DNA from: a virus
Lineage: Duplodnaviria; Caudoviricetes
Length of the DNA stretch: 56,257 nucleotides
Virus record (IMG/VR): IMGVR_UViG_3300037478_000584
Coordinates: 1 to 56,257 of that record
Reading direction: 5' to 3' (one strand)
Shown here: piece by piece, positions 1 to 56,257 of the stretch
Layout: every line of letters starts with the position of its first letter
Numbering within the stretch: position 1 is the stretch's first letter
The notes under the pieces: model-generated
What the model was told of the DNA's origin: nothing
What the model saw: only the letters and a program-made list of their open reading frames with translations
Database searches by the model: none
Translations under genes and position numbers: made by a program

Positions 1-44
1 GGCTCCCACCGTGCCGCCAGATTCGTCTCGTCGTGTTCTGTCAT
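1..44 (-). CDS. 5' part of a hypothetical gene running off the window (MTEHDETNLAARWE...)
   Basis: ATG at 44 lies 6 nt downstream of a GCTTATGA-17-GATGAT promoter motif; the frame is open to the window edge. Confidence 0.5.
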   Translation of the reverse strand, partial: MTEHDETNLAARWE

Positions 45-50
45 GCCGCA

Positions 51-81
51 ATCATCGCTCATCGTCGCCACCCTCATAAGC
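51..81 (-). promoter_or_regulatory. GCTTATG-class promoter (TTATGA 79-74, 17 bp, GATGAT 56-51), leaderless
   Basis: Same architecture as 7 other copies; the TGCGGC-ATG junction is identical to the copy at 53292. Confidence 0.6.
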
Positions 82-441
82 GCTCGCCGCGGCCAGCACG
101 TGACCGACATGCGTTTTCGCGCGCTCGGCCGAAAGCACGAGGAACGCATCGCCAATCCCGAAGCAGACCCGACCGGCGCATGCCGACCAGACCCGCAACG
201 TCTCGCCGTCTACGCCACGCGCCGCTTCCTCCGGCGCCGCACGGTCGCACGCGTTCGATACGTGCACGGCGTGGCTGACCGCATCGCTGTGCAGCAGCCG
301 TACCCCCGCAACGTGGCCGTCGCTCTCCGTGATCTCGACGACGATGGTCGTACCGTGCCCGTGCGTGCTGACGATGATCGCATTACCGGCTCCGTCCGGG
401 ACGATGCGTTGCCGCCAGGTGCTTTTCGGGGCGTGGCTCAC
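52..441 (-). CDS. hypothetical protein
   Basis: 129 aa ORF, GTGA-overlap coupled to the endolysin. Confidence 0.55.
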   Translation of the reverse strand: MSHAPKSTWRQRIVPDGAGNAIIVSTHGHGTTIVVEITESDGHVAGVRLLHSDAVSHAVHVSNACDRAAPEEAARGVDGETLRVWSACAGRVCFGIGDAFLVLSAERAKTHVGHVLAAASAYEGGDDER

Positions 442-1823
442 TGGCCAGCTTGGGCGCGCACCGCCTCGATCAGCGCCGGAATGCGGTCGACGATCTTCCC
501 GGGGCAGCCCGTAGCGGCGTACTTCCGGTGGTACACGATCGGCAGCTCACCGAACTGCGACCGCGCTTGAAGGTACGCCACGAGCCGCACCAGCGCGTTC
601 CACTGCGCGGCCGGCATGATGTCGACCGAATGCGTGTAGTCGCCCTCGATCTCAATGCCCCAATGGTCGTGGTTCTTCCCGGCGCAGTGCGCACCGGCAA
701 TCACCCTGCCGCGCTCTGCGTTGCTGAGCGAACCGACCCGACCCTCAAGCACGACGCCGCCCTTCGTGACGCTGAAGTGCTGGCCCGTGTCGACCCAGCC
801 GCGGCCCTGCATGTGGCTCACTTGCAGATTGCGGGCGAGCTTGACCGCCAGGGCCATCTCCAGTTCGGGCGTAGCGGCCGGCTGCCGGTTCGCTCCGGTC
901 ACGCCCGCCTTGGCCCCGAGCGCCATGTGGTGGAGCAGGATGCCGCGAGCCGGAAGCGAGGCGCTCTCGGCCCGTGGCTTCACGGCTCCCCATTCGCTGG
1001 CCGGAACGATCCGGAACGCGGACAGGTTCGGAACGATGAGGTCCGGCTTGGTCGGCATCTCGTCGTGGTCGTCCCGCCATTGCTGCGTCGCTGCTTCCGT
1101 CTCGTCGCCGTGGTCACCGTCCGCACCGTACCGCGGCAGCTTGTAGCCATGCGCCAAGAGGTACCTTTGCCAGGCCGTCACGGCCGGTCCACGGTCTCCG
1201 GGGCGCGTCGGGGTAGGCTCGGACGGTTGCGGCGCGGGCGGCTTCTCAGGGGGCGTGGCGGGCGCTACGTCGCGCACGACCCGGAGCGTCTGGGAATAGT
1301 CCACATGCCGCCGATCGTGGGCGGCCCCGACGTCTTGCCACATGTGGAGCCCATTGGCGCGGAGCTTGGCGCCACTGCCAGGCACGTCGACGAACCCGTA
1401 ATTCCAAGCGCGCCCAGCCGGTGCGCCAGCGAGCCAGAGCTTGCCGTGCCCGGTCACCATCTCGCAGTCGGTTGCCTGCGCGTCGCACGCCCGAGAGTGC
1501 GCTACGATAGCCTCGGCGCTCGCCGAAACGGGACGCACCAGAACAGGCGGCACGAAGCGGGCAGCGTGGAACATGGCATCCGCCTCGGCTTTGGTGGGCA
1601 GGCGCGCGCCGAGAATGGCCGCCGCTTCAAGTGCCGACGCGTACGACAGGCAGATGCGCACGCCATCGACCTTGATCGCGGTGCTCCACTCGACATTGCC
1701 GACGCGATGCCATGAGCAGGTGTAGCGATGCGCGCGGAGAGCGGACAGCCACGCGACCTCGCGGGAGGTCAGTTCGGAGGCGGTCGGCTCGCTAGGGGCG
1801 GGAGAAAGCGTGACGATGGGCAT
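438..1823 (-). CDS. endolysin: unknown N-terminal domain + peptidoglycan-binding domain + N-acetylmuramoyl-L-alanine amidase (Amidase_2/PGRP-like)
   Basis: GDRGPAVTAWQRYL...GADGDHGDETEAAT (PG_binding_1-like); ILLHH, GWVDTGQHF, GAHC, GIEIEG, HR...TGCPG amidase motifs. Confidence 0.85.
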   Translation of the reverse strand: MPIVTLSPAPSEPTASELTSREVAWLSALRAHRYTCSWHRVGNVEWSTAIKVDGVRICLSYASALEAAAILGARLPTKAEADAMFHAARFVPPVLVRPVSASAEAIVAHSRACDAQATDCEMVTGHGKLWLAGAPAGRAWNYGFVDVPGSGAKLRANGLHMWQDVGAAHDRRHVDYSQTLRVVRDVAPATPPEKPPAPQPSEPTPTRPGDRGPAVTAWQRYLLAHGYKLPRYGADGDHGDETEAATQQWRDDHDEMPTKPDLIVPNLSAFRIVPASEWGAVKPRAESASLPARGILLHHMALGAKAGVTGANRQPAATPELEMALAVKLARNLQVSHMQGRGWVDTGQHFSVTKGGVVLEGRVGSLSNAERGRVIAGAHCAGKNHDHWGIEIEGDYTHSVDIMPAAQWNALVRLVAYLQARSQFGELPIVYHRKYAATGCPGKIVDRIPALIEAVRAQAGQ

Positions 1824-1873
1824 AGTGGTTCCGCGCGGTTAGAAGAAAGTTTCAGAAAAGCGACCCGGGGGCC

Positions 1874-1911
1874 TTGCGCTAGTATGCGGCATGGTGCATA
1901 CTAGGTGCATG
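1874..1911 (+). promoter_or_regulatory. sigma70-like leaderless promoter (TTGCGC-17-CATACT-6-ATG) overlapped by operator-like inverted repeat CTAGTATG-N10-CATACTAG
   Basis: Seen in sequence; near-identical copy at 3693-3730. Confidence 0.8.
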
Positions 1912-2079
1912 AAGACGACGGCATCCAAGGTCACCCGCCACACCGAGCTGGTCCCCCGCGCCCGCCCGCACCGGAGCACTCACCGTATGGTCACCACGTG
2001 GCTCGTTACGCTGCCGTGCGGCGAGGTTAAGGTGTTTGCGACCAGGCGCGAGGCGCTCGCCTTCGCGGCGAAGCAGTGA
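1909..2079 (+). CDS. small hypothetical protein (MKTTASK...)
   Basis: ATG 6 nt after the -10 box. Confidence 0.6.
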   Translation: MKTTASKVTRHTELVPRARPHRSTHRMVTTWLVTLPCGEVKVFATRREALAFAAKQ

Positions 2080-2140
2080 CCAGTCATCAGCCTGCCCCAG
2101 CCCGAGAGCGAAAGCCTCGGGCCTTTCCGGTGTGAGCACC

Positions 2141-2386
2141 ATGCAAACCGCAGCCGAAGCCCAGCGAATCCTCACCACCATGCTACGAGGCTGCATGAGC
2201 GAGCGCGGCCCGCAGGAAGGCGCCAAGTGGTTCGCGCGCACCCTGACGCACCGCTACGGCGAGAACGGCGCGCGCGTCGCCGTCGCGATCGTAGCCCGCG
2301 AACTGTCGCACGACGGACAGCCGGAGAAAGCCGCCGACCTTCTCGTTTCGTTCCACCGCGCCATCAACGAAAGCGCCACCCAATGA
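2141..2386 (+). CDS. hypothetical protein
   Basis: First of a series of stop/start-overlapping small ORFs. Confidence 0.55.
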   Translation: MQTAAEAQRILTTMLRGCMSERGPQEGAKWFARTLTHRYGENGARVAVAIVARELSHDGQPEKAADLLVSFHRAINESATQ

Positions 2387-2781
2387 GCATCATCAAGCAA
2401 GCCCGCGACCTACAGGTAGGCGACCAGTGCGTAGAGCGCGACGGAGCGCTCCTGACCGTGACGGCCACCGAGCGCCTTGGCCGCGATGTCGTGGTCGTCT
2501 GGGGCTGGCTCGGGTCGGCATGCCCATGTCCGACGCGCTTCCGCGGCACCAGACGGCTTCACGTCTTCGCGCCCGCGGTGGAGTTCGGCGACGAGACCAT
2601 CGTGCGCATCCTCGACACGGACACCGACGAAGAGGAGTGGCGCGGACCGTGGGCAGAGTTTCGCGCCGCGAACGCCGATGACGATGAGGTGGTCGAGGTA
2701 GAATCGATGTTGCGCAGTGGACTGGCCGGCTACATGGGCGGCGGCGCGCAACCGTGCGTGCGGATCGAGGTGGTGTCGTGA
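2383..2781 (+). CDS. hypothetical protein
   Basis: ATGA overlap with the previous ORF; starts MSIIKQARDLQVGD. Confidence 0.6.
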   Translation: MSIIKQARDLQVGDQCVERDGALLTVTATERLGRDVVVVWGWLGSACPCPTRFRGTRRLHVFAPAVEFGDETIVRILDTDTDEEEWRGPWAEFRAANADDDEVVEVESMLRSGLAGYMGGGAQPCVRIEVVS

Positions 2782-3020
2782 ACGTCCTTCTATTGTCCGA
2801 GGTGGCCGAACACGAGCGCGACCTGGCGCGCCAACTCCTGGCCATGGCGCGCGAGCACACCATTGGCGATGTGGTGAGCATCGACACGCAAGGGCCGGAG
2901 CCGTTCGGGATCTGGCTCGGCGTTGGCGACGAAGATGACGACCTGATCGGCACCGGCGAGACGCTCAGCGAGGCGATGGCCGATGCGATCGTGACGATGC
3001 GGAAGTGGGAGGCGCGATGA
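2778..3020 (+). CDS. hypothetical acidic protein
   Basis: GTGA overlap, GAGG RBS. Confidence 0.6.
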   Translation: MNVLLLSEVAEHERDLARQLLAMAREHTIGDVVSIDTQGPEPFGIWLGVGDEDDDLIGTGETLSEAMADAIVTMRKWEAR

Positions 3021-3262
3021 TCACCACCTTCAGCGAGGCTGCACTGATCGTGGCGGACGCCATCGGGCGAAGCGCTGAACGCGGAGAGGACGTCACGATC
3101 GACGCTGTTCGACATCGGGACGCCATCTGCGCAGCGCTGCGCGCCGCTTGCGATTCGTGGGCGCCGAGCTTCGACGGCGACCTCTATCGCGGCGAGCGCG
3201 AGGACGAGGACGGCGACATGGCCGAGTGGTGCGTCACGGTGCTGAGATGGGAGGCCAGTTGA
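3017..3262 (+). CDS. hypothetical protein
   Basis: ATGA overlap, GGAGG RBS. Confidence 0.6.
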   Translation: MITTFSEAALIVADAIGRSAERGEDVTIDAVRHRDAICAALRAACDSWAPSFDGDLYRGEREDEDGDMAEWCVTVLRWEAS

Positions 3263-3420
3263 TGGATCGCAGGACGTGGACCCCAGCGGGACCAAGGCTT
3301 CAGCGCTGCCTGATCTGCGGCGCGATTGTCAGCACGAACGCGCTTGCCCGCGCCAGTCATGAGCGCGGCAATCGTCATCTAGAGGCGCTGTCGCGAAAGC
3401 AGAAGAACAGGCCAGCATGA
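3262..3420 (+). CDS. small C2H2-like zinc finger protein
   Basis: CLICG-x10-HERGNRH; GGAGG RBS; TGATG overlap. Confidence 0.55.
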   Translation: MDRRTWTPAGPRLQRCLICGAIVSTNALARASHERGNRHLEALSRKQKNRPA

Positions 3421-3689
3421 CCCTAGCCGAAAGCATCGCCACGATCCGCGCCGCACGCCACGCCGAGGAGCTGGCCGCCGGCATCGTCACTGGCGGTCGC
3501 TACACGATGCGGGCCTGCGCGGAGCGGGCCGGGTGGGGGGAGACCACAGCGGCGCGGAACCGGTGGTACCTGTACGAGGCGGGGCGGGTGGCAAACCCAT
3601 CGCTCGCTGTGCTGGGAAAACTTTCGCGCGGCCTAAACGTGAGTCTTTCCAGGCTGTTGCGAGGCGTCGACGAAATACCCGAGAAATAG
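3417..3689 (+). CDS. XRE/Cro-family HTH transcriptional regulator
   Basis: TMRACAERAG...WYLYEAGRVANPSLAVLGKLSRGLNVSLSRLL matches the HTH_3 pattern. Confidence 0.8.
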   Translation: MTLAESIATIRAARHAEELAAGIVTGGRYTMRACAERAGWGETTAARNRWYLYEAGRVANPSLAVLGKLSRGLNVSLSRLLRGVDEIPEK

Positions 3690-3692
3690 TGG

Positions 3693-3730
3693 TTGCGCTA
3701 GTATGCGTTCGGACCCATACTAGGGACATG
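3693..3730 (+). promoter_or_regulatory. second copy of the leaderless promoter/operator (TTGCGC-17-CATACT-6-ATG; CTAGTATG-N10-CATACTAG)
   Basis: Seen in sequence, directly after the HTH gene. Confidence 0.8.
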
Positions 3731-4063
3731 AAGACGACGACGATGATTCACCGCGCCGCAGAGTACACGTTCGGCGCCGACCAGTCGGGCCAGGTCGTCA
3801 CGGTGCGCGACGCAGAGTTCCGCGTCGGGGCCTTGCTGGGCGAGTCGTTCGGCAACGTCGACGGCTCGCAGGTGTGGCACCGTCGCTATGAGCTGGAGCC
3901 CGTGTCGGAGCGCATCACCATTCGCGACGGCTACAGCGGTACGTCGCGGCGCCGCACGGAAGGCGCCACCCTGACCGTGTACGAGGACGGAACGGCGTTT
4001 GCCAGTTGCGCCGCATGGGGCTGGATCGTGTCGCGAGACTCGGTCCGGTTCGTGCCGCGATGA
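3728..4063 (+). CDS. hypothetical protein (MKTTTMIH...)
   Basis: Leaderless ATG; same ATGAAGACGACG start as the 1909 ORF. Confidence 0.6.
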   Translation: MKTTTMIHRAAEYTFGADQSGQVVTVRDAEFRVGALLGESFGNVDGSQVWHRRYELEPVSERITIRDGYSGTSRRRTEGATLTVYEDGTAFASCAAWGWIVSRDSVRFVPR

Positions 4064-4371
4064 TCCGTCTCCACCTCGGCGCGCAGCAACTCAGCGCGCT
4101 GGAAATCAACCTCACCGATCCGGCGCACGACGACGACCGCGAGCCGTGGTGGCCCACGGTGGACGGTCGCGCGCTAGTGTTCGACGAATCGCACCGGAGC
4201 GAGGTCGCGTCGCTACTGACCGACCTGGCGAACAGCGAGGATTACCTGGCGGAGCGTGACGGGTGCGCGTTTGCCAAGGCGGCGCGAGAGGCGCTGACCA
4301 CGTTGTCGATGCGGGTGAGACGCGGAAGGCCTCGGACCATAGCGGACCGAGGCGGGAGGATTGGATCATGA
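4060..4371 (+). CDS. hypothetical protein
   Basis: ATGA overlap. Confidence 0.55.
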   Translation: MIRLHLGAQQLSALEINLTDPAHDDDREPWWPTVDGRALVFDESHRSEVASLLTDLANSEDYLAERDGCAFAKAAREALTTLSMRVRRGRPRTIADRGGRIGS

Positions 4372-4649
4372 ACGACACGGAACTCGACATCACGATCGAG
4401 CTGGACGGCACCGTGTACGAGTTGACGGTGCACGTCGAGTGGTACCAAGACGATGGCTCACTACATGACGTGCACATCGTAGATGGCGGCGAGTGGTATC
4501 CCGCCGGCACGTGGCTACCGCTGCTGCAAAGCCAATGCGACACTCTAGAAGGCAAGCACTACGACGCGATCCGCAGCGCAACCTTCCACGCTCTGCACGA
4601 CCGCGATGAACGCGCCGCTATGGCCCGCGCCGGACGGTCGCGGTACTAG
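4368..4649 (+). CDS. hypothetical acidic protein
   Basis: ATGA overlap, GGAGG RBS. Confidence 0.6.
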   Translation: MNDTELDITIELDGTVYELTVHVEWYQDDGSLHDVHIVDGGEWYPAGTWLPLLQSQCDTLEGKHYDAIRSATFHALHDRDERAAMARAGRSRY

Positions 4650-5251
4650 CGCAACGCCTCGCACTGCGCCGCACCGAACCCAGCCGCTCTGGCCCGCTCC
4701 GCACCGTCAGGATGCACGACGCCCTCAACCGTGCTGGCCAGCCACGCCTGGAATGGCGCAACGTCCCGGCCAAGCAACGTTAGCATGCAGCCCGCATACG
4801 CATCGGCGCTGAGCTCCTCGCGCCGGCACGCAGCGACCTGCTCGGCGGTAGGCCCCGCCCCGCACCGGGACGCTGTGCCGCGGTGCGCTGCATACGAATG
4901 GCCCAGCTCATGAGCGAAGATTCCCACCACTGCCGACTTGCCGTGCCGTGCCTCGGCGCGCAGCATGCGTTCCCTGTCGTACCGCAGCAGCGGGTTACGG
5001 TGCCGGCCCGCAAAGTCCACGGTCGCAACGCTGGCGGTCTCGGCGGGCCGAATCTCAACGGGCGGGCACGTTGGGCAAACGCGACGGTGCGCAGCGTGCG
5101 CCTCGGCGTAGGACGCTTCAACCTCGCCGATGGCCACGGAGATGATGAGCGTGAGAGACTCGGCGCGGGGCGGAGCGGGCTGGAGCGTACAGGCTACCGT
5201 CGCAAGGGCCAGCGCCATGATGGCGAGGACTGCGACGGCTACGGTGCGCAC
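4646..5251 (-). CDS. putative lipoprotein zinc metallopeptidase (HExxH, M48/ImmA-like)
   Basis: Hydrophobic signal ending ATVAC; IFAHELGH; EELSADAYAG; HPDGAER. Confidence 0.7.
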   Translation of the reverse strand: MRTVAVAVLAIMALALATVACTLQPAPPRAESLTLIISVAIGEVEASYAEAHAAHRRVCPTCPPVEIRPAETASVATVDFAGRHRNPLLRYDRERMLRAEARHGKSAVVGIFAHELGHSYAAHRGTASRCGAGPTAEQVAACRREELSADAYAGCMLTLLGRDVAPFQAWLASTVEGVVHPDGAERARAAGFGAAQCEALR

Positions 5252-5290
5252 CGTCTAAGATTGCCCGCGGCGGTGAGGTTTCATGAGCAC

Positions 5291-5809
5291 CTACCCGAGC
5301 CGCGTCGGCCGTGGCGGACTGTTGCGGCGCGTGCGTTCGTCGACCTTCGTTTCCAGCACGGTCAAACGGTGCTCCAGCGTCTCGAGTTTGCTGTCCGTCT
5401 CGCTGTGGTGCCGATCCATCCGCGTCGAAAGCCTGTCTTCGGTGCCGGTGATCCGCTGCGAAAGCTCCGCGCCCATGTTCGTGATCATCTGACTGATCGG
5501 CGCGAGGCTCTCCACCAAGGTACGGTCCGTCAGCCGGTCGATGGGCGCAACGACTTGGGCCGGCGAGGTCCACGACGGATAGCCCTGTGCCTGCCACGGT
5601 CCGGACCCGTCCGCGTTGCTCTGTAGCGGCGCTCTCTGTGGCGGCACCTGGGGAGGCGGCGGGTTACCCATCGCATGCGCCGCAGCGCTTCCTGCGGTCA
5701 CCTGGGGCGGTTCCTGGCCGCCCCTGAGCGCCTTGGCAAGCATGGTCGCGGCGCCGGTGAGCAGCAGACCGACCAGGCTGAAGAGCGCCACGTAGAATTC
5801 CGTCGGCAT
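5291..5809 (-). CDS. membrane-anchored protein with coiled-coil C-terminus (lysis-region, holin-like)
   Basis: N-terminal TM segment; C-terminal heptad pattern. Confidence 0.5.
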   Translation of the reverse strand: MPTEFYVALFSLVGLLLTGAATMLAKALRGGQEPPQVTAGSAAAHAMGNPPPPQVPPQRAPLQSNADGSGPWQAQGYPSWTSPAQVVAPIDRLTDRTLVESLAPISQMITNMGAELSQRITGTEDRLSTRMDRHHSETDSKLETLEHRLTVLETKVDERTRRNSPPRPTRLG

Positions 5810-6015
5810 CAGTCGAGGTCCTCGTACGGGTCGTCGGGCATGTTCGGCCCCGGTGCGCCCGGGCGCGATGGCTTGCGGTCCGCAGCGTCCAGCGCGTCCC
5901 GAACCGCCTCGTCGCGCTCACGCTCCACCTCGGCGGGAGACGGTTCCTCAAAGGCCTTCCGGAGCGGAGGGATGAGGACCGCAATCAGCTCAACGATCGT
6001 CTTCAGCCAGCTCAT
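5809..6015 (-). CDS. small hypothetical protein
   Basis: MSWLKTIVELIAVLIPPL amphipathic N-terminus; coupled to neighbours. Confidence 0.5.
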   Translation of the reverse strand: MSWLKTIVELIAVLIPPLRKAFEEPSPAEVERERDEAVRDALDAADRKPSRPGAPGPNMPDDPYEDLD

Positions 6016-6259
6016 CGCGCACCCTTTCGATCTCGTCAACAGCGTCAGCGCCAAGCTCGGCGAATTGCTGCACGTACCGCGCCTGCACGTCCGCGATGCA
6101 CCGGAGCATGTCCTCTCGGTACTGAGTGAGCCGGTCGCATTGCTGCAACTCGGCACGGTGGGCGGACTGTAGCGCAACGGCGCGGCACGGTTCGGCGCAT
6201 CCGGTGAGCCATAATGCGGCCAGAAGTGTGGCGGCGGGTAGAGTTTTGGCTAGGTTCAT
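5990..6259 (-). CDS. lipoprotein (possible spanin component)
   Basis: Lipobox LWLTGC; ATGA overlap with the upstream gene. Confidence 0.55.
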   Translation of the reverse strand: MNLAKTLPAATLLAALWLTGCAEPCRAVALQSAHRAELQQCDRLTQYREDMLRCIADVQARYVQQFAELGADAVDEIERVRDELAEDDR

Positions 6260-6624
6260 GGGGAGTCTTTCAGGGACGGGACGACGAGGAACACGATCCA
6301 ATCGTCGGCACGGTTCGGGAAGGTGAGGACCGCGCCGCTCGGCAACGTGACGACGAACTCGCCCACGTACGTACCGACCACGTCCGTATCGCCAGCCGCC
6401 CAATCGTGCCGCACCTCGCCAGTGGTAGCGCTCACCACCGTAGCGACCCGGGACTTCACGACGGCGCCGGACTTCGGCGTCACGCGGCCACGTGGCGCGC
6501 TCTCTGCCGGAGACCAGCGGAACGTGACGGTCGCACCGGTGAGGTTCTGCGCTGTGCCGTCACTGAAACCGAGCGTGCGGGTGAGTGGCGGTCCGGTGTC
6601 GCCCTGTTTGATCGACGTCGTCAT
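6256..6624 (-). CDS. BppU-N-like virion protein
   Basis: IKQGDT...NLTGATVTF...GEVRHDW...DTDVVGTYVGEFVVT...LTFP is typical of this family. Confidence 0.7.
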   Translation of the reverse strand: MTTSIKQGDTGPPLTRTLGFSDGTAQNLTGATVTFRWSPAESAPRGRVTPKSGAVVKSRVATVVSATTGEVRHDWAAGDTDVVGTYVGEFVVTLPSGAVLTFPNRADDWIVFLVVPSLKDSP

Positions 6625-6974
6625 GTGCTTGCCGCTGTGGTCAGGTCGTCGCCGGTCGCAATGGTTCGCGGCGGCGGGGCGCTCTCATTGGCCGTGTGCT
6701 CCGGCTCGCTACCGATGGCCGCGCAGTTGCACGGCTCGCCATCCGCAACGGATTGCAACGTCTCGCCGCGGACCACGGCGATCGGGTCGGCGCCGCTCAC
6801 GGAGAGCACCAGCCCGGAGCCGAGCGCAACCGACCATGGCCGCGGCCCACGTGCCGTGCATTCCGCGCCGGGCGGGAAGACGGAGGGGCGTGCCAGTCCG
6901 AGCAGACCGAGCGACGCGATAGGGAGCGCGCCGTAGCCGACGCCGAGAACCGCAACGGAGCGAGCATCAAGCAT
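6621..6974 (-). CDS. hypothetical tail-associated protein
   Basis: ORF coupled to both neighbours in the tail-fibre block. Confidence 0.45.
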   Translation of the reverse strand: MLDARSVAVLGVGYGALPIASLGLLGLARPSVFPPGAECTARGPRPWSVALGSGLVLSVSGADPIAVVRGETLQSVADGEPCNCAAIGSEPEHTANESAPPPRTIATGDDLTTAAST

Positions 6975-7620
6975 CGCTCCGTGCCACCGTGACGGTGCCG
7001 TCGTCGTCCGTGATCGACTGGTCGATTGCGCCAGCGGTGCGGCTCGTTGCGGTCACGACGAGCGGCTCCGTAGCGTCGAGGCCCATCAGTTGCCACAACT
7101 CCCGGAGCATGGCCAGCTGAGCGGTCGTGAGCGAAACGGTGTCGCCTGGTGCGGCGCGTGACGAGACGGCCACGTCCAGTGCGGCGCGGGACTCTGCGAG
7201 CTGTTGCGCCTGCTCAGTGGTCAGGACGCTTCCGCCCTGGACCGTGATGATCTCGGCGGCTGGCGGTTCGTATTCGACGATGATTTTGCTTGTGGCGCTG
7301 AGCGTCGACATGTCGAAGCATGCCGGTCCGCTCTGGCCGTTGTCGGTGATCTGCTCGCCGGTCACTGACAGGGTGTGGCTCACGTCTTCCGGCACGACGC
7401 GCCAGCCCAGGCGGAAGGTGACGAGGCGGGGTGTGAAACGACCCTGGCCCTTGGCCTGGTTGCCCGAGGCGACGAGTGGTGCATCGAATCCGCGAAGCGC
7501 CTCGTCAGTGCGACGCAGCGCCCGCATCTCGCGGTACATGTCAATCGGATGGTACGAGCGCACCCCGGCGGCGAGGTAGATTCGCTTCGCTACGGGGTCG
7601 ACGCTTCCGATGACGGGCAT
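6967..7620 (-). CDS. tail-fibre-associated virion protein
   Basis: 217 aa; C-terminal LRELWQLMGLD...TSRTAGAIDQSI motif of phage fibre-associated proteins. Confidence 0.55.
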   Translation of the reverse strand: MPVIGSVDPVAKRIYLAAGVRSYHPIDMYREMRALRRTDEALRGFDAPLVASGNQAKGQGRFTPRLVTFRLGWRVVPEDVSHTLSVTGEQITDNGQSGPACFDMSTLSATSKIIVEYEPPAAEIITVQGGSVLTTEQAQQLAESRAALDVAVSSRAAPGDTVSLTTAQLAMLRELWQLMGLDATEPLVVTATSRTAGAIDQSITDDDGTVTVARSDA

Positions 7621-7630
7621 GGTCTACCTT

Positions 7631-9076
7631 CTACGTATTCGTCTCCAAGCCCGGTGATGCCGTCACGCCCACGATTGGCGAGCGCGTGATCGTTGCACTC
7701 GTCTTTGCCTGCGTCGCAACGCCGTCGCCCTCGCACTCCACCACAATGGCGAGCGAGTCGGGAGCGTGGTCGCTTCCGTCGAAGTCATACGATAGGCTGA
7801 TGACGGTCTGCGAAGAGACGAGTCCCTTCATGGGCGATGCGCTTGCGTCAAGCACCGTCTCGGCGCCGGGCGTACCGTAGCCATCCGCTTTCCAGACGTG
7901 GAACCAAGAGTTGGCATCAGCGGCCGCGTTGGCGCCAACCGTGATGTTGAGCTGCACGAGGAAGGGATAGGTCTTCTGCGCCGCTGCGTCGTCCGTGAAC
8001 ACGATGCGCTGCTGATCGACAACAGGCACGTTCTCGATGAACAGGCCGAGCGAGTCGGCGCCGGAACGTGTAACGACGCGACCCTGCGCATCGTAGCCGT
8101 ACCATGTCCGCACGCGCTTGCCCTGCGTGTTCGTGACGGCGCCACTGTCAATGTCGTCGTCGGTCTGCGCCAGTGCGTCGAGGAACGCCACGCATTCGTC
8201 GAGCGTTCCGTTCGCAGCGTTGTGGAGCACCCACGTGAAGTTACCGTCCGCTTGCGTGAAGCCGCCTTCCGTCTGTGGCGAGGCGAGCTTCTCCAGCGAC
8301 ATGCCGGTCCACGGCGCGATCTGTCCGCCGCCGTACACGTCAGCCAGGGCGTATGCGCCGGTCGTAAGGTGAGGCGACTCGCCGATAGCGAACCCAGCCG
8401 AGAAGCCGGACATCTCGGCAATGCCGGAGTCGACCAGCGTCTTCTCGTCGTACGTGAATCCGAACGTGCGGATCTTGTTGCTCAGAAAGTCGAGGCTAGA
8501 GAAGTTGCCCGCGCCCGCGTCGCCATTGGCCGTCGACCCGAAGACCTGCACGGCCTCATCGATCGGTCCGTCCTTTGCGAAGTCGACCGGAGCGCCGCCC
8601 TCCGTCAACTGGAAGTAAGCCTGGCTCGTCTCCTCCACGTTCCCAAGCGAGCGGACGCCGAAGTACACACGATCCACGTTGCCGTTCGTGGCGCGCTCGA
8701 TCCAGCCAGAGCCGCGAAGCTTCGCCCGGTCGCTGCCCGCGAACTTGCGGCCATTGATCAACTCGTACGCACCGGCGAACTTGAACGTGCCGGCCAGTGC
8801 CGAATCGTACTGCCGCAGGAACTCATTGACGCGCCGACGCTGCCGCTCGAATGCGTACACGGCGCCAATGAAGATGCCGACCCGATCCGTCAGCGGGTTG
8901 TCTTCCAGACCACTGCCGAGGTCGACTTGCGCCAACTCCTCGCGCGTGATCAACTCGACCGTGCCGTTGGTCACGTCGAAGAAAATGTTTCCGTCGGGTG
9001 AGCCGGCGCGCCCCTCGGTCGACTCCACTAGGAGCGTCGAGTAGTTGTCGAGCGTGATTAGCGTAGGAGCGGCCAT
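7631..9076 (-). CDS. virion (tail) protein
   Basis: 481 aa acidic beta-rich ORF within the tail block. Confidence 0.55.
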   Translation of the reverse strand: MAAPTLITLDNYSTLLVESTEGRAGSPDGNIFFDVTNGTVELITREELAQVDLGSGLEDNPLTDRVGIFIGAVYAFERQRRRVNEFLRQYDSALAGTFKFAGAYELINGRKFAGSDRAKLRGSGWIERATNGNVDRVYFGVRSLGNVEETSQAYFQLTEGGAPVDFAKDGPIDEAVQVFGSTANGDAGAGNFSSLDFLSNKIRTFGFTYDEKTLVDSGIAEMSGFSAGFAIGESPHLTTGAYALADVYGGGQIAPWTGMSLEKLASPQTEGGFTQADGNFTWVLHNAANGTLDECVAFLDALAQTDDDIDSGAVTNTQGKRVRTWYGYDAQGRVVTRSGADSLGLFIENVPVVDQQRIVFTDDAAAQKTYPFLVQLNITVGANAAADANSWFHVWKADGYGTPGAETVLDASASPMKGLVSSQTVISLSYDFDGSDHAPDSLAIVVECEGDGVATQAKTSATITRSPIVGVTASPGLETNT

Positions 9077-10629
9077 TAGATGTTCTCTTCGGGTTGTAGC
9101 GTGACGTTCAGGCTTCTATCGGCATCAAGCAGAGTGGTACGCACGTTCGCCTCGATGAAGTTCGCGTGCATCACCTGGAGCACGACGGGCAGATCGTCCG
9201 CGTACGTGTAGCTGTAGTTCTGGCCGGCCTGTGTCGCGCTCTCCTCGCCGGCAAGCTCAACGGTGCCAATCGTGCCGGGCGTAGCGGCCGCTTCGTACAG
9301 CCGCCATTCGTAGCCGGTCACTGCGGCACCGCTCTGGTCACGAACGTCGAAGGATAGGTTGCGCTGGCCGGTGACGACTGTGGTCGATGCGCCAGCACCG
9401 TTCCGAACCGTCGGCACACCGCCACCGCCGAGGATGCTGACCTCGATATGCTTGCCGCTGTTGTTGTACAGCGCGGCGTTCGTGGTGCCATCCGCGCCGT
9501 AGCTGGAGAACGTGTTGCCGAACAGACCAATGGTGCTCGGCGTCGCGGCCCCAAGTTCGATGGCGTGACCGGTCCCACCCGATGCGAACGCGGTACCGTC
9601 GAGCCGCCCGTTCGGATTGGCGTCAACGTCCCACAGCAATGCCGACGACGCCGTGCTGCCAACGATCGTGCAGTCGCTGACCGTAGCGCCATTCGCCACG
9701 ATCTGCCCCGACGTCGACACCAGGCAACCGGTCAGGCTGCACGATGGCGATAGCTCAATGGTACGCAGCGAGCCGAACGCGCAGCCGTCCGCCGACAGCG
9801 ACCCGGCCGATCCGGTGACCACCAAGTCGCCCCGTGTCGTGCCAGCGGACCGCACCACAGCGTTGCCGAACGAGACCGCCGTCGACGCATGTTGCAGGTC
9901 GACCGACAGGCCCATGAAGGAGCTGGCCACCATGGGCTGGTCGGCAAACACCAGCGCGAAGCCGTCGTGGTCGAACTGTACCGAGGCGTCCGACTGCCCA
10001 ATGGTGAGGCGCGCCAGGCAGTAGATCACGCCGTCTTTGGTGGTGACGACGCCGTACTTGTTGTCAGCGTTCGCCTCGTCCGCGGCGACGAAGTCCGAGA
10101 AGGTCGCGCCCGCGCCAGTGACGACGAGTCCGCCCGTGGTATGGTCGGTCGCGTCCTGTACCAGGTTGGGCGACGTCCCGCCCACCGCGGGAAGCGACGC
10201 GACGACGCCGAAGAACTGGACCGCAGCGCGATTGAGCGTCCCGGTGCTTTCCTCTGGCGTGCGGCTCACGTCGACCCAGACGCGCACCCATCCGCCGGTT
10301 GGCGGGTAGGCCACCATCGGGAAGTGATGGTGAGCGTAGTTACTGGTCGCGCCGGTCCCAAGTCGAATCTTGAGCGCCGCGACGACGCTGTAGTGCGTGT
10401 GCCACAGCCACATCCCCACGTGGCTTCCGGCTGCGCTCAGGTCGACGCCGGAGCCGTTGTCGAACTGATAGCCGTGGTCCGTCGCGTTCGATTGGCGCCT
10501 AGCGAACGCGGCCGTGCCTTGGAGGAACACATCGGACTGCACGCCACCGCCCGGACCGCCGCCGACGCTGGCCCACGTGCCGCCATCGGCGTTCGTGATC
10601 CGCGTGAGTTGCGACGTGACGGTTGCCAT
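9076..10629 (-). CDS. tail fibre/spike-like protein with beta-helix-like central region
   Basis: 517 aa G/S/T/A-rich, repetitive beta pattern. Confidence 0.55.
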   Translation of the reverse strand: MATVTSQLTRITNADGGTWASVGGGPGGGVQSDVFLQGTAAFARRQSNATDHGYQFDNGSGVDLSAAGSHVGMWLWHTHYSVVAALKIRLGTGATSNYAHHHFPMVAYPPTGGWVRVWVDVSRTPEESTGTLNRAAVQFFGVVASLPAVGGTSPNLVQDATDHTTGGLVVTGAGATFSDFVAADEANADNKYGVVTTKDGVIYCLARLTIGQSDASVQFDHDGFALVFADQPMVASSFMGLSVDLQHASTAVSFGNAVVRSAGTTRGDLVVTGSAGSLSADGCAFGSLRTIELSPSCSLTGCLVSTSGQIVANGATVSDCTIVGSTASSALLWDVDANPNGRLDGTAFASGGTGHAIELGAATPSTIGLFGNTFSSYGADGTTNAALYNNSGKHIEVSILGGGGVPTVRNGAGASTTVVTGQRNLSFDVRDQSGAAVTGYEWRLYEAAATPGTIGTVELAGEESATQAGQNYSYTYADDLPVVLQVMHANFIEANVRTTLLDADRSLNVTLQPEENI

Positions 10630-10644
10630 GCTGTCCTTAGCGCT

Positions 10645-10908
10645 TCACTTCAACGCGTCCTCGGCCTCTTCGGCGCACGCCGCAGCGCAATCGAGCGCAT
10701 CGGTAAGGCACGCCGAGAACCGGCGCGACCCATCGTCGAGACACTCGCGGTCATCGTCGGCGCACGCCTCCGTGTAGAGGAGCGCATCGTCAACGCACGT
10801 CTCCGCGTCGGCCTTGCAGAAGCGCAGGCAGCCGGACAGGTCGATGTCGTCAGGGTTCGGGAGGGCGCAGGCCGCAACGAGCAGGAGCGCAACGAGAAGG
10901 CGCTTCAC
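10645..10908 (-). CDS. Cys-rich lipoprotein
   Basis: MKRLLVALLLVAAC lipobox; multiple Cys. Confidence 0.6.
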   Translation of the reverse strand: MKRLLVALLLVAACALPNPDDIDLSGCLRFCKADAETCVDDALLYTEACADDDRECLDDGSRRFSACLTDALDCAAACAEEAEDALK

Positions 10909-11417
10909 GATTCGATCTCCACGAACGCGCCGCTCTCACGCAGCTTCGCGATCCAGCTCTCGACCTTCGTCCGCACCATGGCGTCGAGCGCATCTGGGCC
11001 GAGCACGCGCTCCAGTTCCGCAATGCCGCGTTCCCCGAGGTAGCCGCGCACCTCGTCCTGTGCCATCTCGGAAAGCTCGCGCAGCTCGTCGGTGTCGATC
11101 ACGCCGTCCTCGAGGATGCGCTCCCACTCGGTGCCGAAACGCTGCGCTGCGCCGCGCACGGCATGTTCCGCTGCCTCGCCGAGACGGAGCGTAGCGCTCT
11201 CCACGTAGGCGCTGCCCGTCTTGGCGCGAAGCCACGTGGCCGCATACGCAACGGCGCAGGCCATTGCGGCGAGGAGCAGATCGAGAAGCAGCGGCGCGAG
11301 TCCGTCGAGGAACGCGGCGGCGAAGGGCGGGAGCGCTGCGCCACCGGAGCATGCGGCGAGGATCGTGATGGCGAGGAGGGCTGCGAGGATGGGGAGGTGT
11401 TTCATGGTGCGGGTCAC
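10905..11417 (-). CDS. holin-like membrane protein (LL-H-like) with possible lipobox
   Basis: Two hydrophobic segments followed by WLRAKTG...AEHAVRGAAQ helical domain. Confidence 0.5.
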   Translation of the reverse strand: MTRTMKHLPILAALLAITILAACSGGAALPPFAAAFLDGLAPLLLDLLLAAMACAVAYAATWLRAKTGSAYVESATLRLGEAAEHAVRGAAQRFGTEWERILEDGVIDTDELRELSEMAQDEVRGYLGERGIAELERVLGPDALDAMVRTKVESWIAKLRESGAFVEIES

Positions 11418-12592
11418 GAACTGTAGATGGTGCGGCCGGTGGCGCTGTCTTGGTCGCGGTAGTTGACCTTGAAGTAGTTGACCTCGCCGACCGCGCCGAG
11501 CGCGCTGTTATCGACGGGCGGAGCGTCAGCCGATCCGGTCTTCCGCTCGTCCGAGAATGACGTGCCGAAGAAGTTCACCGCGGCGCGGTTGTTGGTGCCG
11601 ATGCGCATGCGCGATCCGGTCGACGGGTTGCGATGCCAGATGAGCGTGCCACCGTGGAAATTGACGTTGCCCCACGCTGCGAGGTGGTTTGCGATGTCCT
11701 CGGCGTCTGTCTCCCAGCCATTGAACGAGATGCCGGTGAAGTCGGCCGAACACATGCCAGTGTTGGCTCCCTGGCCGAAGATACCCAGCGCGTTCACGGA
11801 TTCGAAGAACATGCCCGTGCAGTTGATCCCCTGCGAGCGCAGCGCGACATCGAAAGCACGGTGGACGAAGTGCATCGACCCTCCGATGATGTTAACGTCC
11901 GCGCCCCAGTCCGCGTTGATATCGTGGCTCACGAAGCCGTCGCGCAATCCGATCATATGCACGTTGTCAAACGTCCATGCCTTCGTCTGCGTGTGGCCCA
12001 TCGTGACGCCAGCGAGTCCGCCGGAAAGGTGGCAGTCGCGCACGATGCCCTCGGCGTCGTTGCTCGTGCCAGTCGGACCGATGTCGATTGGGTAGTAGAA
12101 CTTCCGTACCGAGCACCCGACAACGCGCGGGAAGGACGAGCCGCCTTTCACTACTACGCCCGAATGGTCGCGCGTGACACCAGCGGGAACCCACTCTTGC
12201 GTCACAAGAGCTGAGCCGGCCGCGCCGATCGTGTTGGCGTCGACGCCCTGGCCCTCGATGTCGAGACCCTTCAGCGTCACGCCGCGGATGCCGTCGAGCA
12301 CAATCGCGGGCTGCGTGGGGTCGGTCTGGATGATACGCGTCTGACCGACGTCAGCCTCGACCCCTGGGAAGTCTGCGTCGTTCGCGCCCTCGATCGTGAT
12401 GCCAGATGTGCCAGACCACGTGATCGGCTCGTCGCCCTCGAAGCGACCAGCTGGAAGCACCACGCGGGGAATACCACGCGCTGCCGCCCAAGCAACGATC
12501 TCGCCAACCTCGCCCAACTCGAACGCGGTTGACGAGCGGTCGCTCACGATGCCGAGTGAACGGCCGCGAGCGTCTGTGATTCGAGCGGGCAT
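11414..12592 (-). CDS. pectate-lyase-like beta-helix tailspike/depolymerase
   Basis: VVLPAGRF...ITIEG, GVTLKGLDIEG and repeated beta-helix turns. Confidence 0.7.
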   Translation of the reverse strand: MPARITDARGRSLGIVSDRSSTAFELGEVGEIVAWAAARGIPRVVLPAGRFEGDEPITWSGTSGITIEGANDADFPGVEADVGQTRIIQTDPTQPAIVLDGIRGVTLKGLDIEGQGVDANTIGAAGSALVTQEWVPAGVTRDHSGVVVKGGSSFPRVVGCSVRKFYYPIDIGPTGTSNDAEGIVRDCHLSGGLAGVTMGHTQTKAWTFDNVHMIGLRDGFVSHDINADWGADVNIIGGSMHFVHRAFDVALRSQGINCTGMFFESVNALGIFGQGANTGMCSADFTGISFNGWETDAEDIANHLAAWGNVNFHGGTLIWHRNPSTGSRMRIGTNNRAAVNFFGTSFSDERKTGSADAPPVDNSALGAVGEVNYFKVNYRDQDSATGRTIYSS

Positions 12593-13371
12593 TAGATAAC
12601 ACCGGCGCCGAGGTAGGTCACAAGGGCCGTCCGCTCATCTGCGGTGAGCACGCGATTGAGGCGCACGATCTCTCCGATCTTTCCGTCGAATAGCTGCGTC
12701 CCGTTGAACGCCGCGCCGATGGCACCGGAGTTGTCCGAGTTGGTAGCTCGCTGCGTTCCGTATGCCGCGGTGTCTATTGCGACTCCGTCTTCGTAGATGG
12801 TGATCGTCGACCCCGCGGCGTCGACCTCCCAGCCAAGAACCTGCGCGGCCGTGTCGGGCACCGAGTCGAGAACGTCATTCGCAAGGCCGCCGGTCCAGAC
12901 GCCATGGCGCCCACCGTTGCTCGTGGCGGTCCAGTAGAAGCCAACGCGAATGTCGCCGCCGGCCCCGCCATTGCTACTCGTGTCGATCAAGGTGCGCAGG
13001 CTCGCCGTCGTCGTGTCGGCCTTGATGAGCACATAGCAGGCGTGCGACTGCGACGCGTCGGACAATGAGCCCGGGGTGGCAAGCGAAAGGAATTGCGACG
13101 TGCCGTTGAGACTCAGCGAATGGCGCTCGCCGAAGTCGGGATCGTTGAGGGTGTACAGCGGGCGAGCCGCGTCAACGTCCTTCGTCCACGCCGTCGCGGA
13201 GGCGCTCGCGTCGAGCCATTCCGAGACGCCCGCGCCCGTGACGGTGATCGACGCCGGGTCGCGGGGCATCCAGAGAATGACGTCCTCGCCGAGGTCGGTT
13301 GGCGTCCACGCCGCAGCGCCGCTCGTTCGCCTCGCCCCAACCGCAACGGCCCGACCCATCATGCTAGGCAT
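12592..13371 (-). CDS. LamG/concanavalin A-like lectin domain virion protein
   Basis: WTPTDL..VILW, GVSEWLD, FDGKIGEIVRLNRVLTADER..LVTYL. Confidence 0.75.
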   Translation of the reverse strand: MPSMMGRAVAVGARRTSGAAAWTPTDLGEDVILWMPRDPASITVTGAGVSEWLDASASATAWTKDVDAARPLYTLNDPDFGERHSLSLNGTSQFLSLATPGSLSDASQSHACYVLIKADTTTASLRTLIDTSSNGGAGGDIRVGFYWTATSNGGRHGVWTGGLANDVLDSVPDTAAQVLGWEVDAAGSTITIYEDGVAIDTAAYGTQRATNSDNSGAIGAAFNGTQLFDGKIGEIVRLNRVLTADERTALVTYLGAGVI

Positions 13372-13532
13372 TACCGCGCCCCCAATCGCACCAGCGCGTC
13401 ACGCACGTCGAGGTACGTCACGGTCAGCCACGCGGCGGCATAGATTGCGTAGATCAAGGGTAGGTTCCAAACGGTTCCAAAGTGGTACCAAACAGTTCCA
13501 AAGCAAACGGCGCCACCAAGGCTGCCTCGCAT
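13371..13532 (-). CDS. possible 53 aa membrane peptide (MRGSLGGAVCFGTVWYHFGTVWNLPLIYAIYAAAW...), below the ORF track cutoff
   Basis: Open frame whose TAA overlaps the ATG of the LamG gene; hydrophobic core; contains the tandem repeat. Confidence 0.4.
   Translation of the reverse strand: MRGSLGGAVCFGTVWYHFGTVWNLPLIYAIYAAAWLTVTYLDVRDALVRLGAR
13463..13504. repeat. four 10-11 bp direct repeats (GGTTCCAAAC, GGTTCCAAAGT, GGTACCAAAC, AGTTCCAAAGC)
   Basis: Seen in sequence. Confidence 0.85.
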
Positions 13533-13537
13533 CGGGT

Positions 13538-13589
13538 AGAAAGAAACCGGCCGCGCCGCACCGTTGGGTGTAGCGACGCAGCGGGCCGG
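13538..13589 (-). terminator. possible intrinsic terminator/attenuator
   Basis: CCGGCC...GGCCGG stem followed by TTTCTTTCT on the minus strand. Confidence 0.45.
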
Positions 13590-13627
13590 CTAGTCTGTAT
13601 TCGTAATTCGAATGACGGATAAAGCCG

Positions 13628-14677
13628 TCACGCGACGCGAAAGCCCGCAGCTTCCGCGGTGGCCTGTCCCGGCACTTCACCGGTCGGAGCGGTCGGCGCC
13701 GTATCCACCAATGCGTCAAGGTACGCGACAATCACGTCGTCCAGTAGCGTCGGGGCCGAGAGCGTGTTCGTCGTGTCGCCGCCCGCGTTGGTGTGGACCG
13801 GCTGCGCATCGCCGCTACCAATGATGCGGTGTCGCTCATAGGCGCGCTCCCGCAAGTCACTGAGCAGCACTTGCGCGCCGGCCAGGTCCGTTGCGGGCGA
13901 GACCACGACGGCGTTCTCGGTGTCGTCGTTGGTGTGCCAGCGCGTTCCGGTGCTGAGCGCCACGAGGTGGTCGACCAGCACGTCACGCAACTGATTGAGC
14001 GCCACGATGCCGTCCGCCACACTGCGCGGAGCGTACCGGCTCACGACGTTATCGGTGTCGGCCACCGCGTGCCACGACGTTCCGGCCAGGTGGTCCTCCA
14101 CCTCGTCGCGAAGGTCCGTGACGCGCGTCAGGAAGACGCCGCATGCAGTCGCGACCGTGGCGCCAACCATCGCAGTAAGCGCGTCGGTCACGTCGGTCTG
14201 GAGCGCTGCGACGCGGGACGCTTCGTTCAGGTGGTCAGCCAGCGCGGCGGCCCGGATCGTGGCGTCCGCCACCGTGATGCTGAGGTCCGCTCCGCCGAAC
14301 GCGCCGGCACGGATCGGCAGGGTCATCTCCACGCCTACCTGGATGGTTCCGCTGTCGGTCGCGGCGATGCTGCGCACGATCTCGAAGGCGCGGTTGGGCG
14401 CCTCGCGGATCAGGTACACCGTGACGCCGTACGCGCCGGGGACGTCCGGGGCGAACGAGTCCGCCAGGATGCCCAGCTCAGCGGCCCGGACCGGGTCGGA
14501 CACCTGCGCGACGGTGTGGTCCGTCGGCACCAGAGCGAGACCGGTGGACAGCACGGACCGGGGCGGTACGCTCGTGACCTCGATGGCGTAGTCCGTGACG
14601 AGCACGGCAGACGCGTCAGACGTCACCGTGACGGCCTGGCCGGCGACGGGGTAGGTTGGCGTGGCGAGTAGGGTCAC
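13628..14677 (-). CDS. virion protein with internal repeat (DHL...WH..D..N.V)
   Basis: 349 aa; repeated helix-His motif. Confidence 0.55.
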   Translation of the reverse strand: MTLLATPTYPVAGQAVTVTSDASAVLVTDYAIEVTSVPPRSVLSTGLALVPTDHTVAQVSDPVRAAELGILADSFAPDVPGAYGVTVYLIREAPNRAFEIVRSIAATDSGTIQVGVEMTLPIRAGAFGGADLSITVADATIRAAALADHLNEASRVAALQTDVTDALTAMVGATVATACGVFLTRVTDLRDEVEDHLAGTSWHAVADTDNVVSRYAPRSVADGIVALNQLRDVLVDHLVALSTGTRWHTNDDTENAVVVSPATDLAGAQVLLSDLRERAYERHRIIGSGDAQPVHTNAGGDTTNTLSAPTLLDDVIVAYLDALVDTAPTAPTGEVPGQATAEAAGFRVA

Positions 14678-14694
14678 GGCGCGTCAGAGTGGCC

Positions 14695-14733
14695 TTGCGG
14701 CGCGAGGAAATCGGCGTTACGTTGGGTCCCATG
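14695..14733 (+). promoter_or_regulatory. leaderless sigma70-like promoter TTGCGG-17-TACGTT-7-ATG
   Basis: Seen in sequence. Confidence 0.55.
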
Positions 14734-15027
14734 CTGGGACGAGTCTGGGCAGGGTTGGCCGTGACGCTGGTCGCGCTGGGGTGCGGCAGTGGTGGCGACG
14801 TGCCGGAGCCGGCTGATGGTGCCGGTGGGCAAGGTGGCGAACTGGCCGAGGGTGGAAGCGGCGGAGAGGGCGGGACCGGTGGCGACCTCGCGTGCGGCCC
14901 GATGCCGACCGACTGCGAGGTCAACGAAGACTGCGGGCCGGTCGGTTGCGCCGTGTGCCTCGATGCGACCGGCAACGGTGAGCTTGCGTGCCACGCATGC
15001 CCGGGACCGGCCGAGTGTGATGACTAG
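14731..15027 (+). CDS. Gly/Cys-rich lipoprotein (moron, myxobacterial style)
   Basis: Lipobox VALGC, GGxGG linker, C-terminal Cys-rich domain; antisense to flanking tail genes. Confidence 0.7.
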   Translation: MLGRVWAGLAVTLVALGCGSGGDVPEPADGAGGQGGELAEGGSGGEGGTGGDLACGPMPTDCEVNEDCGPVGCAVCLDATGNGELACHACPGPAECDD

Positions 15028-15716
15028 CTGTGGTTGCTGATCACGCCGTCACCGCCACCACCAGAAGCCCACCACTTCGTTCCGTCGTACACGAACTCCA
15101 GCGATCCTCGGCCAGCGTTCACGGTTGTGGTCAGCTTGGCCAGTTCGGTTGCGTCCTCGCGCTGGAAGATCCAGTTTGCGGCTCCGCTGGTCCTCGTGTT
15201 GACGACGCGAATGCGCTCGCCGGCCACTGGAACCGGCGAGGTTGAGTGCCGCAGCGTGATAGTTCTCTGGGACGTGGGCACCGCGGCCGAGATGTAGACA
15301 TCAAAGTCGACGTCGATCGTCGCGTCAGCGTCCGCAACCTCGCTTGCGTCAACCCGATACCGAATGCCAGCACCGGTGCCGCTGAGAAGCGTCTTGCCGG
15401 TTAGCGTGACCAGTCCGCTCGCCGTGATGGCTGCAGCGGTCGTTGCCCCGACAAGCGTCGTGGCGCCATCGACGTTCAGCGTCGTGTCGCAATCGACCGC
15501 GCCGTTCACCGTCAGATCGCCGGTGACCGTGCTGGTGCCGATGTTGTCCGAGGAAATTCCTGCGCCGCTCACCACAATCTGGGAGCTGGGGGAATAGTTG
15601 CCACCGTTGACGAAGTCGCCGGCCTTCACGAGGTTGGTCTTCAGCCACGAGATGAAGGTTGCCGGAATCGTCGACACACCGTCTGTGAAGGTGCCCGGCC
15701 ACGCTGGAATGGTCAT
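15024..15716 (-). CDS. tail fibre-like protein
   Basis: G.LTV.G beta-repeat shaft; C-terminal LEFVYDGTKWW; located after the baseplate genes. Confidence 0.65.
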   Translation of the reverse strand: MTIPAWPGTFTDGVSTIPATFISWLKTNLVKAGDFVNGGNYSPSSQIVVSGAGISSDNIGTSTVTGDLTVNGAVDCDTTLNVDGATTLVGATTAAAITASGLVTLTGKTLLSGTGAGIRYRVDASEVADADATIDVDFDVYISAAVPTSQRTITLRHSTSPVPVAGERIRVVNTRTSGAANWIFQREDATELAKLTTTVNAGRGSLEFVYDGTKWWASGGGGDGVISNHS

Positions 15717-15726
15717 CGGTTGACTC

Positions 15727-15757
15727 GCTTATGAGGTGTGTTTAGGTTCAGTACGCT
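15727..15757 (+). promoter_or_regulatory. GCTTATG-class promoter (TTATGA-17-TACGCT), leadered with GAGGAGG RBS
   Basis: Seen in sequence. Confidence 0.65.
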
Positions 15758-15798
15758 GCCCGTTGTGTGGGAACTTCGGACAGCGAGGAGGTGAACGC

Positions 15799-17157
15799 GT
15801 GGGTAAGGACTACGGTTTTCAGGCCGCGGACCGGGAGGCTATCTGGTCTGCGTGGGATGACGTGCGCTCGGTGCTGTACGTGCTGCCAACCGGCGGCGGG
15901 AAGACGGTCGTAGCGGCGCAGATCGTCAAGGGCGAACTGGACGCGGGCGGGCGCGTTCTGTTCCTCGCGAATCGTCGCGAGCAGGTTCGGCAGGCGCGCG
16001 CTCAGATGATGAAGGTCGGCATCCTCGACGATGACATCGACATCATCATGGCGAACGGAGACGAGTTCGACCCGGAGGCCTCTGTCTACATCGCCAGCGT
16101 ACACACGTTGGACAGTTGGAGGCGTCGCGGGATCACCTTCCCGCCGGGAACGTTGGTCATCCCAGACGAGGCGCACCACGCATGCTCGCCGCAGTGGATG
16201 CGCATCCTCGGCCGCTACCCGAAGGCTCGCATCCTGGGTCTCACCGCGACGCCATATCGGCTGGACGGCAAGGGCCTCGGGCGCGTCTTTCAGGCGGTCG
16301 TTGGTGACCACCAGCATCGCGAGCTGTTCGATCGAGGTGTGCTCGCGGAGCCGCGGGACATCTACTCGATCGATCGTGAGATGATCGAAGAAGAGTTGCG
16401 CGGCATGAAGCGCGGCAAGAGCGGCGACTACGCCCGCGAAGAACTGTCACGCAAGGTGCGCCGCAAGCCGCTCGTGAAGAGCTATGTCCGTCACTACGGC
16501 GACTACGGACAGGGGAAGCGAGCCGTCGTGTACGCGGTGGACATCGCCCACGCAAGCATCATCTGCGAGCACTTCCGGGGGGCCGGCTACGATGCCGAGA
16601 TGCTCAGCAGCGAGACGCCGCTGCCAGACCGCAATCGCATCCTCGCTGACTTCAAGTCGGGGAAGGTCCGCATCCTCGTCAACTGCGAGATCCTGACCGA
16701 GGGCTGGGACATGCCGTCCGCCATGGTCTGCATCTGCGCGCGTCCGACGCTGAGCGTCGCGCTGTGGGACCAGATGATTGGGCGCTTCCTGCGGCCATAC
16801 GGGAAGCAGCGGCCCATCATTCTCGACCACGCTGGCAACGTTCACCGGCACGGCTTTCCGTGGGTCGAGCCATGGCGCAAGTGGTCGCTTGACGCTGGGC
16901 TGAAGAAGCGCCGCAAAGGCGAGCCGGTCATGAAGGACTGTCCGGCGTGCGAGCGCGCCATACCGGCCGGGTGCCTCACGTGCCCAGAGTGTGGGCACGA
17001 GTTTCCGGAGCCGAAGCCGTTGGAGGTGAATGGCAGACTTGTGAAGTGGACGCCCGAGGAGCGCGACGAGAAGCTTCGCACCATTCGCGAGGTTGCTATT
17101 AGGCGCGGCGCTCCGCCTCAGTGGGTTGACCGCGTAGTTGGAGCGGTGCTGGCATGA
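15799..17157 (+). CDS. SF2 DExH helicase (YejH/UvsW-like) with C-terminal zinc ribbon
   Basis: LPTGGGKT, DEAHH, GLTATP, LTEGWD, QMIGR, CPAC...CPECG. Confidence 0.9.
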   Translation: MGKDYGFQAADREAIWSAWDDVRSVLYVLPTGGGKTVVAAQIVKGELDAGGRVLFLANRREQVRQARAQMMKVGILDDDIDIIMANGDEFDPEASVYIASVHTLDSWRRRGITFPPGTLVIPDEAHHACSPQWMRILGRYPKARILGLTATPYRLDGKGLGRVFQAVVGDHQHRELFDRGVLAEPRDIYSIDREMIEEELRGMKRGKSGDYAREELSRKVRRKPLVKSYVRHYGDYGQGKRAVVYAVDIAHASIICEHFRGAGYDAEMLSSETPLPDRNRILADFKSGKVRILVNCEILTEGWDMPSAMVCICARPTLSVALWDQMIGRFLRPYGKQRPIILDHAGNVHRHGFPWVEPWRKWSLDAGLKKRRKGEPVMKDCPACERAIPAGCLTCPECGHEFPEPKPLEVNGRLVKWTPEERDEKLRTIREVAIRRGAPPQWVDRVVGAVLA

Positions 17158-18413
17158 CTGCGCGCGGGAGACCGCTGAAGCACGACTGCGCAGGCAAAAC
17201 GTTCGGTCGTCTCACAGCGCTTGACAAGTCATGCGTGAACGGAAAGACCACGTGGAGGTGCAGGTGCTCGTGCGGAAGCGACAAGGACGTGTGGGCGGAT
17301 GGCGGCGCACTAGTCCGTGGGCGACACAGGTCGTGCGGTTGTCTTCAGAAAGAGAGCGTGCCGAAGCTGGACATTATCGGGCAACGGTTCGGCATGTTGC
17401 TTGTCAGGAGCAGGGCTCCGAACAAGAACGGAAAACCTGGCGCCACTCAGTGGGTGTGCGATTGCGACTGCGGCAACAGCTTCGTAGCAGCGACCGCGTC
17501 GTTGACGTCTGGGAATACCAAAACGTGCGGGTGTCGAGGTAACACGCTCCAGAGGGCAAACGAATTTGCCGAAGTCATCAGAGCATGCGGCTCGTTAGCT
17601 GGTGCGGCTGAGAGTCTTGGGGTAGGAGAAAGTACGATCGGGGCAGCGTTGAGAAAACACGGCCTCGGCGTTCCGTCGGATTACGCTCCAGGTAAGCAGC
17701 CAATCGAGCTGTCTGGGGAGACCTTCGGTCGCTGGGTGGTGCTTTCGAAAGACCCCAAAGAGGTCGACAGATGGCTGTGCAAGTGCGAGTGTGGGAAGCT
17801 CAAGTCAGTCGTTGGGCATACCTTGGTTTCCGGCCGCAGCCAGTCGTGCGGCTGTCTTACAGGTGACATCGCGCGCGACCGGGCTGCCGATCTATCCGGA
17901 CTAGTGGTCGGACTCCTGACCGTTAGGAAGCGGGGCGAGAGTATAGGCAAGGCCGTTGGGTGGGAGTGTAAGTGCGCCTGTGGCGCGCAGGTTCTGAAGT
18001 CCTCAAGTGCCCTGTTGCAGGGCAAAACTCAGTCCTGCTCTTTTACATGTCCAGAGCGGGTTAAAGAACGGGCCGACAGGTATGTTGCGGCTTTGCGCGC
18101 AAGCAAAACGGTGAAGGAGGCCGGCGAAAGACTTGGTGTGAGCTTCCGCACAATATCGGGCGCGATCCCAAGATACGGGCTCGGCTACGCCACGGACTAC
18201 CTCAAGACTGAGGAGAGAATGGTCGAGGTGGATGGCGTGTCGATCAGTGTGGCCGACCTGGCAGCAATCCTTGGTGTCAAGGAGGCTACCGTGAGGAGTT
18301 ACATGAGCCGCGGTATCGAGCCGGACGTGATGGTCTTTGGCGGAGCGCTAGATGATCGTCCAGCCAACGATGCCCTGGTTGACGACGAACGAAGTTCCCG
18401 GTCCGGTTCCTAG
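17154..18413 (+). CDS. protein with four Cys-rich (FGRLTV..W.C.C.CG..SCGC) modules and three HTH-like motifs
   Basis: Repeats visible in translation; more AT-rich than flanks; ATGA-coupled to the helicase. Confidence 0.75.
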   Translation: MTARGRPLKHDCAGKTFGRLTALDKSCVNGKTTWRCRCSCGSDKDVWADGGALVRGRHRSCGCLQKESVPKLDIIGQRFGMLLVRSRAPNKNGKPGATQWVCDCDCGNSFVAATASLTSGNTKTCGCRGNTLQRANEFAEVIRACGSLAGAAESLGVGESTIGAALRKHGLGVPSDYAPGKQPIELSGETFGRWVVLSKDPKEVDRWLCKCECGKLKSVVGHTLVSGRSQSCGCLTGDIARDRAADLSGLVVGLLTVRKRGESIGKAVGWECKCACGAQVLKSSSALLQGKTQSCSFTCPERVKERADRYVAALRASKTVKEAGERLGVSFRTISGAIPRYGLGYATDYLKTEERMVEVDGVSISVADLAAILGVKEATVRSYMSRGIEPDVMVFGGALDDRPANDALVDDERSSRSGS

Positions 18414-19007
18414 CCCAACCACGGTCCGCAACCAAGCGGGCCGCACCACTTCAAGCGCGCGCTCCACGGACGCCACGGTCCGGAGGTATTCGCTGTCCGT
18501 CATGCCGCCGCCGTTCAGTTGGATGGCGATCTGCGCCCTGTTGCTGGAGAACTCGAAGCCAGGCGGACCGGGGTTGATGCCTGGCCACCACGAGAAGATG
18601 TCCGCGTCGGCCGGAACGGTGAGCGCCACGAAGGCATTGCCCGCTGCGTTCTCCGCCGCAGCCTCGATGTCCGCGATGGTGTGGCCAGCCAATCCGCGCA
18701 GCTTCGAGGCCAGCGCGTCCCGTCGGCGCCGTCGCGAATCGCTACGTCGCGGCCGCAGATTGCAGGCGCGCTCGTAGCTCTCCAACAGGTCCGTCATCTT
18801 CCGCGGGATCAGCGCATTGCCGAAGCGGCGGTTGATCTGCCAGATGATCGTGACCGCCATCGCATCGGTGCCGACCTCGGCGTACAGCTCCGTGTCGTCC
18901 GAGATGTCCCAACCCGGCGACAGCGCGTCTAGGAGCGCTTGGTGCTCTACGTCGACGATCGTATCGGCGCCACCGAAGCGCCACGGGAAGCGAGCAGGGA
19001 AGCGCAT
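18348..19007 (-). CDS. baseplate wedge protein (Mu gp48/DUF2313-like)
   Basis: MTDLLESYERACNL...RRDALASKL, VRPAW; synteny after baseplate J. Confidence 0.7.
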   Translation of the reverse strand: MRFPARFPWRFGGADTIVDVEHQALLDALSPGWDISDDTELYAEVGTDAMAVTIIWQINRRFGNALIPRKMTDLLESYERACNLRPRRSDSRRRRRDALASKLRGLAGHTIADIEAAAENAAGNAFVALTVPADADIFSWWPGINPGPPGFEFSSNRAQIAIQLNGGGMTDSEYLRTVASVERALEVVRPAWLRTVVGLGTGPGTSFVVNQGIVGWTII

Positions 19008-19010
19008 CGG

Positions 19011-19520
19011 TCAGGCGAAGTCCCAATCGATCGTGATCGGGTCCGTGCTGCTATCGCCGACGTCGGCCAGGGTTGCCTTGGGCGACTCGACCTTGACCGT
19101 GACGACGTTTGCCGAGATGGTGAGCACCTCGGCGTACAGGTCGTCCGTCTCGTCTCCAGACCGCGGCGTGACGCGACCGGTGAAGAGCGAGACGGTCTCG
19201 GTCGCGTCGAGGCCATTCGTCCACGAGACCGGGAAGGTCAGCGTGTAGAGGCCGGTCGCGGTCTTCGACACTGCGGGCTTGGTCGCTCCGGCGCTGCCCC
19301 AATGGGAGCGGTGCGAGACGTTCGCGGCGTCGACGGTGGTTGGCGCAGCGGTCGCGGTCGAGATGAACGTGCCGCGCGTATGCGAGGACGTTTGCGAGCC
19401 CTGCGCAACGGACTCCAGCAACAGGTTGCCGTAGTCGGCGCTCATCTCCGATTCCGGATCGGCGACTGGTACGGCGTCGACGAACGCGCCGCCGAGGTCA
19501 GCTAGTGTGAGTTGCTGCAT
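19011..19520 (-). CDS. hypothetical tail/baseplate protein
   Basis: 169 aa within the baseplate operon. Confidence 0.55.
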   Translation of the reverse strand: MQQLTLADLGGAFVDAVPVADPESEMSADYGNLLLESVAQGSQTSSHTRGTFISTATAAPTTVDAANVSHRSHWGSAGATKPAVSKTATGLYTLTFPVSWTNGLDATETVSLFTGRVTPRSGDETDDLYAEVLTISANVVTVKVESPKATLADVGDSSTDPITIDWDFA

Positions 19521-19523
19521 GGG

Positions 19524-21050
19524 TCAGACCTTTGCCCTAACGCTCAGATTCTGAATGGTGATCATGTTGGGCGCGTCGGCCGTCGTGGCCGGAACGCTAG
19601 GAGTCGTTTGCGTGGTGGTGGTGCCGGTTGCGGTACGGCTCGCGTACGAGACGTCGAACACCTCGGCGTGCGCATTGCTGATTGCGGACAGCGCCGTCGT
19701 GGTGAGCGCGTAGGGTCGCTCTACGTCGGGCGCTGGCTTTCGCCTGGCGTACCGCAACAGGTCCGCGTCAGCCGTCTTCTCTCCGGGTCCGAGCGTCTTC
19801 ACGTAGGCCACGAATGCGTCGGCGTATTCCTGGAGTTTCTCGGCCATTGCGCTACAGCGGGCGCCGACCACCACCTTGCCGAGCAGTGCGGACTGTTGTG
19901 AGTCGACAGTGATCACGTAGGCGCCGGACGAACCGCCGACGCCCACCGCGGAGAATTCGTAGAGCGCCTCGTCGTCCGCGTTCCAAACCGCAAAGCGATT
20001 GCCCGCCGCTGGGGGGTCCGCGCTGGTGCTGTTCACCGTGAGTGAATTGCTACCAACCGCCGTGACCTCGGCCCAAACGTTGGCGCCGTTCTCCGCATCG
20101 GATGGCCACGGAGACGAATCGGTCCAGCCCCCACCGGCGCCGCCCGCTAGGACGGGATACGGCGTGCTCATGTCGATCACGGCATCCAGCGGCTCGAGCG
20201 CGACGCTCGTGAGGTTCAGTGCCTCGTCAATGCTGCCGGGCATTGCAGCTCGTACCGTCGCAGCGGCAATGGCCTGCGTCGCAACGTTCAGCACCAGGCC
20301 GTCAGCGTCGCCCACGATGGCCACGTCGTATGACGAAGGGCCGCGCATGGTCGGATAGACGAACGCCTGATCGACGCTGGCCGATGCGTCCTCGGCCGTC
20401 TGCGCGACGAAAGACCAGTTGCCGCCGCCTACCGGAAAGCCGAGGCGTCGCAGCAGTCGGACGCGCAACTCCTCTTCGTCGTCCGCCTCGCGCCCGCCAT
20501 CGATGCCGCCGGCCGCGACGGTTGACTTCGGCTTGAGGTTGGCGACCGATGCGCTGTCCCAGGTGAGGAACGTGCCGGCCGCTGCGTCGACGTCGCCAGC
20601 GTCAACTGACTCAACCGCAACGGTGTCGCCGGTGATAGCGGTCGGGTACGCGGCGGTCGTCTGGTAGGTGATGCCTGCCGGCGACGTTGCCTTGTAGCCG
20701 ATCGGAATCGAGACGGAGCCGTCCGCACCGGTCTCCAGCGTAACGGTGACGAACCCGGACGCCTTCGACGCCTCACGACCCGTCACGCCGAAGAACCGCG
20801 CGAGCTTGATCAGCGCGTCGCCGGTCGCCTTGTACGGATCGATATCGCGCAGCCGTAGCTGACCGTTCGCCAGTGCCAGGCTGATGCGGTTCGCCAGCGC
20901 CTCGCACCGCTTGTAGTGCGCCGACCCGCGCTTGACGTTGACCGTGACGCCCTGGCGCGCATAGCGATAGCGCAGGTCGTTCAGGAGCTGGTCGCGGATC
21001 TCGTCCACGGTCGGCAGGCGCTCTGCCGTGACTGCGAATTCTGTAGCCAT
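19524..21050 (-). CDS. baseplate J-like protein (Mu gp47)
   Basis: ATGDALIKLARFFGV, GGREADDEEELRVRLL, GGGN...AFVYP..RGP. Confidence 0.9.
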   Translation of the reverse strand: MATEFAVTAERLPTVDEIRDQLLNDLRYRYARQGVTVNVKRGSAHYKRCEALANRISLALANGQLRLRDIDPYKATGDALIKLARFFGVTGREASKASGFVTVTLETGADGSVSIPIGYKATSPAGITYQTTAAYPTAITGDTVAVESVDAGDVDAAAGTFLTWDSASVANLKPKSTVAAGGIDGGREADDEEELRVRLLRRLGFPVGGGNWSFVAQTAEDASASVDQAFVYPTMRGPSSYDVAIVGDADGLVLNVATQAIAAATVRAAMPGSIDEALNLTSVALEPLDAVIDMSTPYPVLAGGAGGGWTDSSPWPSDAENGANVWAEVTAVGSNSLTVNSTSADPPAAGNRFAVWNADDEALYEFSAVGVGGSSGAYVITVDSQQSALLGKVVVGARCSAMAEKLQEYADAFVAYVKTLGPGEKTADADLLRYARRKPAPDVERPYALTTTALSAISNAHAEVFDVSYASRTATGTTTTQTTPSVPATTADAPNMITIQNLSVRAKV

Positions 21051-22564
21051 CAGGATGCCGTGGAGACGATCGATTGAAGCGCCGCGCCTTCTTGCGCACC
21101 GCTCGCACCGCCGAGGATGTGGACGAACTTCGCCGGAGCGACCCGCGGCTCATCGGCACTCGTGTCGCTACCGTCGCCAGTCGTCGCGCCGCTTACCGTG
21201 AGGGTGACGCCGGTCGGGAGGTGGCGCGCCCGCACGGTGAGCGCCTGGTCGCGGCTGAACGTGACGGCGCCAGCCGCTGCGACCTCGGTGCCGTGCAGCA
21301 CGAAGTGATAGCTATCGTCCGAGCCGTCGTAATAGACGCGATTGTCCGCGTCGATGTGGATGACGTCGTGCTCCCCCGTGACCTCGTCGTACGCATAGAG
21401 CGGGGCGTACGTGACGGTCAGGTCGAACCAGCCGCTTGGTGCTACGGCCGATGCGAGCGCTTTGGTGTAGCTGGCCGCGCGGGTGAACGTGGCGTTGTCG
21501 GCGCCGATGAAGCTTGTTGGGTAGCTGCGCGCTTCAAGCTGCATGCCCCAATAGCGACACGATCCAGTGTCAGCACCAGATGACCTTGGTGTGATGCGTA
21601 CGAAGGTTCCGTCGCTCGCCGTAGTCCCCGCGCTCGTGGCCGATGCAATCGATGCGGTAGCGTTCCGATAGGTCCAATCGTCGTCTTCGGAGGAGAACGA
21701 AACGGTCGCGTGGTTGACGCCCGCCAACTGATCGCGCAGCAGGAATTGCGATGTCCCCGTGGCACCGAGCTTTTGCGCCCACCCAGACACGTTCCACGAC
21801 CCTTCGATCGATCCAACGATCGAGACCTGCGACTCAGCCGACGCGCTGTCGTCCTCAGCCTCGCAGCCCTCGGTTGTGCCCGCGGGGGTGGTCGCAGCAT
21901 TGAACGTTAGCGGGAATCCGCCGAACTGTGTCCAGTCCTCAACGGGCGCCGGTTGCGAAAGGTTCGTCGCGTCCACCTCGTTCAGCAGCCCCCACGCCAC
22001 ACCGTCGCGCGAGAACCCGCGCGCAGCATTCGCTGCGAACCCGGTCTCGACGGAGCTGGCCGACGTCTGCGCGCTGGTCTGCGCCGTGGCGCATTCGTGC
22101 GTGAGCCACGACGTGAGGGTGAGCGTTCCGTCTGCGGTTGGCGCCGCGGCAGTCCACGACACGTCGCTCCACTTCGGACCGGAGACGGTGAGCGACACGT
22201 CGGTGCTTCGCAGCACGTCGTAGTACTTCGCCTCAACGCGGCTCCGTCCGGCGCCTACCGGATTGACGAGGATCCGAACGTTTCGGATCGTTCCCTCATT
22301 GACCAACTCGGCGAGCGCCTCTTGACCACGTTGCTTGAGCCGGTTGAGGCTGCGCGTATCGAGGAAGCCGGTCGGCTCGTAGATGGCGAACGATAGGAGC
22401 GTTTGGACGCGTTGCGCCGTCTCGCGCATCGGCAGGTTGTTGCCGTCGCTGTCCAGCTCGTACCGGCCCGTGCCGAAGTTCACCGACTCGCTGCCGACGA
22501 GCTTCGTCGTGGCAGGAGACGGCAGGGTCGCCTGCTCGGCGTATGGTCCGCGCGCGAAGGCCAT
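21050..22564 (-). CDS. gp46/gp25-like baseplate protein fused to carbohydrate-binding-like domains
   Basis: N-terminal ~130 aa (QRVQTLL...EALAELVNEG) followed by WGMQLE...TSFI..TRAA module. Confidence 0.6.
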   Translation of the reverse strand: MAFARGPYAEQATLPSPATTKLVGSESVNFGTGRYELDSDGNNLPMRETAQRVQTLLSFAIYEPTGFLDTRSLNRLKQRGQEALAELVNEGTIRNVRILVNPVGAGRSRVEAKYYDVLRSTDVSLTVSGPKWSDVSWTAAAPTADGTLTLTSWLTHECATAQTSAQTSASSVETGFAANAARGFSRDGVAWGLLNEVDATNLSQPAPVEDWTQFGGFPLTFNAATTPAGTTEGCEAEDDSASAESQVSIVGSIEGSWNVSGWAQKLGATGTSQFLLRDQLAGVNHATVSFSSEDDDWTYRNATASIASATSAGTTASDGTFVRITPRSSGADTGSCRYWGMQLEARSYPTSFIGADNATFTRAASYTKALASAVAPSGWFDLTVTYAPLYAYDEVTGEHDVIHIDADNRVYYDGSDDSYHFVLHGTEVAAAGAVTFSRDQALTVRARHLPTGVTLTVSGATTGDGSDTSADEPRVAPAKFVHILGGASGAQEGAALQSIVSTAS

Positions 22565-22848
22565 TAGACGATTGGGAGGTCCACGTCGGTGCCGCCCGCG
22601 TTTACCATTGCGTCAACGTCAGCGATGCGGGCCGCGCCGTTGGACTGGATGTAGCCGACGAGCGTAGCGATGGGGCCAGCAATGCTCGCGAACGCTTTCT
22701 TGATCGCGGTGCCGTGCTCGCCTGACGGGATGGTGTTACCGTCCGCCTGGTAGCGCGCAATGAACGCGTCGTACAGCTCGCCAGCGGCGCCGCTCTTCGT
22801 GACGGTGCCGGCGGAGTTCACCGTTACGGTGCCTTCGGTCATTGCCAT
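22564..22848 (-). CDS. hypothetical baseplate-region protein
   Basis: 94 aa; AFASIAGPIATLVGYIQSNGAAR. Confidence 0.55.
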   Translation of the reverse strand: MAMTEGTVTVNSAGTVTKSGAAGELYDAFIARYQADGNTIPSGEHGTAIKKAFASIAGPIATLVGYIQSNGAARIADVDAMVNAGGTDVDLPIV

Positions 22849-22855
22849 GGTGGAG

Positions 22856-23161
22856 TCAGGGATCGAGAGGACAGGAGAGGGAAGGGAAGGGCGGAAGCGA
22901 GAAGCCTGGAATCGAAAAGGCGGGCAGTGGAATCGTGAAGGTCGGGATCGAGAAACCTGGCAAGTCAAGCGAAGGAAGTGAGGGCAGGGACGGAAGCGCG
23001 AATGCTGGGATCGCGAGGGTTGGGAGCGGAATCGTGAAGGCCGGGATCGAGAAGCCCGGAAGGTCCAGCGAGGGCAGCGACGGCGGGGACGGGAGGGAGA
23101 ATCCCGGGATGGCCAGCGTCGGCAGCGGAATGCTGAACGCTGGGATCTGACAGAGACTCAC
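22856..23161 (-). CDS. Pro/hydrophobic low-complexity repeat protein
   Basis: Repeated IP(A/G)FSIPLP.. units; GTGA overlap with the spike gene. Confidence 0.65.
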   Translation of the reverse strand: MSLCQIPAFSIPLPTLAIPGFSLPSPPSLPSLDLPGFSIPAFTIPLPTLAIPAFALPSLPSLPSLDLPGFSIPTFTIPLPAFSIPGFSLPPFPSLSCPLDP

Positions 23162-23820
23162 GGGGCCGCGAACACCTTCGACGAAACGACGTTGACCGGA
23201 CCGCCAGGAGCAATCGCCACCGCAGTGGCCGGAGTGGGCGGAACCGGTACGCCACCGCCCATGTCGCCAAGCTGCACCGACGCCGCCACGGCCTGAATGG
23301 CATTCGTGAGCATCGCAATCGATTGCTTGTTGAGCGTGATTGAAGCTCCGCCATTGACGGCCAGCACAATCTCCTCGCGGCCGATGCTGATGAAGGTGGC
23401 ACCGACGGTGAGGACGATCTGATCATTCTCGCCGTCGTTGATGATCATCTGACTGTCGCCAGACGCGGCACCCTTCGTGTACGCGATGACCTGATCGGTG
23501 TCGCGCTTGACGAGCAGTTTAGCTTCGCCGTCCGTAAAGATCGCAGTGTCGCCTGGCTTCAGCGTGCCAGCCTGCGCTGCAATGCGGTTGTCTTGCGCGG
23601 CGAATGGTACCCGCTGGTCGTCGTCCTCGGCGCAAAGAACCTGCGCCGCCTCGCCACCTTCCGGCAGGAGCGGAACGCTTACGACGTTCGCCAGTCCGAA
23701 CATGGGCGCATTCGCCGAGAACCCCTTCTCGCGAAACGCATCGCCCACACGGAGCGTCACGGCGCCGTTCGGCTGCACGTCGATGCCGACCACGTCGGCA
23801 ATGGTGTATTCGCGAGCCAT
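23158..23820 (-). CDS. baseplate spike/assembly protein V (Mu gp45-like)
   Basis: G.ANVVSVP...QVL...DNR...LKPGDTAIF; synteny. Confidence 0.75.
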   Translation of the reverse strand: MAREYTIADVVGIDVQPNGAVTLRVGDAFREKGFSANAPMFGLANVVSVPLLPEGGEAAQVLCAEDDDQRVPFAAQDNRIAAQAGTLKPGDTAIFTDGEAKLLVKRDTDQVIAYTKGAASGDSQMIINDGENDQIVLTVGATFISIGREEIVLAVNGGASITLNKQSIAMLTNAIQAVAASVQLGDMGGGVPVPPTPATAVAIAPGGPVNVVSSKVFAAP

Positions 23821-24545
23821 CAGGAGGGCATCATCGTCTCAAGCAACGGAGCCCATTGGATGGCCCCGTCGCTCTGGCGACGACAGTAGAGGTGCACATT
23901 GGTGAGCAGCCGGAAGAACGCTTCGACGGTGATGGTGTTTGCCGCCACGCCGAAGACCGAGGTGGCCAGCGCTGTGTGAGACAGGATCACCGTGCCGCTG
24001 AACGTGTCGCCGGCCTCGTCTGGTTTCTGAGCGAGAGCGAAGTATTGGCTCGCGCCTTCGTCGGTGCGCTGCGACAGATACCAGTCGTACTCGTCGCTGC
24101 CTGGCGTTCCGTCTGCGGCCTCGCTGTTGGCCGTGATAGTGACCGGTACGCCCTCGAACGTGGTTGTCGATCCGGTGAGCCCGCCGTCGAAGCTGTTCGC
24201 TCTGACGAGGTTCGTGGATGACGTTGCGCCGGGGTACTCCGGCTGTCCGTCCGGATCCTCGCGCCAGAAGGTGATCGTGACGGTGACGGCCGATTCGCTC
24301 GTGAGGTCCGTGTCGACAACGAGCGTCTCGTCGTCGAACGATACGACCGTGAGCAGGATGGCATCGTTCGATGCTGAGCCGCTGATGACGGCGCGCATCC
24401 CAACCTCGATACCAAGCGTGTCCCAGTCGGTGGCGAGGCGGATGATCTGATTGTCGGCACCGTCCGCGATGTTCACGCTCTGCGTGTTTGCGATACGGAG
24501 CGCGAACCGCTCGCGGAAGTCCGAGTGTGTTGGGAGGACGGCCAT
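23820..24545 (-). CDS. hypothetical virion protein
   Basis: 241 aa acidic beta-rich ORF between hub and spike. Confidence 0.55.
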   Translation of the reverse strand: MAVLPTHSDFRERFALRIANTQSVNIADGADNQIIRLATDWDTLGIEVGMRAVISGSASNDAILLTVVSFDDETLVVDTDLTSESAVTVTITFWREDPDGQPEYPGATSSTNLVRANSFDGGLTGSTTTFEGVPVTITANSEAADGTPGSDEYDWYLSQRTDEGASQYFALAQKPDEAGDTFSGTVILSHTALATSVFGVAANTITVEAFFRLLTNVHLYCRRQSDGAIQWAPLLETMMPS

Positions 24546-24547
24546 GG

Positions 24548-25765
24548 TTACGCGCTACGTAGGTCCAGGGAGTTAAGCGGAACCCACGTCAGCTCGGTGT
24601 GCTGTCCGCCCTGCCGCTTGGCGTGCTTGGTGGTTTCTAGAAGCCACATGCGCTCATCGATCGCGATGTCGTTCACGACGACGCGGCCCACGGTGTCGAT
24701 CGTCCAGATGTGTTTCGTCTTGCTAACGAGCCCGTCGACCGTGCACTTCACCTGGAAGCCGGAGGCGGCGCGCTGCATCGCAACCATCCGCGCCCACGAG
24801 ACGCACCGATCGACGTCGCGGCACTTGTCGTCGCGCATCATGTGCGGCTTGTACGGAGAGAAGCGCGAGCGATAGAGATGGCGGCCCGGCTTCAGCGCCT
24901 CGAACTTGTCCTTGCCGAACGGAAGGTCTGCGTCGAGCGTGTAGTCGGGGATGATGACGCCAGAGACAGGAGGCGATGCGCTGGTAGCCTTGGCTCCTTT
25001 CGGTGCCTTTCCTACAACGACGTAATGAGAGAATTGGCCATCGTTCGTGTCAGACCACGAGATGTCTCCAGTCATCGGATCGCCGGCGTACACGCCACGA
25101 ACCTGCTCCACCGTGTAGGCCGCGGCCTGGTCAAAGTCTGGCTGACCGAGGATTAGCCGCCCGCGTCTGTCGGTACGCAGCGCGAGACCGAACCGACTGA
25201 ACAGCGCCGCAGCGTACTGGTAGGCGCTCGCGTTGCCACCATGAGGCGCCTTGAAGTCCTTTAGCTTGACGTCAGAGAGAACGACTGGATCGGCGCGACC
25301 AGAGAGGCTTTTCCCGCTGATGGCCGCAACGTCTGCGGCAGTGTCGGTCTCTAGCGAATCGAAGCCGTAGGGGCGCAGCACGTCGAGCACCACGCTTTCA
25401 AGCGGCGTGTCGACGTCCAAGTTCTTGCCGTAGAATGGATCGACGGCGCCCTCGACCGCTGCGTGCAGGAGCGTCTTGCACGTGACCTGCAGCGTCCACC
25501 CGTTGCGGCGCGAGATGCTACCCTGTACGCTCGTCACCTCGGCGGTGGCTTGCTGGCTCCCATTGATCCAGAGCGTGACGCGCTCGCCCTTCTGGAGGCG
25601 CGAGAGGTAGCTGTCGCGCTTGGCAACGTTTGGGTTGCTGACTACGAACTGGAGATCGTCGACAGGCTGGATGTAGTTCTGCCGCAGCGTGACGCTATCC
25701 CATACGGTGATGGGGTCGCGGTCCGCGAAGCGAAGCTCTACGGTTGCTCGGTTCTTCTCGCTCAC
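24548..25765 (-). CDS. baseplate hub/tail protein (Mu gp44/gpP-like)
   Basis: WDSVTLRQ...LRTDRRGRLIL...FSHYVVVG...IWTIDTVGRV..GGQHTELT. Confidence 0.8.
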   Translation of the reverse strand: MSEKNRATVELRFADRDPITVWDSVTLRQNYIQPVDDLQFVVSNPNVAKRDSYLSRLQKGERVTLWINGSQQATAEVTSVQGSISRRNGWTLQVTCKTLLHAAVEGAVDPFYGKNLDVDTPLESVVLDVLRPYGFDSLETDTAADVAAISGKSLSGRADPVVLSDVKLKDFKAPHGGNASAYQYAAALFSRFGLALRTDRRGRLILGQPDFDQAAAYTVEQVRGVYAGDPMTGDISWSDTNDGQFSHYVVVGKAPKGAKATSASPPVSGVIIPDYTLDADLPFGKDKFEALKPGRHLYRSRFSPYKPHMMRDDKCRDVDRCVSWARMVAMQRAASGFQVKCTVDGLVSKTKHIWTIDTVGRVVVNDIAIDERMWLLETTKHAKRQGGQHTELTWVPLNSLDLRSA

Positions 25766-26673
25766 GCGAATGCCTTCAGCATAACGCCAGCCGGAACAAC
25801 TGGAGTCGCCAACGCGCCAACGTTGAGCCCGATCACCTCGGCGAGCGTGTTGCCGTTGTCGCGCGCGAATGCGTCAAGCGTCGTGGGCGCCGTGGTGAGA
25901 ACCGACTTGGTCTTACGGGCGAGGAACGTGGCGCGCTCTTTGATCGCCTCCGTCGTGGCCCACAACGTCATCAGCGCATCCTTGACCTCGATCGTCGCGT
26001 GGTTCGCGATGAGCGTCGGGTCGGTGGTCGCGATGTCGTGCACCTGATCGATGATGCCCTGGACCTCGCCGATGAGACCGAGCACTTGCAGTTCGACCAG
26101 AAACGCTACCGAGTTGATCTGCCCGAGCAACTCACTCAGGCTCGTCGCAACGTAACCGGACGGGAAGAACAGTCCGGCGTTGGCCATTGCCGCATCGGCT
26201 GCCACGGCCGCCTCCTCAAGCGTGAGCGATAGCGGCGAGAACTCTTGCGCCAGCTCTGGATCGAGGATAGTGGTGCGCCACGTGACGTTGACGACCACGC
26301 CGGCCCGGTACTGCGAGACGACCTGCACGTCGCCGCCCATGACGACAACGTTCAGCGTGCCGAGAATGGGGTGGACCATCTCCTTGACGCCGCCGTCAAA
26401 GAGCGCCTCGCGCCACGTGTTCCAGCCGTCGGGGAACGACCCTGGAGCCACCTTGTTGTTGAAGTGGAGCTTCGTCGTGATCTCGATCGGGTCGCGCCCT
26501 GTCCACTCGTGAAGCGCGTCGTCGATGTACGGGATCGGCTTCTCGGCCTGGCTGTGCTGGAACTTGAACGAGACTTCCTCGACGCCGCATGGCGGAAGGT
26601 CGCCCTTGTTCGGATCCGTGACGACAAGCTCCGGCAGAGCCGCAATCGCGTTGTACTCGCCGAACTCGCTCAT
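25762..26673 (-). CDS. DNA circulation protein-like (Mu gp43/N) with LysM-like C-terminus
   Basis: IPYID...EWTGR, EMVHPILG, EVIGLN...VVPAG. Confidence 0.75.
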   Translation of the reverse strand: MSEFGEYNAIAALPELVVTDPNKGDLPPCGVEEVSFKFQHSQAEKPIPYIDDALHEWTGRDPIEITTKLHFNNKVAPGSFPDGWNTWREALFDGGVKEMVHPILGTLNVVVMGGDVQVVSQYRAGVVVNVTWRTTILDPELAQEFSPLSLTLEEAAVAADAAMANAGLFFPSGYVATSLSELLGQINSVAFLVELQVLGLIGEVQGIIDQVHDIATTDPTLIANHATIEVKDALMTLWATTEAIKERATFLARKTKSVLTTAPTTLDAFARDNGNTLAEVIGLNVGALATPVVPAGVMLKAFA

Positions 26674-26693
26674 GGTGTAGTAGCCTGGTCGCC

Positions 26694-27038
26694 ATGCAAG
26701 GCGACGAGTGGATGGTGGTCACGAGGCACGGCAGCGTCGGACCGATCTCGACCGAGGCGCTGCGCTCGCAACTGGAGGCGTCGCCCATGGCCACCGATGC
26801 GCGGGCCATGCTGGTGCGCACCGGAGAGTCGCGGCCGCTCTACGACTGGCAGGCGTTCGCAGACCTGGGCGCCGACGCGCCTAAGCCGGTTGACCCACGA
26901 GCGCTAACCCGGAAGCGTGGGCTGTCGCTGCTCGGTGTATTCGGTCTCACGATCGTGGCGTTGCTGTTCGTGCCGCTACCGTTCGCTGCGCCCATCACGT
27001 TTCTGGTGGCGCTGATCGTCTGGTGGGCAGTCGATTAG
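26694..27038 (+). CDS. GYF_2/DUF4339-like domain membrane protein (moron)
   Basis: W.V.....VGPISTEALRSQL...W pattern; two C-terminal TM helices; leaderless TAGCCT-7-ATG. Confidence 0.6.
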   Translation: MQGDEWMVVTRHGSVGPISTEALRSQLEASPMATDARAMLVRTGESRPLYDWQAFADLGADAPKPVDPRALTRKRGLSLLGVFGLTIVALLFVPLPFAAPITFLVALIVWWAVD

Positions 27039-29278
27039 GGCTGCACCACGGAGTTGCCGCCGGGCGGCGCCTTGATCTTCGCCAGCTCGTCGTTCGCCGC
27101 CTTGGCGCCGGCCGCTACGGATCGGAAGTCCGCGTTCAGCTCTTTGGCAGACGCGTCCAGAGACGCCAACTCGGCCAGCTTCGAGTTGATGTCGACGCCG
27201 TGCACATCGGCCGCGTAGTCCTGGTCGATGATCTTACGGCCCGTGTTGGTGCTGATGCCATTCTCTAGGCCAGCGGCGCGGGCAATCAGATCTGCGATCG
27301 GGTTGTTCAGCAGAACGTTGTCGCTGTACTGCTCGTCCTTGGTGGCGCCAGCGATCTCGTCGGCCAGTGCGGTGCGCCTGCCATTGGCCTCAATGACGCT
27401 GTCCGCGTAGGAGGAAACGCCCGTGAGTTCATCAATGCGCGCCTGCTCCTCCGGCGTGTATTCGTCCGCCATCATGACGTAGTTCGGAATCATGGCGCCG
27501 GTTGGGTTCTCCGGATCGAAGCGCATCCCGTCCTGAACGCGAGTGCCGCGCTTGTACGTGGCGTCGTATTGGATCTGCGCGATCTCCGTCTCGGCTGCGA
27601 GCTTTGCTTCCCGAGCCGAGTTGGCGTCAGTGATCGATTCGGTGCCAGTTGGGACCTTCTTGCGCAGAATGCCCATTGACTCAAGAGCAGAAACCGCGTC
27701 GCGCGTTGCCGAGCCGAGCATGCGAAGCATCTCGGAGACTCCCTCGAAGTCGGCGCTCGCCACCCAATCTCCAAACTTGCCAGCCAGTTCCCCGACGACC
27801 GGCAGCAGCGAATCGCTCACCGTGGACTTGAACGTCTCCCAAGCGAACGTGAGTTGCGCGCTCGCTGCCGTCTGTGCGCTCGCCAGGTCGCGGCGCATCT
27901 CGGACTCTGCGTCGCCCGCATCAATGGCGCCGTTCATCATGTCGTGCAGCGCCTTCATGCCGTCCTCGCCGTTGGCTACTGCCTCATTGAAGCGCGCGAT
28001 CATGGGCGAAATTGCTCTGATGCCCTCCTCGCCAAAAACCTTCTGGAGGCCAACCATCTTCGCGTCTGTGCCGGACAGGCCCTTCTGCAGCGCACCCTTG
28101 TCCGTGACGTTCGCGATCGTCTCTGCGAGGATGTCGCGGATGTCGCGCTTCTGTCCGTCCGGGCCAGAGAGCTTCACGCCGAACTTGTTGAGGTCGACGG
28201 CCTTGGCGGATAGCTGGCGGAACGTTGCTTCGAGCGCCGACGCGGCCTGCTCCGGTGAGCCAGTGGCCGACCGTGCGATCTGCGTCAGTCCGCCGAGGAC
28301 CGCGACCGACTCGGCGCCCTTGCCGATGCCGAAGCGTTGTGCGGCTGCGGCTAGCTTGGGCAATTGAGTTGCCGCGTCTTTTAGCTCAAAGGCGCCACGT
28401 TTGCCCTGTACGGCCAACGTAGCCAAAGCCTTGTTCATCTCTTCCATCGACTGGACGTCGAACTTCTCAAAGAGATCGGCCGCCGCGTCGCCGATGTCCG
28501 TAGCGGTCGCACCGGTCGCCATGGCGATTTCCGCGAACACGCGCTGCATGTCGTCCGCGACGTCGACGCGGCCCGTCTTGGTCACGAACGCCGAGACGCC
28601 GCCCGCAACGTCCTCAGCCGATACGCCGCGGACATCCATTGCGGTCTGCTGGAATCGCTTACGGAGCGCCGTGGCGCCTTCCGCTCCACCGCCGCCCTGG
28701 ATCGAAAGGCGGAGTGCCTGTTCCTGGAGCGCGCTGCCCTGCGAGAGGGCCCGGCCGGTCATGTACGCCGCAGTCCCGGCCCCGGCCAGTGCGAGCCCTC
28801 CTAGAGCCCCTGCAACGCCACCAATCAGCCGGCCCCCAGCGGACCGGAACGCAGAGCGCCTGCCGGCCCGCGCCTCCTCAAGCCGCTTCGCCGCGGCCTG
28901 CTCGTGGCGCACCGCCGCGCGCGCGCCGGAGCGGATGATGGCGAGCTTCTGGCGCTGCACCTTCTCGGCGGACCGCTTCTCAAGCGCGGCCTCGCGCTCC
29001 AACTTGCGCTCCAAGGATCGAATCTCGCTCTGCGCCCCACGCTCGATGCGGCGCTTGCGCTGCTGCTCGGCGCGGTCGAGCGCTCGGATGCGCTGCGCCT
29101 GGGAGCGCTCCTCGGCGTTTACTACGGCGCGAGCGGAGCGCTTCGCCTCGGAGGCTTGGCCCGCGGCCGAGCGCTTCGCGCCCATGCCGGCCTTGGACGC
29201 CGCCTGCGAGATTGACTCGTACGCCTTGATGACGTCCTCGTGTCCCGAGGCGGTGAATACGAAGCGCTCGTCGCTCAT
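27035..29278 (-). CDS. tail tape measure protein
   Basis: Ala-rich helical; QGKRGAFELKDAATQLPKL, GSPEQAASALE; synteny. Confidence 0.9.
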   Translation of the reverse strand: MSDERFVFTASGHEDVIKAYESISQAASKAGMGAKRSAAGQASEAKRSARAVVNAEERSQAQRIRALDRAEQQRKRRIERGAQSEIRSLERKLEREAALEKRSAEKVQRQKLAIIRSGARAAVRHEQAAAKRLEEARAGRRSAFRSAGGRLIGGVAGALGGLALAGAGTAAYMTGRALSQGSALQEQALRLSIQGGGGAEGATALRKRFQQTAMDVRGVSAEDVAGGVSAFVTKTGRVDVADDMQRVFAEIAMATGATATDIGDAAADLFEKFDVQSMEEMNKALATLAVQGKRGAFELKDAATQLPKLAAAAQRFGIGKGAESVAVLGGLTQIARSATGSPEQAASALEATFRQLSAKAVDLNKFGVKLSGPDGQKRDIRDILAETIANVTDKGALQKGLSGTDAKMVGLQKVFGEEGIRAISPMIARFNEAVANGEDGMKALHDMMNGAIDAGDAESEMRRDLASAQTAASAQLTFAWETFKSTVSDSLLPVVGELAGKFGDWVASADFEGVSEMLRMLGSATRDAVSALESMGILRKKVPTGTESITDANSAREAKLAAETEIAQIQYDATYKRGTRVQDGMRFDPENPTGAMIPNYVMMADEYTPEEQARIDELTGVSSYADSVIEANGRRTALADEIAGATKDEQYSDNVLLNNPIADLIARAAGLENGISTNTGRKIIDQDYAADVHGVDINSKLAELASLDASAKELNADFRSVAAGAKAANDELAKIKAPPGGNSVVQP

Positions 29279-29616
29279 TGGGTGATGCGCCGCTTCAGCG
29301 CGGCAATGGCGTGACGCATGGCCATCTTCGTCTGGTCGGTCACCTGATCGAAGTTGGAGTAGCCGAGCGCGTTGACGTAGCTGGCGTAGTGCATGCCCAT
29401 CTCAAGCGAGACGACGATCTCTGCGCCTGCCTGCGCGACAATCGCGGCGGTGTTCTTGCGCAGGTCGCCGGTGCGGTCCGTGTACGGGTCCGTCGCGCGA
29501 AGCTCCTCGGCGCCACCTTCCGCAACGTCCTCCATGGTGCGCCACAGCCGGCTCAGTTCGCGCCGGGCGAGCCGCGCCTTGCTGGCCGCGTCCGACTTCA
29601 CTGAGACGCTGTACAC
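29275..29616 (-). CDS. HK97-gp10-like tail completion protein
   Basis: YTDRTGDLRKN, YASYVNALG. Confidence 0.7.
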   Translation of the reverse strand: MYSVSVKSDAASKARLARRELSRLWRTMEDVAEGGAEELRATDPYTDRTGDLRKNTAAIVAQAGAEIVVSLEMGMHYASYVNALGYSNFDQVTDQTKMAMRHAIAALKRRITQ

Positions 29617-30239
29617 TGCGCCTCCAGTTCCTTCACGCGCGCCTCAAGCCGCTCCGTCTCTTTGGTGAGCAGCACCCGATCGTCGTGCCACGCCTTCGCC
29701 ATTGCGACGACGAACGTGGATAGGTAGTCGCGATCCATGTTGGCCAGTGGCGACTCGGGCACGATCTCATCGCTGGTCGCAATGACGAAACGCACGCTAT
29801 CGAGGAAGTCGCGACTGAGCGCGCGCGGGATACCGGCCTTCGTCTTCCGGCAATCGCCGTAGATGCGAATGAGCGCGACGATCTGGTCCGTGTCGAGGTT
29901 GTCCAGCATCCACTCGGGCGATGGGAATGCGGGGAGGGACGGATCGTCCGCGTCGCGACATGCGCGCCACAGCGCCTCGACGTTTTTGATGTCGTTGAGG
30001 AAGTCCGGGTCCTGGATGAGAGTGTCGAACCCACGCTCAGCGCGACGCCGCACGGAGTCGCGGGACGCTTGGGCGTGCGCCGCAATGGCCGCCTCGCCAG
30101 CCTCGCGCGACTTGAGGATGCGGAACTCGATGCGCGGGAGTGGCTGACCCGAGTGATCGAGGAAGTCCGTGACGTCCACCTTGGCGGACCACTTGCCACG
30201 GGTCTCGATCTCTTTGGCAACTGCGGATAGGTGGGTCAT
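29598..30239 (-). CDS. tail assembly chaperone-like protein
   Basis: Between tube and tape measure; LWRAC.D...PAFPS...LDTDQIVAL. Confidence 0.6.
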   Translation of the reverse strand: MTHLSAVAKEIETRGKWSAKVDVTDFLDHSGQPLPRIEFRILKSREAGEAAIAAHAQASRDSVRRRAERGFDTLIQDPDFLNDIKNVEALWRACRDADDPSLPAFPSPEWMLDNLDTDQIVALIRIYGDCRKTKAGIPRALSRDFLDSVRFVIATSDEIVPESPLANMDRDYLSTFVVAMAKAWHDDRVLLTKETERLEARVKELEAQCTASQ

Positions 30240-30808
30240 TCTCTGTTCTCAACGAGGGCAGCACGGGCGGCACGGAACGCAAGCCACTGGCCATCAGTCA
30301 GGCGATTGAGCGGCATGCCGTAGAAGCGGTCTGGTCGCGGGATGCCGCGCTTCACGCTCTCATCAACGCTCAGCGCGAGGCGCTCAGCGAACGAGTATGC
30401 GGCGGGATGCTCGGCTCCGGAGCGCAGGTATTCGCGCCACGCGTCCCAATCGCAGTAGCGCCGCGACGGGCTCACAACGCAGAAACCGCCCCACCAACGC
30501 TCTACGATGTGCGCCAGGTCGGTTTCATCGACGCTGGTCTGTAGAACGTCAGCGGAGCGGAAAACCCTGCTTCTGCCGGACTGGAGACTGCGAACGCACA
30601 GCTCCAGGAGCCGCGCGTCTTTCTGTGATTCGCCCGCTGCGTCCGCCGCGTCGAATGCCTCCGCTTCCTCATCAGGGCGCAACGCTACGACTTGCAGCGG
30701 CGCGCTCGTGAGGCGCGAGAGGTCAATCGGCAGCGACGGCCGCGGCGTTTGGCATAGGATGCGAAAGAGCCGCTCCGCCGGCACCGTGAACGGTGGGGGG
30801 AGCAGCAT
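30236..30808 (-). CDS. tail assembly chaperone-like protein (paralog of the neighbour)
   Basis: Position after tube; FYGMPLNRLTDGQWL. Confidence 0.6.
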   Translation of the reverse strand: MLLPPPFTVPAERLFRILCQTPRPSLPIDLSRLTSAPLQVVALRPDEEAEAFDAADAAGESQKDARLLELCVRSLQSGRSRVFRSADVLQTSVDETDLAHIVERWWGGFCVVSPSRRYCDWDAWREYLRSGAEHPAAYSFAERLALSVDESVKRGIPRPDRFYGMPLNRLTDGQWLAFRAARAALVENRE

Positions 30809-30811
30809 GCG

Positions 30812-31192
30812 TCACTCGAAGATCGGCGCTGGTGACCCGAGGCTGGAGAGCGTGATGTTCTGGAGCACGGGCGCTCCGGCGCTGGACGATTGCGAGAAGG
30901 AGCGCACCAGGAAGGTGCCCTTCATCTTCTTGGAGCTTCCGATCTGTTGGACCATCAGCTCCACGGTTGCGCGCTCTCGTTTGCGCTTCTCCCAGTCGTA
31001 CTCCGCGCCGGCCTTCGGCACAGCGTTCGTCACGCTGACGTTCGTCACGTCAGGACCCGGAGCAACGCCGGTGCGACCGCCCGGAATGGTGTCGACGTCG
31101 GCGTCGTTGTTGGGCTCTTCGACCTCGACGGTCTGGTTCTGAAAGAGCAAGATGCCGTCCGCGAAGACGACCATGTTAGGGTACAGGCTCAT
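30812..31192 (-). CDS. tail tube protein
   Basis: 126 aa beta-rich ORF directly after the sheath. Confidence 0.75.
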   Translation of the reverse strand: MSLYPNMVVFADGILLFQNQTVEVEEPNNDADVDTIPGGRTGVAPGPDVTNVSVTNAVPKAGAEYDWEKRKRERATVELMVQQIGSSKKMKGTFLVRSFSQSSSAGAPVLQNITLSSLGSPAPIFE

Positions 31193-31203
31193 GGCTTACT
31201 CCG

Positions 31204-32751
31204 TCAGACCTGAGGCGACGCTTCCTGAATGGAGACGTCGGTGCCGAGGTTGTGCTGCACAGCGAACAGCGTCACGACGGTCGGGAACCGGCCCGCTCCG
31301 TCGTATTGCACGCTGAGTCGCGCCTTCATCTCAGCGAGACGAGACGGCGCGAGAATGGGCCCCTGGTAGCGGCCCTGTAGCGGCGCGCTGCTGCACAGCG
31401 AATCGAACAGGCCTTCCCACATGCCTCGAACGAGTGCGGGAACGGTGGTCTTTGCAGGAGGCGGAACGTCGCCCGTCGGATCGAAATCCGCGAACGGCTG
31501 GCGAATCTGCGCCCAGCGCTGCCGCGCCTCGTTCCAGACGAAGTGCGCCACGCTCGCGATGTGGCCCTCGCGCGCCCGATAGTCGTTGTCGCCGTCGTCG
31601 TTCATCGATCGATTCGTGATGAACCGCTTCATGACGACGCGGCCCTTCTCGACCGCGAGCGGCGTCACGCCGTTGTTGAGCTGCGACTTCTGCTCGGTGC
31701 TCGTCGGGTAGTCGGCAGCGTCGAGTGGCGCGGGAATGCCGGCCATGACGATGCCATTCGTGTTCGCCCCGGGATGCGCGATCTCCTGCGCACGGACCGC
31801 TGCGCACGTGTACGCGGCGATCTGTCCGGGAAGAAGCGGACAGTCCTCCAGTTGAATGCCGTGCGCGTACACGGAGTTCATTGGCGAGGCGACCGGGACC
31901 GTGGTGCTCTCTGCGCTGGTGCCGACCATTCCGTAGAAGAGCCGCATGTCCTTGCCGTTGATCGGCAGGGCCTGATTGGTGATTGCGACCTGCAACTCGC
32001 CGAGGCCGTTGTCAGTCGCGGTTGGCGCCTGCACGTCAGTCTTGGCCGCGACGACGTAGTAGATGTCGTCGAGGTTCGACAGCTCGATGATTGCGTTCGT
32101 CCAATCGTCCTCGGTCGCGCCGCTCGTGAGCGTCGACTTCGTGATCGTCTGGCCGTTGTCGCCGAGCGCCGTAACGGTCAGCTCGTTGAGGACATGGGTG
32201 CCGCGCGTCCCCTTGTGGGAGAATGTGACGTCGACCTTGTAGTCCGGCCCGCCACCGTCGATTGCGGCAACCGCCGTGACGGGAAGTTGCCCACCATCGT
32301 AGCTGTTGATCGCATCGGCGACGGCCGTAGCGGTGGTCGTCTCCTGGTCGCCGGACGCAACCGGAACGAAGATGCGCTCGCCGAGGAAGTCGATTCGCCA
32401 GCCACTGACCGAATCGCTGTCGTCCGCGATGACGAGCTTCAGCGCCGCCGCGGTGCCGCCCGATTCGGCCACCGGAATGGCGCGGATCTCGACGTCCTGC
32501 GCCACCATCATGAAGCGACGGAACATGGCGTGCGCTTCGGACCGGGAGCCGAACAGCGCCCTGCTGTCCGCGTCGCTTTCGATCGGGTCCGTGATGACGT
32601 CCGCCGTTGCGGTGCCGGCGGCCGTCAGGTTGCCGATCAGAACGACCTTGCGCTCGTCGGAGATGCCCGCACCGACGCCGGCCGCGAATACGAACTCGCG
32701 TGCGACGCGGGGCAGCGGATCGCTCGGATCCAACCCAGTCAGTCCAGCCAT
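31204..32751 (-). CDS. contractile tail sheath protein (Mu gpL-like)
   Basis: KVVLIG..TAAGTA, ALFGSRSEAHAM, EQKSQLNNGVTPL, RFIT. Confidence 0.9.
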   Translation of the reverse strand: MAGLTGLDPSDPLPRVAREFVFAAGVGAGISDERKVVLIGNLTAAGTATADVITDPIESDADSRALFGSRSEAHAMFRRFMMVAQDVEIRAIPVAESGGTAAALKLVIADDSDSVSGWRIDFLGERIFVPVASGDQETTTATAVADAINSYDGGQLPVTAVAAIDGGGPDYKVDVTFSHKGTRGTHVLNELTVTALGDNGQTITKSTLTSGATEDDWTNAIIELSNLDDIYYVVAAKTDVQAPTATDNGLGELQVAITNQALPINGKDMRLFYGMVGTSAESTTVPVASPMNSVYAHGIQLEDCPLLPGQIAAYTCAAVRAQEIAHPGANTNGIVMAGIPAPLDAADYPTSTEQKSQLNNGVTPLAVEKGRVVMKRFITNRSMNDDGDNDYRAREGHIASVAHFVWNEARQRWAQIRQPFADFDPTGDVPPPAKTTVPALVRGMWEGLFDSLCSSAPLQGRYQGPILAPSRLAEMKARLSVQYDGAGRFPTVVTLFAVQHNLGTDVSIQEASPQV

Positions 32752-33152
32752 CAGCTATTCCCTCCAGCCGCATCGGCCTTCTTCGGCCCGACGTTGCTCT
32801 GAGAGAGCTTGCCGGCCTGCTTCGCTGCGCCCATGAGCGCCGCTGCCTTCTGAGCGGTACGGGCCGCCACGGGCTCGCCGAGTTGCTCAAGTTCGTCGCG
32901 CGCGATCAGCTTCTTGACGCTGTGGTCCAGCTCGATCAGCACCGGCTCGGCCGAGATCGGAAAGCGCTCGCACAGCGACAGTTCGCGCACCATCACGCCC
33001 TCGCTCTTGGCGAGCTTGCGGACCGCGTCGTAATCGAGCGCAGTGCGCCCGAGGAATCGGCGCTGGCCGGTATGCGTCGGGCCGTACTCTGGTTCGCGCG
33101 GGTCGGGCACAGCAATGCCATCAACCGCCCGCACACGGACGAATCGTTTCAT
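32751..33152 (-). CDS. pre-sheath protein (Mu gp38/DUF2635-like)
   Basis: VRVRAVDGIAVPDP N-terminus; directly upstream of the sheath. Confidence 0.55.
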   Translation of the reverse strand: MKRFVRVRAVDGIAVPDPREPEYGPTHTGQRRFLGRTALDYDAVRKLAKSEGVMVRELSLCERFPISAEPVLIELDHSVKKLIARDELEQLGEPVAARTAQKAAALMGAAKQAGKLSQSNVGPKKADAAGGNS

Positions 33153-33433
33153 TCTTGTCGGCTCTCCGGGTGTAGGGAGGTCGTGGTCAGCGGCGCGTCG
33201 TTGCGTCGCGGAATGGTGCGGCTCGTGTTCGCGCTCAGCGTCTTGCGCCGAGCCGTCGAGTGAATGGCCGCCGCGCAGCCATGGGAAAGGTGCGGATGAG
33301 ACCGGAGCGCTATCCACCCTCCCGTGAGGGCGGGCTTCCGTTTGGCGTCGGTTGCTCGGCGTCGCGCATTAGCTCTGCGCCCAAAGACGCCGCCCACGCA
33401 CGCAATGGTCCACCGCGGGACCGACAATGAAGT
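33153..33433 (-). ncRNA. candidate structured leader/ncRNA upstream of the tail operon
   Basis: ~280 nt without a convincing ORF; several hairpins (see findings). Confidence 0.35.
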
Positions 33434-33982
33434 CTAGAGGAGCGCTCCGGCGCCGGTCTGAATCCAGCCCACCGCCGCGCTACGGTACTTGCACTCGATC
33501 CACTGCTCGGTTGCAGCGTCCAGCACGGCAATCGTCGAGGCGTCCAGCCCGTTCTTGACCGTGACGGTGAACGCGGCCGTGTCGTTCCGCACGATGCGGA
33601 TCGTGTCGCCCGCGATGGCGCCAGCGGTGCCGAGCGTGAGGGAGCGATTGTCCGTGAGCGGAACGCTCGGGAGCACGCGCACCAGGCCGTCGGCCACCGT
33701 GATGGTTGCGTCCGCGTCGCCCAGGTCCGCACCGAAGCGGTTGGCCACGACCCGAATGAACCGGCCCGCAGTGCCGCCGCCCGTGGGGTTGACGACGTTG
33801 AAGCCGTCAGCCGTCGAGGTGTCGTGCGGTACCCAGCGGTACAGGTCGCCCGTATCCTCCAGCACCACCCACTTCGCGGTCGGCTCGCCAGGCTCCTGCG
33901 CGAGCTTGGCCAGCGACGTGGTGCCGCTCGGCGCAGCAATGACCGTCGCGCTACGGCGGCCGTATGGGGTGCGGAGCGTCAT
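33434..33982 (-). CDS. virion decoration/fibre-like protein
   Basis: LYRW...TADGFNVVNPTGG..GRFIR; DNRSLTLGTAGAIAGDTIRIVR. Confidence 0.55.
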   Translation of the reverse strand: MTLRTPYGRRSATVIAAPSGTTSLAKLAQEPGEPTAKWVVLEDTGDLYRWVPHDTSTADGFNVVNPTGGGTAGRFIRVVANRFGADLGDADATITVADGLVRVLPSVPLTDNRSLTLGTAGAIAGDTIRIVRNDTAAFTVTVKNGLDASTIAVLDAATEQWIECKYRSAAVGWIQTGAGALL

Positions 33983-33983
33983 T

Positions 33984-34023
33984 GCTTATGGTGGTGCGCG
34001 GCGTGGCTTACAGTGGCGGGATG
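33984..34023 (+). promoter_or_regulatory. GCTTATG-class leaderless promoter (TTATGG-17-TACAGT-6-ATG)
   Basis: Seen in sequence. Confidence 0.7.
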
Positions 34024-34398
34024 AACACTCAACGAAACGAACCGCGTACGTGGACCGTGCCGGAGCCGGAGGGACCGCGAAGTCTCGCACGGGCCGACGG
34101 CGCCTTCGTGCTGGTCAATGGCTGGCAGCTACGGTACGATCCGGAGCCGGAGCACCGTGCCGCAGTGACGGCGGAGTTCCGGGCCGAGCACCAGTGTGGG
34201 CGCAGCAGCGGACCGAACCGGGCCGAAGTGCGACGGCTCTATGCGACCAGTCGCGGGCGGGCGGGGAAGTTGGCGGACCGTGAAGGGGACAGGGCGCGAC
34301 TGATGTCCGCGTTGCTGCCTGGCGGCGCCCCGGTCAGCGACGAAAAGGAGCGGGCCGCGAGGAATCGGGCCAAGGCGAAGCGGAGGGCGCGGCGGTGA
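34021..34398 (+). CDS. hypothetical protein with basic C-terminus
   Basis: Leaderless ATG; C-terminus RNRAKAKRRARR. Confidence 0.55.
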   Translation: MNTQRNEPRTWTVPEPEGPRSLARADGAFVLVNGWQLRYDPEPEHRAAVTAEFRAEHQCGRSSGPNRAEVRRLYATSRGRAGKLADREGDRARLMSALLPGGAPVSDEKERAARNRAKAKRRARR

Positions 34399-34619
34399 AG
34401 GAACGGAATCGACGCGCCGACCTCATCGCGCTGTGCGACTTGTTCATCGGCGGCATCAGGTCAGGTTATGAGGAAGACGCGCCACGCCTCAACGGGCGAG
34501 AGGCGCTCGGACTGTCCAGGTCTGACCCAGACGACGAGGCCTACTTCGAATCGCTGGGCGTGGAGATGGTCCCGTTCCTGCGTGAATTCTGGCTGGAACT
34601 GCGGGGTCGCGATGTGTGA
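34395..34619 (+). CDS. hypothetical protein
   Basis: GTGA overlap, GGAGG RBS. Confidence 0.55.
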   Translation: MKERNRRADLIALCDLFIGGIRSGYEEDAPRLNGREALGLSRSDPDDEAYFESLGVEMVPFLREFWLELRGRDV

Positions 34620-34881
34620 CCACAATGACACCGTTCCGCTGCTCGTGTTCCTGCCGGCGAGTCACTCGCACACCGGCGAGGGACGATGGGTCACGAAGCC
34701 GGTTGACCGCTGTGTCGCGCCGTTGGTTGACGCCTTGAACCGGCACGGGGTGCTCACGCTCTCGTCTTGCTGTGGTCACGGCAAGGGGCCAGGGTCGATC
34801 CGTCTGCAAGACGGGCGGGAGTTGGCGGTTCACGAGCAGTTCGTGACCAGCAAGCCGCTCAACTTTGGGGCGCAGCAGTGA
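34612..34881 (+). CDS. phage protein of the D.C.A.LV.ALN..G..T..SCCGHG family (Tyw3-N-like motif)
   Basis: VDRCVAPLVDALNRHGVLTLSSCCGHG. Confidence 0.65.
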   Translation: MCDHNDTVPLLVFLPASHSHTGEGRWVTKPVDRCVAPLVDALNRHGVLTLSSCCGHGKGPGSIRLQDGRELAVHEQFVTSKPLNFGAQQ

Positions 34882-35120
34882 GCCAAGAAACGAGGGCGCC
34901 CGATTGGCTCTCGCACTGGTACCAGGCCCAGATCGCCGATCTATGGCACGTCCCTGTAGACGACGTTACCGTGACGTCGTGGAAACCGGGAGACGGCGTC
35001 AGGGCGACGGTGACGGTGCACCAGCCTGTTCACCGGGTGACGTTCACGATCCAAGAGTGCGAACCGGAGCCGGACGCTACGGAGCCGCCACCCTCGGCAC
35101 CGCCCCGCGACGCCCCCTAG
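34878..35120 (+). CDS. small protein, weakly sheath-C-terminus-like
   Basis: VRATVTVHQPVHRVTFTIQ; GTGA overlap. Confidence 0.5.
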   Translation: MSQETRAPDWLSHWYQAQIADLWHVPVDDVTVTSWKPGDGVRATVTVHQPVHRVTFTIQECEPEPDATEPPPSAPPRDAP

Positions 35121-35298
35121 CGAGCCACAGGAGCGCTTCCGCCATGTCGGCGGGGCGCTCGTAGCCTTGCAGGTACAAGTCGCGGCACACCGCCTCAACG
35201 TCGCCGCGAGGCGTATCGGGAAACGAGGCGCGGACCGTGGTGAGGAGTGGCGCGCGGTGGGCGTGCCAGAGGGCAGCGAAGGGGTCAGGCATCGCCAA
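35077..35298 (-). CDS. small protein resembling ECF sigma region 2
   Basis: FAALWHAHRAPLL...GDVEAVCRDLYLQGYE...LLWLAR. Confidence 0.45.
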   Translation of the reverse strand: MAMPDPFAALWHAHRAPLLTTVRASFPDTPRGDVEAVCRDLYLQGYERPADMAEALLWLARGRRGAVPRVAAP

Positions 35299-35605
35299 TC
35301 ACCGTGAAGTGGTCAATCACTGCGCTCGGGCGACGCATCGGGACGACGCGGTCCGTCGTTTCGCCACGCGTGATGTCCCACCGCTCACCGTTCGGAGGCA
35401 CGTCGCCGGGCCACCGTGGGTACCAGTGTGGAGTGTGCGGCACGCATGGCAGCGGTCCGATCACGGGACCGCCCTTGCGAAGCGCTTCCTCGATCTGCTC
35501 GCCGACGGTCTTGGCTTGCTGCGGCACGCATGGGCACCGCTCGACACCAGGCGCGACGCCTCCGTTGCATGCTGGACAGAGCCAGCCTTTGCGGTCAGCA
35601 CTCAT
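35285..35605 (-). CDS. zinc-ribbon phage protein
   Basis: GWLCPACNGGVAPGVERCPC. Confidence 0.6.
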   Translation of the reverse strand: MSADRKGWLCPACNGGVAPGVERCPCVPQQAKTVGEQIEEALRKGGPVIGPLPCVPHTPHWYPRWPGDVPPNGERWDITRGETTDRVVPMRRPSAVIDHFTVIGDA

Positions 35606-35786
35606 CGCATGTCCCAAGGTCGCACGCGCCGTAGAAGGTGTCTTCCGCGACGGAGCGCTCAATCTCGCGCGCGACGCGTTGCCGCTCGCTCCGCTTGGCG
35701 GCGCGGTAGTGCTCGGTCGGCACCTTGCCGTCGCAATCCATGTTGGTTGCGTCGCGCGAGACGCGGCCTTTGATGTGGGTCGTCAC
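35595..35786 (-). CDS. hypothetical protein
   Basis: GTGA overlap with the upstream ORF. Confidence 0.5.
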   Translation of the reverse strand: MTTHIKGRVSRDATNMDCDGKVPTEHYRAAKRSERQRVAREIERSVAEDTFYGACDLGTCDEC

Positions 35787-36274
35787 AGGAACGGACTCCG
35801 CTCGCCGATGCTCTTAGCTTCGAAGTAGTCGCGGCCCGCGTCTTTCACGAGGCGCTGTAGCAAGAACTCGCCTTGCAGCGTGTCGTTGCATCCCACCTCG
35901 CGACAGGCGAGCGTGACGATGCGCCTCTCACGCATCACCGTGCGCAGGTACCCACGGTGCTCGTCGGAGAGTGCCAACGACCCATGTACCGTGACGCTTT
36001 CGACGGGAGGCATCGAGTCGTCGCGCCCTACGATCGTGTCAGGAATCGGCGACACATCCTCGATGCGCAGGTCGCGGCAAAGGCTGACGAACATCCCGTC
36101 GACGAACACCGCCACCGATTCGGGGCGCGACTCACCGGCCAGGTTCATGGCGTCCACTTCCGCCATGGCCTCGCGCAAGCAAAGCAGAGCGGTCGCCTCG
36201 TTCTTGCCGCTACCGGTCAGCGTTACGGTGACGCCAGCGGCAGGAGACTTGTCGATGCGAATCGTGCGGCTCAT
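35783..36274 (-). CDS. diverged tail-tube paralog with N-terminal extension
   Basis: Colinear motifs shared with 30812..31192 (see findings). Confidence 0.65.
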   Translation of the reverse strand: MSRTIRIDKSPAAGVTVTLTGSGKNEATALLCLREAMAEVDAMNLAGESRPESVAVFVDGMFVSLCRDLRIEDVSPIPDTIVGRDDSMPPVESVTVHGSLALSDEHRGYLRTVMRERRIVTLACREVGCNDTLQGEFLLQRLVKDAGRDYFEAKSIGERSPFL

Positions 36275-36534
36275 GCCCGCGCCCCTTCCCACCGCCACCC
36301 CATGGCGCCCAACGTCTCGCCGCGGTCCAGGCCGTGCAGCACCCCGAGAAGGTGCGCGTCGGCCTGGTGCAGCAGCAGCGTGTGCATGAGTTGCTGACGG
36401 AACAGGATCGCGTCCGTAGCGGTCAGGAGCGGCTTGGTCGCCTGGCAGTACGACGGGGAATCGTAGCGCTGCGATTCCACCTCGGCGTTGATGCCGGCGA
36501 TGGTGGCGCCGAACTTAATAAGGCGGGACGTCAC
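36271..36534 (-). CDS. small protein resembling a major capsid protein segment
   Basis: GINAEVESQRYDSPSYCQATKPLLTATDA vs MCP GEAARVHETRGTDSYVCANRAFTDALDA. Confidence 0.5.
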   Translation of the reverse strand: MTSRLIKFGATIAGINAEVESQRYDSPSYCQATKPLLTATDAILFRQQLMHTLLLHQADAHLLGVLHGLDRGETLGAMGWRWEGARA

Positions 36535-36812
36535 TTGACGGACTCCGGGACGATGCGAGTCACAGTGAAAATCGCAGCAGGAGCTGGAAAGAGTCCAGCC
36601 CCGTCGTACTCAACAGAAAGGAGTCGATCCATTTCCTTCGAGTGCTCCGGGCCCGCTACCTTGAAATCCAATGCGTCGAAGAACTCCGACAGCGCGACTC
36701 CAAGTGCGACGATGGCTTCGGCCTCACCATCGGAGCCAATGGACTCTTTGAGGGCAACGTGCCTTTCCTCAATCGCATCCCGAAGCGCGTAGAGGTTCCT
36801 TTGGCTCTTCAC
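36531..36812 (-). CDS. stand-alone copy of the tail sheath C-terminal region
   Basis: LSVEYDGAGLFP vs sheath LSVQYDGAGRFP; GTGA overlaps at both ends. Confidence 0.75.
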   Translation of the reverse strand: MKSQRNLYALRDAIEERHVALKESIGSDGEAEAIVALGVALSEFFDALDFKVAGPEHSKEMDRLLSVEYDGAGLFPAPAAIFTVTRIVPESVK

Positions 36813-37381
36813 TTGACGCGCTCCAGCGCGACGGTCGGGTGCTTCTCGGTCTCGGTTGCTGCGTACTTGCCGCCGCTGAACGGATTGTACCGCTCCACTT
36901 CGCGCTCGCACGTGGCAATACCATCCGTGACGTCTACGACGACCTTATGCAGTCCGCCGCTCTTGAGCCGCACGACGTCGCCCGGTTCGATGGGGCGGTC
37001 GCCGATCTTGATGGTCTCGCCCATGATGTTGACGGACCAAACTCGGTTGCTCGGGTGTCGGCGGGCTACTCGGCGATTGCCGACACGTTCCACGCGGGGC
37101 AACGCGAGCGCATCGCACCGGTCATCCTTGCTGCAATCGTGCAACTCGCGGCGCAACTCCTCGGCCTTCGCCGCGTCGTCGTAGGCCATCTGGCGGACCG
37201 TGTCGGACAACTCTGCAAGCTCGATCGCAAGGTCGTCACGAAGGGCTCTGCGCTGCTCGTACTCACCAGCCGTGCAGTCGTAGAAGATGTGGGCGCCAAG
37301 CACAGCGTCAGCCGCCTTGATCGCCGAGAGGTGTTGCCGAAGGGCGTTATGCAGCTCGTTGCTACGTGGCTTGAGTTTCAC
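36809..37381 (-). CDS. hypothetical protein with C-terminal YodC/DUF2158-like domain
   Basis: PGDVVRLKSGG. Confidence 0.6.
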   Translation of the reverse strand: MKLKPRSNELHNALRQHLSAIKAADAVLGAHIFYDCTAGEYEQRRALRDDLAIELAELSDTVRQMAYDDAAKAEELRRELHDCSKDDRCDALALPRVERVGNRRVARRHPSNRVWSVNIMGETIKIGDRPIEPGDVVRLKSGGLHKVVVDVTDGIATCEREVERYNPFSGGKYAATETEKHPTVALERVK

Positions 37382-37575
37382 TTCGCACCCCCGAGCAGCT
37401 CACGCTTCGCACAGTCTCCGCACGTGGCGAAGCTTGACGGCGTGGTCTCGCCGGGGCGCATCCACACGAGGTCGCCCGCCTCGATGGTGTCGTCGCATTC
37501 GTGGCACGGAACTTCGCAAAGCACCATGTCGAAGTGTCCCGTGTGGCTGATGTGGTCGGTTGCGTTGCTATTCAT
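37378..37575 (-). CDS. small zinc-binding protein
   Basis: CHECDDTIEAGD...CGDC. Confidence 0.6.
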   Translation of the reverse strand: MNSNATDHISHTGHFDMVLCEVPCHECDDTIEAGDLVWMRPGETTPSSFATCGDCAKRELLGGAK

Positions 37576-37613
37576 GCCGCCACGTATCGCACGCCATCGC
37601 GCCGCCCATAAGC
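37573..37613 (-). promoter_or_regulatory. GCTTATG-class leaderless promoter (TTATGG-17-GATACG-7-ATG; weak -10)
   Basis: Intergenic motif heading the 37575-35077 operon. Confidence 0.55.
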
Positions 37614-37614
37614 G

Positions 37615-37962
37615 TCACGCAACGCGAATCAGCTTCACGGGCAGCGGCAATGGCTCACCATCGTCACCGTCCGGGCCGTCGTCGTCGCCCGCCGCATCCC
37701 ACTCTTGCAGGTGGATGATGCACGTATCGTCAATGCCGAACTCGATCGACATGACCGCCATCATGAACGCCCACGCGCGCCCGCCCAGTTCGGCCAGCAC
37801 CGCAATGAGCGTATCGTCACGGAGGTGTGGCCAGCACGCGTCAATCAGCACGCTGTCGGCGCTGCACTGCACGCGAATGGCGGGCTGCTTGTCATGCGAC
37901 AGAGCGAGCGTGAATGCTGCGCCGATGTCCGATGCGTCGCCGATCTGGAGGGAGCGGGTCAT
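37615..37962 (-). CDS. hypothetical protein
   Basis: ATGA overlap with the 37959 gene. Confidence 0.5.
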   Translation of the reverse strand: MTRSLQIGDASDIGAAFTLALSHDKQPAIRVQCSADSVLIDACWPHLRDDTLIAVLAELGGRAWAFMMAVMSIEFGIDDTCIIHLQEWDAAGDDDGPDGDDGEPLPLPVKLIRVA

Positions 37963-38732
37963 GGCTCTTGGTCCTCGCTCCCGTCCGGGCCGGTCAGGAT
38001 CCCGTCCTTGACCTGCACACCGTCCTCGTACAGGTCGGCGTCGTAGTCGCGCAGCACGTCGTCCGGCTCGACCAGTTGCTTGCCCTCGATTAACTCGCGG
38101 ACACGGAACATGGCGACGAATGCCGGATAGTCTCGGCCCGATACGCGGCGGCCAACGTCGCGGGTGTTCGCGTCGTCAATGCCGATCCGCTGCACACCTT
38201 GCCCGCCGAGCCATTCCCACTCGACGCCGTACGGTGCGTCCCATGATTCGTCGAGGGGCGTGCCGAGCGGGCGCGAGTTGTAACTCCACGTCGGGTGGTA
38301 GCCGTTCCGTGACGCTTTGGCGAATGCCGCGTCGACCGCATTGAACACGCCGCGCCGGTCGTCGAGCGCCGCTTCTTTCGGGCGCTCTTCGAACACGTAC
38401 ATGGCATGCACGTTCCGCTCGCGACCCTTCTGCACGATGCTGGGGTTCCACGGTACGGAGCGGCCGTCCCACCACAGATAGAGGGCAGGCACGTGGCGCA
38501 CCACGAAGTTCGCCTCGCGCTCGTATGGCGAGAAAGCGAACCGGTTCGCAGCGGGACAGGCGTCCGAGTTGTAGCCCGATACGTTGGCTAGTCGCGTGTC
38601 CAGCGCCTCTTTGATGTAGTGCGCCAGGAAGCTCAGCAGACCGTCGAGGAACGGATCGTCGACAGCGGCAGGCGCGGTGCCGGCCGTGATCGGAATCGTG
38701 AGCGCGCCGACGCGTGACGTTTCGGTGGGCAT
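37959..38732 (-). CDS. putative head-tail joining/tail terminator protein
   Basis: 257 aa, VPALYLWW; position downstream of the gp36-like gene. Confidence 0.55.
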   Translation of the reverse strand: MPTETSRVGALTIPITAGTAPAAVDDPFLDGLLSFLAHYIKEALDTRLANVSGYNSDACPAANRFAFSPYEREANFVVRHVPALYLWWDGRSVPWNPSIVQKGRERNVHAMYVFEERPKEAALDDRRGVFNAVDAAFAKASRNGYHPTWSYNSRPLGTPLDESWDAPYGVEWEWLGGQGVQRIGIDDANTRDVGRRVSGRDYPAFVAMFRVRELIEGKQLVEPDDVLRDYDADLYEDGVQVKDGILTGPDGSEDQEP

Positions 38733-38829
38733 CGTGCGCTACTTGCAGAGGCTATTGGAATCGAACCAACAGCACGCAGGTTTGGAGCCCGCATCGCCAG
38801 CCTTGAAACATGAGCCCCCAATCGGGGCG

Positions 38830-39117
38830 TCACCAGCCAACGCGGACCTTTGCGACGTCCGTGCCAGTGGCGATGATGGTCTCCACGTACAGTGGCGACG
38901 GGTCCAGGTACGTGCCGCTCACGAGGCCCGTGTACGTCCGGTTGGCGCTGCCGCCAGAGGTCGTGACCACGATCGATCCGCTGCCGGCGTCGACGATGAA
39001 GATCGCGCGGGCCGGCGTTCGCGTATCGGGAGACGCCGAAACGAGATTGATGTCGACGCTGAAGTCGTCGTATTCGAGCGCGTCTTCGTGCGCGTGGATG
39101 GCTCGCTGTCGTGGCAT
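38830..39117 (-). CDS. head spike base-like protein (RcGTA Rcc01079-like)
   Basis: PARAIFI..GSGSIVVT....TYTGLVSGTYL...VETIIATGT. Confidence 0.6.
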   Translation of the reverse strand: MPRQRAIHAHEDALEYDDFSVDINLVSASPDTRTPARAIFIVDAGSGSIVVTTSGGSANRTYTGLVSGTYLDPSPLYVETIIATGTDVAKVRVGW

Positions 39118-39118
39118 G

Positions 39119-39158
39119 GCTTATGGTGCGGCTCGTTGCGAGCTATCGTGGTGCGATG
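39119..39158 (+). promoter_or_regulatory. GCTTATG-class leaderless promoter (TTATGG-17-TATCGT-6-ATG)
   Basis: Seen in sequence. Confidence 0.7.
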
Positions 39159-39347
39159 CGTGAAGGATGGCGCGAATTGCTGGACCACATGCGCGACGTA
39201 GCGGAGCGTTGCCCACCGCGACCAACGCGCGTCATCATGACGGGTAGCGTCGTGATGTGGTTCGATGCGGAGACGGGGAAGCTTGTCAACGCACGAACGA
39301 TCAGCGGCGTAATGCGAGAACTCAGAACGCCCCCATTCCACGCGTGA
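39156..39347 (+). CDS. small moron protein (MREGWRELLDHM...)
   Basis: Leaderless start; antisense to the head genes. Confidence 0.55.
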   Translation: MREGWRELLDHMRDVAERCPPRPTRVIMTGSVVMWFDAETGKLVNARTISGVMRELRTPPFHA

Positions 39348-39807
39348 AGAACGGCGGGCACGGGGTCGTATCGTCCGGGTCGCCACTCCGCACGCCGCCG
39401 CCTTCATTGACGGCGGGCTCCGGTGCGGCGCCTTCATTGTCGAGTTCAAGCTCACGGACGCGGAGCATCTTGAGGTGGCTCTCCACCATTGCTTCGCGCT
39501 GCGCCCATCCGCCACGAATGAACTCGGGGTGACGCCTCATGGCACGCACCTCGAATACATCGAGGGCCATGCGCTTGACGGCACGTGGCGCATCGGTACC
39601 GAGCGCGCGCATCGTCGTGATCCCGCCCGGTCCGTACGTCTTCTGAATGGTCTGCTCCACCACGGACTCAGCGTCCGCGATGTAGTCATTGACCAGGTCT
39701 TCGTCGACCGTACCGTCACGGTCATCGTCGAAGATCTGTTCGTACAGCTCCGACGTGAGACGGCGCGTGATGTCCGCCTCGATCAGGTACGTGCCGGCGA
39801 TGGCCAT
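39322..39807 (-). CDS. head-tail adaptor (Mu gp36/DUF1320)
   Basis: YLIEADI...DDDRDGTVDEDLVNDYIADAESVVE. Confidence 0.8.
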   Translation of the reverse strand: MAIAGTYLIEADITRRLTSELYEQIFDDDRDGTVDEDLVNDYIADAESVVEQTIQKTYGPGGITTMRALGTDAPRAVKRMALDVFEVRAMRRHPEFIRGGWAQREAMVESHLKMLRVRELELDNEGAAPEPAVNEGGGVRSGDPDDTTPCPPFFTRGMGAF

Positions 39808-39810
39808 TGG

Positions 39811-40278
39811 TCAGTTAGCCGCCCGCACGAATTCGCACCCCTTGCCGCGCGCCTCATCGAGACAGCGCTCCGGGACGCTCATCGTGCCGCCACCCATGAT
39901 GCGCTGCCGCACCTTGACGCCGCCGATCGTGCCGGCAAACGGGCCACTGCCCGTCCAGCGCACGACCACGTAGGGCTCGGATGGCGCCGCCTCCTCAGGC
40001 TCCGGCTCGACCGGAGCGTCCGGTTCGGCGGCCTGAGGTTGCGGCTCGGTGGATTCGTCGGACTCAGAATCGGCCCCAGGAAGCTCCGCGTCGTCCGGAC
40101 CGGCAAGCACCGGCTCGGAGGGTTGCGGCGCGCCCTGGTGGCCGTCAGGCGCCGGGGCGTGGCTGCCTGGACCGGGACCACCCGGCACGGACTGCTCCGC
40201 CTCGACCGAGATGGCCGGCTCGCTTTCGGTGGGGGCCGGAGCGGACCCCGGCCCACGGGTACGATTGCGACGGCTCAT
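39811..40278 (-). CDS. hypothetical Pro/Glu-rich protein after the capsid gene
   Basis: 155 aa ORF in the head operon. Confidence 0.55.
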   Translation of the reverse strand: MSRRNRTRGPGSAPAPTESEPAISVEAEQSVPGGPGPGSHAPAPDGHQGAPQPSEPVLAGPDDAELPGADSESDESTEPQPQAAEPDAPVEPEPEEAAPSEPYVVVRWTGSGPFAGTIGGVKVRQRIMGGGTMSVPERCLDEARGKGCEFVRAAN

Positions 40279-40284
40279 CTAGAC

Positions 40285-41550
40285 CTACGCCAGAACGTCC
40301 GAGTACAAATAGCCCGCGTCAGACGCCTGGATCTTGTGCGCCTCGGACTCGCCCACCTTGGCCCAGTACGAGCCGCCGAAGCCCTTGTTGGGCTCGAACC
40401 ACTGCGAGGTGAGAATGCCCTGGTTCATGCCGGGAACGCCGGCGGCGAGCCAGCGCATCGTGAGAGCGAACGTGGCGGACCGGAGCGTGGCGCGCTCGGC
40501 GACACGGAGGACGCCGAAGAAGTCGCCCCACACCCGCGAGTAGGTGGGCGTCGCGATGTTGACCGCGTCGCTGTCGTACCGCGACTTGCCGATGAGGTAG
40601 TCGTCGAGACCGAGGAACGTCGAGATCATGCCGGGGGTCGCGAGACCGACCGACTGGCCGCTGTACTGGAAGAGTCCGGTGATGTCCGGGTGCCGCGACA
40701 GGACGTTGTAGATCTCCAGGCTGGAGAACGCCTTGGTGCGCGCCGGAGACCGACCGCGCCAGAGCGCCGCGATGGCGTCCTGGATGTTCTTGAGCGGTGC
40801 GCCGCCGCCCGCGCTGTTCCACTGGTCAGCACCGGCGAGCGTCGCCTTGTTGCCGCTGGGGTAGTTGCCAGCGGTGGTGAGCGCCGACGCGATACGAATC
40901 TCACGAGCCAGTGCGCGACGCTCCACGAGGCCCTCAACGAGATCGAACATCTCATTGAGCGGCGCGTCCTGGTTCGCCACGGTGTCGGCGTCGAGAGCGT
41001 CCGTGAAGGCCCTGTTGGCGCAGACGTAGCTGTCGGTGCCGCGGGTCTCGTGAACACGAGCCGCCTCGCCGCCAACCGCCACCGAGTCATTGGCCGGGAG
41101 GGCCAGACGGTCACGCTTGCCATAGGTCGGGAACTCGTCGCTCTTCTTGCCGACCAGCACGGGCGGCGCGAGCATCTCGCCGATGAACTCGTCGTTTCCG
41201 TACTGCGTCGAGATCTGCGCCAGGAACGAATCGCTGTGGACGTCGCTCGAACTCAGGCTGTTGCGCACCCGGCGGTCGAACGAAGCGTTCTGCGCCTGCC
41301 AGGCCTTGGTGCCGCGCGGGTCGCTGATCGCCGAATGGATCTTGCGCGACCAGTTGCGGTAGCGATTGCCAGGGCTCGCAGCGTTGCGCTGCCGTTCGCC
41401 GAGGATGGCGTGCCAGGCCGCGTCGGCGTCGTACCCACGGGTACCAACGCCAGCGCCCTCGAACGCCTTGATGTTCTCCATGTCCGCATCGGACAGGACC
41501 ACGGTCTTCTTGACGGGCTCGCCGCCGGTGATTGCACTCATTGCTGTCAT
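40285..41550 (-). CDS. major capsid protein (Phage_cap_E-like)
   Basis: LAQISTQYGNDEFIGEMLAPPVLV, LAREIRIA, DQW....PLKNI, DAGYLYSDVLA. Confidence 0.9.
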   Translation of the reverse strand: MTAMSAITGGEPVKKTVVLSDADMENIKAFEGAGVGTRGYDADAAWHAILGERQRNAASPGNRYRNWSRKIHSAISDPRGTKAWQAQNASFDRRVRNSLSSSDVHSDSFLAQISTQYGNDEFIGEMLAPPVLVGKKSDEFPTYGKRDRLALPANDSVAVGGEAARVHETRGTDSYVCANRAFTDALDADTVANQDAPLNEMFDLVEGLVERRALAREIRIASALTTAGNYPSGNKATLAGADQWNSAGGGAPLKNIQDAIAALWRGRSPARTKAFSSLEIYNVLSRHPDITGLFQYSGQSVGLATPGMISTFLGLDDYLIGKSRYDSDAVNIATPTYSRVWGDFFGVLRVAERATLRSATFALTMRWLAAGVPGMNQGILTSQWFEPNKGFGGSYWAKVGESEAHKIQASDAGYLYSDVLA

Positions 41551-41564
41551 GCTCCGTATGGCGA

Positions 41565-41975
41565 TCAGACGCCGCGATTGGCCGCACCGCTCAGGAGCAA
41601 TGGGGCGAGGTCTCCGGCGTCAGCGGACGCGAGGAAGATTCCGTAGGTCGACTCGTTGCCGGTGCCGTCCGAGTCGTGCGCGGCAGCGTCGGTGAATCCG
41701 GTCGCAACGAGCACGGCCTTGGTGCCGCGGGTTGCGCCGCCGGTCCCGACCTTCACAGGGACGATGGCGTGGCCGAACATGGCGACGCGGCACTTCTCGC
41801 CGGCTGCCTTGGTTTCGAGGGCCACGCCGATGGCGAGATCGCTCGCGGCGTCGCAGTCGTCGATGGTGGTGTCGCTGTCCAGTTTGACAGCCTCGCCGAG
41901 GGTAGCGGTGTCGCCGGAGGCGACCTCGTACTCCATGACGAGCATGTGCTCAGATCGTTCAGTGCATGCAGCCAT
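41565..41975 (-). CDS. capsid decoration/cement protein (DUF2190-like)
   Basis: AIGVALETKAAGE..RV...G.., GIFLASADAGD. Confidence 0.75.
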   Translation of the reverse strand: MAACTERSEHMLVMEYEVASGDTATLGEAVKLDSDTTIDDCDAASDLAIGVALETKAAGEKCRVAMFGHAIVPVKVGTGGATRGTKAVLVATGFTDAAAHDSDGTGNESTYGIFLASADAGDLAPLLLSGAANRGV

Positions 41976-41985
41976 GATGATGTCC

Positions 41986-43275
41986 TCAGCTAAGCGAGGC
42001 GGCGAATCGCGCAAACGCGTCCTCGTCGCCGGAGTCATTGATGCTCTCGGGAAGCGGCTCTTTGCCCATTCCCGCCGGGTCAGCGCTGAGCGTCGTCTTC
42101 GGCGCGCGCTGCTCCACGAACTTGTTGAAGAGGTCGCGATTCGTCTTCGCCAGGGCGAGGTACTGATCGCGCTCACACGGGTCGATCTTCACGCCGACCA
42201 ATGCGTCGACCTCGGCCGCGAGGACCTGGTCGTTGAGCGCCGCGGCGTTCTTGACCGCCTCGTCACGCTCGGCACAGAGCTTCTCGTTCTGCGCGTTGAG
42301 GGCCGCGACGTCAGCGGCGAGCTTGATCGACTCGTCCGCCTTGGCCTTCGCCTCGGACTTGGCCGCATCGAGAGCGGCATTCGCGGAATCGCGCTCGGTG
42401 CGCATCTGGGCGGTCTCGCCCTGCGCGGCCTTGAGCGCGGCTTGCAATTCAGTAAGGTCCACTTTGGGAGCCTCCGGTGTTTGGTTGTTGCTATCAGCGC
42501 CGCGCTCTGCGGCGAGAATCTGGGAGAACCGGGAAGCTTCGAAGCTCGTCGCCGCGTCCGCGATTAGTTTGAACGAGGCAATGACCTCGTCATGATTGGT
42601 TGCGCGGAAGGTGTGCTTACGACCGCTCGCCACGATGTTCAGGTCCGGCGCGTTCTTGCTGCGGCCTAGCAGGCTCGCGGCAATGCGGCTGATGCTCGCC
42701 ATCGCGCTATCCGCCTCATCGTCCGCCACCATGACGCCAGTGCAGAACCCGTCCCGCACCGCGTCCTCGGCGCCCATCCACGTCTCGGCCCGCATCAACT
42801 CGCGGCATTCGTCGAAGCTCTTTGCGGACCGGCGCTCATAGGTCTTGCACAGCGCGTCCGCGATGAGGTCGAGCGATTCGGCCTGGGACCGGAAGTCCTC
42901 GGCGTTGCCCATTGCGATGGTCCACGGATCGTGAATCATCACCATGGCATTCTCCGCGATGAGCCGCTCCGTGCCGGCCATTGCGATGATGCTCGCAGCG
43001 GAGATGGCCGCGCCATCCACCTTCGTTACGATCTTGCGACCGTCATTGACGAGGAGGTTGTAGATCGCCACGCCCTCGAACGCGTCGCCGCCGAACGAGT
43101 TGATCCGCACCACGATGTTGTGGTGACGGGGCGCTTCCTTCAGCTCCGCAGCGATACGGTTCGCCGTAACGGCGTTCTCGTTCCACCACGACTCGCCGAT
43201 GTCCGAGTAGACAAGGATCTCCGTCTCACCCAGCGCCACGGCCTGCGGCTTGGCCGCGTCAATCTTCGTCGGCAT
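41986..43275 (-). CDS. ClpP-type head maturation protease fused to scaffold
   Basis: RINSFGGDAFEG, AISAASIIAMAG, MIHDPW, ETWM; coiled-coil C-terminus. Confidence 0.9.
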   Translation of the reverse strand: MPTKIDAAKPQAVALGETEILVYSDIGESWWNENAVTANRIAAELKEAPRHHNIVVRINSFGGDAFEGVAIYNLLVNDGRKIVTKVDGAAISAASIIAMAGTERLIAENAMVMIHDPWTIAMGNAEDFRSQAESLDLIADALCKTYERRSAKSFDECRELMRAETWMGAEDAVRDGFCTGVMVADDEADSAMASISRIAASLLGRSKNAPDLNIVASGRKHTFRATNHDEVIASFKLIADAATSFEASRFSQILAAERGADSNNQTPEAPKVDLTELQAALKAAQGETAQMRTERDSANAALDAAKSEAKAKADESIKLAADVAALNAQNEKLCAERDEAVKNAAALNDQVLAAEVDALVGVKIDPCERDQYLALAKTNRDLFNKFVEQRAPKTTLSADPAGMGKEPLPESINDSGDEDAFARFAASLS

Positions 43276-44809
43276 TCTCTGTCGCGCCTTCATCCGGCGC
43301 CGGGTCGTCCGTTGCGCCATCGTCTACGTCGTCGCTCGGGTCGGGCGACTGCTCGTCGTCGTCATCGTCGGCGCCGCTATCGTCCGCTTCGCCATTGCCA
43401 GGCGCGGGCTTGGGCTCTTCGCCATCGACCGGATCGCCAAGCACGCGCTCGTTATCGTCGGGGAGCGGTACGCCCGATTCGTCGTGCGCCCACTTCTCAG
43501 GAACGCGCATACCAGCGGCCTTGAACGCCACGAGCGCCTTGCCAAACAACTCAGCGTCAACGTTCTCGTCGGTGTCGAACCAACCGCTCGGTAGCGCCAC
43601 GTCGCCGAAGTTCATGCGCACCAAGGGCCGAACCAGGTCGCGCTTGAGCGTCGAGAAGACGGCCTTGGCGTCGCTGTTCCGGATATCCTTGCGCAGATCG
43701 TCATGCACCTGACCGAGTGCGCGCGCGCCTTTGCTGCCCGCTTCGGTTGTGAGCGTCTGGCCAACGATGGCCTTGCTCATCTCCTGGCCCATGAACTCGC
43801 ACAGCTCGTGATGGTTCGACCGGCCGGCCCGTGCGCTACCGCCGTCCGGCTGCCGAATGTCCACCTCGGTGTTGTTCGGCAGCACCGCGACGCCGTTCGT
43901 CGTCAGTTGCTCCAGGATGTTCCAGAGCTTGTTGACGTCTTCAGCGCCTGACTCGCGGCCGTCCTGGTTGAGTTTGCCAATGCGCCACGGCTTCCAGCTC
44001 AACTCGGCGAGCTTCAGCCAGTCGGCAATCGACCACGTGCGGAACAGAGCGCACCACACGAGCAATCGCGACAGGCCCTCGAAGGCCGGCACGTCTCCAT
44101 TGATACGTGGCTGGTGGACGATGTAATGGCCAGGGAAGCGCTCCTGCAGGTCGACGCCGTCACCGTGCGAGCCCCACCGGTCCGCCCAGATGAGTTGCCC
44201 ATCGTCGAGCCGAAACTTGAAGCGGCGCTGACTGTGCAGCCGGAAACCGGCCGGGACGACCATCTGACGGCCCGCAATGAGGCGCTTCGTCCAGACGGTC
44301 TGCGATACGGCGTGGCCGTGATAGACGCCGCCCTGCATGTGGGCGATCAGGTCGTCGAAGGACCGGACCTCGTCGTCCAGGCCGCACGCTCCCTCAATGG
44401 CATCCTCGACGAACTCCGCGATCTTCTTATCGCGCCGCTTCGCTTCTTTGCGCCCACGTTCCTTGTGGGGCAGGATCGAGATGCCAAGCTCGGCAAGCGC
44501 CATCTCGCGCGTGAATAGGCACGACTGGAGGTGGCCGTCCTTCTGGCGCGCCTCGTTGGCGAGCTGCACGAGCCTGAAGATGTCGCCCTGGTCCGCCTCG
44601 TACAGGATCGCCGAGACCTGCGCAGGCGTGACGTTGCCGCCGATGCGCTGGTACTGGAGCCAGAGCGGCTGCGTAGGCAGTCCGCTCCGCACCGACGCGG
44701 CACTAGCGACCGCGTTGTGAACCGGGCCGCTGGAGGGCGCTACGGCTTGCCTAGACGCCAGGTGCCGAGAGGCACGTTGGCGCCTCCGGGCACGAGGCGA
44801 GAGGCTCAT
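43259..44809 (-). CDS. portal protein (DUF935, Mu gp29-like)
   Basis: KDGHLQSC..TR..AL, MSKAIVGQTLTTE..SKGARALGQVH, LVRPLVRMNFG. Confidence 0.92.
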   Translation of the reverse strand: MSLSPRARRRQRASRHLASRQAVAPSSGPVHNAVASAASVRSGLPTQPLWLQYQRIGGNVTPAQVSAILYEADQGDIFRLVQLANEARQKDGHLQSCLFTREMALAELGISILPHKERGRKEAKRRDKKIAEFVEDAIEGACGLDDEVRSFDDLIAHMQGGVYHGHAVSQTVWTKRLIAGRQMVVPAGFRLHSQRRFKFRLDDGQLIWADRWGSHGDGVDLQERFPGHYIVHQPRINGDVPAFEGLSRLLVWCALFRTWSIADWLKLAELSWKPWRIGKLNQDGRESGAEDVNKLWNILEQLTTNGVAVLPNNTEVDIRQPDGGSARAGRSNHHELCEFMGQEMSKAIVGQTLTTEAGSKGARALGQVHDDLRKDIRNSDAKAVFSTLKRDLVRPLVRMNFGDVALPSGWFDTDENVDAELFGKALVAFKAAGMRVPEKWAHDESGVPLPDDNERVLGDPVDGEEPKPAPGNGEADDSGADDDDDEQSPDPSDDVDDGATDDPAPDEGATENADED

Positions 44810-44821
44810 TCACGGTCCCGC

Positions 44822-45415
44822 TCAGGCGGCGAGGATCTGCGGCGTGTATTCGAGCCACACGGCGTGGATCGACACGTCGTCGGTATCGAGCAAGTCGTCT
44901 GTCGGCTGAATGGTCAGCGTCATGACGGCGGGGGCCGCAGGGACGTCAGCCGCTGCGATGGTTAGCGTCACTTCCTGGACCGTCTTGGCCGCAGCGTCGC
45001 CGGTCATTGCGGTGGTGTCGCCACCCGCGTCGGCGTCAGCATCATGCAGCGCTCCGACCGTCTGGAAGAAGGCCTGGCAGGTGAAGGTCGTGGCGTCCGC
45101 GAGGGTCGCGCCGTGCTTGCTGGCCATGATGTGGATCACGACGTCCTGGCTGTCGTCCAGGTCCTTCGGCATGAAGACGGTCGTGCCGATCGGGTCCGGC
45201 GTGGCCGAATCGTTCCACCGAATGCTGAGCGCCTCGCTGTTGTCCAGCGAGTAGCCAGGCACGTTACTGGTGCCGCTGGAGAATACGGCGAGTGCCGTTC
45301 CGTCCGCCTCCTGAAAGGAGAAGAGCGGGATGTTGATCGGGTTCTGAGCGCTGAAGATGTGCTTCTGAAGGGCGCGCCCAATGAGGCACCCATGCTTCGG
45401 TCCGCGAGTTCCCAT
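44822..45415 (-). CDS. hypothetical virion protein
   Basis: 197 aa acidic beta-sandwich-like; AGGA RBS. Confidence 0.55.
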   Translation of the reverse strand: MGTRGPKHGCLIGRALQKHIFSAQNPINIPLFSFQEADGTALAVFSSGTSNVPGYSLDNSEALSIRWNDSATPDPIGTTVFMPKDLDDSQDVVIHIMASKHGATLADATTFTCQAFFQTVGALHDADADAGGDTTAMTGDAAAKTVQEVTLTIAAADVPAAPAVMTLTIQPTDDLLDTDDVSIHAVWLEYTPQILAA

Positions 45416-45502
45416 GTCGTAATGCTTCCTGTCGCGCCGCTATGGGCGCCGGTCTGGTCAAGCCAGTGGCGTGACGGTTTGGTTCGCGAATGGCGAACGG
45501 TG

Positions 45503-45543
45503 GCTTATGGTCGCGCAGCGGAGCGGGTAGGCTCGACGCTATG
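45503..45543 (+). promoter_or_regulatory. GCTTATG-class leaderless promoter (TTATGG-17-TAGGCT-7-ATG)
   Basis: Seen in sequence. Confidence 0.7.
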
Positions 45544-45792
45544 GGCAACGACTTGGTCGACTACACACTAAACAGCGGCGTTACGGTTCGGACCACCCGC
45601 GCCGACATTGAAGAGGCGAGGTGGAGCGATGTGATGCTGGGCGTGTCGTACTGGACCGACAACGGAGACGGCACGTGGTCATGCGTTCCGGGTATGCGGT
45701 TCGTGTCGGCCCCGGAAGGTGGCGACCCCGTCACGGTTGACGAGGAGCGCGCCGAAGCGGCACACGACGTAGAGGCCGGCGCTGTCGAGTGA
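45541..45792 (+). CDS. small acidic moron protein
   Basis: Leaderless start; antisense between terminase and portal. Confidence 0.6.
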   Translation: MGNDLVDYTLNSGVTVRTTRADIEEARWSDVMLGVSYWTDNGDGTWSCVPGMRFVSAPEGGDPVTVDEERAEAAHDVEAGAVE

Positions 45793-45945
45793 CCAGTAGG
45801 CGGTTGACGTCACGAAGCTCACTGTCGGTCACCTCATCGGAGCGCGAGGACCCCACGCAGAGCGGGCCGTCTCGGCTCGGTTCGCTGTGGCCCGCGGATG
45901 GGCGTTTGGTCGCGCGACGTTGCGCTGTGACGCGTCGCAGGCCGG

Positions 45946-47334
45946 TCAGCCGAACCCGCGCCCCATCCCACCGTAGCGGGACGTGGAGGCCCGGCTCGCG
46001 GCGACGTCGGCGTAGCTGGTCAGGTCGACGCTTGCCGCGGCGAGGTCCAACTCAGTGAGCCCCCACACGAGCGCGTCGACCCTGTTCGGTGACCGGGCGC
46101 TCGGGTCCGATGCGTCCCAGGTCGTCATCTCTTCTTCCAGCTTGGGGAACACCCCGACGTGGAAGACCTTGCCCTGTTCGTACAGGGCCGCTACGGGCTC
46201 GGCACGGGCTCGCTTGCCACGACTGGCGTTGACCTTGCGGAACGGCACATGGCGCCCCTCAGGGCGAGCTGTGCGGAGCGTGTGCTCCACCATGTCGGCG
46301 CCGAAGTTCGCCTCTGCAACGATGAGGTTCGCGCTGTGCTTCTCGTACAGCTCTATTGCCTTACAGGCCCACTCGTTCGGCGAGTAGCGGCCTGAGGCGT
46401 CCTCAAGCACGTAGCCGCGACGGTGCTTATCCACTGCCGTGACGACGATGCCAGCCTCGTCGCTGGTCGTGTTGTTCGTGCCGGACGGGTCGATAGAGAC
46501 GATGACGCGCGTCGGCCTGATGTCCTCTTCGGCGATGCGCAGGATAGCGTCGAGCTTCCAGAGCGCCCCGGGGACATCCTCTAGCAGCGCGGCGTAGAGT
46601 TCCTGTCGGCCAAGGCGCGTCCCTTCGTACTTCTCACGAAGCACCCGCATGGCCTCTGGTGAGAGGTTGGCGGCGTTGTCGAACGTGCTACCGGTCGTTA
46701 GCAAGACGCGCGGGTCGTCGCCCTTCGCGTCTTTTACGAGCGCTTTGATCTGCGCTGTTGGGCGTGGGGTCGTAGTGACGACCACCTGCGGGACACAGCC
46801 GGGAAGACGCAGCCCCATGCGGAGCTGGTCGAAAGATTCGGGATAGCGCCAGGCGGCCAGTTCGTCGCACCACGCCTTATGGTACTGCGGGCCACGGAAA
46901 CGGTTCGGCTCGTCGGCGCTCAGGAGGATGCCGGTGGCCCCGTTCGGCCACGTGACGCGGCGCTTGCTGGGCTCGTACAGGACGTCAGCGTACAGCGAGC
47001 AGAGGCCCGAGTTGCCTTCAAGCATAACGTCGCGAATATCCGCGGCCGTCGCTCCGGCGAGCGCGATCCGCATGCCCGGCATGCTGCGAGCCCACGTGTT
47101 GACCGTCTCCGATCCGGTGCGGCTCTTGCCCCACCCACGCCCGGCCATGATGAGCCAGACGAGCCACCAGTCGCCCGGTGGTATGAGTTGGTCGTGGCGC
47201 GCTGCCTTGAGCCAGGCGCTCTCAGTGGGACTCGACGACCGCAGCGCTTCCAAGCGCTTCCGGGCTATCGTCGGCAGCAGCCCACGCTTCGAGTAGCCGC
47301 GCAAACTGGTCGCGGTCGAGAACTCGCTCGGCAA
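45946..47334 (-). CDS. terminase large subunit (start uncertain)
   Basis: AGRGWGKS Walker A, FRGPQ, WCDELAAW, VTTTP, SIDP, EANFG, NRVDAL. Confidence 0.95.
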   Translation of the reverse strand: MPSEFSTATSLRGYSKRGLLPTIARKRLEALRSSSPTESAWLKAARHDQLIPPGDWWLVWLIMAGRGWGKSRTGSETVNTWARSMPGMRIALAGATAADIRDVMLEGNSGLCSLYADVLYEPSKRRVTWPNGATGILLSADEPNRFRGPQYHKAWCDELAAWRYPESFDQLRMGLRLPGCVPQVVVTTTPRPTAQIKALVKDAKGDDPRVLLTTGSTFDNAANLSPEAMRVLREKYEGTRLGRQELYAALLEDVPGALWKLDAILRIAEEDIRPTRVIVSIDPSGTNNTTSDEAGIVVTAVDKHRRGYVLEDASGRYSPNEWACKAIELYEKHSANLIVAEANFGADMVEHTLRTARPEGRHVPFRKVNASRGKRARAEPVAALYEQGKVFHVGVFPKLEEEMTTWDASDPSARSPNRVDALVWGLTELDLAAASVDLTSYADVAASRASTSRYGGMGRGFG

Positions 47335-47686
47335 CGTCTACGTACCTCTCCAGCTCGTTGGCCACCTGAATGCGCACCTGCGGACCGAACTGGTCGCGGT
47401 CTAGCTTTTCGAGGAGCCACTGTGCATGCGCGCCGCCCTTCGGCAGACTGGCATGCGTCTGTACGACCTTGACGAGGTTGACCTTTGCCTGAGCACGCGC
47501 GCGCGCTATTGCGTCCACGAAGTCCGCGTAGGGCTCCTGTCCGTCACGCCCCTTGGCGGTCCAGTCGTAGAAGGCGGAGCGCGACACACCGCAGCACTCC
47601 GCAGCCGTAGCGGGGAAGTTCCCGGCATCGATGAGCGCAACGATAGCGTCCCGCAACTCATCCGTCAGCTTCGTCGGGCGTCCCAT
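47222..47686 (-). CDS. terminase small subunit-like HTH protein
   Basis: GRPTKLT...AAECCGVSRSAFYDW...AQWLLEK; upstream of TerL. Confidence 0.75.
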   Translation of the reverse strand: MGRPTKLTDELRDAIVALIDAGNFPATAAECCGVSRSAFYDWTAKGRDGQEPYADFVDAIARARAQAKVNLVKVVQTHASLPKGGAHAQWLLEKLDRDQFGPQVRIQVANELERYVDVAERVLDRDQFARLLEAWAAADDSPEALGSAAVVESH

Positions 47687-47690
47687 CTCT

Positions 47691-48002
47691 CTACCCCGCT
47701 ATCCCAAAGTCCTCAGGATGCGGATCGTTCGGCCACCACTCGCTCTCACTGTCCGGGTACTCTCCGCACAGCAGCGCGATGGCGCTCCCCATCGCAGCGC
47801 GGCAGGCCGGAACGTCCTCACAGAGCCGAGCGTCCCGGAGCGGTCCGACTGCTGCCGAGCTGCCGTGGTGCGCCAAGGCGAGTGCCGCATCGTAGCGTTC
47901 GTCTGCGTCGTGGCTGACCAGTAGCGTGATGGCGTCGTCGTAGCTGAGCCGCTCCCACGATTGCGGGATGCGGTCGGTTCGCGGCGGTTCGCTGTCAGCC
48001 AC
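47691..48002 (-). CDS. HEAT-repeat-like small protein
   Basis: DADERYDAALALAHHGSSAAVGPL. Confidence 0.55.
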   Translation of the reverse strand: MADSEPPRTDRIPQSWERLSYDDAITLLVSHDADERYDAALALAHHGSSAAVGPLRDARLCEDVPACRAAMGSAIALLCGEYPDSESEWWPNDPHPEDFGIAG

Positions 48003-48224
48003 TCAACTCCACCGCAGTAGGCTCTCTATCTGCGCCGCGGTCCGTTTCGCGAACCACCCTCGCAGTATGTGCTGGTCGGCCATGAGGCTGAAGTGAATGA
48101 ACGACTCCTCGCACTCGGCGTCGACCGATACGCTCGCCATGGTGGTGGCCAGTTCGGCCATCTTGGCTTCGACGCCAGCGCAGAACATCCACGCGCGTTG
48201 ATTGGTCGAGAGCGTGTCGCTCAC
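48003..48224 (-). CDS. hypothetical protein
   Basis: 73 aa ORF immediately after the tRNA. Confidence 0.4.
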   Translation of the reverse strand: MSDTLSTNQRAWMFCAGVEAKMAELATTMASVSVDAECEESFIHFSLMADQHILRGWFAKRTAAQIESLLRWS

Positions 48225-48225
48225 T

Positions 48226-48302
48226 TGGGGTCGGCTGCTGGATTTGAACCAGCGTCCTTCGGGTTATGGGCCCGACGCGCTACCGAACTGCGCCAAACCG
48301 AC
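48226..48302 (-). tRNA. tRNA with CAT anticodon (Met/fMet-like, atypical)
   Basis: Cloverleaf: GTCGGTT/AGCCGAC acceptor, GCGC D-stem, TCGGG-CCCATAA-CCCGA, GCTGG-TTCAAAT-CCAGC, encoded CCA. Confidence 0.88.
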
Positions 48303-48307
48303 CTAAG

Positions 48308-48374
48308 AGTCACGCCGCGGATTCGAACCGCGCCCTCGGGTACCCCCGAGCCTGACCCAGCATATCGCGTGACT
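48308..48374 (-). ncRNA. tRNA-like element/pseudo-tRNA
   Basis: AGTCACGC/GCGTGACT stem, perfect T-arm CGCGG-TTCGAAT-CCGCG, hairpin CTCGGG-GGTA-CCCGAG; no D-stem, no CCA. Confidence 0.6.
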
Positions 48375-48425
48375 ACCGAACCGGTATGCATCCCGGCTTA
48401 GCCGTCGGCGCGGCAAGGACTGCTG

Positions 48426-48659
48426 CTATGCCGCCTCGTGAGGCGACTGGAAGTTGTGCGCCACCGCAATGGCGTCTCGCTCCAGATTGTGCTGGAGCAC
48501 TTGCATGCCGTGGATCGCCATGCTGGCCCACTGCTCGCCGGAGAAGAGCGCGTCGATGTGGTCCCGTCCGAGCAGGAGGATCGTGGGGCGCCGGCCCGTT
48601 GCGAGGTGGTGGCTGTCCGCTGCGTCGCGGATCGTGACCATGAGTTGCTCGGTGGTCAT
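48426..48659 (-). CDS. small protein resembling a capsid A-domain segment
   Basis: IRDAADSHHLATGRRPTILLLGRDHIDALF. Confidence 0.55.
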   Translation of the reverse strand: MTTEQLMVTIRDAADSHHLATGRRPTILLLGRDHIDALFSGEQWASMAIHGMQVLQHNLERDAIAVAHNFQSPHEAA

Positions 48660-48729
48660 GGGCGGCACCGTTGGCGAGGTCGCGGATCGACCGTGCTGCC
48701 GCGCCCCACTGGCACCTGCGGCGACAACG

Positions 48730-49098
48730 TCATAGGGTGGACTCTTTTTCGGCCGGCAGATTGTCGCCGATTGAAGCCAGGGACAGCACGTCTTGCCGGT
48801 ATTCGACCGCAGCGATGCGTTCTTCTATCTCCGTGAATCTATGCTCGATTGCGAACCGGTACTCACCCATGGCGGCGGCCGCTTCGGACTGCTGCGAGAA
48901 AAGCTCCGGACAGTATCGTCTCAGGTTCGCCTCGGTCACCTTCATGTGGCCGCTCTTGGCCCGCGGCGCAATCGTGACGCCAAGCGACTCCTCACGGTCC
49001 AGGATGTACCGGCGCAGCTTCTCGCCGTTCCACTTCGTGTCCGACTGACCGAGAAGCGCCACGGCAGCGCGGCGCGGAGTCATCGGCTCACGCCGCAT
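48730..49098 (-). CDS. putative winged-HTH DNA-binding protein with coiled-coil tail
   Basis: MTPRRAAVALL...KLRRYI...KVTEANLRRYCPELF. Confidence 0.5.
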   Translation of the reverse strand: MRREPMTPRRAAVALLGQSDTKWNGEKLRRYILDREESLGVTIAPRAKSGHMKVTEANLRRYCPELFSQQSEAAAAMGEYRFAIEHRFTEIEERIAAVEYRQDVLSLASIGDNLPAEKESTL

Positions 49099-49777
49099 CG
49101 GATCGTCTCCTCGCGAACGGCACCACGTTGGCCGACCATCGCCGGTCCGTGGCGGCTCGGTCCGCTGCCCTTACGGGCTTGATGGCCTCCACATACGCCT
49201 TCCTCGCGTCCGCGATCTTGCCCTTCGCCTCGGTGCGCAACGCGGCCAACTCGGCCCGCTTCGCCTCGCTCGTCGCGGCCCGCCTGGACAGTTCACGCAG
49301 GATGGGCAGTTGCGACGCGCCAGGGGCGTCATGAGGCTCGATGGCGCGCGCCGGCTCGCCTCGGTGCAGAGCGGAGCGCGACGCCTGTAGGGCGCCTCTA
49401 CGGGCCGCCGATGCCGCTTCGGCCAGCATGGCCGCTACCGCCGCAGCCTCGCGGCCCGCCTCCTTGCCGCCAAACGCCTCGATCAGGCCCCACACGCGAT
49501 CGTCCGGGATGGGCGACGAGAGCACGCGTAGGATGGCCACCTGTTCGTGACTCAGCATCGACAGGCGCTCCCGGATGATGCGCTCCAACCGCACCCGACC
49601 GAGCAGCCACTCGCCGCGCTCCTCTGGGCCGACGCCTCCGCCACCGGACGGGAGGTCGTACTGCATGCGGTCCAGGATGCTGCCCATCGTTGAGCGGTGA
49701 CCCGCGTCGACTGCGAGGCCGCCAGCGAAGAACCACGCCAGGTCGTTCTCTTGGTCGGTCGTGAGTGTCTTGCTCAT
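49088..49777 (-). CDS. putative transcription regulator with sigma-region-4-like segment
   Basis: IIRERLSMLSHEQVAILRVL; position upstream of the late genes. Confidence 0.45.
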   Translation of the reverse strand: MSKTLTTDQENDLAWFFAGGLAVDAGHRSTMGSILDRMQYDLPSGGGGVGPEERGEWLLGRVRLERIIRERLSMLSHEQVAILRVLSSPIPDDRVWGLIEAFGGKEAGREAAAVAAMLAEAASAARRGALQASRSALHRGEPARAIEPHDAPGASQLPILRELSRRAATSEAKRAELAALRTEAKGKIADARKAYVEAIKPVRAADRAATDRRWSANVVPFARRRSDAA

Positions 49778-50115
49778 GGCTGACTCGGCGGTCCGTTCAT
49801 CATCATCTCGAAAGCGTCCTCGATGTTCTCGAATGGTACCAGCTCGTCCTCTCGGTTCGCGTAGGCCTTGGCGCACCGCATCACACGGGCACCGAGCACT
49901 GCGAGAATGTTGGCGCCGGCCTTCTTGCCTGGCTTCTTGCTGACGTAGTCGGGATTGAAGTCTCGCAACGTCATCTCAAGCGCGTCCTGTATGACGTCGT
50001 CCAGGTCGTGAGGCGGGCAGTTGATGTGATGGCGCGCCATGAAGCTGGTCGCATACTGGCGCGCCTTCTCAAGCAGCAACGCCCCGTCAATCTTCGGCGC
50101 GCCCAGGCTACCCAC
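49774..50115 (-). CDS. stand-alone sigma70 region 2-like protein
   Basis: DLDDVIQDALEMTLRDFNPD. Confidence 0.55.
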   Translation of the reverse strand: MGSLGAPKIDGALLLEKARQYATSFMARHHINCPPHDLDDVIQDALEMTLRDFNPDYVSKKPGKKAGANILAVLGARVMRCAKAYANREDELVPFENIEDAFEMMMNGPPSQP

Positions 50116-50467
50116 GGTCGCCCCCAGGGTCTCGCCTCGGATGAAACCACCGTCGGTTTGAGAACGCGTGAGAGTGCCCGCAGATGCATCTCCACTCTTG
50201 GGTGCCGCGCTGAAACTCTCCCGCGGGGACGTTCAGAAGCTCCACGATCGTTGCTCGGTGCAGAGCGCGCCGAACTGCGAACTTCGGCTCCGCGAACCCG
50301 TCAACCGAAGCTAGCCCTTCCCAGTGATCATTGACCAGTGACCACTTCCTTGCCTCGCAGTGCGGAAGCAGCGGATCCCTATCGTATTGGTCCGCAAGGC
50401 GCGACATCCTCAGGTTGTGCGCCGTGACAGCGGCCACCGCCTTGATCCACGAATCTTCGTCTACCAT
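50108..50467 (-). CDS. hypothetical protein, portal-fragment-like (alternative start 50533)
   Basis: RMSRLADQYDRDPLLPHC vs portal RLVQLANEARQKDGHLQSC. Confidence 0.5.
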   Translation of the reverse strand: MVDEDSWIKAVAAVTAHNLRMSRLADQYDRDPLLPHCEARKWSLVNDHWEGLASVDGFAEPKFAVRRALHRATIVELLNVPAGEFQRGTQEWRCICGHSHAFSNRRWFHPRRDPGGDRG

Positions 50468-50496
50468 GGCCCGCAGCGCCTCGTCGTTGTGTCGTT

Positions 50497-50537
50497 CATG
50501 CTCCGGACTATACGTCTCAATCCGCACCGTCATAAGC
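50497..50537 (-). promoter_or_regulatory. GCTTATG-class promoter (TTATGA-17-TATAGT-7-ATG)
   Basis: Seen in sequence; best -10 of the set. Confidence 0.65.
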
Positions 50538-50852
50538 GCGCAGGCTCGTGTACGTCTCGACATCGACGTCACGCCACGTGCCGAGGTAGATGGTGGCTAC
50601 TCTGGCCGCCTCGTCGCGCGTGTGGCATGCGAATACGCGTCTCGTTGTTGGACACGTCGTGCACGTAGCGTCCTCGCAGATCACCATCACCGCCCAATCG
50701 TCGCCAACCGGGAAGACGCGCACGTCAACGTAACCGACCTCGGTGAGACGCGCTGCCCGCGCTTCGTCGCCGTAGGATGCAACGTCCACCAACACGCTAC
50801 GGTCCGGCCACCATGGCGCCGGCCACTCAAACACCAGCTCTCTCACCACCAC
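50517..50852 (-). CDS. hypothetical protein
   Basis: 111 aa ORF in a coupled operon. Confidence 0.5.
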   Translation of the reverse strand: MVVRELVFEWPAPWWPDRSVLVDVASYGDEARAARLTEVGYVDVRVFPVGDDWAVMVICEDATCTTCPTTRRVFACHTRDEAARVATIYLGTWRDVDVETYTSLRAYDGAD

Positions 50853-51283
50853 CCCACCGCCTCACCAAACCAATCGACCTCCACCATCGTCGTCGTGGTC
50901 GTATGCACCTTGTCGCGGTAGACCGTCTCGCGCTCGCTGCGGTCCGGGCTGACCATCTCAATTGGCTCGCTCACCACCGTCTTCGTCGTCTCCTGCCACG
51001 CCCTCACTGCCGCAACCTTCCCCTCCGCATGAATGAGACCGAAGCGTATCGCAACGCGCTCACAAGACCGCCATGCCGCCATGGCTCGCTCCGCCGCGTC
51101 GCGGCCCGTGGTGTTGAGGTGCGCGCGGAGTTGCACCGGCTCGCGGCGGACGACCGGGACCGGTACGCCTCGGTACACACCGGCCCATTCCACCTCCGGC
51201 GGATCGACTTGCTCCACCGTGCCCGACCAGTTGAGGCCGAGCAGGGTGATTGGCACGTAGGTCTTCAGCGGGCTGTGGATCAT
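50843..51283 (-). CDS. hypothetical protein, tail-tube-like pattern
   Basis: WSGTVEQVDPPEVEWAGVYRG; ATGA overlap. Confidence 0.5.
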   Translation of the reverse strand: MIHSPLKTYVPITLLGLNWSGTVEQVDPPEVEWAGVYRGVPVPVVRREPVQLRAHLNTTGRDAAERAMAAWRSCERVAIRFGLIHAEGKVAAVRAWQETTKTVVSEPIEMVSPDRSERETVYRDKVHTTTTTMVEVDWFGEAVGWW

Positions 51284-51978
51284 GGCTTCACGGCCCGCAC
51301 CGTTTCGCCGTCGTCGCACAGCGTCAGGAGTGCCCCGGGCACAAGTCCCGCGTTGGCACGGAACGCATATGCGTCCCAGTCAACGCCGACCAAGGCGAGC
51401 CCGTTCGACAGATACCTGACGAACGTGCCGATCGGCACATCGCGCCCAGGCTTATCGTTGCCCCGCACCAGCCCCGCCAGCCCCGCAAAGAACGCCGCCG
51501 CCGCTTCCCCGACCTTCGTGAGCCGTTCCAACACTTCGCCGTCCGTCTCGGTCCAGATCTCAAAGAGCCCCTGCGTGACCTGCCGTGGCATGCCCATGCG
51601 GTCCGCCCAGTCATCTAGCTGTGCGCCGCGTGCCAGGTCGAGACGGGGCGCTTGGGCGAGGTAGCTTCCGGCCATTGCTATCGCGCTAGCGGCAGTGACG
51701 GTGCGCACCGTGCCGCTCAGCGGCTCGTCACCCATAATCGCGCGCCGCATCCGTTCCTCAACCTGCCGCAGGGTATAGACGAAGAGCAGATCGTTCGCGC
51801 TGGGGTTATACACAACCCACTCACCGCCACGATTCGCCTCGACCTCATGCGTCGCGAACCCACACGTCGCGCACCGCACCCGCTGCGTAACGTCGCCGTC
51901 CGCGTCGGTCGTGGCGCACCCGTAGGCACGGAGCGTTCCGGTGCAGCCCGGTTTGATGCAGTGTCTCATGTGGCTCAC
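51280..51978 (-). CDS. zinc-ribbon protein carrying a baseplate-J-like segment
   Basis: CIKPGC...CATCG; ARGAQLDDWADRMGMPR...ETDGEVLERL. Confidence 0.55.
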   Translation of the reverse strand: MSHMRHCIKPGCTGTLRAYGCATTDADGDVTQRVRCATCGFATHEVEANRGGEWVVYNPSANDLLFVYTLRQVEERMRRAIMGDEPLSGTVRTVTAASAIAMAGSYLAQAPRLDLARGAQLDDWADRMGMPRQVTQGLFEIWTETDGEVLERLTKVGEAAAAFFAGLAGLVRGNDKPGRDVPIGTFVRYLSNGLALVGVDWDAYAFRANAGLVPGALLTLCDDGETVRAVKP

Positions 51979-52277
51979 TCGACCCCCTCCGGCCGCAACT
52001 CGATGTGCAGCCTACAACGGCCACCAGCTCCAAGTTCCGCCGCGGCAGCGAGGATGCGGGCCGCGAAGTCCGAGCGCTCCGTGAGTTGCAGTACGACCTC
52101 AACATAGCCAGCGCGAATGGTGAGCTTGTCGTCGTCCAGACGAAACGGTCCGTCCGCGCTGAGGCGCTCGACGTAGCACGGCACCACGAACCCCACGGTG
52201 CGCTCCTCACGCTTCTTCACCTCGACGAAACGCCGCAGAGCAATCGCCCCGCTCCACTTTGGCTCTGTGTCGCTCAT
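51975..52277 (-). CDS. hypothetical protein
   Basis: ATGA-coupled ORF. Confidence 0.5.
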   Translation of the reverse strand: MSDTEPKWSGAIALRRFVEVKKREERTVGFVVPCYVERLSADGPFRLDDDKLTIRAGYVEVVLQLTERSDFAARILAAAAELGAGGRCRLHIELRPEGVE

Positions 52278-52507
52278 GCCTCGCCGCCCTCCGCCGCCAC
52301 TCGCCCCACGAACTCCTCAGCCGCCTCGGCCGTCAGCACGTCCGTGCCGCCTCGCAACACGACGCGCGTCACGGTGCGGCCGTTCCGGTCCTCCTCGAGC
52401 GCTGCCGTGACGTCCCGCGACTCCACGAAGCCGCCGCAACCGGTGCCGACCGGTACGATGCGGATGAGGCTCACGGTGCCGCCTCGCAGCTTTCCGAATG
52501 GCTGCAT
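52274..52507 (-). CDS. hypothetical protein
   Basis: Coupled ORF; start uncertain. Confidence 0.45.
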   Translation of the reverse strand: MQPFGKLRGGTVSLIRIVPVGTGCGGFVESRDVTAALEEDRNGRTVTRVVLRGGTDVLTAEAAEEFVGRVAAEGGEA

Positions 52508-52815
52508 GTGTTCACGGAGCGGACGGCGGCGACCTCGCCCGACGTGGCCGGTTTAGGGTCGTAGAGCCACTGTGCGGACGGATCGTCGCGGTTCATGACG
52601 GACCACCGGCAGACTCGATACCCCTCGCCGCACCGCACGCAGCGTCCGTATGTGCAGTCGTGCGAATCGAAGGCTTCCGCATCGGCGCGCACCGCAACCC
52701 GCCCCTGGCACGTCTTGAACTTGCAGTGACCCCAGCTGCCACCGACAGTCAGCAACTCTCCACTCAACTCAGTTCCCTTCATCATCGTCCCCATCCTCTC
52801 CCATCCGTCCCGCAA
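52471..52815 (-). CDS. Cys-rich hypothetical protein
   Basis: CKFKTC...CVRCG; start uncertain. Confidence 0.45.
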   Translation of the reverse strand: MRDGWERMGTMMKGTELSGELLTVGGSWGHCKFKTCQGRVAVRADAEAFDSHDCTYGRCVRCGEGYRVCRWSVMNRDDPSAQWLYDPKPATSGEVAAVRSVNTCSHSESCEAAP

Positions 52816-52990
52816 TCAACCGCACCACCACGACCGGCCACCAAACGGCCATGCCCGTGAAGGCGCTCAACGCGTCGGCAAACTCCACGTCGTCCAGCCT
52901 GCCGTGGTCCTCTGCGAGCGAGATCATGGCGTGCGCGACCAGTCCGCCAATGAGCAGGTACGCGACGATGCTCGCCACGAATGTGCTCAC
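52769..52990 (-). CDS. small membrane protein
   Basis: Two hydrophobic segments, YLLIG...WWP. Confidence 0.55.
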   Translation of the reverse strand: MSTFVASIVAYLLIGGLVAHAMISLAEDHGRLDDVEFADALSAFTGMAVWWPVVVVRLIAGRMGEDGDDDEGN

Positions 52991-53292
52991 CGCAACCTCA
53001 CGGACAGCACCCTCTCGCTCCCGTCCGCACCGACGAACACCACACGGCCACCGGCCGCTACGTGGCGCACGATTGCGAGGTAGACCTTGGCGCCGCGTAC
53101 CGCTGCGGTGATGCCATCGTCCGTGGTGAGGCGCGCCAACTCCGTCATGGCGTCTTGCATCTGTTGGTCGCGCGACGCATCGCCACTCTTCGCCGCAACG
53201 CGCTTGCCGACCGCATCGACGAACGCGTCCAGTCTCTCACTGTCGCGCTTGCGCATCATGTCGGCCAGTCGCGATACGAAGTCGTCTTTCAT
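52987..53292 (-). CDS. hypothetical protein (possible RHH-like C-terminal half)
   Basis: Leaderless start. Confidence 0.55.
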   Translation of the reverse strand: MKDDFVSRLADMMRKRDSERLDAFVDAVGKRVAAKSGDASRDQQMQDAMTELARLTTDDGITAAVRGAKVYLAIVRHVAAGGRVVFVGADGSERVLSVRLR

Positions 53293-53329
53293 GCCGCAAT
53301 CCTCTCACGCTACACCGCGCCCCATAAGC
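53290..53329 (-). promoter_or_regulatory. GCTTATG-class leaderless promoter (TTATGG-17-GAGGAT-6-ATG)
   Basis: Seen in sequence, overlapping the end of the RuvC-like gene. Confidence 0.6.
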
Positions 53330-53853
53330 ATGGCCATGCGCACCACGTCGCTTTCGCGGCACGCCAGCACGGCCGCAACGGCATCGGCCGCATGCTCCAC
53401 GTCGCCCTTGTTCTTCGGCCACGTCACGTCGGGGAACCATTCCTCGACTGCGATGCGGACCTCCTCTTTGCTGGCGTTCGCCTTGCCGACCAGCGTCTTT
53501 TTGATCTGTTGCGGACTGGCCTGCACGATCGGCACGGCCCACACCTCAGCGAGCGTCGACACCGCGCCCCAGCCCATGCCAATCTTGGCCGCGACGCTAC
53601 TCGACCGAGGGAAGCTCATCGCCTCGGCGCAGATGACCACAGGAGGCGGTGCGCCAACGAACCCCAGCACGAACCGCACCAGCTCGCGGCAACGCCTAAC
53701 GTTGTCGTCTGAGGCGTATGGTGCCTGTTTGCCGCTGAGCTTCTCGGTTCGGAACGTGGCGACGCGGTCCAGTTCGAGGATGCCCCCCACGATCGACACC
53801 CGAGCGGCGCCGAACGTGGCGAGACCCCCGTCTATGCCGAGGAGGTAGGTCAC
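53305..53853 (-). CDS. ruvC: RuvC-like Holliday junction resolvase
   Basis: LLGIDGG...ICAE...SPQQIKKTLVGKANASKEEV...HAADAVA. Confidence 0.85.
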   Translation of the reverse strand: MTYLLGIDGGLATFGAARVSIVGGILELDRVATFRTEKLSGKQAPYASDDNVRRCRELVRFVLGFVGAPPPVVICAEAMSFPRSSSVAAKIGMGWGAVSTLAEVWAVPIVQASPQQIKKTLVGKANASKEEVRIAVEEWFPDVTWPKNKGDVEHAADAVAAVLACRESDVVRMAMLMGRGVA

Positions 53854-54158
53854 GTGCCGCGCCTCCACAGTTGCGCCGCGCCCCACATCGCTACGGCCGC
53901 AGATGTTGCAGCGATCGACACGGTCGCAATCACCATGTCGTTACGCTGCTCTCCAAGTGCGATCAGGATGCCGACCAGAATCATGACGAAAAGGACTGCC
54001 CCGCCGATTGCCGCGGTAAGGCCGATCGCTTCCTGGATCTCGGTCAGCCCCTCGTCGTCATCCTCCGACTCGTTGGGGTCATCCTCGCACAGTGCCTCCA
54101 CGGCACGCAGCCGCTCGTCGAGTTGCTCCAGCGTGAGCGCCTTGGTTCGGTAGCTCAC
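53850..54158 (-). CDS. membrane protein
   Basis: Two TM segments. Confidence 0.55.
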   Translation of the reverse strand: MSYRTKALTLEQLDERLRAVEALCEDDPNESEDDDEGLTEIQEAIGLTAAIGGAVLFVMILVGILIALGEQRNDMVIATVSIAATSAAVAMWGAAQLWRRGT

Positions 54159-54571
54159 GGCGCCACCTCGCGCGCTTCGTCCAGCGCCTTCTCGATTGCG
54201 TCCAGTGCCGAGGCGGGCATGCTCGTCAGCGCAACAACCTTCAGCCGCGCCACGAGTTCGTCACGTCGCTTCTGGTTCTCGCGCGCGGCTTTACGCTCCG
54301 CCGCTTCCGCCTCGGCGCGCGCCAATGCGGCCCGCCCCTTGTCGGACTGCGCCCACTTGTCGTACTTCTCACGCGCCGCGGAGTAGGCGGCACGGTCCGC
54401 GTCGGTGACGGTCATGGCGGAGCACTTCGCTTCGTACCACTCCACCGTCACGCAGTCCTGATCGAGCCGCGCCGTTTCGCACGCGTCGATCAGGTCTTGC
54501 ACCGTCGTGGTGTCTTGCGAGCCGCACCAGTAGACGTTGCGGCGCGTGGCTTTCAGTTCGGGTTTCTTCAC
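54155..54571 (-). CDS. hypothetical protein
   Basis: GTGA overlaps; coiled-coil C-terminus. Confidence 0.55.
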   Translation of the reverse strand: MKKPELKATRRNVYWCGSQDTTTVQDLIDACETARLDQDCVTVEWYEAKCSAMTVTDADRAAYSAAREKYDKWAQSDKGRAALARAEAEAAERKAARENQKRRDELVARLKVVALTSMPASALDAIEKALDEAREVAP

Positions 54572-55020
54572 AGCGCCTTGCCTCCGTGACGCTGCGGTCG
54601 CGTCGCGTTGTAGGTCATCTTCGCCTGCACGGCCTCTTCCAAGTCGATGCCGAGCGCGCCGCACAGGTCGCCGATACGGATGACGACGTCGGCCAACTCG
54701 GCGGGCAAGCCATCAGGCTTCGACTTGGGGCTATACGGCTCGTCCGTCTTGTTAACGAAGATCCTCTCGTCGTCCGAGTCAATAGTCTTGAACACCAGAC
54801 GCAGCTCCCCGTCGCGAACCGCTTCAAGCGCCTCGCTAACCTCACTGTGAACGAGGCACAACTTGGCGGCGATCGTGTCTGGCATGAGATCCTCCGGATC
54901 AACCTCGGTCGCATCGGCAATGCGATTGCCGGCGTCGTCGAACCGCGGGAAGAAGTCGTCCCACCAGCCCTTGGCCTTGGAGTTGTCGTGCGCCTTCCGT
55001 ACCATTTCGTTGATTCGCAT
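54568..55020 (-). CDS. MazG-like nucleotide pyrophosphohydrolase
   Basis: KLCLVHSEVSEALEA, ELADVVIR..DL, KMTYN.TR...HG. Confidence 0.85.
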   Translation of the reverse strand: MRINEMVRKAHDNSKAKGWWDDFFPRFDDAGNRIADATEVDPEDLMPDTIAAKLCLVHSEVSEALEAVRDGELRLVFKTIDSDDERIFVNKTDEPYSPKSKPDGLPAELADVVIRIGDLCGALGIDLEEAVQAKMTYNATRPQRHGGKAL

Positions 55021-55023
55021 GAT

Positions 55024-56154
55024 TCAAGGCCTCGTAGGCATCACGATGTGGATCGTATCGCTTGCGTCGCCCGAGCTGGCGAGCGCCGGCACGATGGTGG
55101 CCGGGTCGAGTTCGCCGGTGAGCGACAGGAGGACCTCGTCGCACCGGACCGCTTTGAGCGCGTCGAGCAGGTACGTCGGATTGAACCCGACCGTAACCTC
55201 CGCTCCGTCGTAGTCGGCCGCCACCTCATCGAACGCATTGCCGCTGCCGGCGCTTTCCGCGTCGACACGGAGCGCTCCGTTCGCGGTGATGCGCACGACG
55301 CCTTGCTTGTCGGACGATGCGAGCCGCACCGCTTCGATGGCGTCGATGAGTGACGAGCGGTTGCACCGAACCTCTTGCTTGGCGCGTTGTGGCAGGATGT
55401 TGCGATAGGGGATGAACGGTTGGTCGTCGGGCGGCAGCTTCGTGGCGAAGTCAACCTCACCGACACGGAGGAACGCGTACGGGCCGTGCTTGGCGAACAG
55501 GACCTTTTCGGGCGCCGCCTTGTCGCTCAGTACCTTGGTCCACGTCTGGAGCGCACGGAGACCGACCACCACGTCCGCCTTCGCCTCCGCCCCAATCTGC
55601 GCATCTGCGACGCTGAGCCGATGGCCATCGGTCGTGACGAGCCGGAGCTTTCCGTCGCTGAACTCGAACAACGCTCCGTTCAGGTGCGCCCGAGACTCGT
55701 CTTGCGACGCTGAGAAGATCGTCTGTGCGATGAGCAGCGAAAGCGTCTCGGTCGGCACGTGCTCCAAGATGTCGGCCGTGCCGGGCATCTCCGGGATGGC
55801 GGGGAAGTCGGTGGCCGGGAGGGCATGCATCGTGAACTTCCGCTTGCTGCCCTTCGCAGTGATCGTGACTGCGAACTTGCTGTCGGCGGAGATGGTGATG
55901 TTGCCGCTCGGCATCGCTTTGATGCGGCTCAGCAACGAGCTGGCGGGTAGCGCAATGGCGCCTTCCGTCTTGGTCTCGCACGGTACGGTTTGCGCGACCG
56001 AGCTGTAAAGGTCAGTTGCGGCGACGCGCAGGCCCGTTGCGTCAGCGCTCAGGAGCACGCACTCAAGCACCGGGAGGGTGCTCTTCCTGTCAGCCACGGC
56101 TGCGGCACGGACCAGAGCGGGCAGGATGGTTGCGCGGGGGATGGTGATCTTCAC
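55024..56154 (-). CDS. dnaN: DNA polymerase III beta sliding clamp
   Basis: TLPVLECVLL, ATDL, DFP, LVTTDGHRLS, GFNPTYLLDAL, IVMP.R. Confidence 0.95.
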   Translation of the reverse strand: MKITIPRATILPALVRAAAVADRKSTLPVLECVLLSADATGLRVAATDLYSSVAQTVPCETKTEGAIALPASSLLSRIKAMPSGNITISADSKFAVTITAKGSKRKFTMHALPATDFPAIPEMPGTADILEHVPTETLSLLIAQTIFSASQDESRAHLNGALFEFSDGKLRLVTTDGHRLSVADAQIGAEAKADVVVGLRALQTWTKVLSDKAAPEKVLFAKHGPYAFLRVGEVDFATKLPPDDQPFIPYRNILPQRAKQEVRCNRSSLIDAIEAVRLASSDKQGVVRITANGALRVDAESAGSGNAFDEVAADYDGAEVTVGFNPTYLLDALKAVRCDEVLLSLTGELDPATIVPALASSGDASDTIHIVMPTRP

Positions 56155-56257
56155 GATACGGTCTCCTCGTCACGGCACGCAGTCTCCAGCGCGTCGGTCA
56201 TGTGGTTCATTGCGGCGCGGATGCAATCGATTGCGGCGCCGAGGTCTACGGCCACGG

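Follow-up and report, generated by a model that had tools for sequence, protein, structure and literature searches.

Does this phage encode, among its small accessory genes, a co-regulated set of stand-alone fragments of its own virion proteins? The question arises from a preliminary description of the span 33984-53329, in which six ORFs were read as parts of the sheath, the tail tube, the capsid (two segments), the portal and the baseplate J protein and were together proposed as a new system of decoys or assembly poisons. The window, i.e. the whole stretch of DNA analysed here (56,257 nucleotides), is the complete 56-kb record of a high-GC myophage. All six ORFs exist, exactly where they had been placed or within a few codons of it. 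Their location outside the structural genes is half right, since the span also includes the head genes terL, portal, protease, capsid and connector. Neither an integrase nor a repressor turned up among the genes of this phage that were scanned. Accessory genes were compared with a set of 62 related loci, and accessory proteins were screened against virion proteins in 1120 pairs without bias. No broad arsenal emerges; the neighbouring pair of a sheath end and a tube is an unusual, testable oddity.

Two ORFs related to the tail sheath and the tail tube

The claimed virion similarity holds for 36531-36812 (sheath) and 35783-36274 (tail tube), and fails for the two capsid segments, the portal segment and the baseplate J segment. 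The two ORFs, referred to as a and b, and their parent families are the following.

31204-32751, minus strand: tail sheath, parent family of ORF a (phrog_165, E 1.3e-44; PDB tail sheath 9khy, E 1.6e-9; 93 homologues)
30812-31192, minus strand: tail tube, parent family of ORF b (AF2 model, Foldseek, sheath neighbour in relatives)
36531-36812, minus strand: ORF a, 93 aa, C-terminal ~33-73 residues homologous to the C-terminal end (residues ~409-500) of sheaths of this phage's clade
35783-36274, minus strand: ORF b, 163 aa, a diverged tail-tube domain preceded by an N-terminal extension of ~52 aa

The tail tube gene adjoins the sheath gene in relatives, and the AF2 model of its product (pLDDT 72) matched solved tail tubes in Foldseek (E ~1e-4, prob 1.00).

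ORF a is identical to the sheath at 15/33 positions (sheath 466-498; BLASTP E 2e-6), and its Smith-Waterman score (z 8.6) was reached by 0/200 composition-preserving shuffles. With the sheath as query against the six-frame window, tblastn recovered ORF a at E 0.001. A 19-sequence sheath profile was aligned to it by hhalign over 73 collinear columns (E 2.1e-4), nearly all of ORF a being collinear with sheath 409-500. Comparison with the five closest sheaths gave z values of 7.6-10.8 with a constant C-terminal position. The GC3 of ORF a (0.64) is the second lowest among 78 genes, which is compatible with weak selection or decay. No second sheath-like or tube-like fragment was found across the 62 related loci.

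ORF b shares 23/100 identical residues with the tube (E 7e-6), with a z of 7.4 and a score attained by 0/200 composition-preserving shuffles. It was aligned by hhalign to a 22-sequence tube alignment (E 2.6e-3), and the three closest tubes gave z values of 11.1, 7.9 and 6.3. A 33-sequence tube family HMM missed ORF b in a six-frame search at E <= 10 and scored 2.7 bits against it one-to-one. Because only 1/3 of the family-invariant tube residues is kept, ORF b may have lost tube-ring binding. Folded alone, it reached a pLDDT of 37; the structures nearest to its Atlas model lean to the tail tube and Hcp with TM values of 0.35-0.44, to be taken as a lead only. The frame is open over 163 codons without stop or frameshift at 23-27% identity, and its GC1/2/3 (0.65/0.47/0.81) resembles that of this genome's genes.

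Codon positions 1, 2 and 3 are identical in 19, 21 and 8 of 33 cases between ORF a and the sheath and in 40, 42 and 31 of 86 between ORF b and the tube. The protein-level similarity therefore outlasts synonymous saturation. The two comparisons rank first and second among the 1120 screened pairs, and the order in the operon, a then b, is that of sheath then tube. Their whole-screen significance by a Gumbel estimate (~0.006 for ORF a, ~0.05 for ORF b) is moderate and becomes strong only once adjacency and order are counted. By sequence comparison, a and b are two adjacent genes and diverged copies of the sheath C-terminal end and the tube. Searches of 5.8 billion clusters and 1.84 billion representatives found no homologue of a or b other than the two themselves, and in these databases the pair does not recur as a system.

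An accessory island with two operons

The segment 33983-37958 is an accessory (moron) island specific to this lineage, an insertion that separates two conserved neck/tail genes. These flanking genes lie 3,976 bp apart here, and in related loci are spaced by -60 to +32 bp in 25/31 cases and by 320-604 bp in 6/31. No island gene was present in the 62 related loci (0/62), whose neck-to-tube gene order is the same without them. The island holds two inward-facing operons, each headed by a GCTTATG motif.

33434-33982, minus strand: conserved tail gene, tail-side flank of the island (homologues in 42/62 loci)
33984-33990, plus strand: GCTTATG, putative promoter core of the plus-strand operon, abutting the minus-strand tail gene 33434-33982 at its start codon
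34021-35120, plus strand: four overlap-coupled ORFans (34021-34398, 34395-34619, 34612-34881, 34878-35120), convergent with the minus-strand operon
35077-35786, minus strand: final three overlapping small ORFs of the minus-strand operon (35595-35786, 35285-35605, 35077-35292), no Pfam match
36271-36534, minus strand: ORF c, an 87-aa ORFan between a and b, capsid similarity unsupported
36809-37381, minus strand: 190-aa ORFan coupled to its neighbours through GTGA overlaps
37378-37575, minus strand: 65-aa ORF with CxxC...CxxC, first gene of the operon, apparently leaderless, no Pfam or PADLOC match
37607-37613, minus strand: GCTTATG, putative promoter core of the minus-strand operon, followed by a -10-like box after ~18 nt and by the ATG of 37378-37575 after 31 nt
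37959-38732, minus strand: conserved neck/tail gene, head-side flank of the island (homologues in 36/62 loci)

The minus-strand operon comprises eight small overlap-coupled genes. The translational coupling previously attributed to adjacent mimic genes is borne out by GTGA or ATGA stop/start overlaps (36809-37381, 36531-36812, 36271-36534, 35783-36274, 35595-35786), and in the a/b operon a GGAG lies ~10 nt upstream. Given these overlaps and GGAG boxes, the codon pattern and the open frames, a and b are genes, not debris. A weak similarity of 36809-37381 to the C-terminal end of 37959-38732 was considered and not confirmed.

The GCTTATG motif was observed at 8 sites against 1.86 expected, a number attained in 0/100 shuffles, and an ATG or GTG lies 30-31 nt downstream at 8/8 sites. 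This predicted promoter class, already pointed out in the preliminary description, is real and phage-specific. The helicase operon and all plus-strand genes are driven by this motif as well, and the same sites lie upstream of the head operon. Co-regulation of the supposed fragments is thus correct in that the motif is shared, and trivial since the helicase operon, the plus-strand genes and the head operon share it too.

The claimed capsid, portal and baseplate fragments

Besides ORF c, three ORFs had been assigned to virion proteins.

48426-48668, minus strand: claimed capsid segment, an ORFan without capsid protein similarity
50108-50467, minus strand: claimed portal segment, an ORFan without portal similarity
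51280-51978, minus strand: claimed baseplate J segment, an ORFan that does not resemble the Baseplate_J protein 19524-21050

With the capsid protein as partner, 36271-36534 scored z 1.16 and 48426-48659 z -0.32. The portal gave z -0.56 for 50108-50467, and the Pfam Baseplate_J protein 19524-21050 gave 0.62 for 51280-51978. A capsid and a portal profile, with 7 relatives in each, returned negative bit scores. A Pfam search of the six ORFs returned no match, and a PHROGs search a sole row, 51280-51978 with phrog_587, at a marginal E of 0.0079 over 24 residues; the Atlas rows for this ORF carry no baseplate signal. The four ORFs read as ordinary ORFans. Apart from the two tail cases, the 1120-pair screen of accessory against virion proteins yielded no robust match. 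Its sole further candidate was rejected by hhalign (E 0.17). With 4/6 similarities at chance level and nothing robust added by the screen, a six-gene arsenal is unsupported.

Possible origin and function of the pair

The homology of a and b, their order, their island status and the integrity of their ORFs being established, the pair is best read as one diverged copy of the junction between the sheath 3' end and the tube, apparently kept as two translated proteins. One copy of a 'sheath 3' end - (inserted ORF) - tube' junction would have been captured in the island and would then have diverged until synonymous sites were saturated. ORF a would retain the C-terminal hairpin region of the sheath beta-strand 'handshake' without the remaining subunit, and ORF b the tube core with family-invariant residues lost. 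Because the interaction parts are kept and the rest of the subunit or invariant residues are lost, a and b would attach to contractile tails during growth, capping instead of extending them, and possibly act as tail-assembly capping mimics. Such chain-terminating mimics would either prevent co-infecting relatives from assembling their tails or restrain the phage's own assembly. In Mu, the sheath handshake is built from the N-arm and the C-arm together with a two-stranded sheet of domain I, and natural end pieces, gp46 and the C-terminal hairpin of gp37, imitate parts of it (PMC11915804). A moron called Tab, which a prophage carries within the late operon under a promoter of its own, blocks tail assembly (PMC10884400). 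An island carrying a and b as chain-terminating tail mimics is the best explanation overall, though a tentative one.

Next comes a recombination relic, unlikely but a serious competitor, in which a, c and b would be left from a partial duplication or an inter-phage exchange at the sheath/tube junction, maybe translated but without tail function, and either decaying or, for b, recruited elsewhere. It accounts for an order and orientation replicating sheath then tube, and for the collinearity of nearly the whole ORF a with sheath 409-500, as a 3' gene remnant predicts. Inserts of 592-1511 bp between sheath and tube, found in 4/29 related loci, would supply a donor with exactly the arrangement 'sheath end - extra ORF - tube'. 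The aberrant GC3 of ORF a (0.64), the loss of 2/3 invariant tube residues in ORF b, its absence from the family HMM hits and the lack of a/b homologues in the databases searched also fit. However, codon positions 1 and 2 are still similar although synonymous positions are saturated, and ORF b runs over 163 codons without a stop (~0.015 estimated for random 65%-GC sequence) with a GC1/2/3 pattern normal for coding. The precise overlap coupling and the GGAG boxes likewise argue against a relic.

It is rather improbable that a and b are lineage-specific minor virion or assembly components, e.g. an added cap or collar on the end of the tail. Tube-fold and sheath-like paralogues of contractile tails are usually tube initiators, tube terminators or sheath initiators (PMC11915804), and the head and tail modules lie on either side of the a/b genes. 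Yet they are missing from 62/62 related loci with the same neck-to-tube order, lie outside the conserved operon under a promoter class shared with the helicase operon and opposite-strand small genes, and ORF b lacks family-invariant residues.

Improbable, too, is a role as immune decoys, a and/or b binding host sensors of tail proteins without triggering them; this was the first alternative of the preliminary description, confined here to two genes. Accessory genes with their own promoter would suit this role, but no sheath sensor is known, a copy of the tube ought to set off a tube sensor instead of silencing it, and PADLOC models give no match. Avs16, a tail tube sensor, does touch the tube beta-hairpin, while the sheath is named merely as a possible future sensor target in the corresponding passages of PMC13581612. 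The tube also triggers DSR2, which a phage protein blocks (PMC10981675).

That both similarities are accidents of a high-GC proteome is very improbable. Identities are low (15/33 and 23/100), the tube family HMM misses ORF b, and this ORF alone is marginal at the whole-screen level by the Gumbel estimate; against this, 0/200 composition-preserving shuffles match either score, the same positions recur against independent close relatives, the two neighbouring matches are ordered as their targets, and Atlas structure rows lean to the tube fold. Least credible is the original claim of a new system in which six or more stand-alone fragments of virion proteins form a co-regulated arsenal. This claim has a real promoter class and 2/6 real similarities on its side but is already contradicted at the sequence level by 4/6 partner comparisons at chance (z -0.56 to 1.16), negative profile scores, the lack of Pfam matches, the marginal lone PHROG row and absent Atlas baseplate signal of 51280-51978, and a 1120-pair screen whose one extra candidate was rejected.

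Comparison with known systems

As putative chain-terminating tail mimics, a and b recall Tab/anti-Tab of Pseudomonas phage JBD26, also a small moron with its own promoter within the virion-gene region; Tab acts on tail assembly and is the known precedent for the idea of an assembly poison (PMC10884400). In that source's account of it, Tab resembles none of the structural proteins and its target is the tape measure protein, whereas a and b are diverged sheath-end and tube copies. No sequence match to a Tab-type model was obtained, although PADLOC 2023 may not include Tab.

DSAD1 and other sensor blockers are likewise small phage accessory proteins at the tube/host-sensor interface (PMC10981675, PMC10973363). 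DSAD1 is not presented as a tube homologue in the abstracts of these papers. Duplicated tail sheath genes of some (jumbo) phages are also paralogous sheath copies in one genome that arose via duplication (PMC9230969). The second sheaths treated in that part of the source are full-length, in contrast to the last ~100 residues found here as a 93-aa ORF beside a diverged tube copy.

Finally, sheath initiators (Mu gp46 / T4 gp25 type) and the tail terminator hairpin (Mu gp37) imitate part of the handshake and start or stop sheath polymerisation, using the two-stranded sheet, or a hairpin in place of the arms, as described in the portion of PMC11915804 on these end pieces. ORF a retains the C-terminal sheath region corresponding to this mimicry, a putative structural equivalence. 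The Mu and T4 end pieces belong, in that description, to the conserved core, in baseplate or neck modules, whereas ORF a lies in an inserted island absent from the 62 related loci.

Genome organization and relatives

The window (56,257 bp) is the whole of one IMG/VR virus record, which is estimated to be 97% complete and has a G+C content of 63-68%, because of which raw ORF lists (465 ORFs of at least 50 aa in the window) are mostly noise. Genes were called from the codon-position G+C pattern, and the minus strand carries nearly all of them.

Main features of the window; all but the ORFan run and the tube were assigned by family scan
55024-56154, sliding clamp
54568-55020, pyrophosphatase
53305-53886, RuvC-like protein
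47.7-53.3 kb, run of ORFans
47222-47686, small terminase-like HTH protein
45946-47334, large terminase
43259-44809, portal
41986-43320, head protease
40285-41550 (-), major capsid protein
39322-39807, weak Mu Gp36-like adaptor (PF07030, E 1.6e-4, below the cut-off)
31204-32751 (-), sheath
30812-31192 (-), tube (homologue-based model and Foldseek, without PHROG support)
24548-26673, baseplate hub proteins
19524-21050, Baseplate_J protein
15736-18413 (+), helicase and HNH/HTH protein
438-1823, amidase

Since PHROG gave no assignment for the tube, this protein was checked by structure. Its model built from 22 homologues (pLDDT 72) matched solved tail tubes of monocin, lambda, SPP1, phage 812 and others with Foldseek E values of about 1e-4 and a probability of 1.00. 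The designation of 37959-38732 as a putative tail terminator stays a positional guess, made from its place after the Mu Gp36-like gene; a 13-sequence profile of its family had no PDB match and no member of the family had a Pfam match.

No close DNA relative was found by megablast among 50,697 phage records. The capsid protein is at best 25-27% identical to those of B3-like Pseudomonas and Xanthomonadaceae phages, with respect to which it carries about 100 extra N-terminal residues: alignments to isolates begin at residue 110, those to two metagenomic relatives (L031 and L033) at residues 3-7. Two DNA sequencing runs and no RNA run are listed as containing the window sequence. Both are labelled as sediment metagenomes, and one of them is probably its source; they displayed no population variation, their contigs all being identical to the window.

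Similarity of accessory ORFs to virion proteins

Several small accessory ORFs had been proposed in the preliminary description to resemble parts of virion proteins, six of them by name.

ORFs named as virion-protein fragments
36531-36812 (-), ORF a, 93 aa, sheath C-terminus
36271-36534 (-), ORF c, between a and b, capsid segment
35783-36274 (-), ORF b, 163 aa, tail tube
48426-48659, capsid segment
50108-50467, portal segment
51280-51978, baseplate J segment

The six claimed SIMILARITIES were each compared with 13 virion proteins by Smith-Waterman alignment with 200 composition-preserving shuffles. The likeness of ORF a to the sheath C-terminus was borne out (z 8.6, a score reached by 0 of 200 shuffles). 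In BLASTP, 15 of 33 residues are identical to sheath residues 466-498 (E 2e-6), the sheath searched against the six-frame window returned the same place (E 0.001), and residues 14-86 of ORF a are collinear with sheath 409-500 in hhalign with 19 sheaths (E 2.1e-4). The tube likeness of ORF b also held, with a z of 7.4 (0 of 200 shuffles), 23 identical residues over 100 in BLASTP (E 7e-6) and, against 22 tubes in hhalign, an E value of 2.6e-3 at a probability of 11.6%.

The other four likenesses vanished in the same comparison, be it to the capsid protein for ORF c (z 1.16) and 48426-48659 (z -0.32), to the portal for 50108-50467 (z -0.56) or to the Baseplate_J protein for 51280-51978 (z 0.62). 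Capsid and portal profiles made from seven relatives each gave negative scores. None of the six named ORFs matches Pfam, and their single PHROG row, a marginal one, concerns 51280-51978 (E 0.0079 over 24 residues), for which nothing baseplate-like was found in the protein atlas. Weaker cases had been alluded to as well. An unbiased screen of 1120 pairs, in which 28 accessory ORFs were each aligned with 40 proteins of the virion modules, ranked a-sheath and b-tube first and second and added one pair only, 36809-37381 with the C-terminal end of 37959-38732 (z 6.0), which was rejected on its family HMM (-1.5 bits) and hhalign (E 0.17) scores.

Against the five sheaths nearest to the phage's own (63-100% identity), ORF a always aligns at one C-terminal site (z 7.6-10.8), and its signal weakens in more distant ones. 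ORF b matches the three closest tubes (z 11.1, 7.9 and 6.3) and does not match distant tubes; a six-frame search with an HMM of 33 tubes did not find it at E <= 10, nor did it match Pfam, PHROGs or the PDB by sequence. Sheath family profiles (Pfam PF04984 and PF17482; PHROG) did not match ORF a. In the sheath clade (alignment A1), ORF a retains P469 and G487, has H500 replaced and terminates before E510, and ORF b retains one of the three tube-invariant residues T35, G42 and G62, namely G42 (alignment A2). ORF a is a fragment-sized relative and not a sheath, only its C-terminal 33-73 residues aligning with sheath 409-500. The AF2 model of ORF b alone is unusable (pLDDT 37); its atlas model (pLDDT 0.57) resembled tail tube, Hcp or DUF1833 clusters in 6 of the 10 matches listed, with TM scores of 0.35-0.44. 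Our reading is that a and b would derive from a sheath/tube pair of the phage's own close clade and have since drifted from the family constraints.

A lineage-specific island

ORFs a and b lie in an island of two inward-facing operons (33983-37958), flanked by the genes 37959-38732 and 33434-33982. No homologue of either beyond themselves was found among 5.8 billion clusters, and none of b in an exhaustive search of 1.84 billion representatives; tblastn of b and of the ORF 45541-45792 against the 50,697 phage records gave no match. The sheath has 93 homologues at E <= 0.001. Through sheath alignment 62 related loci were gathered, whose sheaths are 31-45% identical, the sheaths nearest to this phage's own (P0004-P0007, at 63-75% identity) lying outside this locus comparison; portal-based searches of viral and genome contigs for related loci found none. 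One of the loci, L062, was considered as the locus of sheath P0004 and rejected (identity 37%).

The gene order of the related loci is portal, capsid, the homologues of 39322-39807, 37959-38732 and 33434-33982, sheath and tube. The genes from 34021 to 37962 are matched in 0 of the 62. Among the 31 distinct loci possessing both flanking genes, the distance between these is -60 to +32 bp in 25 loci and 320-604 bp in the other 6, as against 3,976 bp in the window. The island is therefore a lineage-specific insertion, and the relatives build their tails without a and b. Like a moron or accessory island, it is absent in relatives between otherwise adjacent genes and displays promoter signals of its own, GCTTATG at 37607-37613 (-) and 33984-33990 (+). 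Inside the conserved neck-tail stretch, 32751-33317 (-) and 37615-37962 (-) also have no homologue in the 62 loci and no Pfam or PHROG match, and are predicted to be extra lineage-specific insertions beside the island.

The GCTTATG promoter class

The motif GCTTATG occurs eight times in the window versus 1.86 times expected.

GCTTATG sites and what they open
75-81 (-), runs past the end of the record
15727-15733 (+), 9-aa mini-ORF before the helicase gene
33984-33990 (+), real ORF 34021-34398
37607-37613 (-), real ORF 37378-37575
39119-39125 (+), real ORF 39156-39347
45503-45509 (+), real ORF 45541-45792
50531-50537 (-), 12-aa mini-ORF 50461-50499 (-), its end overlapping 50108-50467 at the start of that ORF (50467)
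53323-53329 (-), real ORF 52987-53292

Each of the eight has a TAnnnT-like box about 18 nt past the motif and, after a further 6-7 nt, an ATG or GTG, which stands 30-31 nt from the motif at 8/8 sites and implies leaderless or nearly leaderless mRNAs. The 9-aa and 12-aa mini-ORFs may encode leader peptides, or may just be short leaders. Across 706 kb of related loci the motif is no commoner than background, with 27 sites, of which 1 has a start codon so placed. The motif, already noted as a promoter class in the preliminary description, is genuine and phage-specific. A sigma-70 consensus scan of 33000-40000 found 0 promoter-like sites; the GCTTATG class does not belong to the textbook sigma-70 type. 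The co-regulation proposed for the named ORFs is true in a trivial sense: the motif also heads the helicase operon, precedes every plus-strand gene beyond 15 kb and lies at two sites upstream of the head genes, so that the term 'co-regulated' says little on the named ORFs.

The product of 17154-18413 (+), 419 aa, matches an HNH-endonuclease PHROG (E 1e-52) and has several HTH matches, one of them to sigma-70 region 4; it is a candidate for regulating the promoters of the phage itself, with predicted co-transcription with the helicase gene from a GCTTATG site. An 83-aa ORFan, 45541-45792 (+), lies on the opposite strand within the head operon, flanked by terL and the pre-portal gene; it has its own GCTTATG promoter and no PADLOC match. 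The 63-aa ORF 39156-39347 (+), also behind its own GCTTATG promoter, is wedged on the opposite strand between two connector genes; its promoter core directly adjoins the opposite-strand gene 38830-39117 at its start codon, the same layout as at 33984/33982. The eight sites would provide a ready map of the predicted independently transcribed accessory genes of this uncultured phage.

Possible roles of ORFs a and b and comparison with known systems

According to a study of phage Mu, sheath subunits are joined by a four-stranded handshake made of an N-arm, the neighbour's C-arm and the two-stranded sheet of domain I, parts of which are imitated by the end pieces: the initiator gp46 resembles domain I and the terminator gp37 uses a C-terminal hairpin (PMC11915804). 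The conserved sheath core consists of the N- and C-terminal parts, as stated in another report (PMC9230969). With only the C-terminal hairpin region in its 93 aa, ORF a could enter such a handshake but not propagate it, and ORF b, as a tube copy in which invariant residues are missing, could enter a ring or a stack but not extend it. Being able to join the polymer and unable to extend it, both would act as caps, a tentative reading to which we give somewhat less than an even chance. The fuller proposal is unlikely as a whole: a, as a handshake fragment, and b, as a crippled tube subunit, would be matched polymer-end mimics made from a phage-specific leaderless promoter, and would both cap and poison the growing contractile tails of competing phages or tailocins, or alternatively titrate tail-sensing immune receptors. 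If true, this would be the first case in which tail subunits of a phage, copied and diverged, serve it as a weapon of interference. Because sheath and tube proteins assemble by themselves, the idea would be easy to test in vitro without a host.

Somewhat less likely still, a and b are instead a functionless relic of recombination. Inserts of 592-1511 bp separate sheath and tube in 4 of 29 loci (L062, L031, L009 and L012), which makes a donor with the arrangement 'sheath end - extra ORF - tube' plausible; insertion at this junction appears to be recurrent in the phage group. The insert of L062 (11583-12959) consists of a 114-aa and a 340-aa ORF. The GC3 of ORF a is 0.64, the second lowest among 78 genes and about 3 sd under the mean, its operon neighbours being at 0.81-0.89, and this value is discordant with the reading of a as a gene. 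ORFs b (0.81) and c (0.89) have a normal coding pattern (genome mean 0.80). GTGA, ATGA or longer overlaps link eight ORFs between the promoter at 37613 and position 35077, in keeping with the translational coupling noted previously, and a GGAG or G-rich box stands about 10 nt upstream of a, of c, of b and of the gene that follows b. In the a/sheath motif, 19, 21 and 8 of 33 nucleotides are identical at codon positions 1, 2 and 3, the choice of the best-aligned segment inflating positions 1 and 2; in the b/tube alignment the figures are 40, 42 and 31 of 86. Synonymous positions are thus at random level while protein similarity persists, which argues against a recent DNA copy and against free decay. 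As to translation signals in general, a loose pattern places Shine-Dalgarno-like words before only 32 of the 75 called starts, and many genes begin 1-6 nt past the preceding stop; SD pairing is probably of little importance in the host. Were a and b a relic, the locus would be a clean example of mosaic junctions yielding small ORFs from structural-gene pieces.

That a and b are lineage-specific components of the virion is distinctly unlikely: unlike a sheath initiator or tail terminator, which are conserved core genes of the baseplate or neck module, both are absent from the 62 loci that keep the neck-sheath-tube order, and the place adjacent to the sheath is held by the real tube (30812-31192), not by ORF b (0/62 loci). 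A role as immune decoys is quite improbable. Ten island and moron ORFs had no match among the PADLOC 2023 models, a library that may lack Tab, the assembly-blocking moron protein of phage JBD26, and a search of an open-access library gave no phage-encoded decoy or dominant-negative copy of a tail protein among the matches listed. Chance resemblance would fit the failure of the tube-family HMM to find b and is very improbable, since a and b are neighbours whose order and orientation copy sheath then tube, and such neighbouring hits would rarely be a chance outcome. Lastly, a full arsenal or new system of many virion-protein fragments is hardly credible, two of the six named cases having passed and the third-ranked pair having failed in hhalign. 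The named ORFs had been described as outside the structural genes; the entire head module lies within the span 33984-53329.

The 62 related loci contain no second fragment resembling the sheath or the tube, which makes of a and b a single case and not a recurrent system. Judging from sequence, the remaining case is a single unusual locus: a moron operon particular to this lineage, with a putative diverged pair of a sheath end and a tube. Both morons and tail-subunit paralogues are already known. To our knowledge, one family of morons interfering with virion assembly is known, Tab, and it bears no resemblance to structural proteins. The Tab moron of JBD26 blocks tail assembly from its own promoter inside the late operon and targets the tape measure protein, according to its description (PMC10884400). 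A blocker of this type stops tail assembly in sensitive phages and is itself neutralised by a partner while its own phage grows lytically. Like Tab, a and b are accessory and have their own predicted promoter, and the placement of 45541-45792 in the head operon recalls Tab as depicted there (PMC10884400). In the same account Tab is not a structural mimic (PMC10884400), whereas a and b would be diverged copies of a sheath end and a tube, from precisely the two tail subunits that polymerise. If real, subunit mimicry would constitute a different route to assembly interference than that of Tab.

What the first reader, a model, noticed from the sequence alone, without database searches (positions are those of the whole stretch)
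35783..36274. Second, diverged tail-tube paralog in an accessory operon
Motifs colinear with the tube gene 30812..31192: AVFVDG/VVFADG, DTIVG/DTIPG, and an ungapped 25-residue block RERRIVTLACREVGCNDTLQGEFLL vs RERATVELMVQQIGSSKKMKGTFLV (9 identities), ending SIG/SLG. It has an extra ~50 aa N-terminal domain that could block stacking. Tube mimicry has precedent as anti-defence (DSAD1 competing with the tube for DSR2). Function here is inference.
Basis: partly seen in the sequence, partly recalled or inferred. Interest (0 to 1): 0.82.

Follow-up and report, generated by a model that had tools for sequence, protein, structure and literature searches.

The report
Diverged extra tail-tube gene copy
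This phage carries a second, strongly diverged but still protein-coding copy of its tail-tube gene, sitting next to a leftover piece of a sheath gene in an inserted block that related phages lack, so it looks like a structural gene copy turned to some new, still unknown use.

Summary
The gene at 35783-36274 (-), 163 aa, aligns end to end with the phage's 126-aa tail tube (BLASTP E 7e-6; hhalign against the tube clade E 1.4e-5). It is the only non-tube hit of a tube HMM among 1249 ORFs, and it has 52 extra N-terminal residues. No homologue was found in 1.84 billion representative proteins.

It lies in a ~4 kb block between the tail terminator gene (37959-38732) and the next tail gene (33434-33982). 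That block is absent in 3 of 3 related phages.

New here: two ORFs upstream, the block also holds a vestige of the sheath C-terminus (E 7e-7, closest to this phage's own sheath). A weaker terminator vestige may precede it, in the same order as the real genes. The copy therefore came from a partial duplication of the tail module.

Codon periodicity, codon usage and in-frame gaps indicate a live gene. It keeps only 8 of 14 highly conserved tube residues.

The conserved terminator is a different gene, and absence from relatives makes an essential role unlikely. Whether the copy is in virions was not testable. The anti-defence decoy idea is untested, and the cited precedent (DSAD1) shows competition for a binding site, not homology-based mimicry. 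Moderately interesting as gene birth from a structural gene.

The parts
35783..36274 (-). Candidate gene, 163 aa (stop included): tube paralogue with an N-terminal extension
   Evidence: ORF. ATG 36274 overlaps the TGA of the upstream ORF. The gene call P0001 is identical. GC at codon positions 1/2/3 is 0.64/0.46/0.81. Codon-usage score is 0.30 bits/codon, the best of six frames.
35783..36118 (-). Tube-like domain (residues 53-163), colinear with the whole 126-aa tube
   Evidence: BLASTP E 7e-6. hhalign E 1.4e-5. Alignment A5. AF2 pLDDT is about 82-96 over most of the domain, but 56-66 over residues 71-90 and 58 over the last three residues. VIA Z 9-12 to solved tubes and Hcp over model residues 47-163. 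8 of 14 tube columns conserved at 90% or more are kept.
36119..36274 (-). N-terminal extension of 52 aa with no counterpart in tubes; helix predicted at residues 24-45
   Evidence: Alignment A5. AF2 pLDDT 36-68. GC by codon position is 0.62/0.54/0.79. Codon score 0.36 bits/codon. Its only database hits are repeat proteins that I judged spurious.
36271..36534 (-). 87-aa ORF between the sheath vestige and the tube copy; translationally coupled to both
   Evidence: GC3 0.89. Codon score 0.35. No Pfam, PHROG or PADLOC hit.
36531..36812 (-). 93-codon ORF whose C-terminal part (36561-36659) is a vestige of the sheath C-terminus
   Evidence: blastp E 7.8e-4 among 1249 ORFs. tblastn matches sheath residues 466-498 at 45% identity, E 7e-5. 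BLASTP E 7e-7. Smith-Waterman score is 76 against the phage's own sheath, versus 36, 41 and 24 against relatives' sheaths; 0 of 1000 shuffles reach it. The start, GTG 36812, forms a GTGA overlap with the preceding ORF.
36809..37381 (-). 190-aa ORF; residues 127-167 weakly resemble the terminator C-terminus
   Evidence: BLASTP E 0.001, 15/41 identities. z 5.7, one of three pairs with z>4 among 130 tested. Weak evidence.
33983..37958 (.). Lineage-specific ~4 kb block between the terminator gene and the next conserved tail gene
   Evidence: In L003 and L008 the homologues of 37959-38732 and 33434-33982 are adjacent. In L010 the terminator is followed by a 138-aa ORF and then the sheath. The source-run contigs bridge both borders of the block.
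37959..38732 (-). Conserved tail terminator (257 aa)
   Evidence: Homologues in L003, L008 and L010. ESM Atlas structure neighbours include PF23840 Phage_tail_terminator and PF11367 Tail_completion_gp17, both meeting the tool's bar for a name.
31204..32751 (-). Tail sheath (515 aa), parent of the vestige
   Evidence: phrog_165 tail sheath, E 1.3e-44.
30812..31192 (-). Bona fide tail tube (126 aa), directly downstream of the sheath
   Evidence: PF06199 at E 0.0031, below Pfam's cut-off. 6 of 21 family members hit PF06199, best E 1.2e-5. Conserved after the sheath in L003, L005 and L010.

Best explanation
The gene is a live, strongly diverged paralogue of this myovirus's tail tube. It was born when part of the tail module was copied into the site just after the terminator gene. 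The copied part held the sheath 3' end and the tube, and perhaps the terminator 3' end.

The sheath part shrank to a ~33-aa vestige. The tube part kept its full length and its reading frame. It gained a 52-aa N-terminal extension and lost about half of the family's most conserved residues, among them the Gly/Pro-rich GxAPGPDVT loop and a 5-residue stretch near the C-terminus.

It lies on the same strand as the head and tail genes and upstream of the tube gene, so it is probably made late, with or just before the tube (inferred).

My best guess at mechanism is inference, not shown. I think it is a soluble tube-monomer look-alike that no longer polymerises, and that it acts by occupying a partner surface that normally binds the tube subunit. 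That partner could be a host sensor of tail proteins (a decoy role) or a component of the phage's own or a rival phage's tail assembly.

Shown: homology, origin by duplication, accessory status, coding constraint. Inferred: timing, loss of stacking, competitor or decoy action.
For: Homology to the tube:
- BLASTP E 7e-6 and hhalign E 1.4e-5, end to end.
- HMM rank 1 among non-tubes in 1249 ORFs.
- 1 of 3000 and 0 of 3000 shuffles reach the observed score.
- 18 of 21 family members score 44-76.

Fold:
- AF2 with alignment A5 gives pLDDT 74 overall and about 82-96 over most of the C-domain, apart from residues 71-90 and the last three.
- VIA Z 9-12 to tubes and Hcp; the top BFVD hits are tail tubes.
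- The Atlas single-sequence model has PF06199 and Hcp neighbours at TM 0.35-0.44.

Origin by duplication:
- A sheath C-terminal vestige lies two ORFs upstream and is closest to this phage's own sheath.
- Only 3 of 130 island-by-core protein pairs have z>4, and they lie in the same order as terminator, sheath and tube.

Accessory status: the block is absent in 3 of 3 relatives, and the candidate has no homologue elsewhere.

Live gene:
- The tube-like domain has codon-position GC of 0.66/0.42/0.82, like real genes.
- Codon score 0.30 bits/codon, best of six frames and within the range of core genes, 0.20-0.54.
- All four gaps against the tube are in frame.
- Nucleotide identity to the tube is 0.47/0.49/0.36 at codon positions 1/2/3, against chance 0.28/0.25/0.36.
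- ATGA coupling to the upstream ORF.

Change of function: only 8 of 14 columns that are at least 90% conserved among 19 tubes are kept.

Presence elsewhere: an identical 151-nt contig over 36155-36305 is present in a run of a second study.
Against: - No evidence of any kind bears on the partner or on decoy action.
- None of the 10 island proteins scanned hit a PADLOC family. None of those scanned hit Pfam at its cut-off, and their PHROG hits are all weak (E 0.001 or higher) and to families of unknown function.
- The gene is a singleton. With no orthologues, purifying selection cannot be measured directly.
- The pattern of identity by codon position is also expected if only the parent tube was constrained (my calculation from the figures).
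- In a 65% GC genome, long open frames arise by chance.
- The neighbouring sheath piece is clearly a remnant, so the tube copy might be one too.
- The AF2 fold rests on an alignment made of tube homologues, so it is partly circular. The single-sequence AF2 model failed, with pLDDT 37.
- A broader tube profile gives only Prob 31%, and Foldseek against the PDB had no hit at E <= 0.001.
Confidence: 0.4

Rival explanations
1. Leftover of a partial tail-module duplication with no present function. On this reading the ORF is open and looks like a gene only because of high GC and inherited composition. It may be transcribed within the late operon but does nothing.
For: - It sits beside an evident remnant of the sheath, about 33 aa of 515, and perhaps a remnant of the terminator.
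- It is a singleton with no homologue in 1.84 billion representative proteins.
- 6 of 14 highly conserved tube residues are lost.
- The adjacent 33983-35660 stretch has a weak coding signal in all frames, so parts of the block look decayed.
- The codon-position identity pattern fits this model too (my calculation).
Against: - At the depth of divergence implied by the identities at codon positions 1 and 2 (about 0.9 substitutions per site by my rough estimate), neutral decay should have flattened codon-position GC to about 0.59 at position 2 and 0.71 at position 3. The observed values are 0.42 and 0.82 over 111 codons.
- Neutral decay should also have produced frameshifts and about 4 stop codons in 163 codons. 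Instead, all four gaps are in frame.
- The codon score equals that of core genes.
- The new 52-aa N-terminal part also scores as coding, at 0.36 bits/codon.
- Start and stop overlaps with both neighbours are kept.
Confidence: 0.3
2. A minor virion or assembly protein: a tube-fold subunit that caps, starts or decorates the tube, as terminators and tube initiators do, in a version specific to this lineage.
For: - The tube fold is reused for terminators, initiators and hub proteins. Solved neighbours of the model include such chains from the monocin cap, the GTA neck, and the Mu terminator and baseplate entries.
- The gene lies on the late strand between the terminator and sheath genes.
- The C-terminal S-x-G-x3-P motif of tubes is kept.
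- An N-terminal add-on could make it a one-sided cap (inference).
Against: - It is absent in 3 of 3 relatives that share the terminator, sheath and tape-measure genes (the tube too in L003 and L010; the L008 tube is too diverged to detect by tblastn).
- A conserved terminator already exists.
- The most conserved tube loop is lost.
- It has no homologue in any other phage.
Confidence: 0.2
3. Chance resemblance: an unrelated small protein that happens to align with the tube.
For: - Identity is only 23%.
- There is no Pfam or PHROG hit.
- The broader profile gives Prob 31%.
- The Atlas TM scores are under 0.5.
Against: - Several measures agree.
- The alignment is colinear over the whole tube, including the C-terminal motif.
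- A sheath vestige lies upstream in the expected order.
Confidence: 0.04

Closest known systems
Tail tube proteins of contractile and non-contractile tails (Pfam PF06199 Phage_tail_2 and the clade of this phage's own 126-aa tube)
   Same: Homologous over the whole tube length. The same beta-sandwich-plus-helix fold is predicted. The conserved T, G, L-x-G-x-F and S-x-G-x3-P positions are kept.
   Different: Not next to a working sheath gene, and not conserved in relatives. It has a 52-aa N-terminal extension. It has lost 6 of 14 highly conserved residues, including those of the Gly/Pro loop, and a 5-residue stretch. It has no PF06199 hit.
Tube-fold paralogues with specialised structural roles: tail terminators, tube initiators, and Hcp variants (T4 gp3/gp48/gp54 and Afp1/5/7 are recalled, not tested here)
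   Same: A tube-fold protein derived from the tube and encoded in addition to the main tube. Solved terminator, neck and baseplate chains are among the fold neighbours.
   Different: Those proteins are conserved core parts. This one is a singleton in an inserted block, and the phage already has a conserved terminator.
DSAD1, the phage inhibitor of the tube-sensing defence protein DSR2
   Same: Only the idea: a phage protein that competes with the tube for a binding site (PMC11087589 abstract and passages).
   Different: In the passages I read, DSAD1 is not described as a tube homologue or mimic. I made no sequence or fold comparison with DSAD1. No DSR2-like host gene is known for this uncultured phage.

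Membership tests
Tail tube protein family (PF06199-like; clade of this phage's tube) | Significant sequence match to the family profile | tested here: inconclusive
   Pfam PF06199 gives no hit at E <= 0.1. The clade HMM gives E 8.5e-4 among 1249 ORFs. hhalign gives E 1.4e-5, Prob 80% with 12 sequences, but Prob 31%, E 5e-4 with 21 sequences. Homology is supported; formal Pfam membership is not reached. The real tube itself is also below Pfam's cut-off.
Tail tube protein family (PF06199-like; clade of this phage's tube) | Tube beta-sandwich fold | tested here: met
   AF2 with A5 gives C-domain pLDDT of about 82-96 over most of its length. VIA Z 9-12 over residues 47-163 to solved tubes and Hcp. 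BFVD top hits are tubes. Caveat: the alignment consisted of tube homologues. The alignment-free Atlas model gives tube and Hcp neighbours at TM of only 0.35-0.44, and single-sequence AF2 failed.
Tail tube protein family (PF06199-like; clade of this phage's tube) | Family's most conserved residues retained | tested here: inconclusive
   8 of 14 columns conserved at 90% or more among 19 tubes are kept; 12 of 44 at 70% or more.
Tail tube protein family (PF06199-like; clade of this phage's tube) | Encoded directly downstream of the sheath gene and conserved among relatives (core gene) | tested here: not met
   It lies about 3 kb upstream of the sheath gene, in a block absent in 3 of 3 relatives. 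It follows only a sheath vestige.
Tail tube protein family (PF06199-like; clade of this phage's tube) | Assembles into stacked hexameric rings in the virion | not testable with these tools
   A hexamer exceeds the copy limit of the complex tool. Needs virion proteomics or cryo-EM.
Tail terminator | Conserved gene between the head-tail adaptor and the sheath, with a terminator fold | tested here: not met
   That role is filled by 37959-38732. Its Atlas neighbours PF23840 and PF11367 meet the bar for a name, and it has homologues in L003, L008 and L010. The candidate is absent from those relatives.
Anti-defence proteins that compete with a structural trigger (DSAD1-like) | Binds a host sensor at the trigger's site and blocks activation | not tested
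   The host and its defences are unknown. No DSAD1 sequence was compared. None of the 10 island proteins scanned hit PADLOC, though PADLOC holds defence proteins, not anti-defence ones.

The most novel reading that the evidence does not exclude
The tube copy, perhaps together with the small protein that keeps the sheath C-terminal segment, is a homology-derived decoy. On this reading the phage copied its own tail proteins and reshaped them into non-assembling look-alikes. These would soak up a host immune sensor (or a rival's assembly factor) that recognises tube or sheath subunits. I found no paper describing an anti-defence protein made by duplicating the very structural protein that triggers the defence.
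Probability: 0.12. Interest if true: 0.85.

Novelty: new variant of a known kind. Interest (0 to 1): 0.45.

Why it matters
Phage accessory genes mostly have no traceable origin. Here the origin is legible. A piece of the tail module was copied into a new site in the late operon. The sheath part decayed to a stub, while the tube part stayed a working reading frame with a new N-terminal extension and a changed conserved loop.

That makes it a clean case for asking how structural genes give rise to new phage functions. If the product proves to compete with the tube for a host sensor or an assembly partner, it would show a simple route by which phages could make decoys of their own immune triggers. 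If it proves inert, it sets a useful baseline for how long a duplicated structural gene can keep looking like a gene.

Tried and rejected
- Homologue searches for the candidate found nothing usable. These were tblastn against 50,697 phage records, IMG/VR pattern scan plus tblastn, the word-indexed search of 5.8 billion proteins (itself only), and exhaustive phmmer against 1.84 billion representatives.
- The two non-self phmmer hits (P0002, P0003) are long repeat proteins matched in 6 and 14 stretches to the T/V/G-rich N-terminus. Pairwise BLASTP is only E 0.013, so I rejected them as a repeat or composition effect.
- ESM Atlas 'by features' gave WYL clusters at 0.83-0.84, under the tool's 0.9 lead threshold, so I rejected them.
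- Single-sequence AF2 gave pLDDT 37, which is unusable.
- PDB sequence searches with the tube profile and with the candidate gave 0 hits at E <= 10.
- Complex prediction of tube (A1) with candidate (A5) gave no verdict: score 0.06 against a mark of 0.32. This is not evidence either way.
- The short metagenome contigs L004-L007 do not reach the island site.
- No flanking repeats or attachment-like sites bound the block, and no sigma-70-like promoter was found in 32500-39500. The 9 terminator-like hairpins (3.3 expected) were not followed up.
- No RNA family or tRNA lies in the block.
- The other island ORFs have no informative match in Pfam, PHROGs or PADLOC, and the two that were searched against phage records gave none either.
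- No RNA holder was listed among the sequencing runs, so there are no expression data.
- The joints reported have sides of only 20-22 letters at 80% likeness. I treated them as noise.
- Literature searches for a tube paralogue acting as a decoy or anti-defence protein returned nothing on point in their listed results: 1 of 1 listed, 11 of 11, and the 12 listed of 270 and of 31 holders. Titles and abstract starts were read. For the DSR2/DSAD1 papers only term-search passages were read.
Full report
**Setting.** The window is a whole IMG/VR virus record of 56,257 bp, estimated 97% complete, with about 65% GC. Most of its morphogenesis genes lie on the minus strand:
- large terminase, 45946-47334
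- portal, 43259-44809
- protease, 41986-43320
- major head protein, 40285-41550
- a Mu gp36-like adaptor, 39322-39807
- a 257-aa protein, 37959-38732
- a 182-aa protein (33434-33982) and a 188-aa protein (32751-33317)
- sheath, 31204-32751 (phrog_165, E 1.3e-44)
- a 126-aa tube, 30812-31192
- two chaperone-like genes and the tape measure, 27035-29278

The tube matches PF06199 only weakly (E 0.0031, below Pfam's cut-off). However, 6 of 21 members of its family do hit PF06199, the best at E 1.2e-5, and the gene follows the sheath in relatives. The phage has no near relative among 50,697 deposited phage records.

**The observation.** The ORF can be read from a GTG at 36298 (171 aa). The ATG at 36274 is the likelier start: it overlaps the TGA of the upstream ORF (ATGA) and is the start used in the public gene call P0001, 163 aa.

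Several measures of similarity to the tube agree:
- BLASTP gives E 7e-6, with 23 identities in 100 columns.
- The Smith-Waterman score of 63 was reached by 1 of 3000 shuffles of the candidate and 0 of 3000 shuffles of the tube.
- A six-frame search of the whole genome with the candidate finds only itself and the tube, at E 0.0017.
- A profile HMM of 12 tube homologues, run against 1249 stop-to-stop ORFs of the window and related loci, ranks the candidate first after the true tubes. Its E-value is 8.5e-4, and the next ORF scores 0.18.
- hhalign of the same profile against the candidate gives Prob 80%, E 1.4e-5. It aligns tube residues 8-124 to the candidate's last 108 residues, through to the shared C-terminal S-x-G-x3-P motif.
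- 18 of 21 family members score 44-76 by Smith-Waterman. The best are P0017 and P0018 at 76, and the phage's own tube scores 63.

Against this, a broader 21-sequence profile drops to Prob 31%, E 5e-4, and neither Pfam nor PHROGs hits the candidate. I take the homology as real but remote.

**Fold.**
- AF2 on the single sequence failed, with pLDDT 37.
- With an alignment of the candidate plus 19 tubes (A5), AF2 gave mean pLDDT 74. Most of residues 51-160 score about 82-96. Residues 71-90, the counterpart of the tube's conserved Gly/Pro loop, score 56-66. The N-terminus scores 36-68, with a helix at residues 24-45.
- Foldseek against the PDB lists tail tubes first (monocin, PhiTE, GTA), but at E of only about 2e-3.
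- VIA-align gives Z 9-12 over model residues 47-163 to solved tubes and Hcp. In the entries I looked through in that list I saw only tail-tube, tube-like tail or neck, or Hcp chains.
- BFVD gives tail tube proteins first, with 10 hits at E <= 0.001.
- This model leans on a tube alignment, so it is not independent of the sequence result.
- The ESM Atlas's own single-sequence model (pLDDT 0.57) is independent of my alignment. Its nearest structures include PF06199 tube clusters and an Hcp cluster, but at TM of only 0.35-0.44.

**Accessory status.** The candidate has no homologue in any search:
- phage records
- IMG/VR
- 5.8 billion word-indexed proteins, which return only the candidate itself
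- 1.84 billion representatives read by phmmer, which return the candidate itself plus two repeat proteins. I reject those two as composition effects.

Three relatives that share the tail module were found:
- L003, a contig from a Planctomycetales MAG.
- L008, an IMG/VR contig. L009 is the same contig.
- L010, another IMG/VR contig.

In L003 and L008 the homologues of the 257-aa and 182-aa genes are directly adjacent. In L010 the 257-aa homologue is followed by a 138-aa ORF and then the sheath. So the ~4 kb between 33983 and 37958 is absent in 3 of 3 relatives.

The 257-aa protein is the tail terminator. Its Atlas structural neighbours include Phage_tail_terminator (PF23840) and Tail_completion_gp17 (PF11367), both at scores that meet the tool's bar for a name, as well as Mu Gp37-type clusters. 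The candidate is therefore neither the canonical terminator nor a core gene.

Contigs of the probable source run bridge both borders of the block. A run from a second study holds an identical 151-nt contig across 36155-36305.

**Origin.** The ORF at 36531-36812 lies two ORFs upstream of the candidate, and it ends with a segment homologous to the sheath C-terminus:
- Sheath residues 466-498 match window 36659-36561 at 45% identity, tblastn E 7e-5.
- BLASTP gives E 7e-7.
- 0 of 1000 shuffles reach the observed score.
- The Smith-Waterman score is 76 against this phage's own sheath, but only 36, 41 and 24 against the sheaths of L003, L005 and L008.

According to a review of sheath proteins, the conserved sheath core comprises the N- and C-terminal parts and contacts the tube (PMC9230969, abstract and conclusions passages).

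The 190-aa ORF before it (36809-37381) weakly resembles the terminator's last 41 residues, at E 0.001.

I tested 130 pairs, made of 13 block ORFs against 10 core neck and tail proteins. Only three pairs have z > 4:
- the 190-aa ORF with the terminator (z 5.7)
- the 93-codon ORF with the sheath (z 9.0)
- the candidate with the tube (z 8.6)

These three lie in the block in the same order as the real genes. The simplest reading is a partial copy of the tail module placed just after the terminator gene and then heavily reduced. The sheath vestige points to this phage's own lineage as the donor. The tube copy is about equally distant from the whole tube clade. If the two pieces are the same age, the tube copy has changed much faster than orthologous tubes, which are still 56-69% identical across the clade.

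**Is it a live gene?**
- The tube-like domain has GC of 0.66/0.42/0.82 at codon positions 1/2/3, and the new N-terminal part has 0.62/0.54/0.79. Real genes here look the same; the tube, for example, is 0.59/0.44/0.84.
- A codon model trained on 15 confident genes gives 0.30 bits/codon in the annotated frame. This is the best of the six frames and within the range of core genes, 0.20-0.54.
- All four gaps against the tube are in frame.
- Nucleotide identity to the tube is 0.47/0.49/0.36 by codon position, against chance values of 0.28/0.25/0.36. Third positions are saturated, while first and second positions are not.
- I note that this last pattern would also arise if only the parent gene were constrained.
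- By my rough estimate, however, that much neutral change (about 0.9 substitutions per site) should have flattened the GC periodicity to about 0.59 and 0.71. It should also have introduced frameshifts and about four stop codons.

On balance I judge the gene to be alive, but without orthologues this cannot be measured.

By the same codon measure, the minus-strand ORFs from 37962 down to 35595 all look coding, at 0.22-0.45 bits/codon. The stretch 33983-35660, which holds the plus-strand ORFs, does not.

**What changed.** Of 14 alignment columns that are at least 90% conserved among 19 tubes, the candidate keeps 8:
- T35, G39, L90, G92, F94, S117, G119 and P123 (tube numbering).

It has changed or deleted 6:
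- P27, V33, G42, G46, G62 and G106.

Most of the losses fall in or beside the tube family's most conserved stretch (P-D-N-D-A-D-V-D-T-x-x-G-G-R-x-G-x-A-P-G-P-D-V-T) and in a 5-residue deletion near the C-terminus. It has also gained 52 N-terminal residues.

I infer, without a test, that it no longer stacks as a normal tube subunit.

**Mechanism.** Nothing here shows what the protein does. It lies on the late strand, upstream of the tube. If the late transcript reads through the block, it would be made with or just before the tube.

My best guess (confidence 0.4 for the whole statement) is a non-polymerising look-alike of the tube monomer. It would act by competing for something that binds the tube subunit.

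Its rivals are:
- an inert leftover of the duplication (0.3)
- a lineage-specific minor tail or assembly protein (0.2)
- chance resemblance (0.04)

The decoy-against-defence version of my best guess is the boldest reading, and I put it at about 0.12. In the DSR2 papers I read only term-search passages. These say that DSAD1 occupies an overlapping site on DSR2 and competes with the tube (PMC11087589). The word 'mimic' occurs there only in the reference lists.

A prediction of the tube-candidate complex gave no verdict, which counts neither way.

Five literature searches found no paper describing a tube paralogue used as a decoy. For some searches only the 12 top-ranked of 270 and 31 holders were listed.

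**Verdict.** The origin by partial module duplication is new and well supported for the sheath-tube pair. The function remains inference.

It is a new variant of a known kind, namely tube-fold paralogues, and of moderate interest (0.45). Its main value is as a traceable case of an accessory gene born from a structural gene.

Noticed in passing
window 36531-36812 (-), core of the match 36561-36659: A 93-codon ORF ends with a vestige of the sheath C-terminus (45-50% identity over 30-33 aa). It is closest to this phage's own sheath. Its GC3 is only 0.64, but its own frame is the best of six by codon score.
   Followed up: yes
window 36809-37381 (-), residues 127-167: The 190-aa ORF weakly resembles the last 41 residues of the terminator (E 0.001, z 5.7). 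Together with the sheath and tube copies, this gives a colinear series of three vestiges.
   Followed up: partly
window 33983-35660: About 1.7 kb holds overlapping plus-strand ORFs (33964-34398, 34395-34619, 34468-34881, 34767-35120) and two minus-strand ORFs. The coding signal is weak in every frame except for one 74-aa ORF (34395-34619, 0.20 bits/codon). These ORFs face the late operon head-on. One of them has a 44%-identity match over 52 aa to an unannotated stretch of Cyanophage Cy-LDV1.
   Followed up: partly
L010 11545-13053: In this relative, two ORFs of 114 aa and 340 aa are inserted between the sheath and the tube. Phages of this group therefore accept extra genes at different points inside the tail module.
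   Followed up: no
L003 1-6700 versus window 39300-47400: L003 shares the tail module from the terminator onward but not the head module (no tblastn hits). L008 shares the portal, major head protein and adaptor as well. The mosaic boundary lies at the terminator gene.
   Followed up: partly
window 38830-39117 (-): A 95-aa ORF between the adaptor and the terminator has no counterpart in L008, where the adaptor abuts the terminator. It has a weak PHROG 'tail fiber protein' hit (E 1e-4).
   Followed up: no
window 48226-48302 (-): A single tRNA-Met gene (anticodon CAT).
   Followed up: no
window 36531-36553 and 36809-36831: The 190-aa and 93-codon ORFs both end with the same ...GTCAAGTGA (V-K-stop), which overlaps a GTG start of the next ORF. 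This is a 23-nt direct repeat at 78% identity.
   Followed up: no

Follow-up and report, generated by a model that had tools for sequence, protein, structure and literature searches.

Mosaic orphan genes arise in phage genomes by illegitimate recombination. Small free-standing proteins that resemble part of a contractile sheath are also described: the gp25-like initiator (Mu gp46, T4 gp25 and TssE; PF04965) resembles the sheath inner domain and, in excerpts of PMC11915804, Mu gp46 is likened to sheath domain I and supplies the first ring's arms with a two-stranded sheet. The same excerpts describe the Mu gp37 terminator, whose C-terminal hairpin completes the sheet of the last ring (PMC11915804). 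Tail assembly can also be a point of attack. In Tab, as excerpts of PMC10884400 present it, the late operon contains a blocker gene in opposite orientation, the antidote gene is on the late strand and shares one base with the gene before it, and the target is the tape measure; Tai systems are presented as similar (excerpts of PMC11364771).

The locus considered here is a 93-aa open reading frame, P0001, placed between the head genes and the tail (sheath) genes of an uncultivated Mu-like myophage; the window is the whole stretch of viral DNA analysed, 56257 bases (Table 1). P0001 is tentatively regarded as a lineage-specific mosaic small-protein gene. Like mosaic orphan genes, it consists of a short cassette of deviating GC content with short terminal direct repeats in a lineage-specific insertion; unlike the typical case, the captured piece still resembles, at the peptide level, a protein that the same virion is built from, and its third codon positions are randomised. 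Like the gp25 initiator, P0001 is small and free-standing and, by position, keeps the segment that precedes the C-arm, but it has no PF04965 match, lies outside the baseplate module, is absent from relatives and has only about 30 sheath-like residues. No match to GPW_gp25 (PF04965) is present anywhere in the genome (six frames, E up to 1). Baseplate genes are found at about 18348..25765.

P0001 also shares two features with the Mu gp37 terminator as described in excerpts of PMC11915804: a position upstream of the sheath gene and a C-terminal location of the sheath-like block. Terminators, however, are conserved and essential and have a tube-like body, whereas P0001 is found in no relative, its predicted body is helical, and no solved chain or family matches it in sequence. 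The comparison with Tab/anti-Tab and Tai/anti-Tai is one of arrangement, at least as far as excerpts of those papers describe it: those are accessory genes within the late operon, and the island that carries P0001 likewise lies there and combines opposite-strand ORFs with late-strand ORFs whose stops and starts overlap. PADLOC 2.0.0, which may lack both families, shows no sequence relation, and Tab and Tai belong to temperate phages and satellites, whereas this phage gives no sign of lysogeny. The excerpts of PMC10884400 and PMC11364771 describe nothing comparable to the mimicry of a sheath segment.

Table 1. Positions of the genes, repeats and similarity segments discussed, numbered from the first base of the window
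Feature	Position	Strand	Remarks
P0001, 93-aa ORF	36531..36812	(-)	GTG start, TGA stop
Sheath-like block, P0001 residues 55-84	36561..36650	(-)	BLASTP vs sheath 469-498
12-codon core	36585..36620 vs sheath 31282..31317	(-)	10/12 residues identical, 8/10 via different codons
Downstream 10-nt repeat copy	36531..36540		P0001 TGA overlaps GTG of 87-aa ORF; GGAG 8 nt upstream
Upstream 10-nt repeat copy	36809..36818		TGA of 190-aa ORF overlaps P0001 GTG; GGAG 8 nt upstream
Lineage-specific insertion, about 4 kb	33983..37958		P0001 and 8 other minus-strand ORFs tested (9 in total); plus-strand ORFs of poor coding score
Conserved flanking gene, 257 aa	37959..38732	(-)	Homologues in 27/57 loci
Conserved flanking gene, 182 aa	33434..33982	(-)	Homologues in 34/57 loci
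190-aa ORF upstream of P0001	36809..37381	(-)	PF09926 E 0.028
87-aa ORF between P0001 and 171-aa ORF	36271..36534	(-)	No similarity to anything tested
171-aa orphan ORF, tube-like	35783..36298	(-)	Weak match spanning about 92-100 residues
Tail sheath gene, 515 aa, Mu gpL type	31204..32751	(-)	phrog_165 E 1.3e-44; PDB 9khy_a E 1.5e-19
Sheath residues 469-498 (resembled by P0001)	31258..31347	(-)	Last helix (469-478) and extended segment before final 17 residues
Tail tube gene, 126 aa	30812..31192	(-)	PF06199 E 0.0031, below curated cut-off

Similarity of P0001 to the tail sheath

The 515-aa protein of this phage belongs to the sheath family by its profile matches, the PDB chain among them being titled 'Tail sheath protein', and by the tube gene directly after its gene. 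It has 80 homologues, for which the source annotation is 'gpL-like', and tube homologues lie beside the sheath gene in 37 of the 57 related loci. In its AlphaFold2 model (pLDDT 88.3), the C-terminal region consists of helices at residues 398-416, 438-452 and 469-478, followed by an extended end; H500, which is invariant, lies within the final 17 residues.

How much of this sheath end is present in P0001? The ORF had been called a free-standing copy of the sheath C-terminus in a preliminary description of the locus. What holds of this is an ungapped BLASTP match of P0001 residues 55-84 to sheath residues 469-498, with 15 of 30 residues identical (32.7 bits, E 7e-07 as a single comparison). A six-frame search of the phage's own genome also recovers a sheath match, at 36549-36659 (E 4.3e-4). 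In 3000 shuffles (mean 31, sd 4.7; Gumbel P about 3e-6) none equals the Smith-Waterman score of 76, the runner-up among the 101 other ORFs compared with sheath 401-515 scores 42, and P0001 with the sheath is the top non-self pair in an all-against-all comparison of 102 ORFs. A profile of the four closest sheaths, from which the phage's own sheath was excluded, matches the P0001 frame over 35 positions with E 2.6e-4, the next match among the 1043 six-frame pieces searched being at E 0.35. The closest sheath relatives, P0004-P0007, are 63-75% identical, and their contigs are outside the 57 related loci. With sheaths of this narrow clade P0001 shares 12-16 of the 30 residues, as against 4-11 with the other 24 sheaths, and two residues specific to P0006 are present in P0001 and absent from the phage's own sheath. 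A second copy of the own sheath end is found in none of 51 related loci (best 20.4 bits). P0001 from about residue 52 to 86 is very probably homologous, as judged from these alignments, to the own sheath from about 464 to 498, i.e. there is local homology to the helix-plus-strands segment.

Could a short orphan ORF have come to resemble the largest tail protein by chance, the match being noticed because many windows were read? By our estimate, about 0.01-0.04 such matches are expected per window over all ORF pairs, and one will sometimes arise across many windows; in addition, the match covers only 30 residues, the library-wide search described below finds no sheath and the family profile gives only E 2.5. 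The shuffles and the top rank among 102 ORFs nevertheless make chance a highly improbable explanation, as do the match to a profile that lacks the own sheath, the two P0006-specific residues together with the enrichment of matches at invariant positions, and the location of both blocks near the C-terminus after a predicted helix. A nearby 171-aa ORF independently looks tube-like, and no such match is seen in the 51 control loci.

The resemblance is real but small; the sheath-like part of P0001 is limited to about 30-35 residues, and the ORF does not amount to a copied C-terminal domain of the sheath. Residues 1-54 have no similarity to sheath 380-468 (P 0.53), which leaves the alignment anchor proposed earlier, FFDAL with LFDSL, unsupported; a longer alignment that takes in the N-terminal half (hhalign columns 12-54) was discarded on the same grounds. 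The final 17 residues of the sheath, H500 included, have no counterpart in P0001, and the conserved sheath motifs that stand before the last helix are absent. A family-wide profile of 29 sheath sequences reaches P0001 only at E 2.5, and hhalign gives the pair a probability of just 11.7%. The pairwise and profile checks suggested earlier give a match in BLASTP and within the narrow clade, but not family-wide. P0001 is not a full member of the sheath family (Mu gpL type; PF04984/PF17482; phrog_165), having no significant family profile match, an incomplete inner domain and no C-terminal arm.

P0001 is an orphan. Among 13 candidate homologues only P0001 itself was retained, and none occurs in the 57 related loci or in IMG/VR. 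A phmmer search of 1.84 billion representatives returned P0001 and three repeat proteins, and no sheath; the repeat proteins were dismissed as compositional matches. GenBank phages contain no homologue (one spurious match at E 5), no Pfam or PHROG family matches at E up to 1, and no PADLOC family corresponds to it.

Single-sequence AlphaFold2 predicts helices at residues 2-24, 30-47 and 55-65 of P0001, then an extended tail. The first 50 or so residues form a predicted helical hairpin unrelated to the sheath. The sheath-like part has a pLDDT below 50, and neither the AlphaFold2 model nor an Atlas search provides a usable fold for residues 51-93. The predicted order of helices and extended segment is the same as that of the three C-terminal helices and extended end of the sheath, and the sequence of the block has a strand-turn-strand pattern. 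By position, the block represents the helix and two strands of the inner domain that come just before the C-arm, not the C-arm itself, and may correspond to the two-stranded handshake sheet. As it precedes the C-arm, it would resemble, if anything, the acceptor side of the handshake and not the donor arm.

Codon divergence and coding signals

The 12-codon core noted earlier was reproduced exactly, in coordinates and in counts. Over the 30-codon block, nucleotide identity is 46/90, and identity by codon position is 18/30 at first, 20/30 at second and 8/30 at third positions (Fisher P 0.001, first and second against third), with pS 0.83 and pN 0.37. The random third positions and the excess of pS over pN exclude a recent intragenomic DNA duplication, as had been claimed. 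The accompanying claim, that synonymous divergence reflects selection on the protein, is borne out in part. At sheath positions invariant in the clade P0001 matches 10 of 13, at variable positions 5 of 17 (Fisher P 0.013), an enrichment such as would be expected of shared constraint on the peptide. The eight changed core codons, however, end in A or T seven times in P0001 and once in the sheath; with a GC3 of 0.64 against about 0.8, these directional changes mean that the synonymous divergence partly represents a different compositional history. Nor is the argument from pN and codon positions decisive, because the choice of the best-matching block in itself lowers pN.

Is P0001 translated? The frame exists as first described, and the same 93-aa product is predicted by a public gene call. 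Its codon log-odds score of 0.249 is the highest of the six frames (confident genes have a mean of 0.455 and a fifth percentile of 0.204), and its amino-acid-only score of 0.411 exceeds the training mean of 0.296. GC1, GC2 and GC3 are 0.66, 0.40 and 0.64, the GC3 of the neighbours being about 0.8. A GGAG lies 8 nt upstream of the GTG, and stop/start overlaps are present at both ends of the ORF. The GGAG is weak evidence for translation, because a Shine-Dalgarno-like tetramer precedes just 8 of 29 confident genes, as against 10.5% of random positions. Taken together, P0001 is a putative protein whose production is fairly probable. A non-coding reading of the GC trough was also considered; there is no Rfam family and no promoter-like site, and the reading was rejected because the peptide-level match to the sheath requires the P0001 frame. 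One weak terminator-like hairpin lies inside P0001, at 36691-36674(-); three such hairpins were found and 1.2 are expected.

The same signals bear on whether P0001 might be a functionless relic, in which a sheath fragment of a related phage was dropped between island genes, the 10-nt repeat marks the junctions and the product has no role. This is doubtful in absolute terms and nearly as likely as the best reading. The frame would remain open in a relic, because stop codons are rare in DNA of 65% GC, and long spurious ORFs are common here: of the window's 460 ORFs with 50 aa or more, about 102 pass the coding filter. The low GC3, the codon score near the fifth percentile of genes, the orphan status, the low-GC cassette with direct repeats at both ends, the loss of the preceding sheath motifs and of the arm with the invariant His, which leaves only about 30 residues recognisable, and the lack of the insertion in relatives are all in keeping with it. 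Neutral decay, however, should affect all codon positions equally, and the three positions of the block differ; matches are concentrated at clade-invariant positions, the amino-acid composition is more gene-like than that of the average gene window, and the stop/start overlap with GGAG is kept at both ends.

The cassette, the insertion and neighbouring reading frames

P0001 constitutes a 278-bp cassette of low GC content (trough 0.565-0.575), bounded by an exact 10-nt direct repeat that has just two exact copies in the 56257 bases. The repeat belongs to a repeat family, D16, with 18/23 agreement over 23 nt. It recreates a GGAG-N8-GTGA stop/start overlap at both ends of P0001, and the last 7-8 residues of P0001, together with its stop/start junction, are a second copy of the upstream gene's end. 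The cassette is part of the 4-kb insertion, which lies within the late structural operon between two genes that are adjacent in relatives. These flanking genes are 3977 bp apart in this phage and from -18 to 694 bp apart in all 25 comparable loci (25/25). None of the nine minus-strand and none of the four plus-strand island ORFs has a match in the 57 related loci.

One of the neighbours, the 171-aa ORF, looks tube-like. It shows weak similarity to the phage's tube protein by BLASTP (E 7e-06; Gumbel P 3e-5, the best of all ORFs against the tube) and by hhalign (E 9.5e-4 over 92 columns). Tube and Hcp clusters are among its Atlas neighbours, with TM 0.38-0.44 and from a low-confidence model (pLDDT 0.57). 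There is no match to it in Pfam or PHROG, and in a collection of 5.8 billion proteins it finds only itself. One source annotates this ORF as 163 aa. A tube-like neighbour fits an origin of P0001 from a sheath-tube segment. A further proposal would be that the two ORFs are the working remnant of a second, diverged sheath-tube pair and act together, for example as an extra ring or cap at a tail end. Their similarities follow the order sheath then tube, and the 171-aa ORF has a normal GC3 (0.81) and a codon score of 0.298. This proposal is nevertheless extremely unlikely, as the tube HMM reaches the 171-aa ORF only at E 3.1, the Atlas model has low pLDDT and TM values below 0.5, P0001 lacks most of sheath domain I, the unrelated 87-aa ORF lies between the two, and relatives build tails with neither gene. 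The 87-aa ORF gives no signal against seven tail-region proteins. The 190-aa ORF, for its part, shows similarity to the 257-aa flanking gene (E 0.001, Gumbel P 3.5e-4) that overlaps a weak DUF2158-like stretch and is non-significant in the all-against-all search (E 0.11).

A lineage-specific island with opposite-strand ORFs, at 33964..35120, and small late-strand ORFs with overlapping stops and starts invites comparison with defence loci. P0001 could be the late-operon member of a module like Tab/anti-Tab or Tai/anti-Tai, a mimic of a sheath epitope that would absorb a tail-assembly blocker or a sheath-recognising host sensor, or would spoil the sheath of a competitor phage. Both the module and these counter-defence roles are very unlikely. 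Coding scores of the opposite-strand ORFs are poor (-0.13 to 0.16), no sigma-70-like promoter was found in 35500..38000, and PADLOC 2.0.0 (2023), a library that may lack Tab and Tai, has no match for 10 island ORFs. No integrase or rve transposase was found, and lysogeny, which Tab and Tai systems require, is therefore not indicated. The target of Tab is, moreover, the tape measure and not the sheath in the excerpts of PMC10884400.

Possible origin and role

The best explanation, plausible if short of probable, is a late gene of mosaic make-up that has kept a helix-plus-hairpin from a sheath and possibly engages the sheath handshake. The sheath-like piece would have been acquired from a sheath gene of the same clade, either by illegitimate recombination with a relative whose base composition differed or in an old duplication of part of the sheath-tube segment. 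It would have been retained at the peptide level, P0001 being translated alongside the late genes. The helix-plus-hairpin might then join handshake elements of the sheath by beta-sheet augmentation, its partners being either the two arms (N and C) of sheath subunits or the tail terminator's hairpin. P0001 would then be dispensable and not a structural necessity: it would modulate how the sheath polymerises by holding or capping free arms. The roles proposed earlier, to cap or poison sheath assembly or to act as a decoy, are hypothetical. By analogy with the initiator and terminator, a handshake-type contact between P0001 and the sheath is conceivable, if rather unlikely. At present, the proposed origin is far better supported than any function.

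A bolder form of the best explanation is that P0001 represents a soluble 'handshake mimic', an acceptor helix-hairpin cut from a sheath gene, fused to a small helical handle and expressed late. This is distinctly unlikely. Its task would be to hold or cap N- and C-arms that are free on sheath subunits. In doing so it might, like a chaperone, keep polysheath from forming prematurely, or it might be a weapon or a shield when related phages interfere with each other's tail assembly; its accessory module would include the tube-like neighbour.

What would follow from either reading? Should P0001 be made and bind the arms of the sheath, it would be, as far as a full-text literature search that covered its sources in part can show, the first handshake mimic that is free-standing and non-structural. 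It would be a naturally occurring tool with which contractile sheaths of phages, pyocins and related injection systems could be arrested or capped as they polymerise, and would add the sheath to the tape measure as a target of tail-assembly interference. Should P0001 be a relic, it would provide a clean example of orphan-gene birth, where 10-nt repeats enclose a captured short fragment of a structural gene, set in frame behind a ready-made coupling signal. No RNA run is listed as carrying the phage, whose sequence is identical across contigs of two sediment runs, the only two samples where it appears.

The sheath-like block of P0001

P0001, a 93-residue orphan product with a GTG start, resembles the phage's own tail sheath over a short stretch. 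BLASTP aligns residues 55-84 without gaps to sheath residues 469-498, with 15 of 30 identical (32.7 bits, E 7e-07). The 12-codon core singled out in the preliminary description (36585..36620 against 31282..31317) is exact: 10 of 12 residues are identical, and eight of these ten are specified by different codons. Nucleotide identity across the 30 aligned codons is 46/90, falling as 18/30, 20/30 and 8/30 on codon positions 1, 2 and 3 (positions 1 and 2 versus position 3, Fisher P 0.001), and pS in the block is 0.83 versus a pN of 0.37. The eight changed core codons end in A or T seven times in P0001 and once in the sheath, and the synonymous divergence is therefore directional.

How much of P0001 is sheath-like? 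By sequence comparison, it is only the block 55-84. Residues 1-54 show no similarity to sheath residues 380-468 (score 19, where shuffles average 19.8; P 0.53), so that neither the FFDAL/LFDSL pairing, proposed earlier as the anchor of the alignment, nor the N-terminal part of an hhalign alignment is supported. P0001 also lacks the conserved motifs found ahead of the last sheath helix, as well as the terminal stretch bearing the invariant H500. The idea of a free-standing copy of the sheath C-terminus is too broad for a resemblance of about 30 residues. In the AlphaFold2 sheath model (pLDDT 88.3) the last helix spans 469-478 and is followed by an extended segment, 479-515; P0001 folded alone has helices at 2-24 and 30-47 (pLDDT about 76-78) and at 55-65. 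The order of elements in predicted P0001, whose tail beyond these helices has pLDDT < 50, agrees with that of the sheath. Membership tests placed P0001 with neither sheaths, gp25-like initiators nor terminators.

Chance, relic or possible handshake mimic

Could the resemblance have arisen by chance? The Smith-Waterman score of 76 was reached by none of 3000 P0001 shuffles (mean 31.1, sd 4.7, maximum 56; Gumbel P 3.3e-6, or 2.3e-6 when the sheath is shuffled instead). In an all-against-all comparison of 102 likely ORFs, P0001 and the sheath form the top non-self pair, and against sheath 401-515 the runner-up among 101 ORFs scores 42. A profile of the four closest foreign sheaths, with the phage's own left out, finds the P0001 frame among 1043 six-frame pieces (E 2.6e-4; next piece 0.35). 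As a control, the sheath end of each of 51 related loci was compared with the remainder of its locus, and none exceeded 20.4 bits. P0001 matches 12-16 of the 30 positions in five narrow-clade sheaths and 4-11 in the other 24, and it matches 10/13 clade-invariant positions as against 5/17 variable ones (P 0.013). On the other side, a 29-sequence family sheath profile gives P0001 only E 2.5, hhalign with the sheath gives E 0.0026 at a probability of 11.7%, and a library-wide phmmer search with P0001 retrieved no sheath. Once every ORF pair is allowed for, about 0.01-0.04 such matches are estimated to be expected in the window, which is not negligible when many windows are scanned. A chance origin is nevertheless quite improbable, and the initial observation stands as correct and non-random.

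The account of the Mu structure in PMC11915804 describes a handshake, in which a two-stranded domain I sheet of the next ring is joined by two arms, the N-arm from one sheath subunit and the C-arm from the neighbouring one. A protein similar to sheath domain I, gp46, provides this sheet at the baseplate end, whereas at the head end the terminator gp37 contributes the two missing strands through its C-terminal hairpin. By position, the P0001 block corresponds to the last sheath helix and the strands directly before the C-arm. This placement suggests that P0001, if active on the tail, would be an acceptor-side mimic, putatively binding free arms or the terminator hairpin through a strand fold assumed from position. 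The gene is missing from relatives, so whatever role it has would be accessory. The capping, poisoning and decoy functions first put forward remain proposals.

A functionless relic is almost as likely. The codon-position contrast and the enrichment at invariant positions are the main counterargument, but a weaker one for the fact that high identity was what singled out the block. A third reading, of a defence or counter-defence piece modelled on Tab/anti-Tab (PMC10884400) and Tai (PMC11364771), fits the architecture but not the lack of lysogeny genes in the window. The P0001 gene is filed as a mosaic orphan gene, possibly a handshake mimic; the literature searched, mostly titles and abstract openings, yielded no description of such a gene.

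An orphan cassette within a 4-kb insertion

Among 5.8 billion clustered proteins, P0001 found itself alone among 13 candidates, and a set of 1.84 billion representatives added just three repeat proteins to the self-match; GenBank phages and IMG/VR hold no homologue. Neither do 57 related loci, where the best, non-significant matches are the sheath ends of L020 and L051. GC3 is 0.64 in the ORF versus 0.79-0.89 in its neighbours, and the deepest regional GC trough (0.565-0.575) coincides with it. Its frame has the best codon log-odds of the six (0.249; confident genes, mean 0.455, 5th percentile 0.204), and its amino-acid composition score of 0.411 is above the gene mean of 0.296.

Both ends of the ORF carry GTGA stop/start overlaps, each with GGAG 8 nt before; GGAG alone says little, as a Shine-Dalgarno-like tetramer occurs in only 8/29 confident genes. 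The 10-mer holding the overlap has exactly two copies in the window (36531-36540 and 36809-36818), with similarity extending to 18/23, and the ORF is therefore a 278-bp cassette between direct repeats. Its removal would join the flanking 190-aa and 87-aa ORFs by the same overlap. Of three terminator-like hairpins in 35500..38000 (1.2 expected), one falls inside the ORF; it is weak, with 3 G-C among its 7 pairs.

Two genes downstream, a 171-aa ORF resembles the phage's own tube, with BLASTP aligning 100 residues at 23% identity (E 7e-06) and hhalign 92 columns (E 9.5e-4). It is the top ORF against the tube (Gumbel P 3e-5), and the closest foreign tubes score similarly. Tube or Hcp clusters make up four of the ten Atlas structure rows (TM 0.38-0.44, model pLDDT 0.57); a tube HMM gives only E 3.1, and homologue searches leave the ORF an orphan. 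It may be a second, diverged tube-fold gene. The order, sheath-like then tube-like, is that of the real genes, which speaks for the sheath-tube segment of a relative as the source of this part of the island.

The 257-aa and 182-aa genes bordering the island have homologues in 27 and 34 of the 57 loci. Their spacing is -18 to 694 bp in all 25 loci with both genes and a sheath, at least five of which are the same contig taken from two collections, and 3977 bp in the window. None of the island ORFs tested (nine minus-strand, four plus-strand) has a match in the 57 loci, and searches of Pfam, PHROG and PADLOC gave them no noteworthy family; the plus-strand ORFs (33964..35120) score poorly as coding. 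In this phage group, insertions seem to recur in the region from neck to sheath: the 182-aa homologue is separated from the sheath gene by 4167 bp in L043, 1628 in L054 and 1055 in L014 and L041, versus about 300-550 bp elsewhere. Separately, the 190-aa ORF ends in 41 residues that resemble the C-terminus of the 257-aa gene product (15/41 identical, pairwise E 0.001, Gumbel P 3.5e-4), and the same stretch weakly matches DUF2158 (E 0.028).

Gene content of the phage

The 56257-base window, an entire IMG/VR virus record, is an estimated 97% complete with 65.5% GC, and most of its genes are coded on the minus strand.

Features of the phage genome
Feature	Position	Strand	Remarks
T4-type large terminase, Mu-type portal, ClpP-like protease			mostly minus-strand set
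Major head protein			phrog_1005, E 2.1e-45
Mu Gp36-like adaptor			weak match
Tail sheath	31204..32751	-	phrog_165 E 1.3e-44; homologues named 'gpL-like'; PDB 9khy_a E 1.5e-19
Tube gene, tape measure			
Baseplate			Mu-like; GpP-like, Baseplate_J and Gp48-like genes
182-aa gene	33434..33982	-	
Lineage-specific insertion	33983..37958		about 4 kb; flanking genes adjacent in 25/25 comparable loci
Tube-like orphan, 171 aa	35783..36298	-	in island
P0001 ORF	36531..36812	-	in island
Terminator-like hairpin	36674..36691	-	
190-aa ORF	36809..37381	-	in island
257-aa gene	37959..38732	-	
ResIII/DEAD helicase	15736..17157	+	
tRNA gene	48229..48302	-	Rfam RF00005, 64.6 bits
RuvC-like resolvase	53305..53886	-	
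DNA polymerase III beta sliding clamp	55024..56154	-	three domains, E about 1e-20 each

A sliding clamp, a RuvC-like resolvase and a helicase are encoded. Despite the Mu-like virion genes, neither integrase nor rve transposase has a profile match in six frames of the window. GPW_gp25 (PF04965, gp25-like sheath initiator) likewise has no match in six frames of the whole window (E up to 1), though the baseplate is otherwise Mu-like; either the initiator has diverged strongly or another protein has taken its place. The tRNA gene is the sole Rfam family found in the genome. In the 102-ORF set, the runner-up non-self pair is 2754..3020 (+) and 23158..23820 (-), which align over 30 residues at 60% identity (E 3e-4). 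When window 29000..41600 was compared with runs X1 and X2, short low-depth contigs identical to the phage turned up in a second sediment metagenome, produced by a different study, so the phage also occurs outside its source sample.
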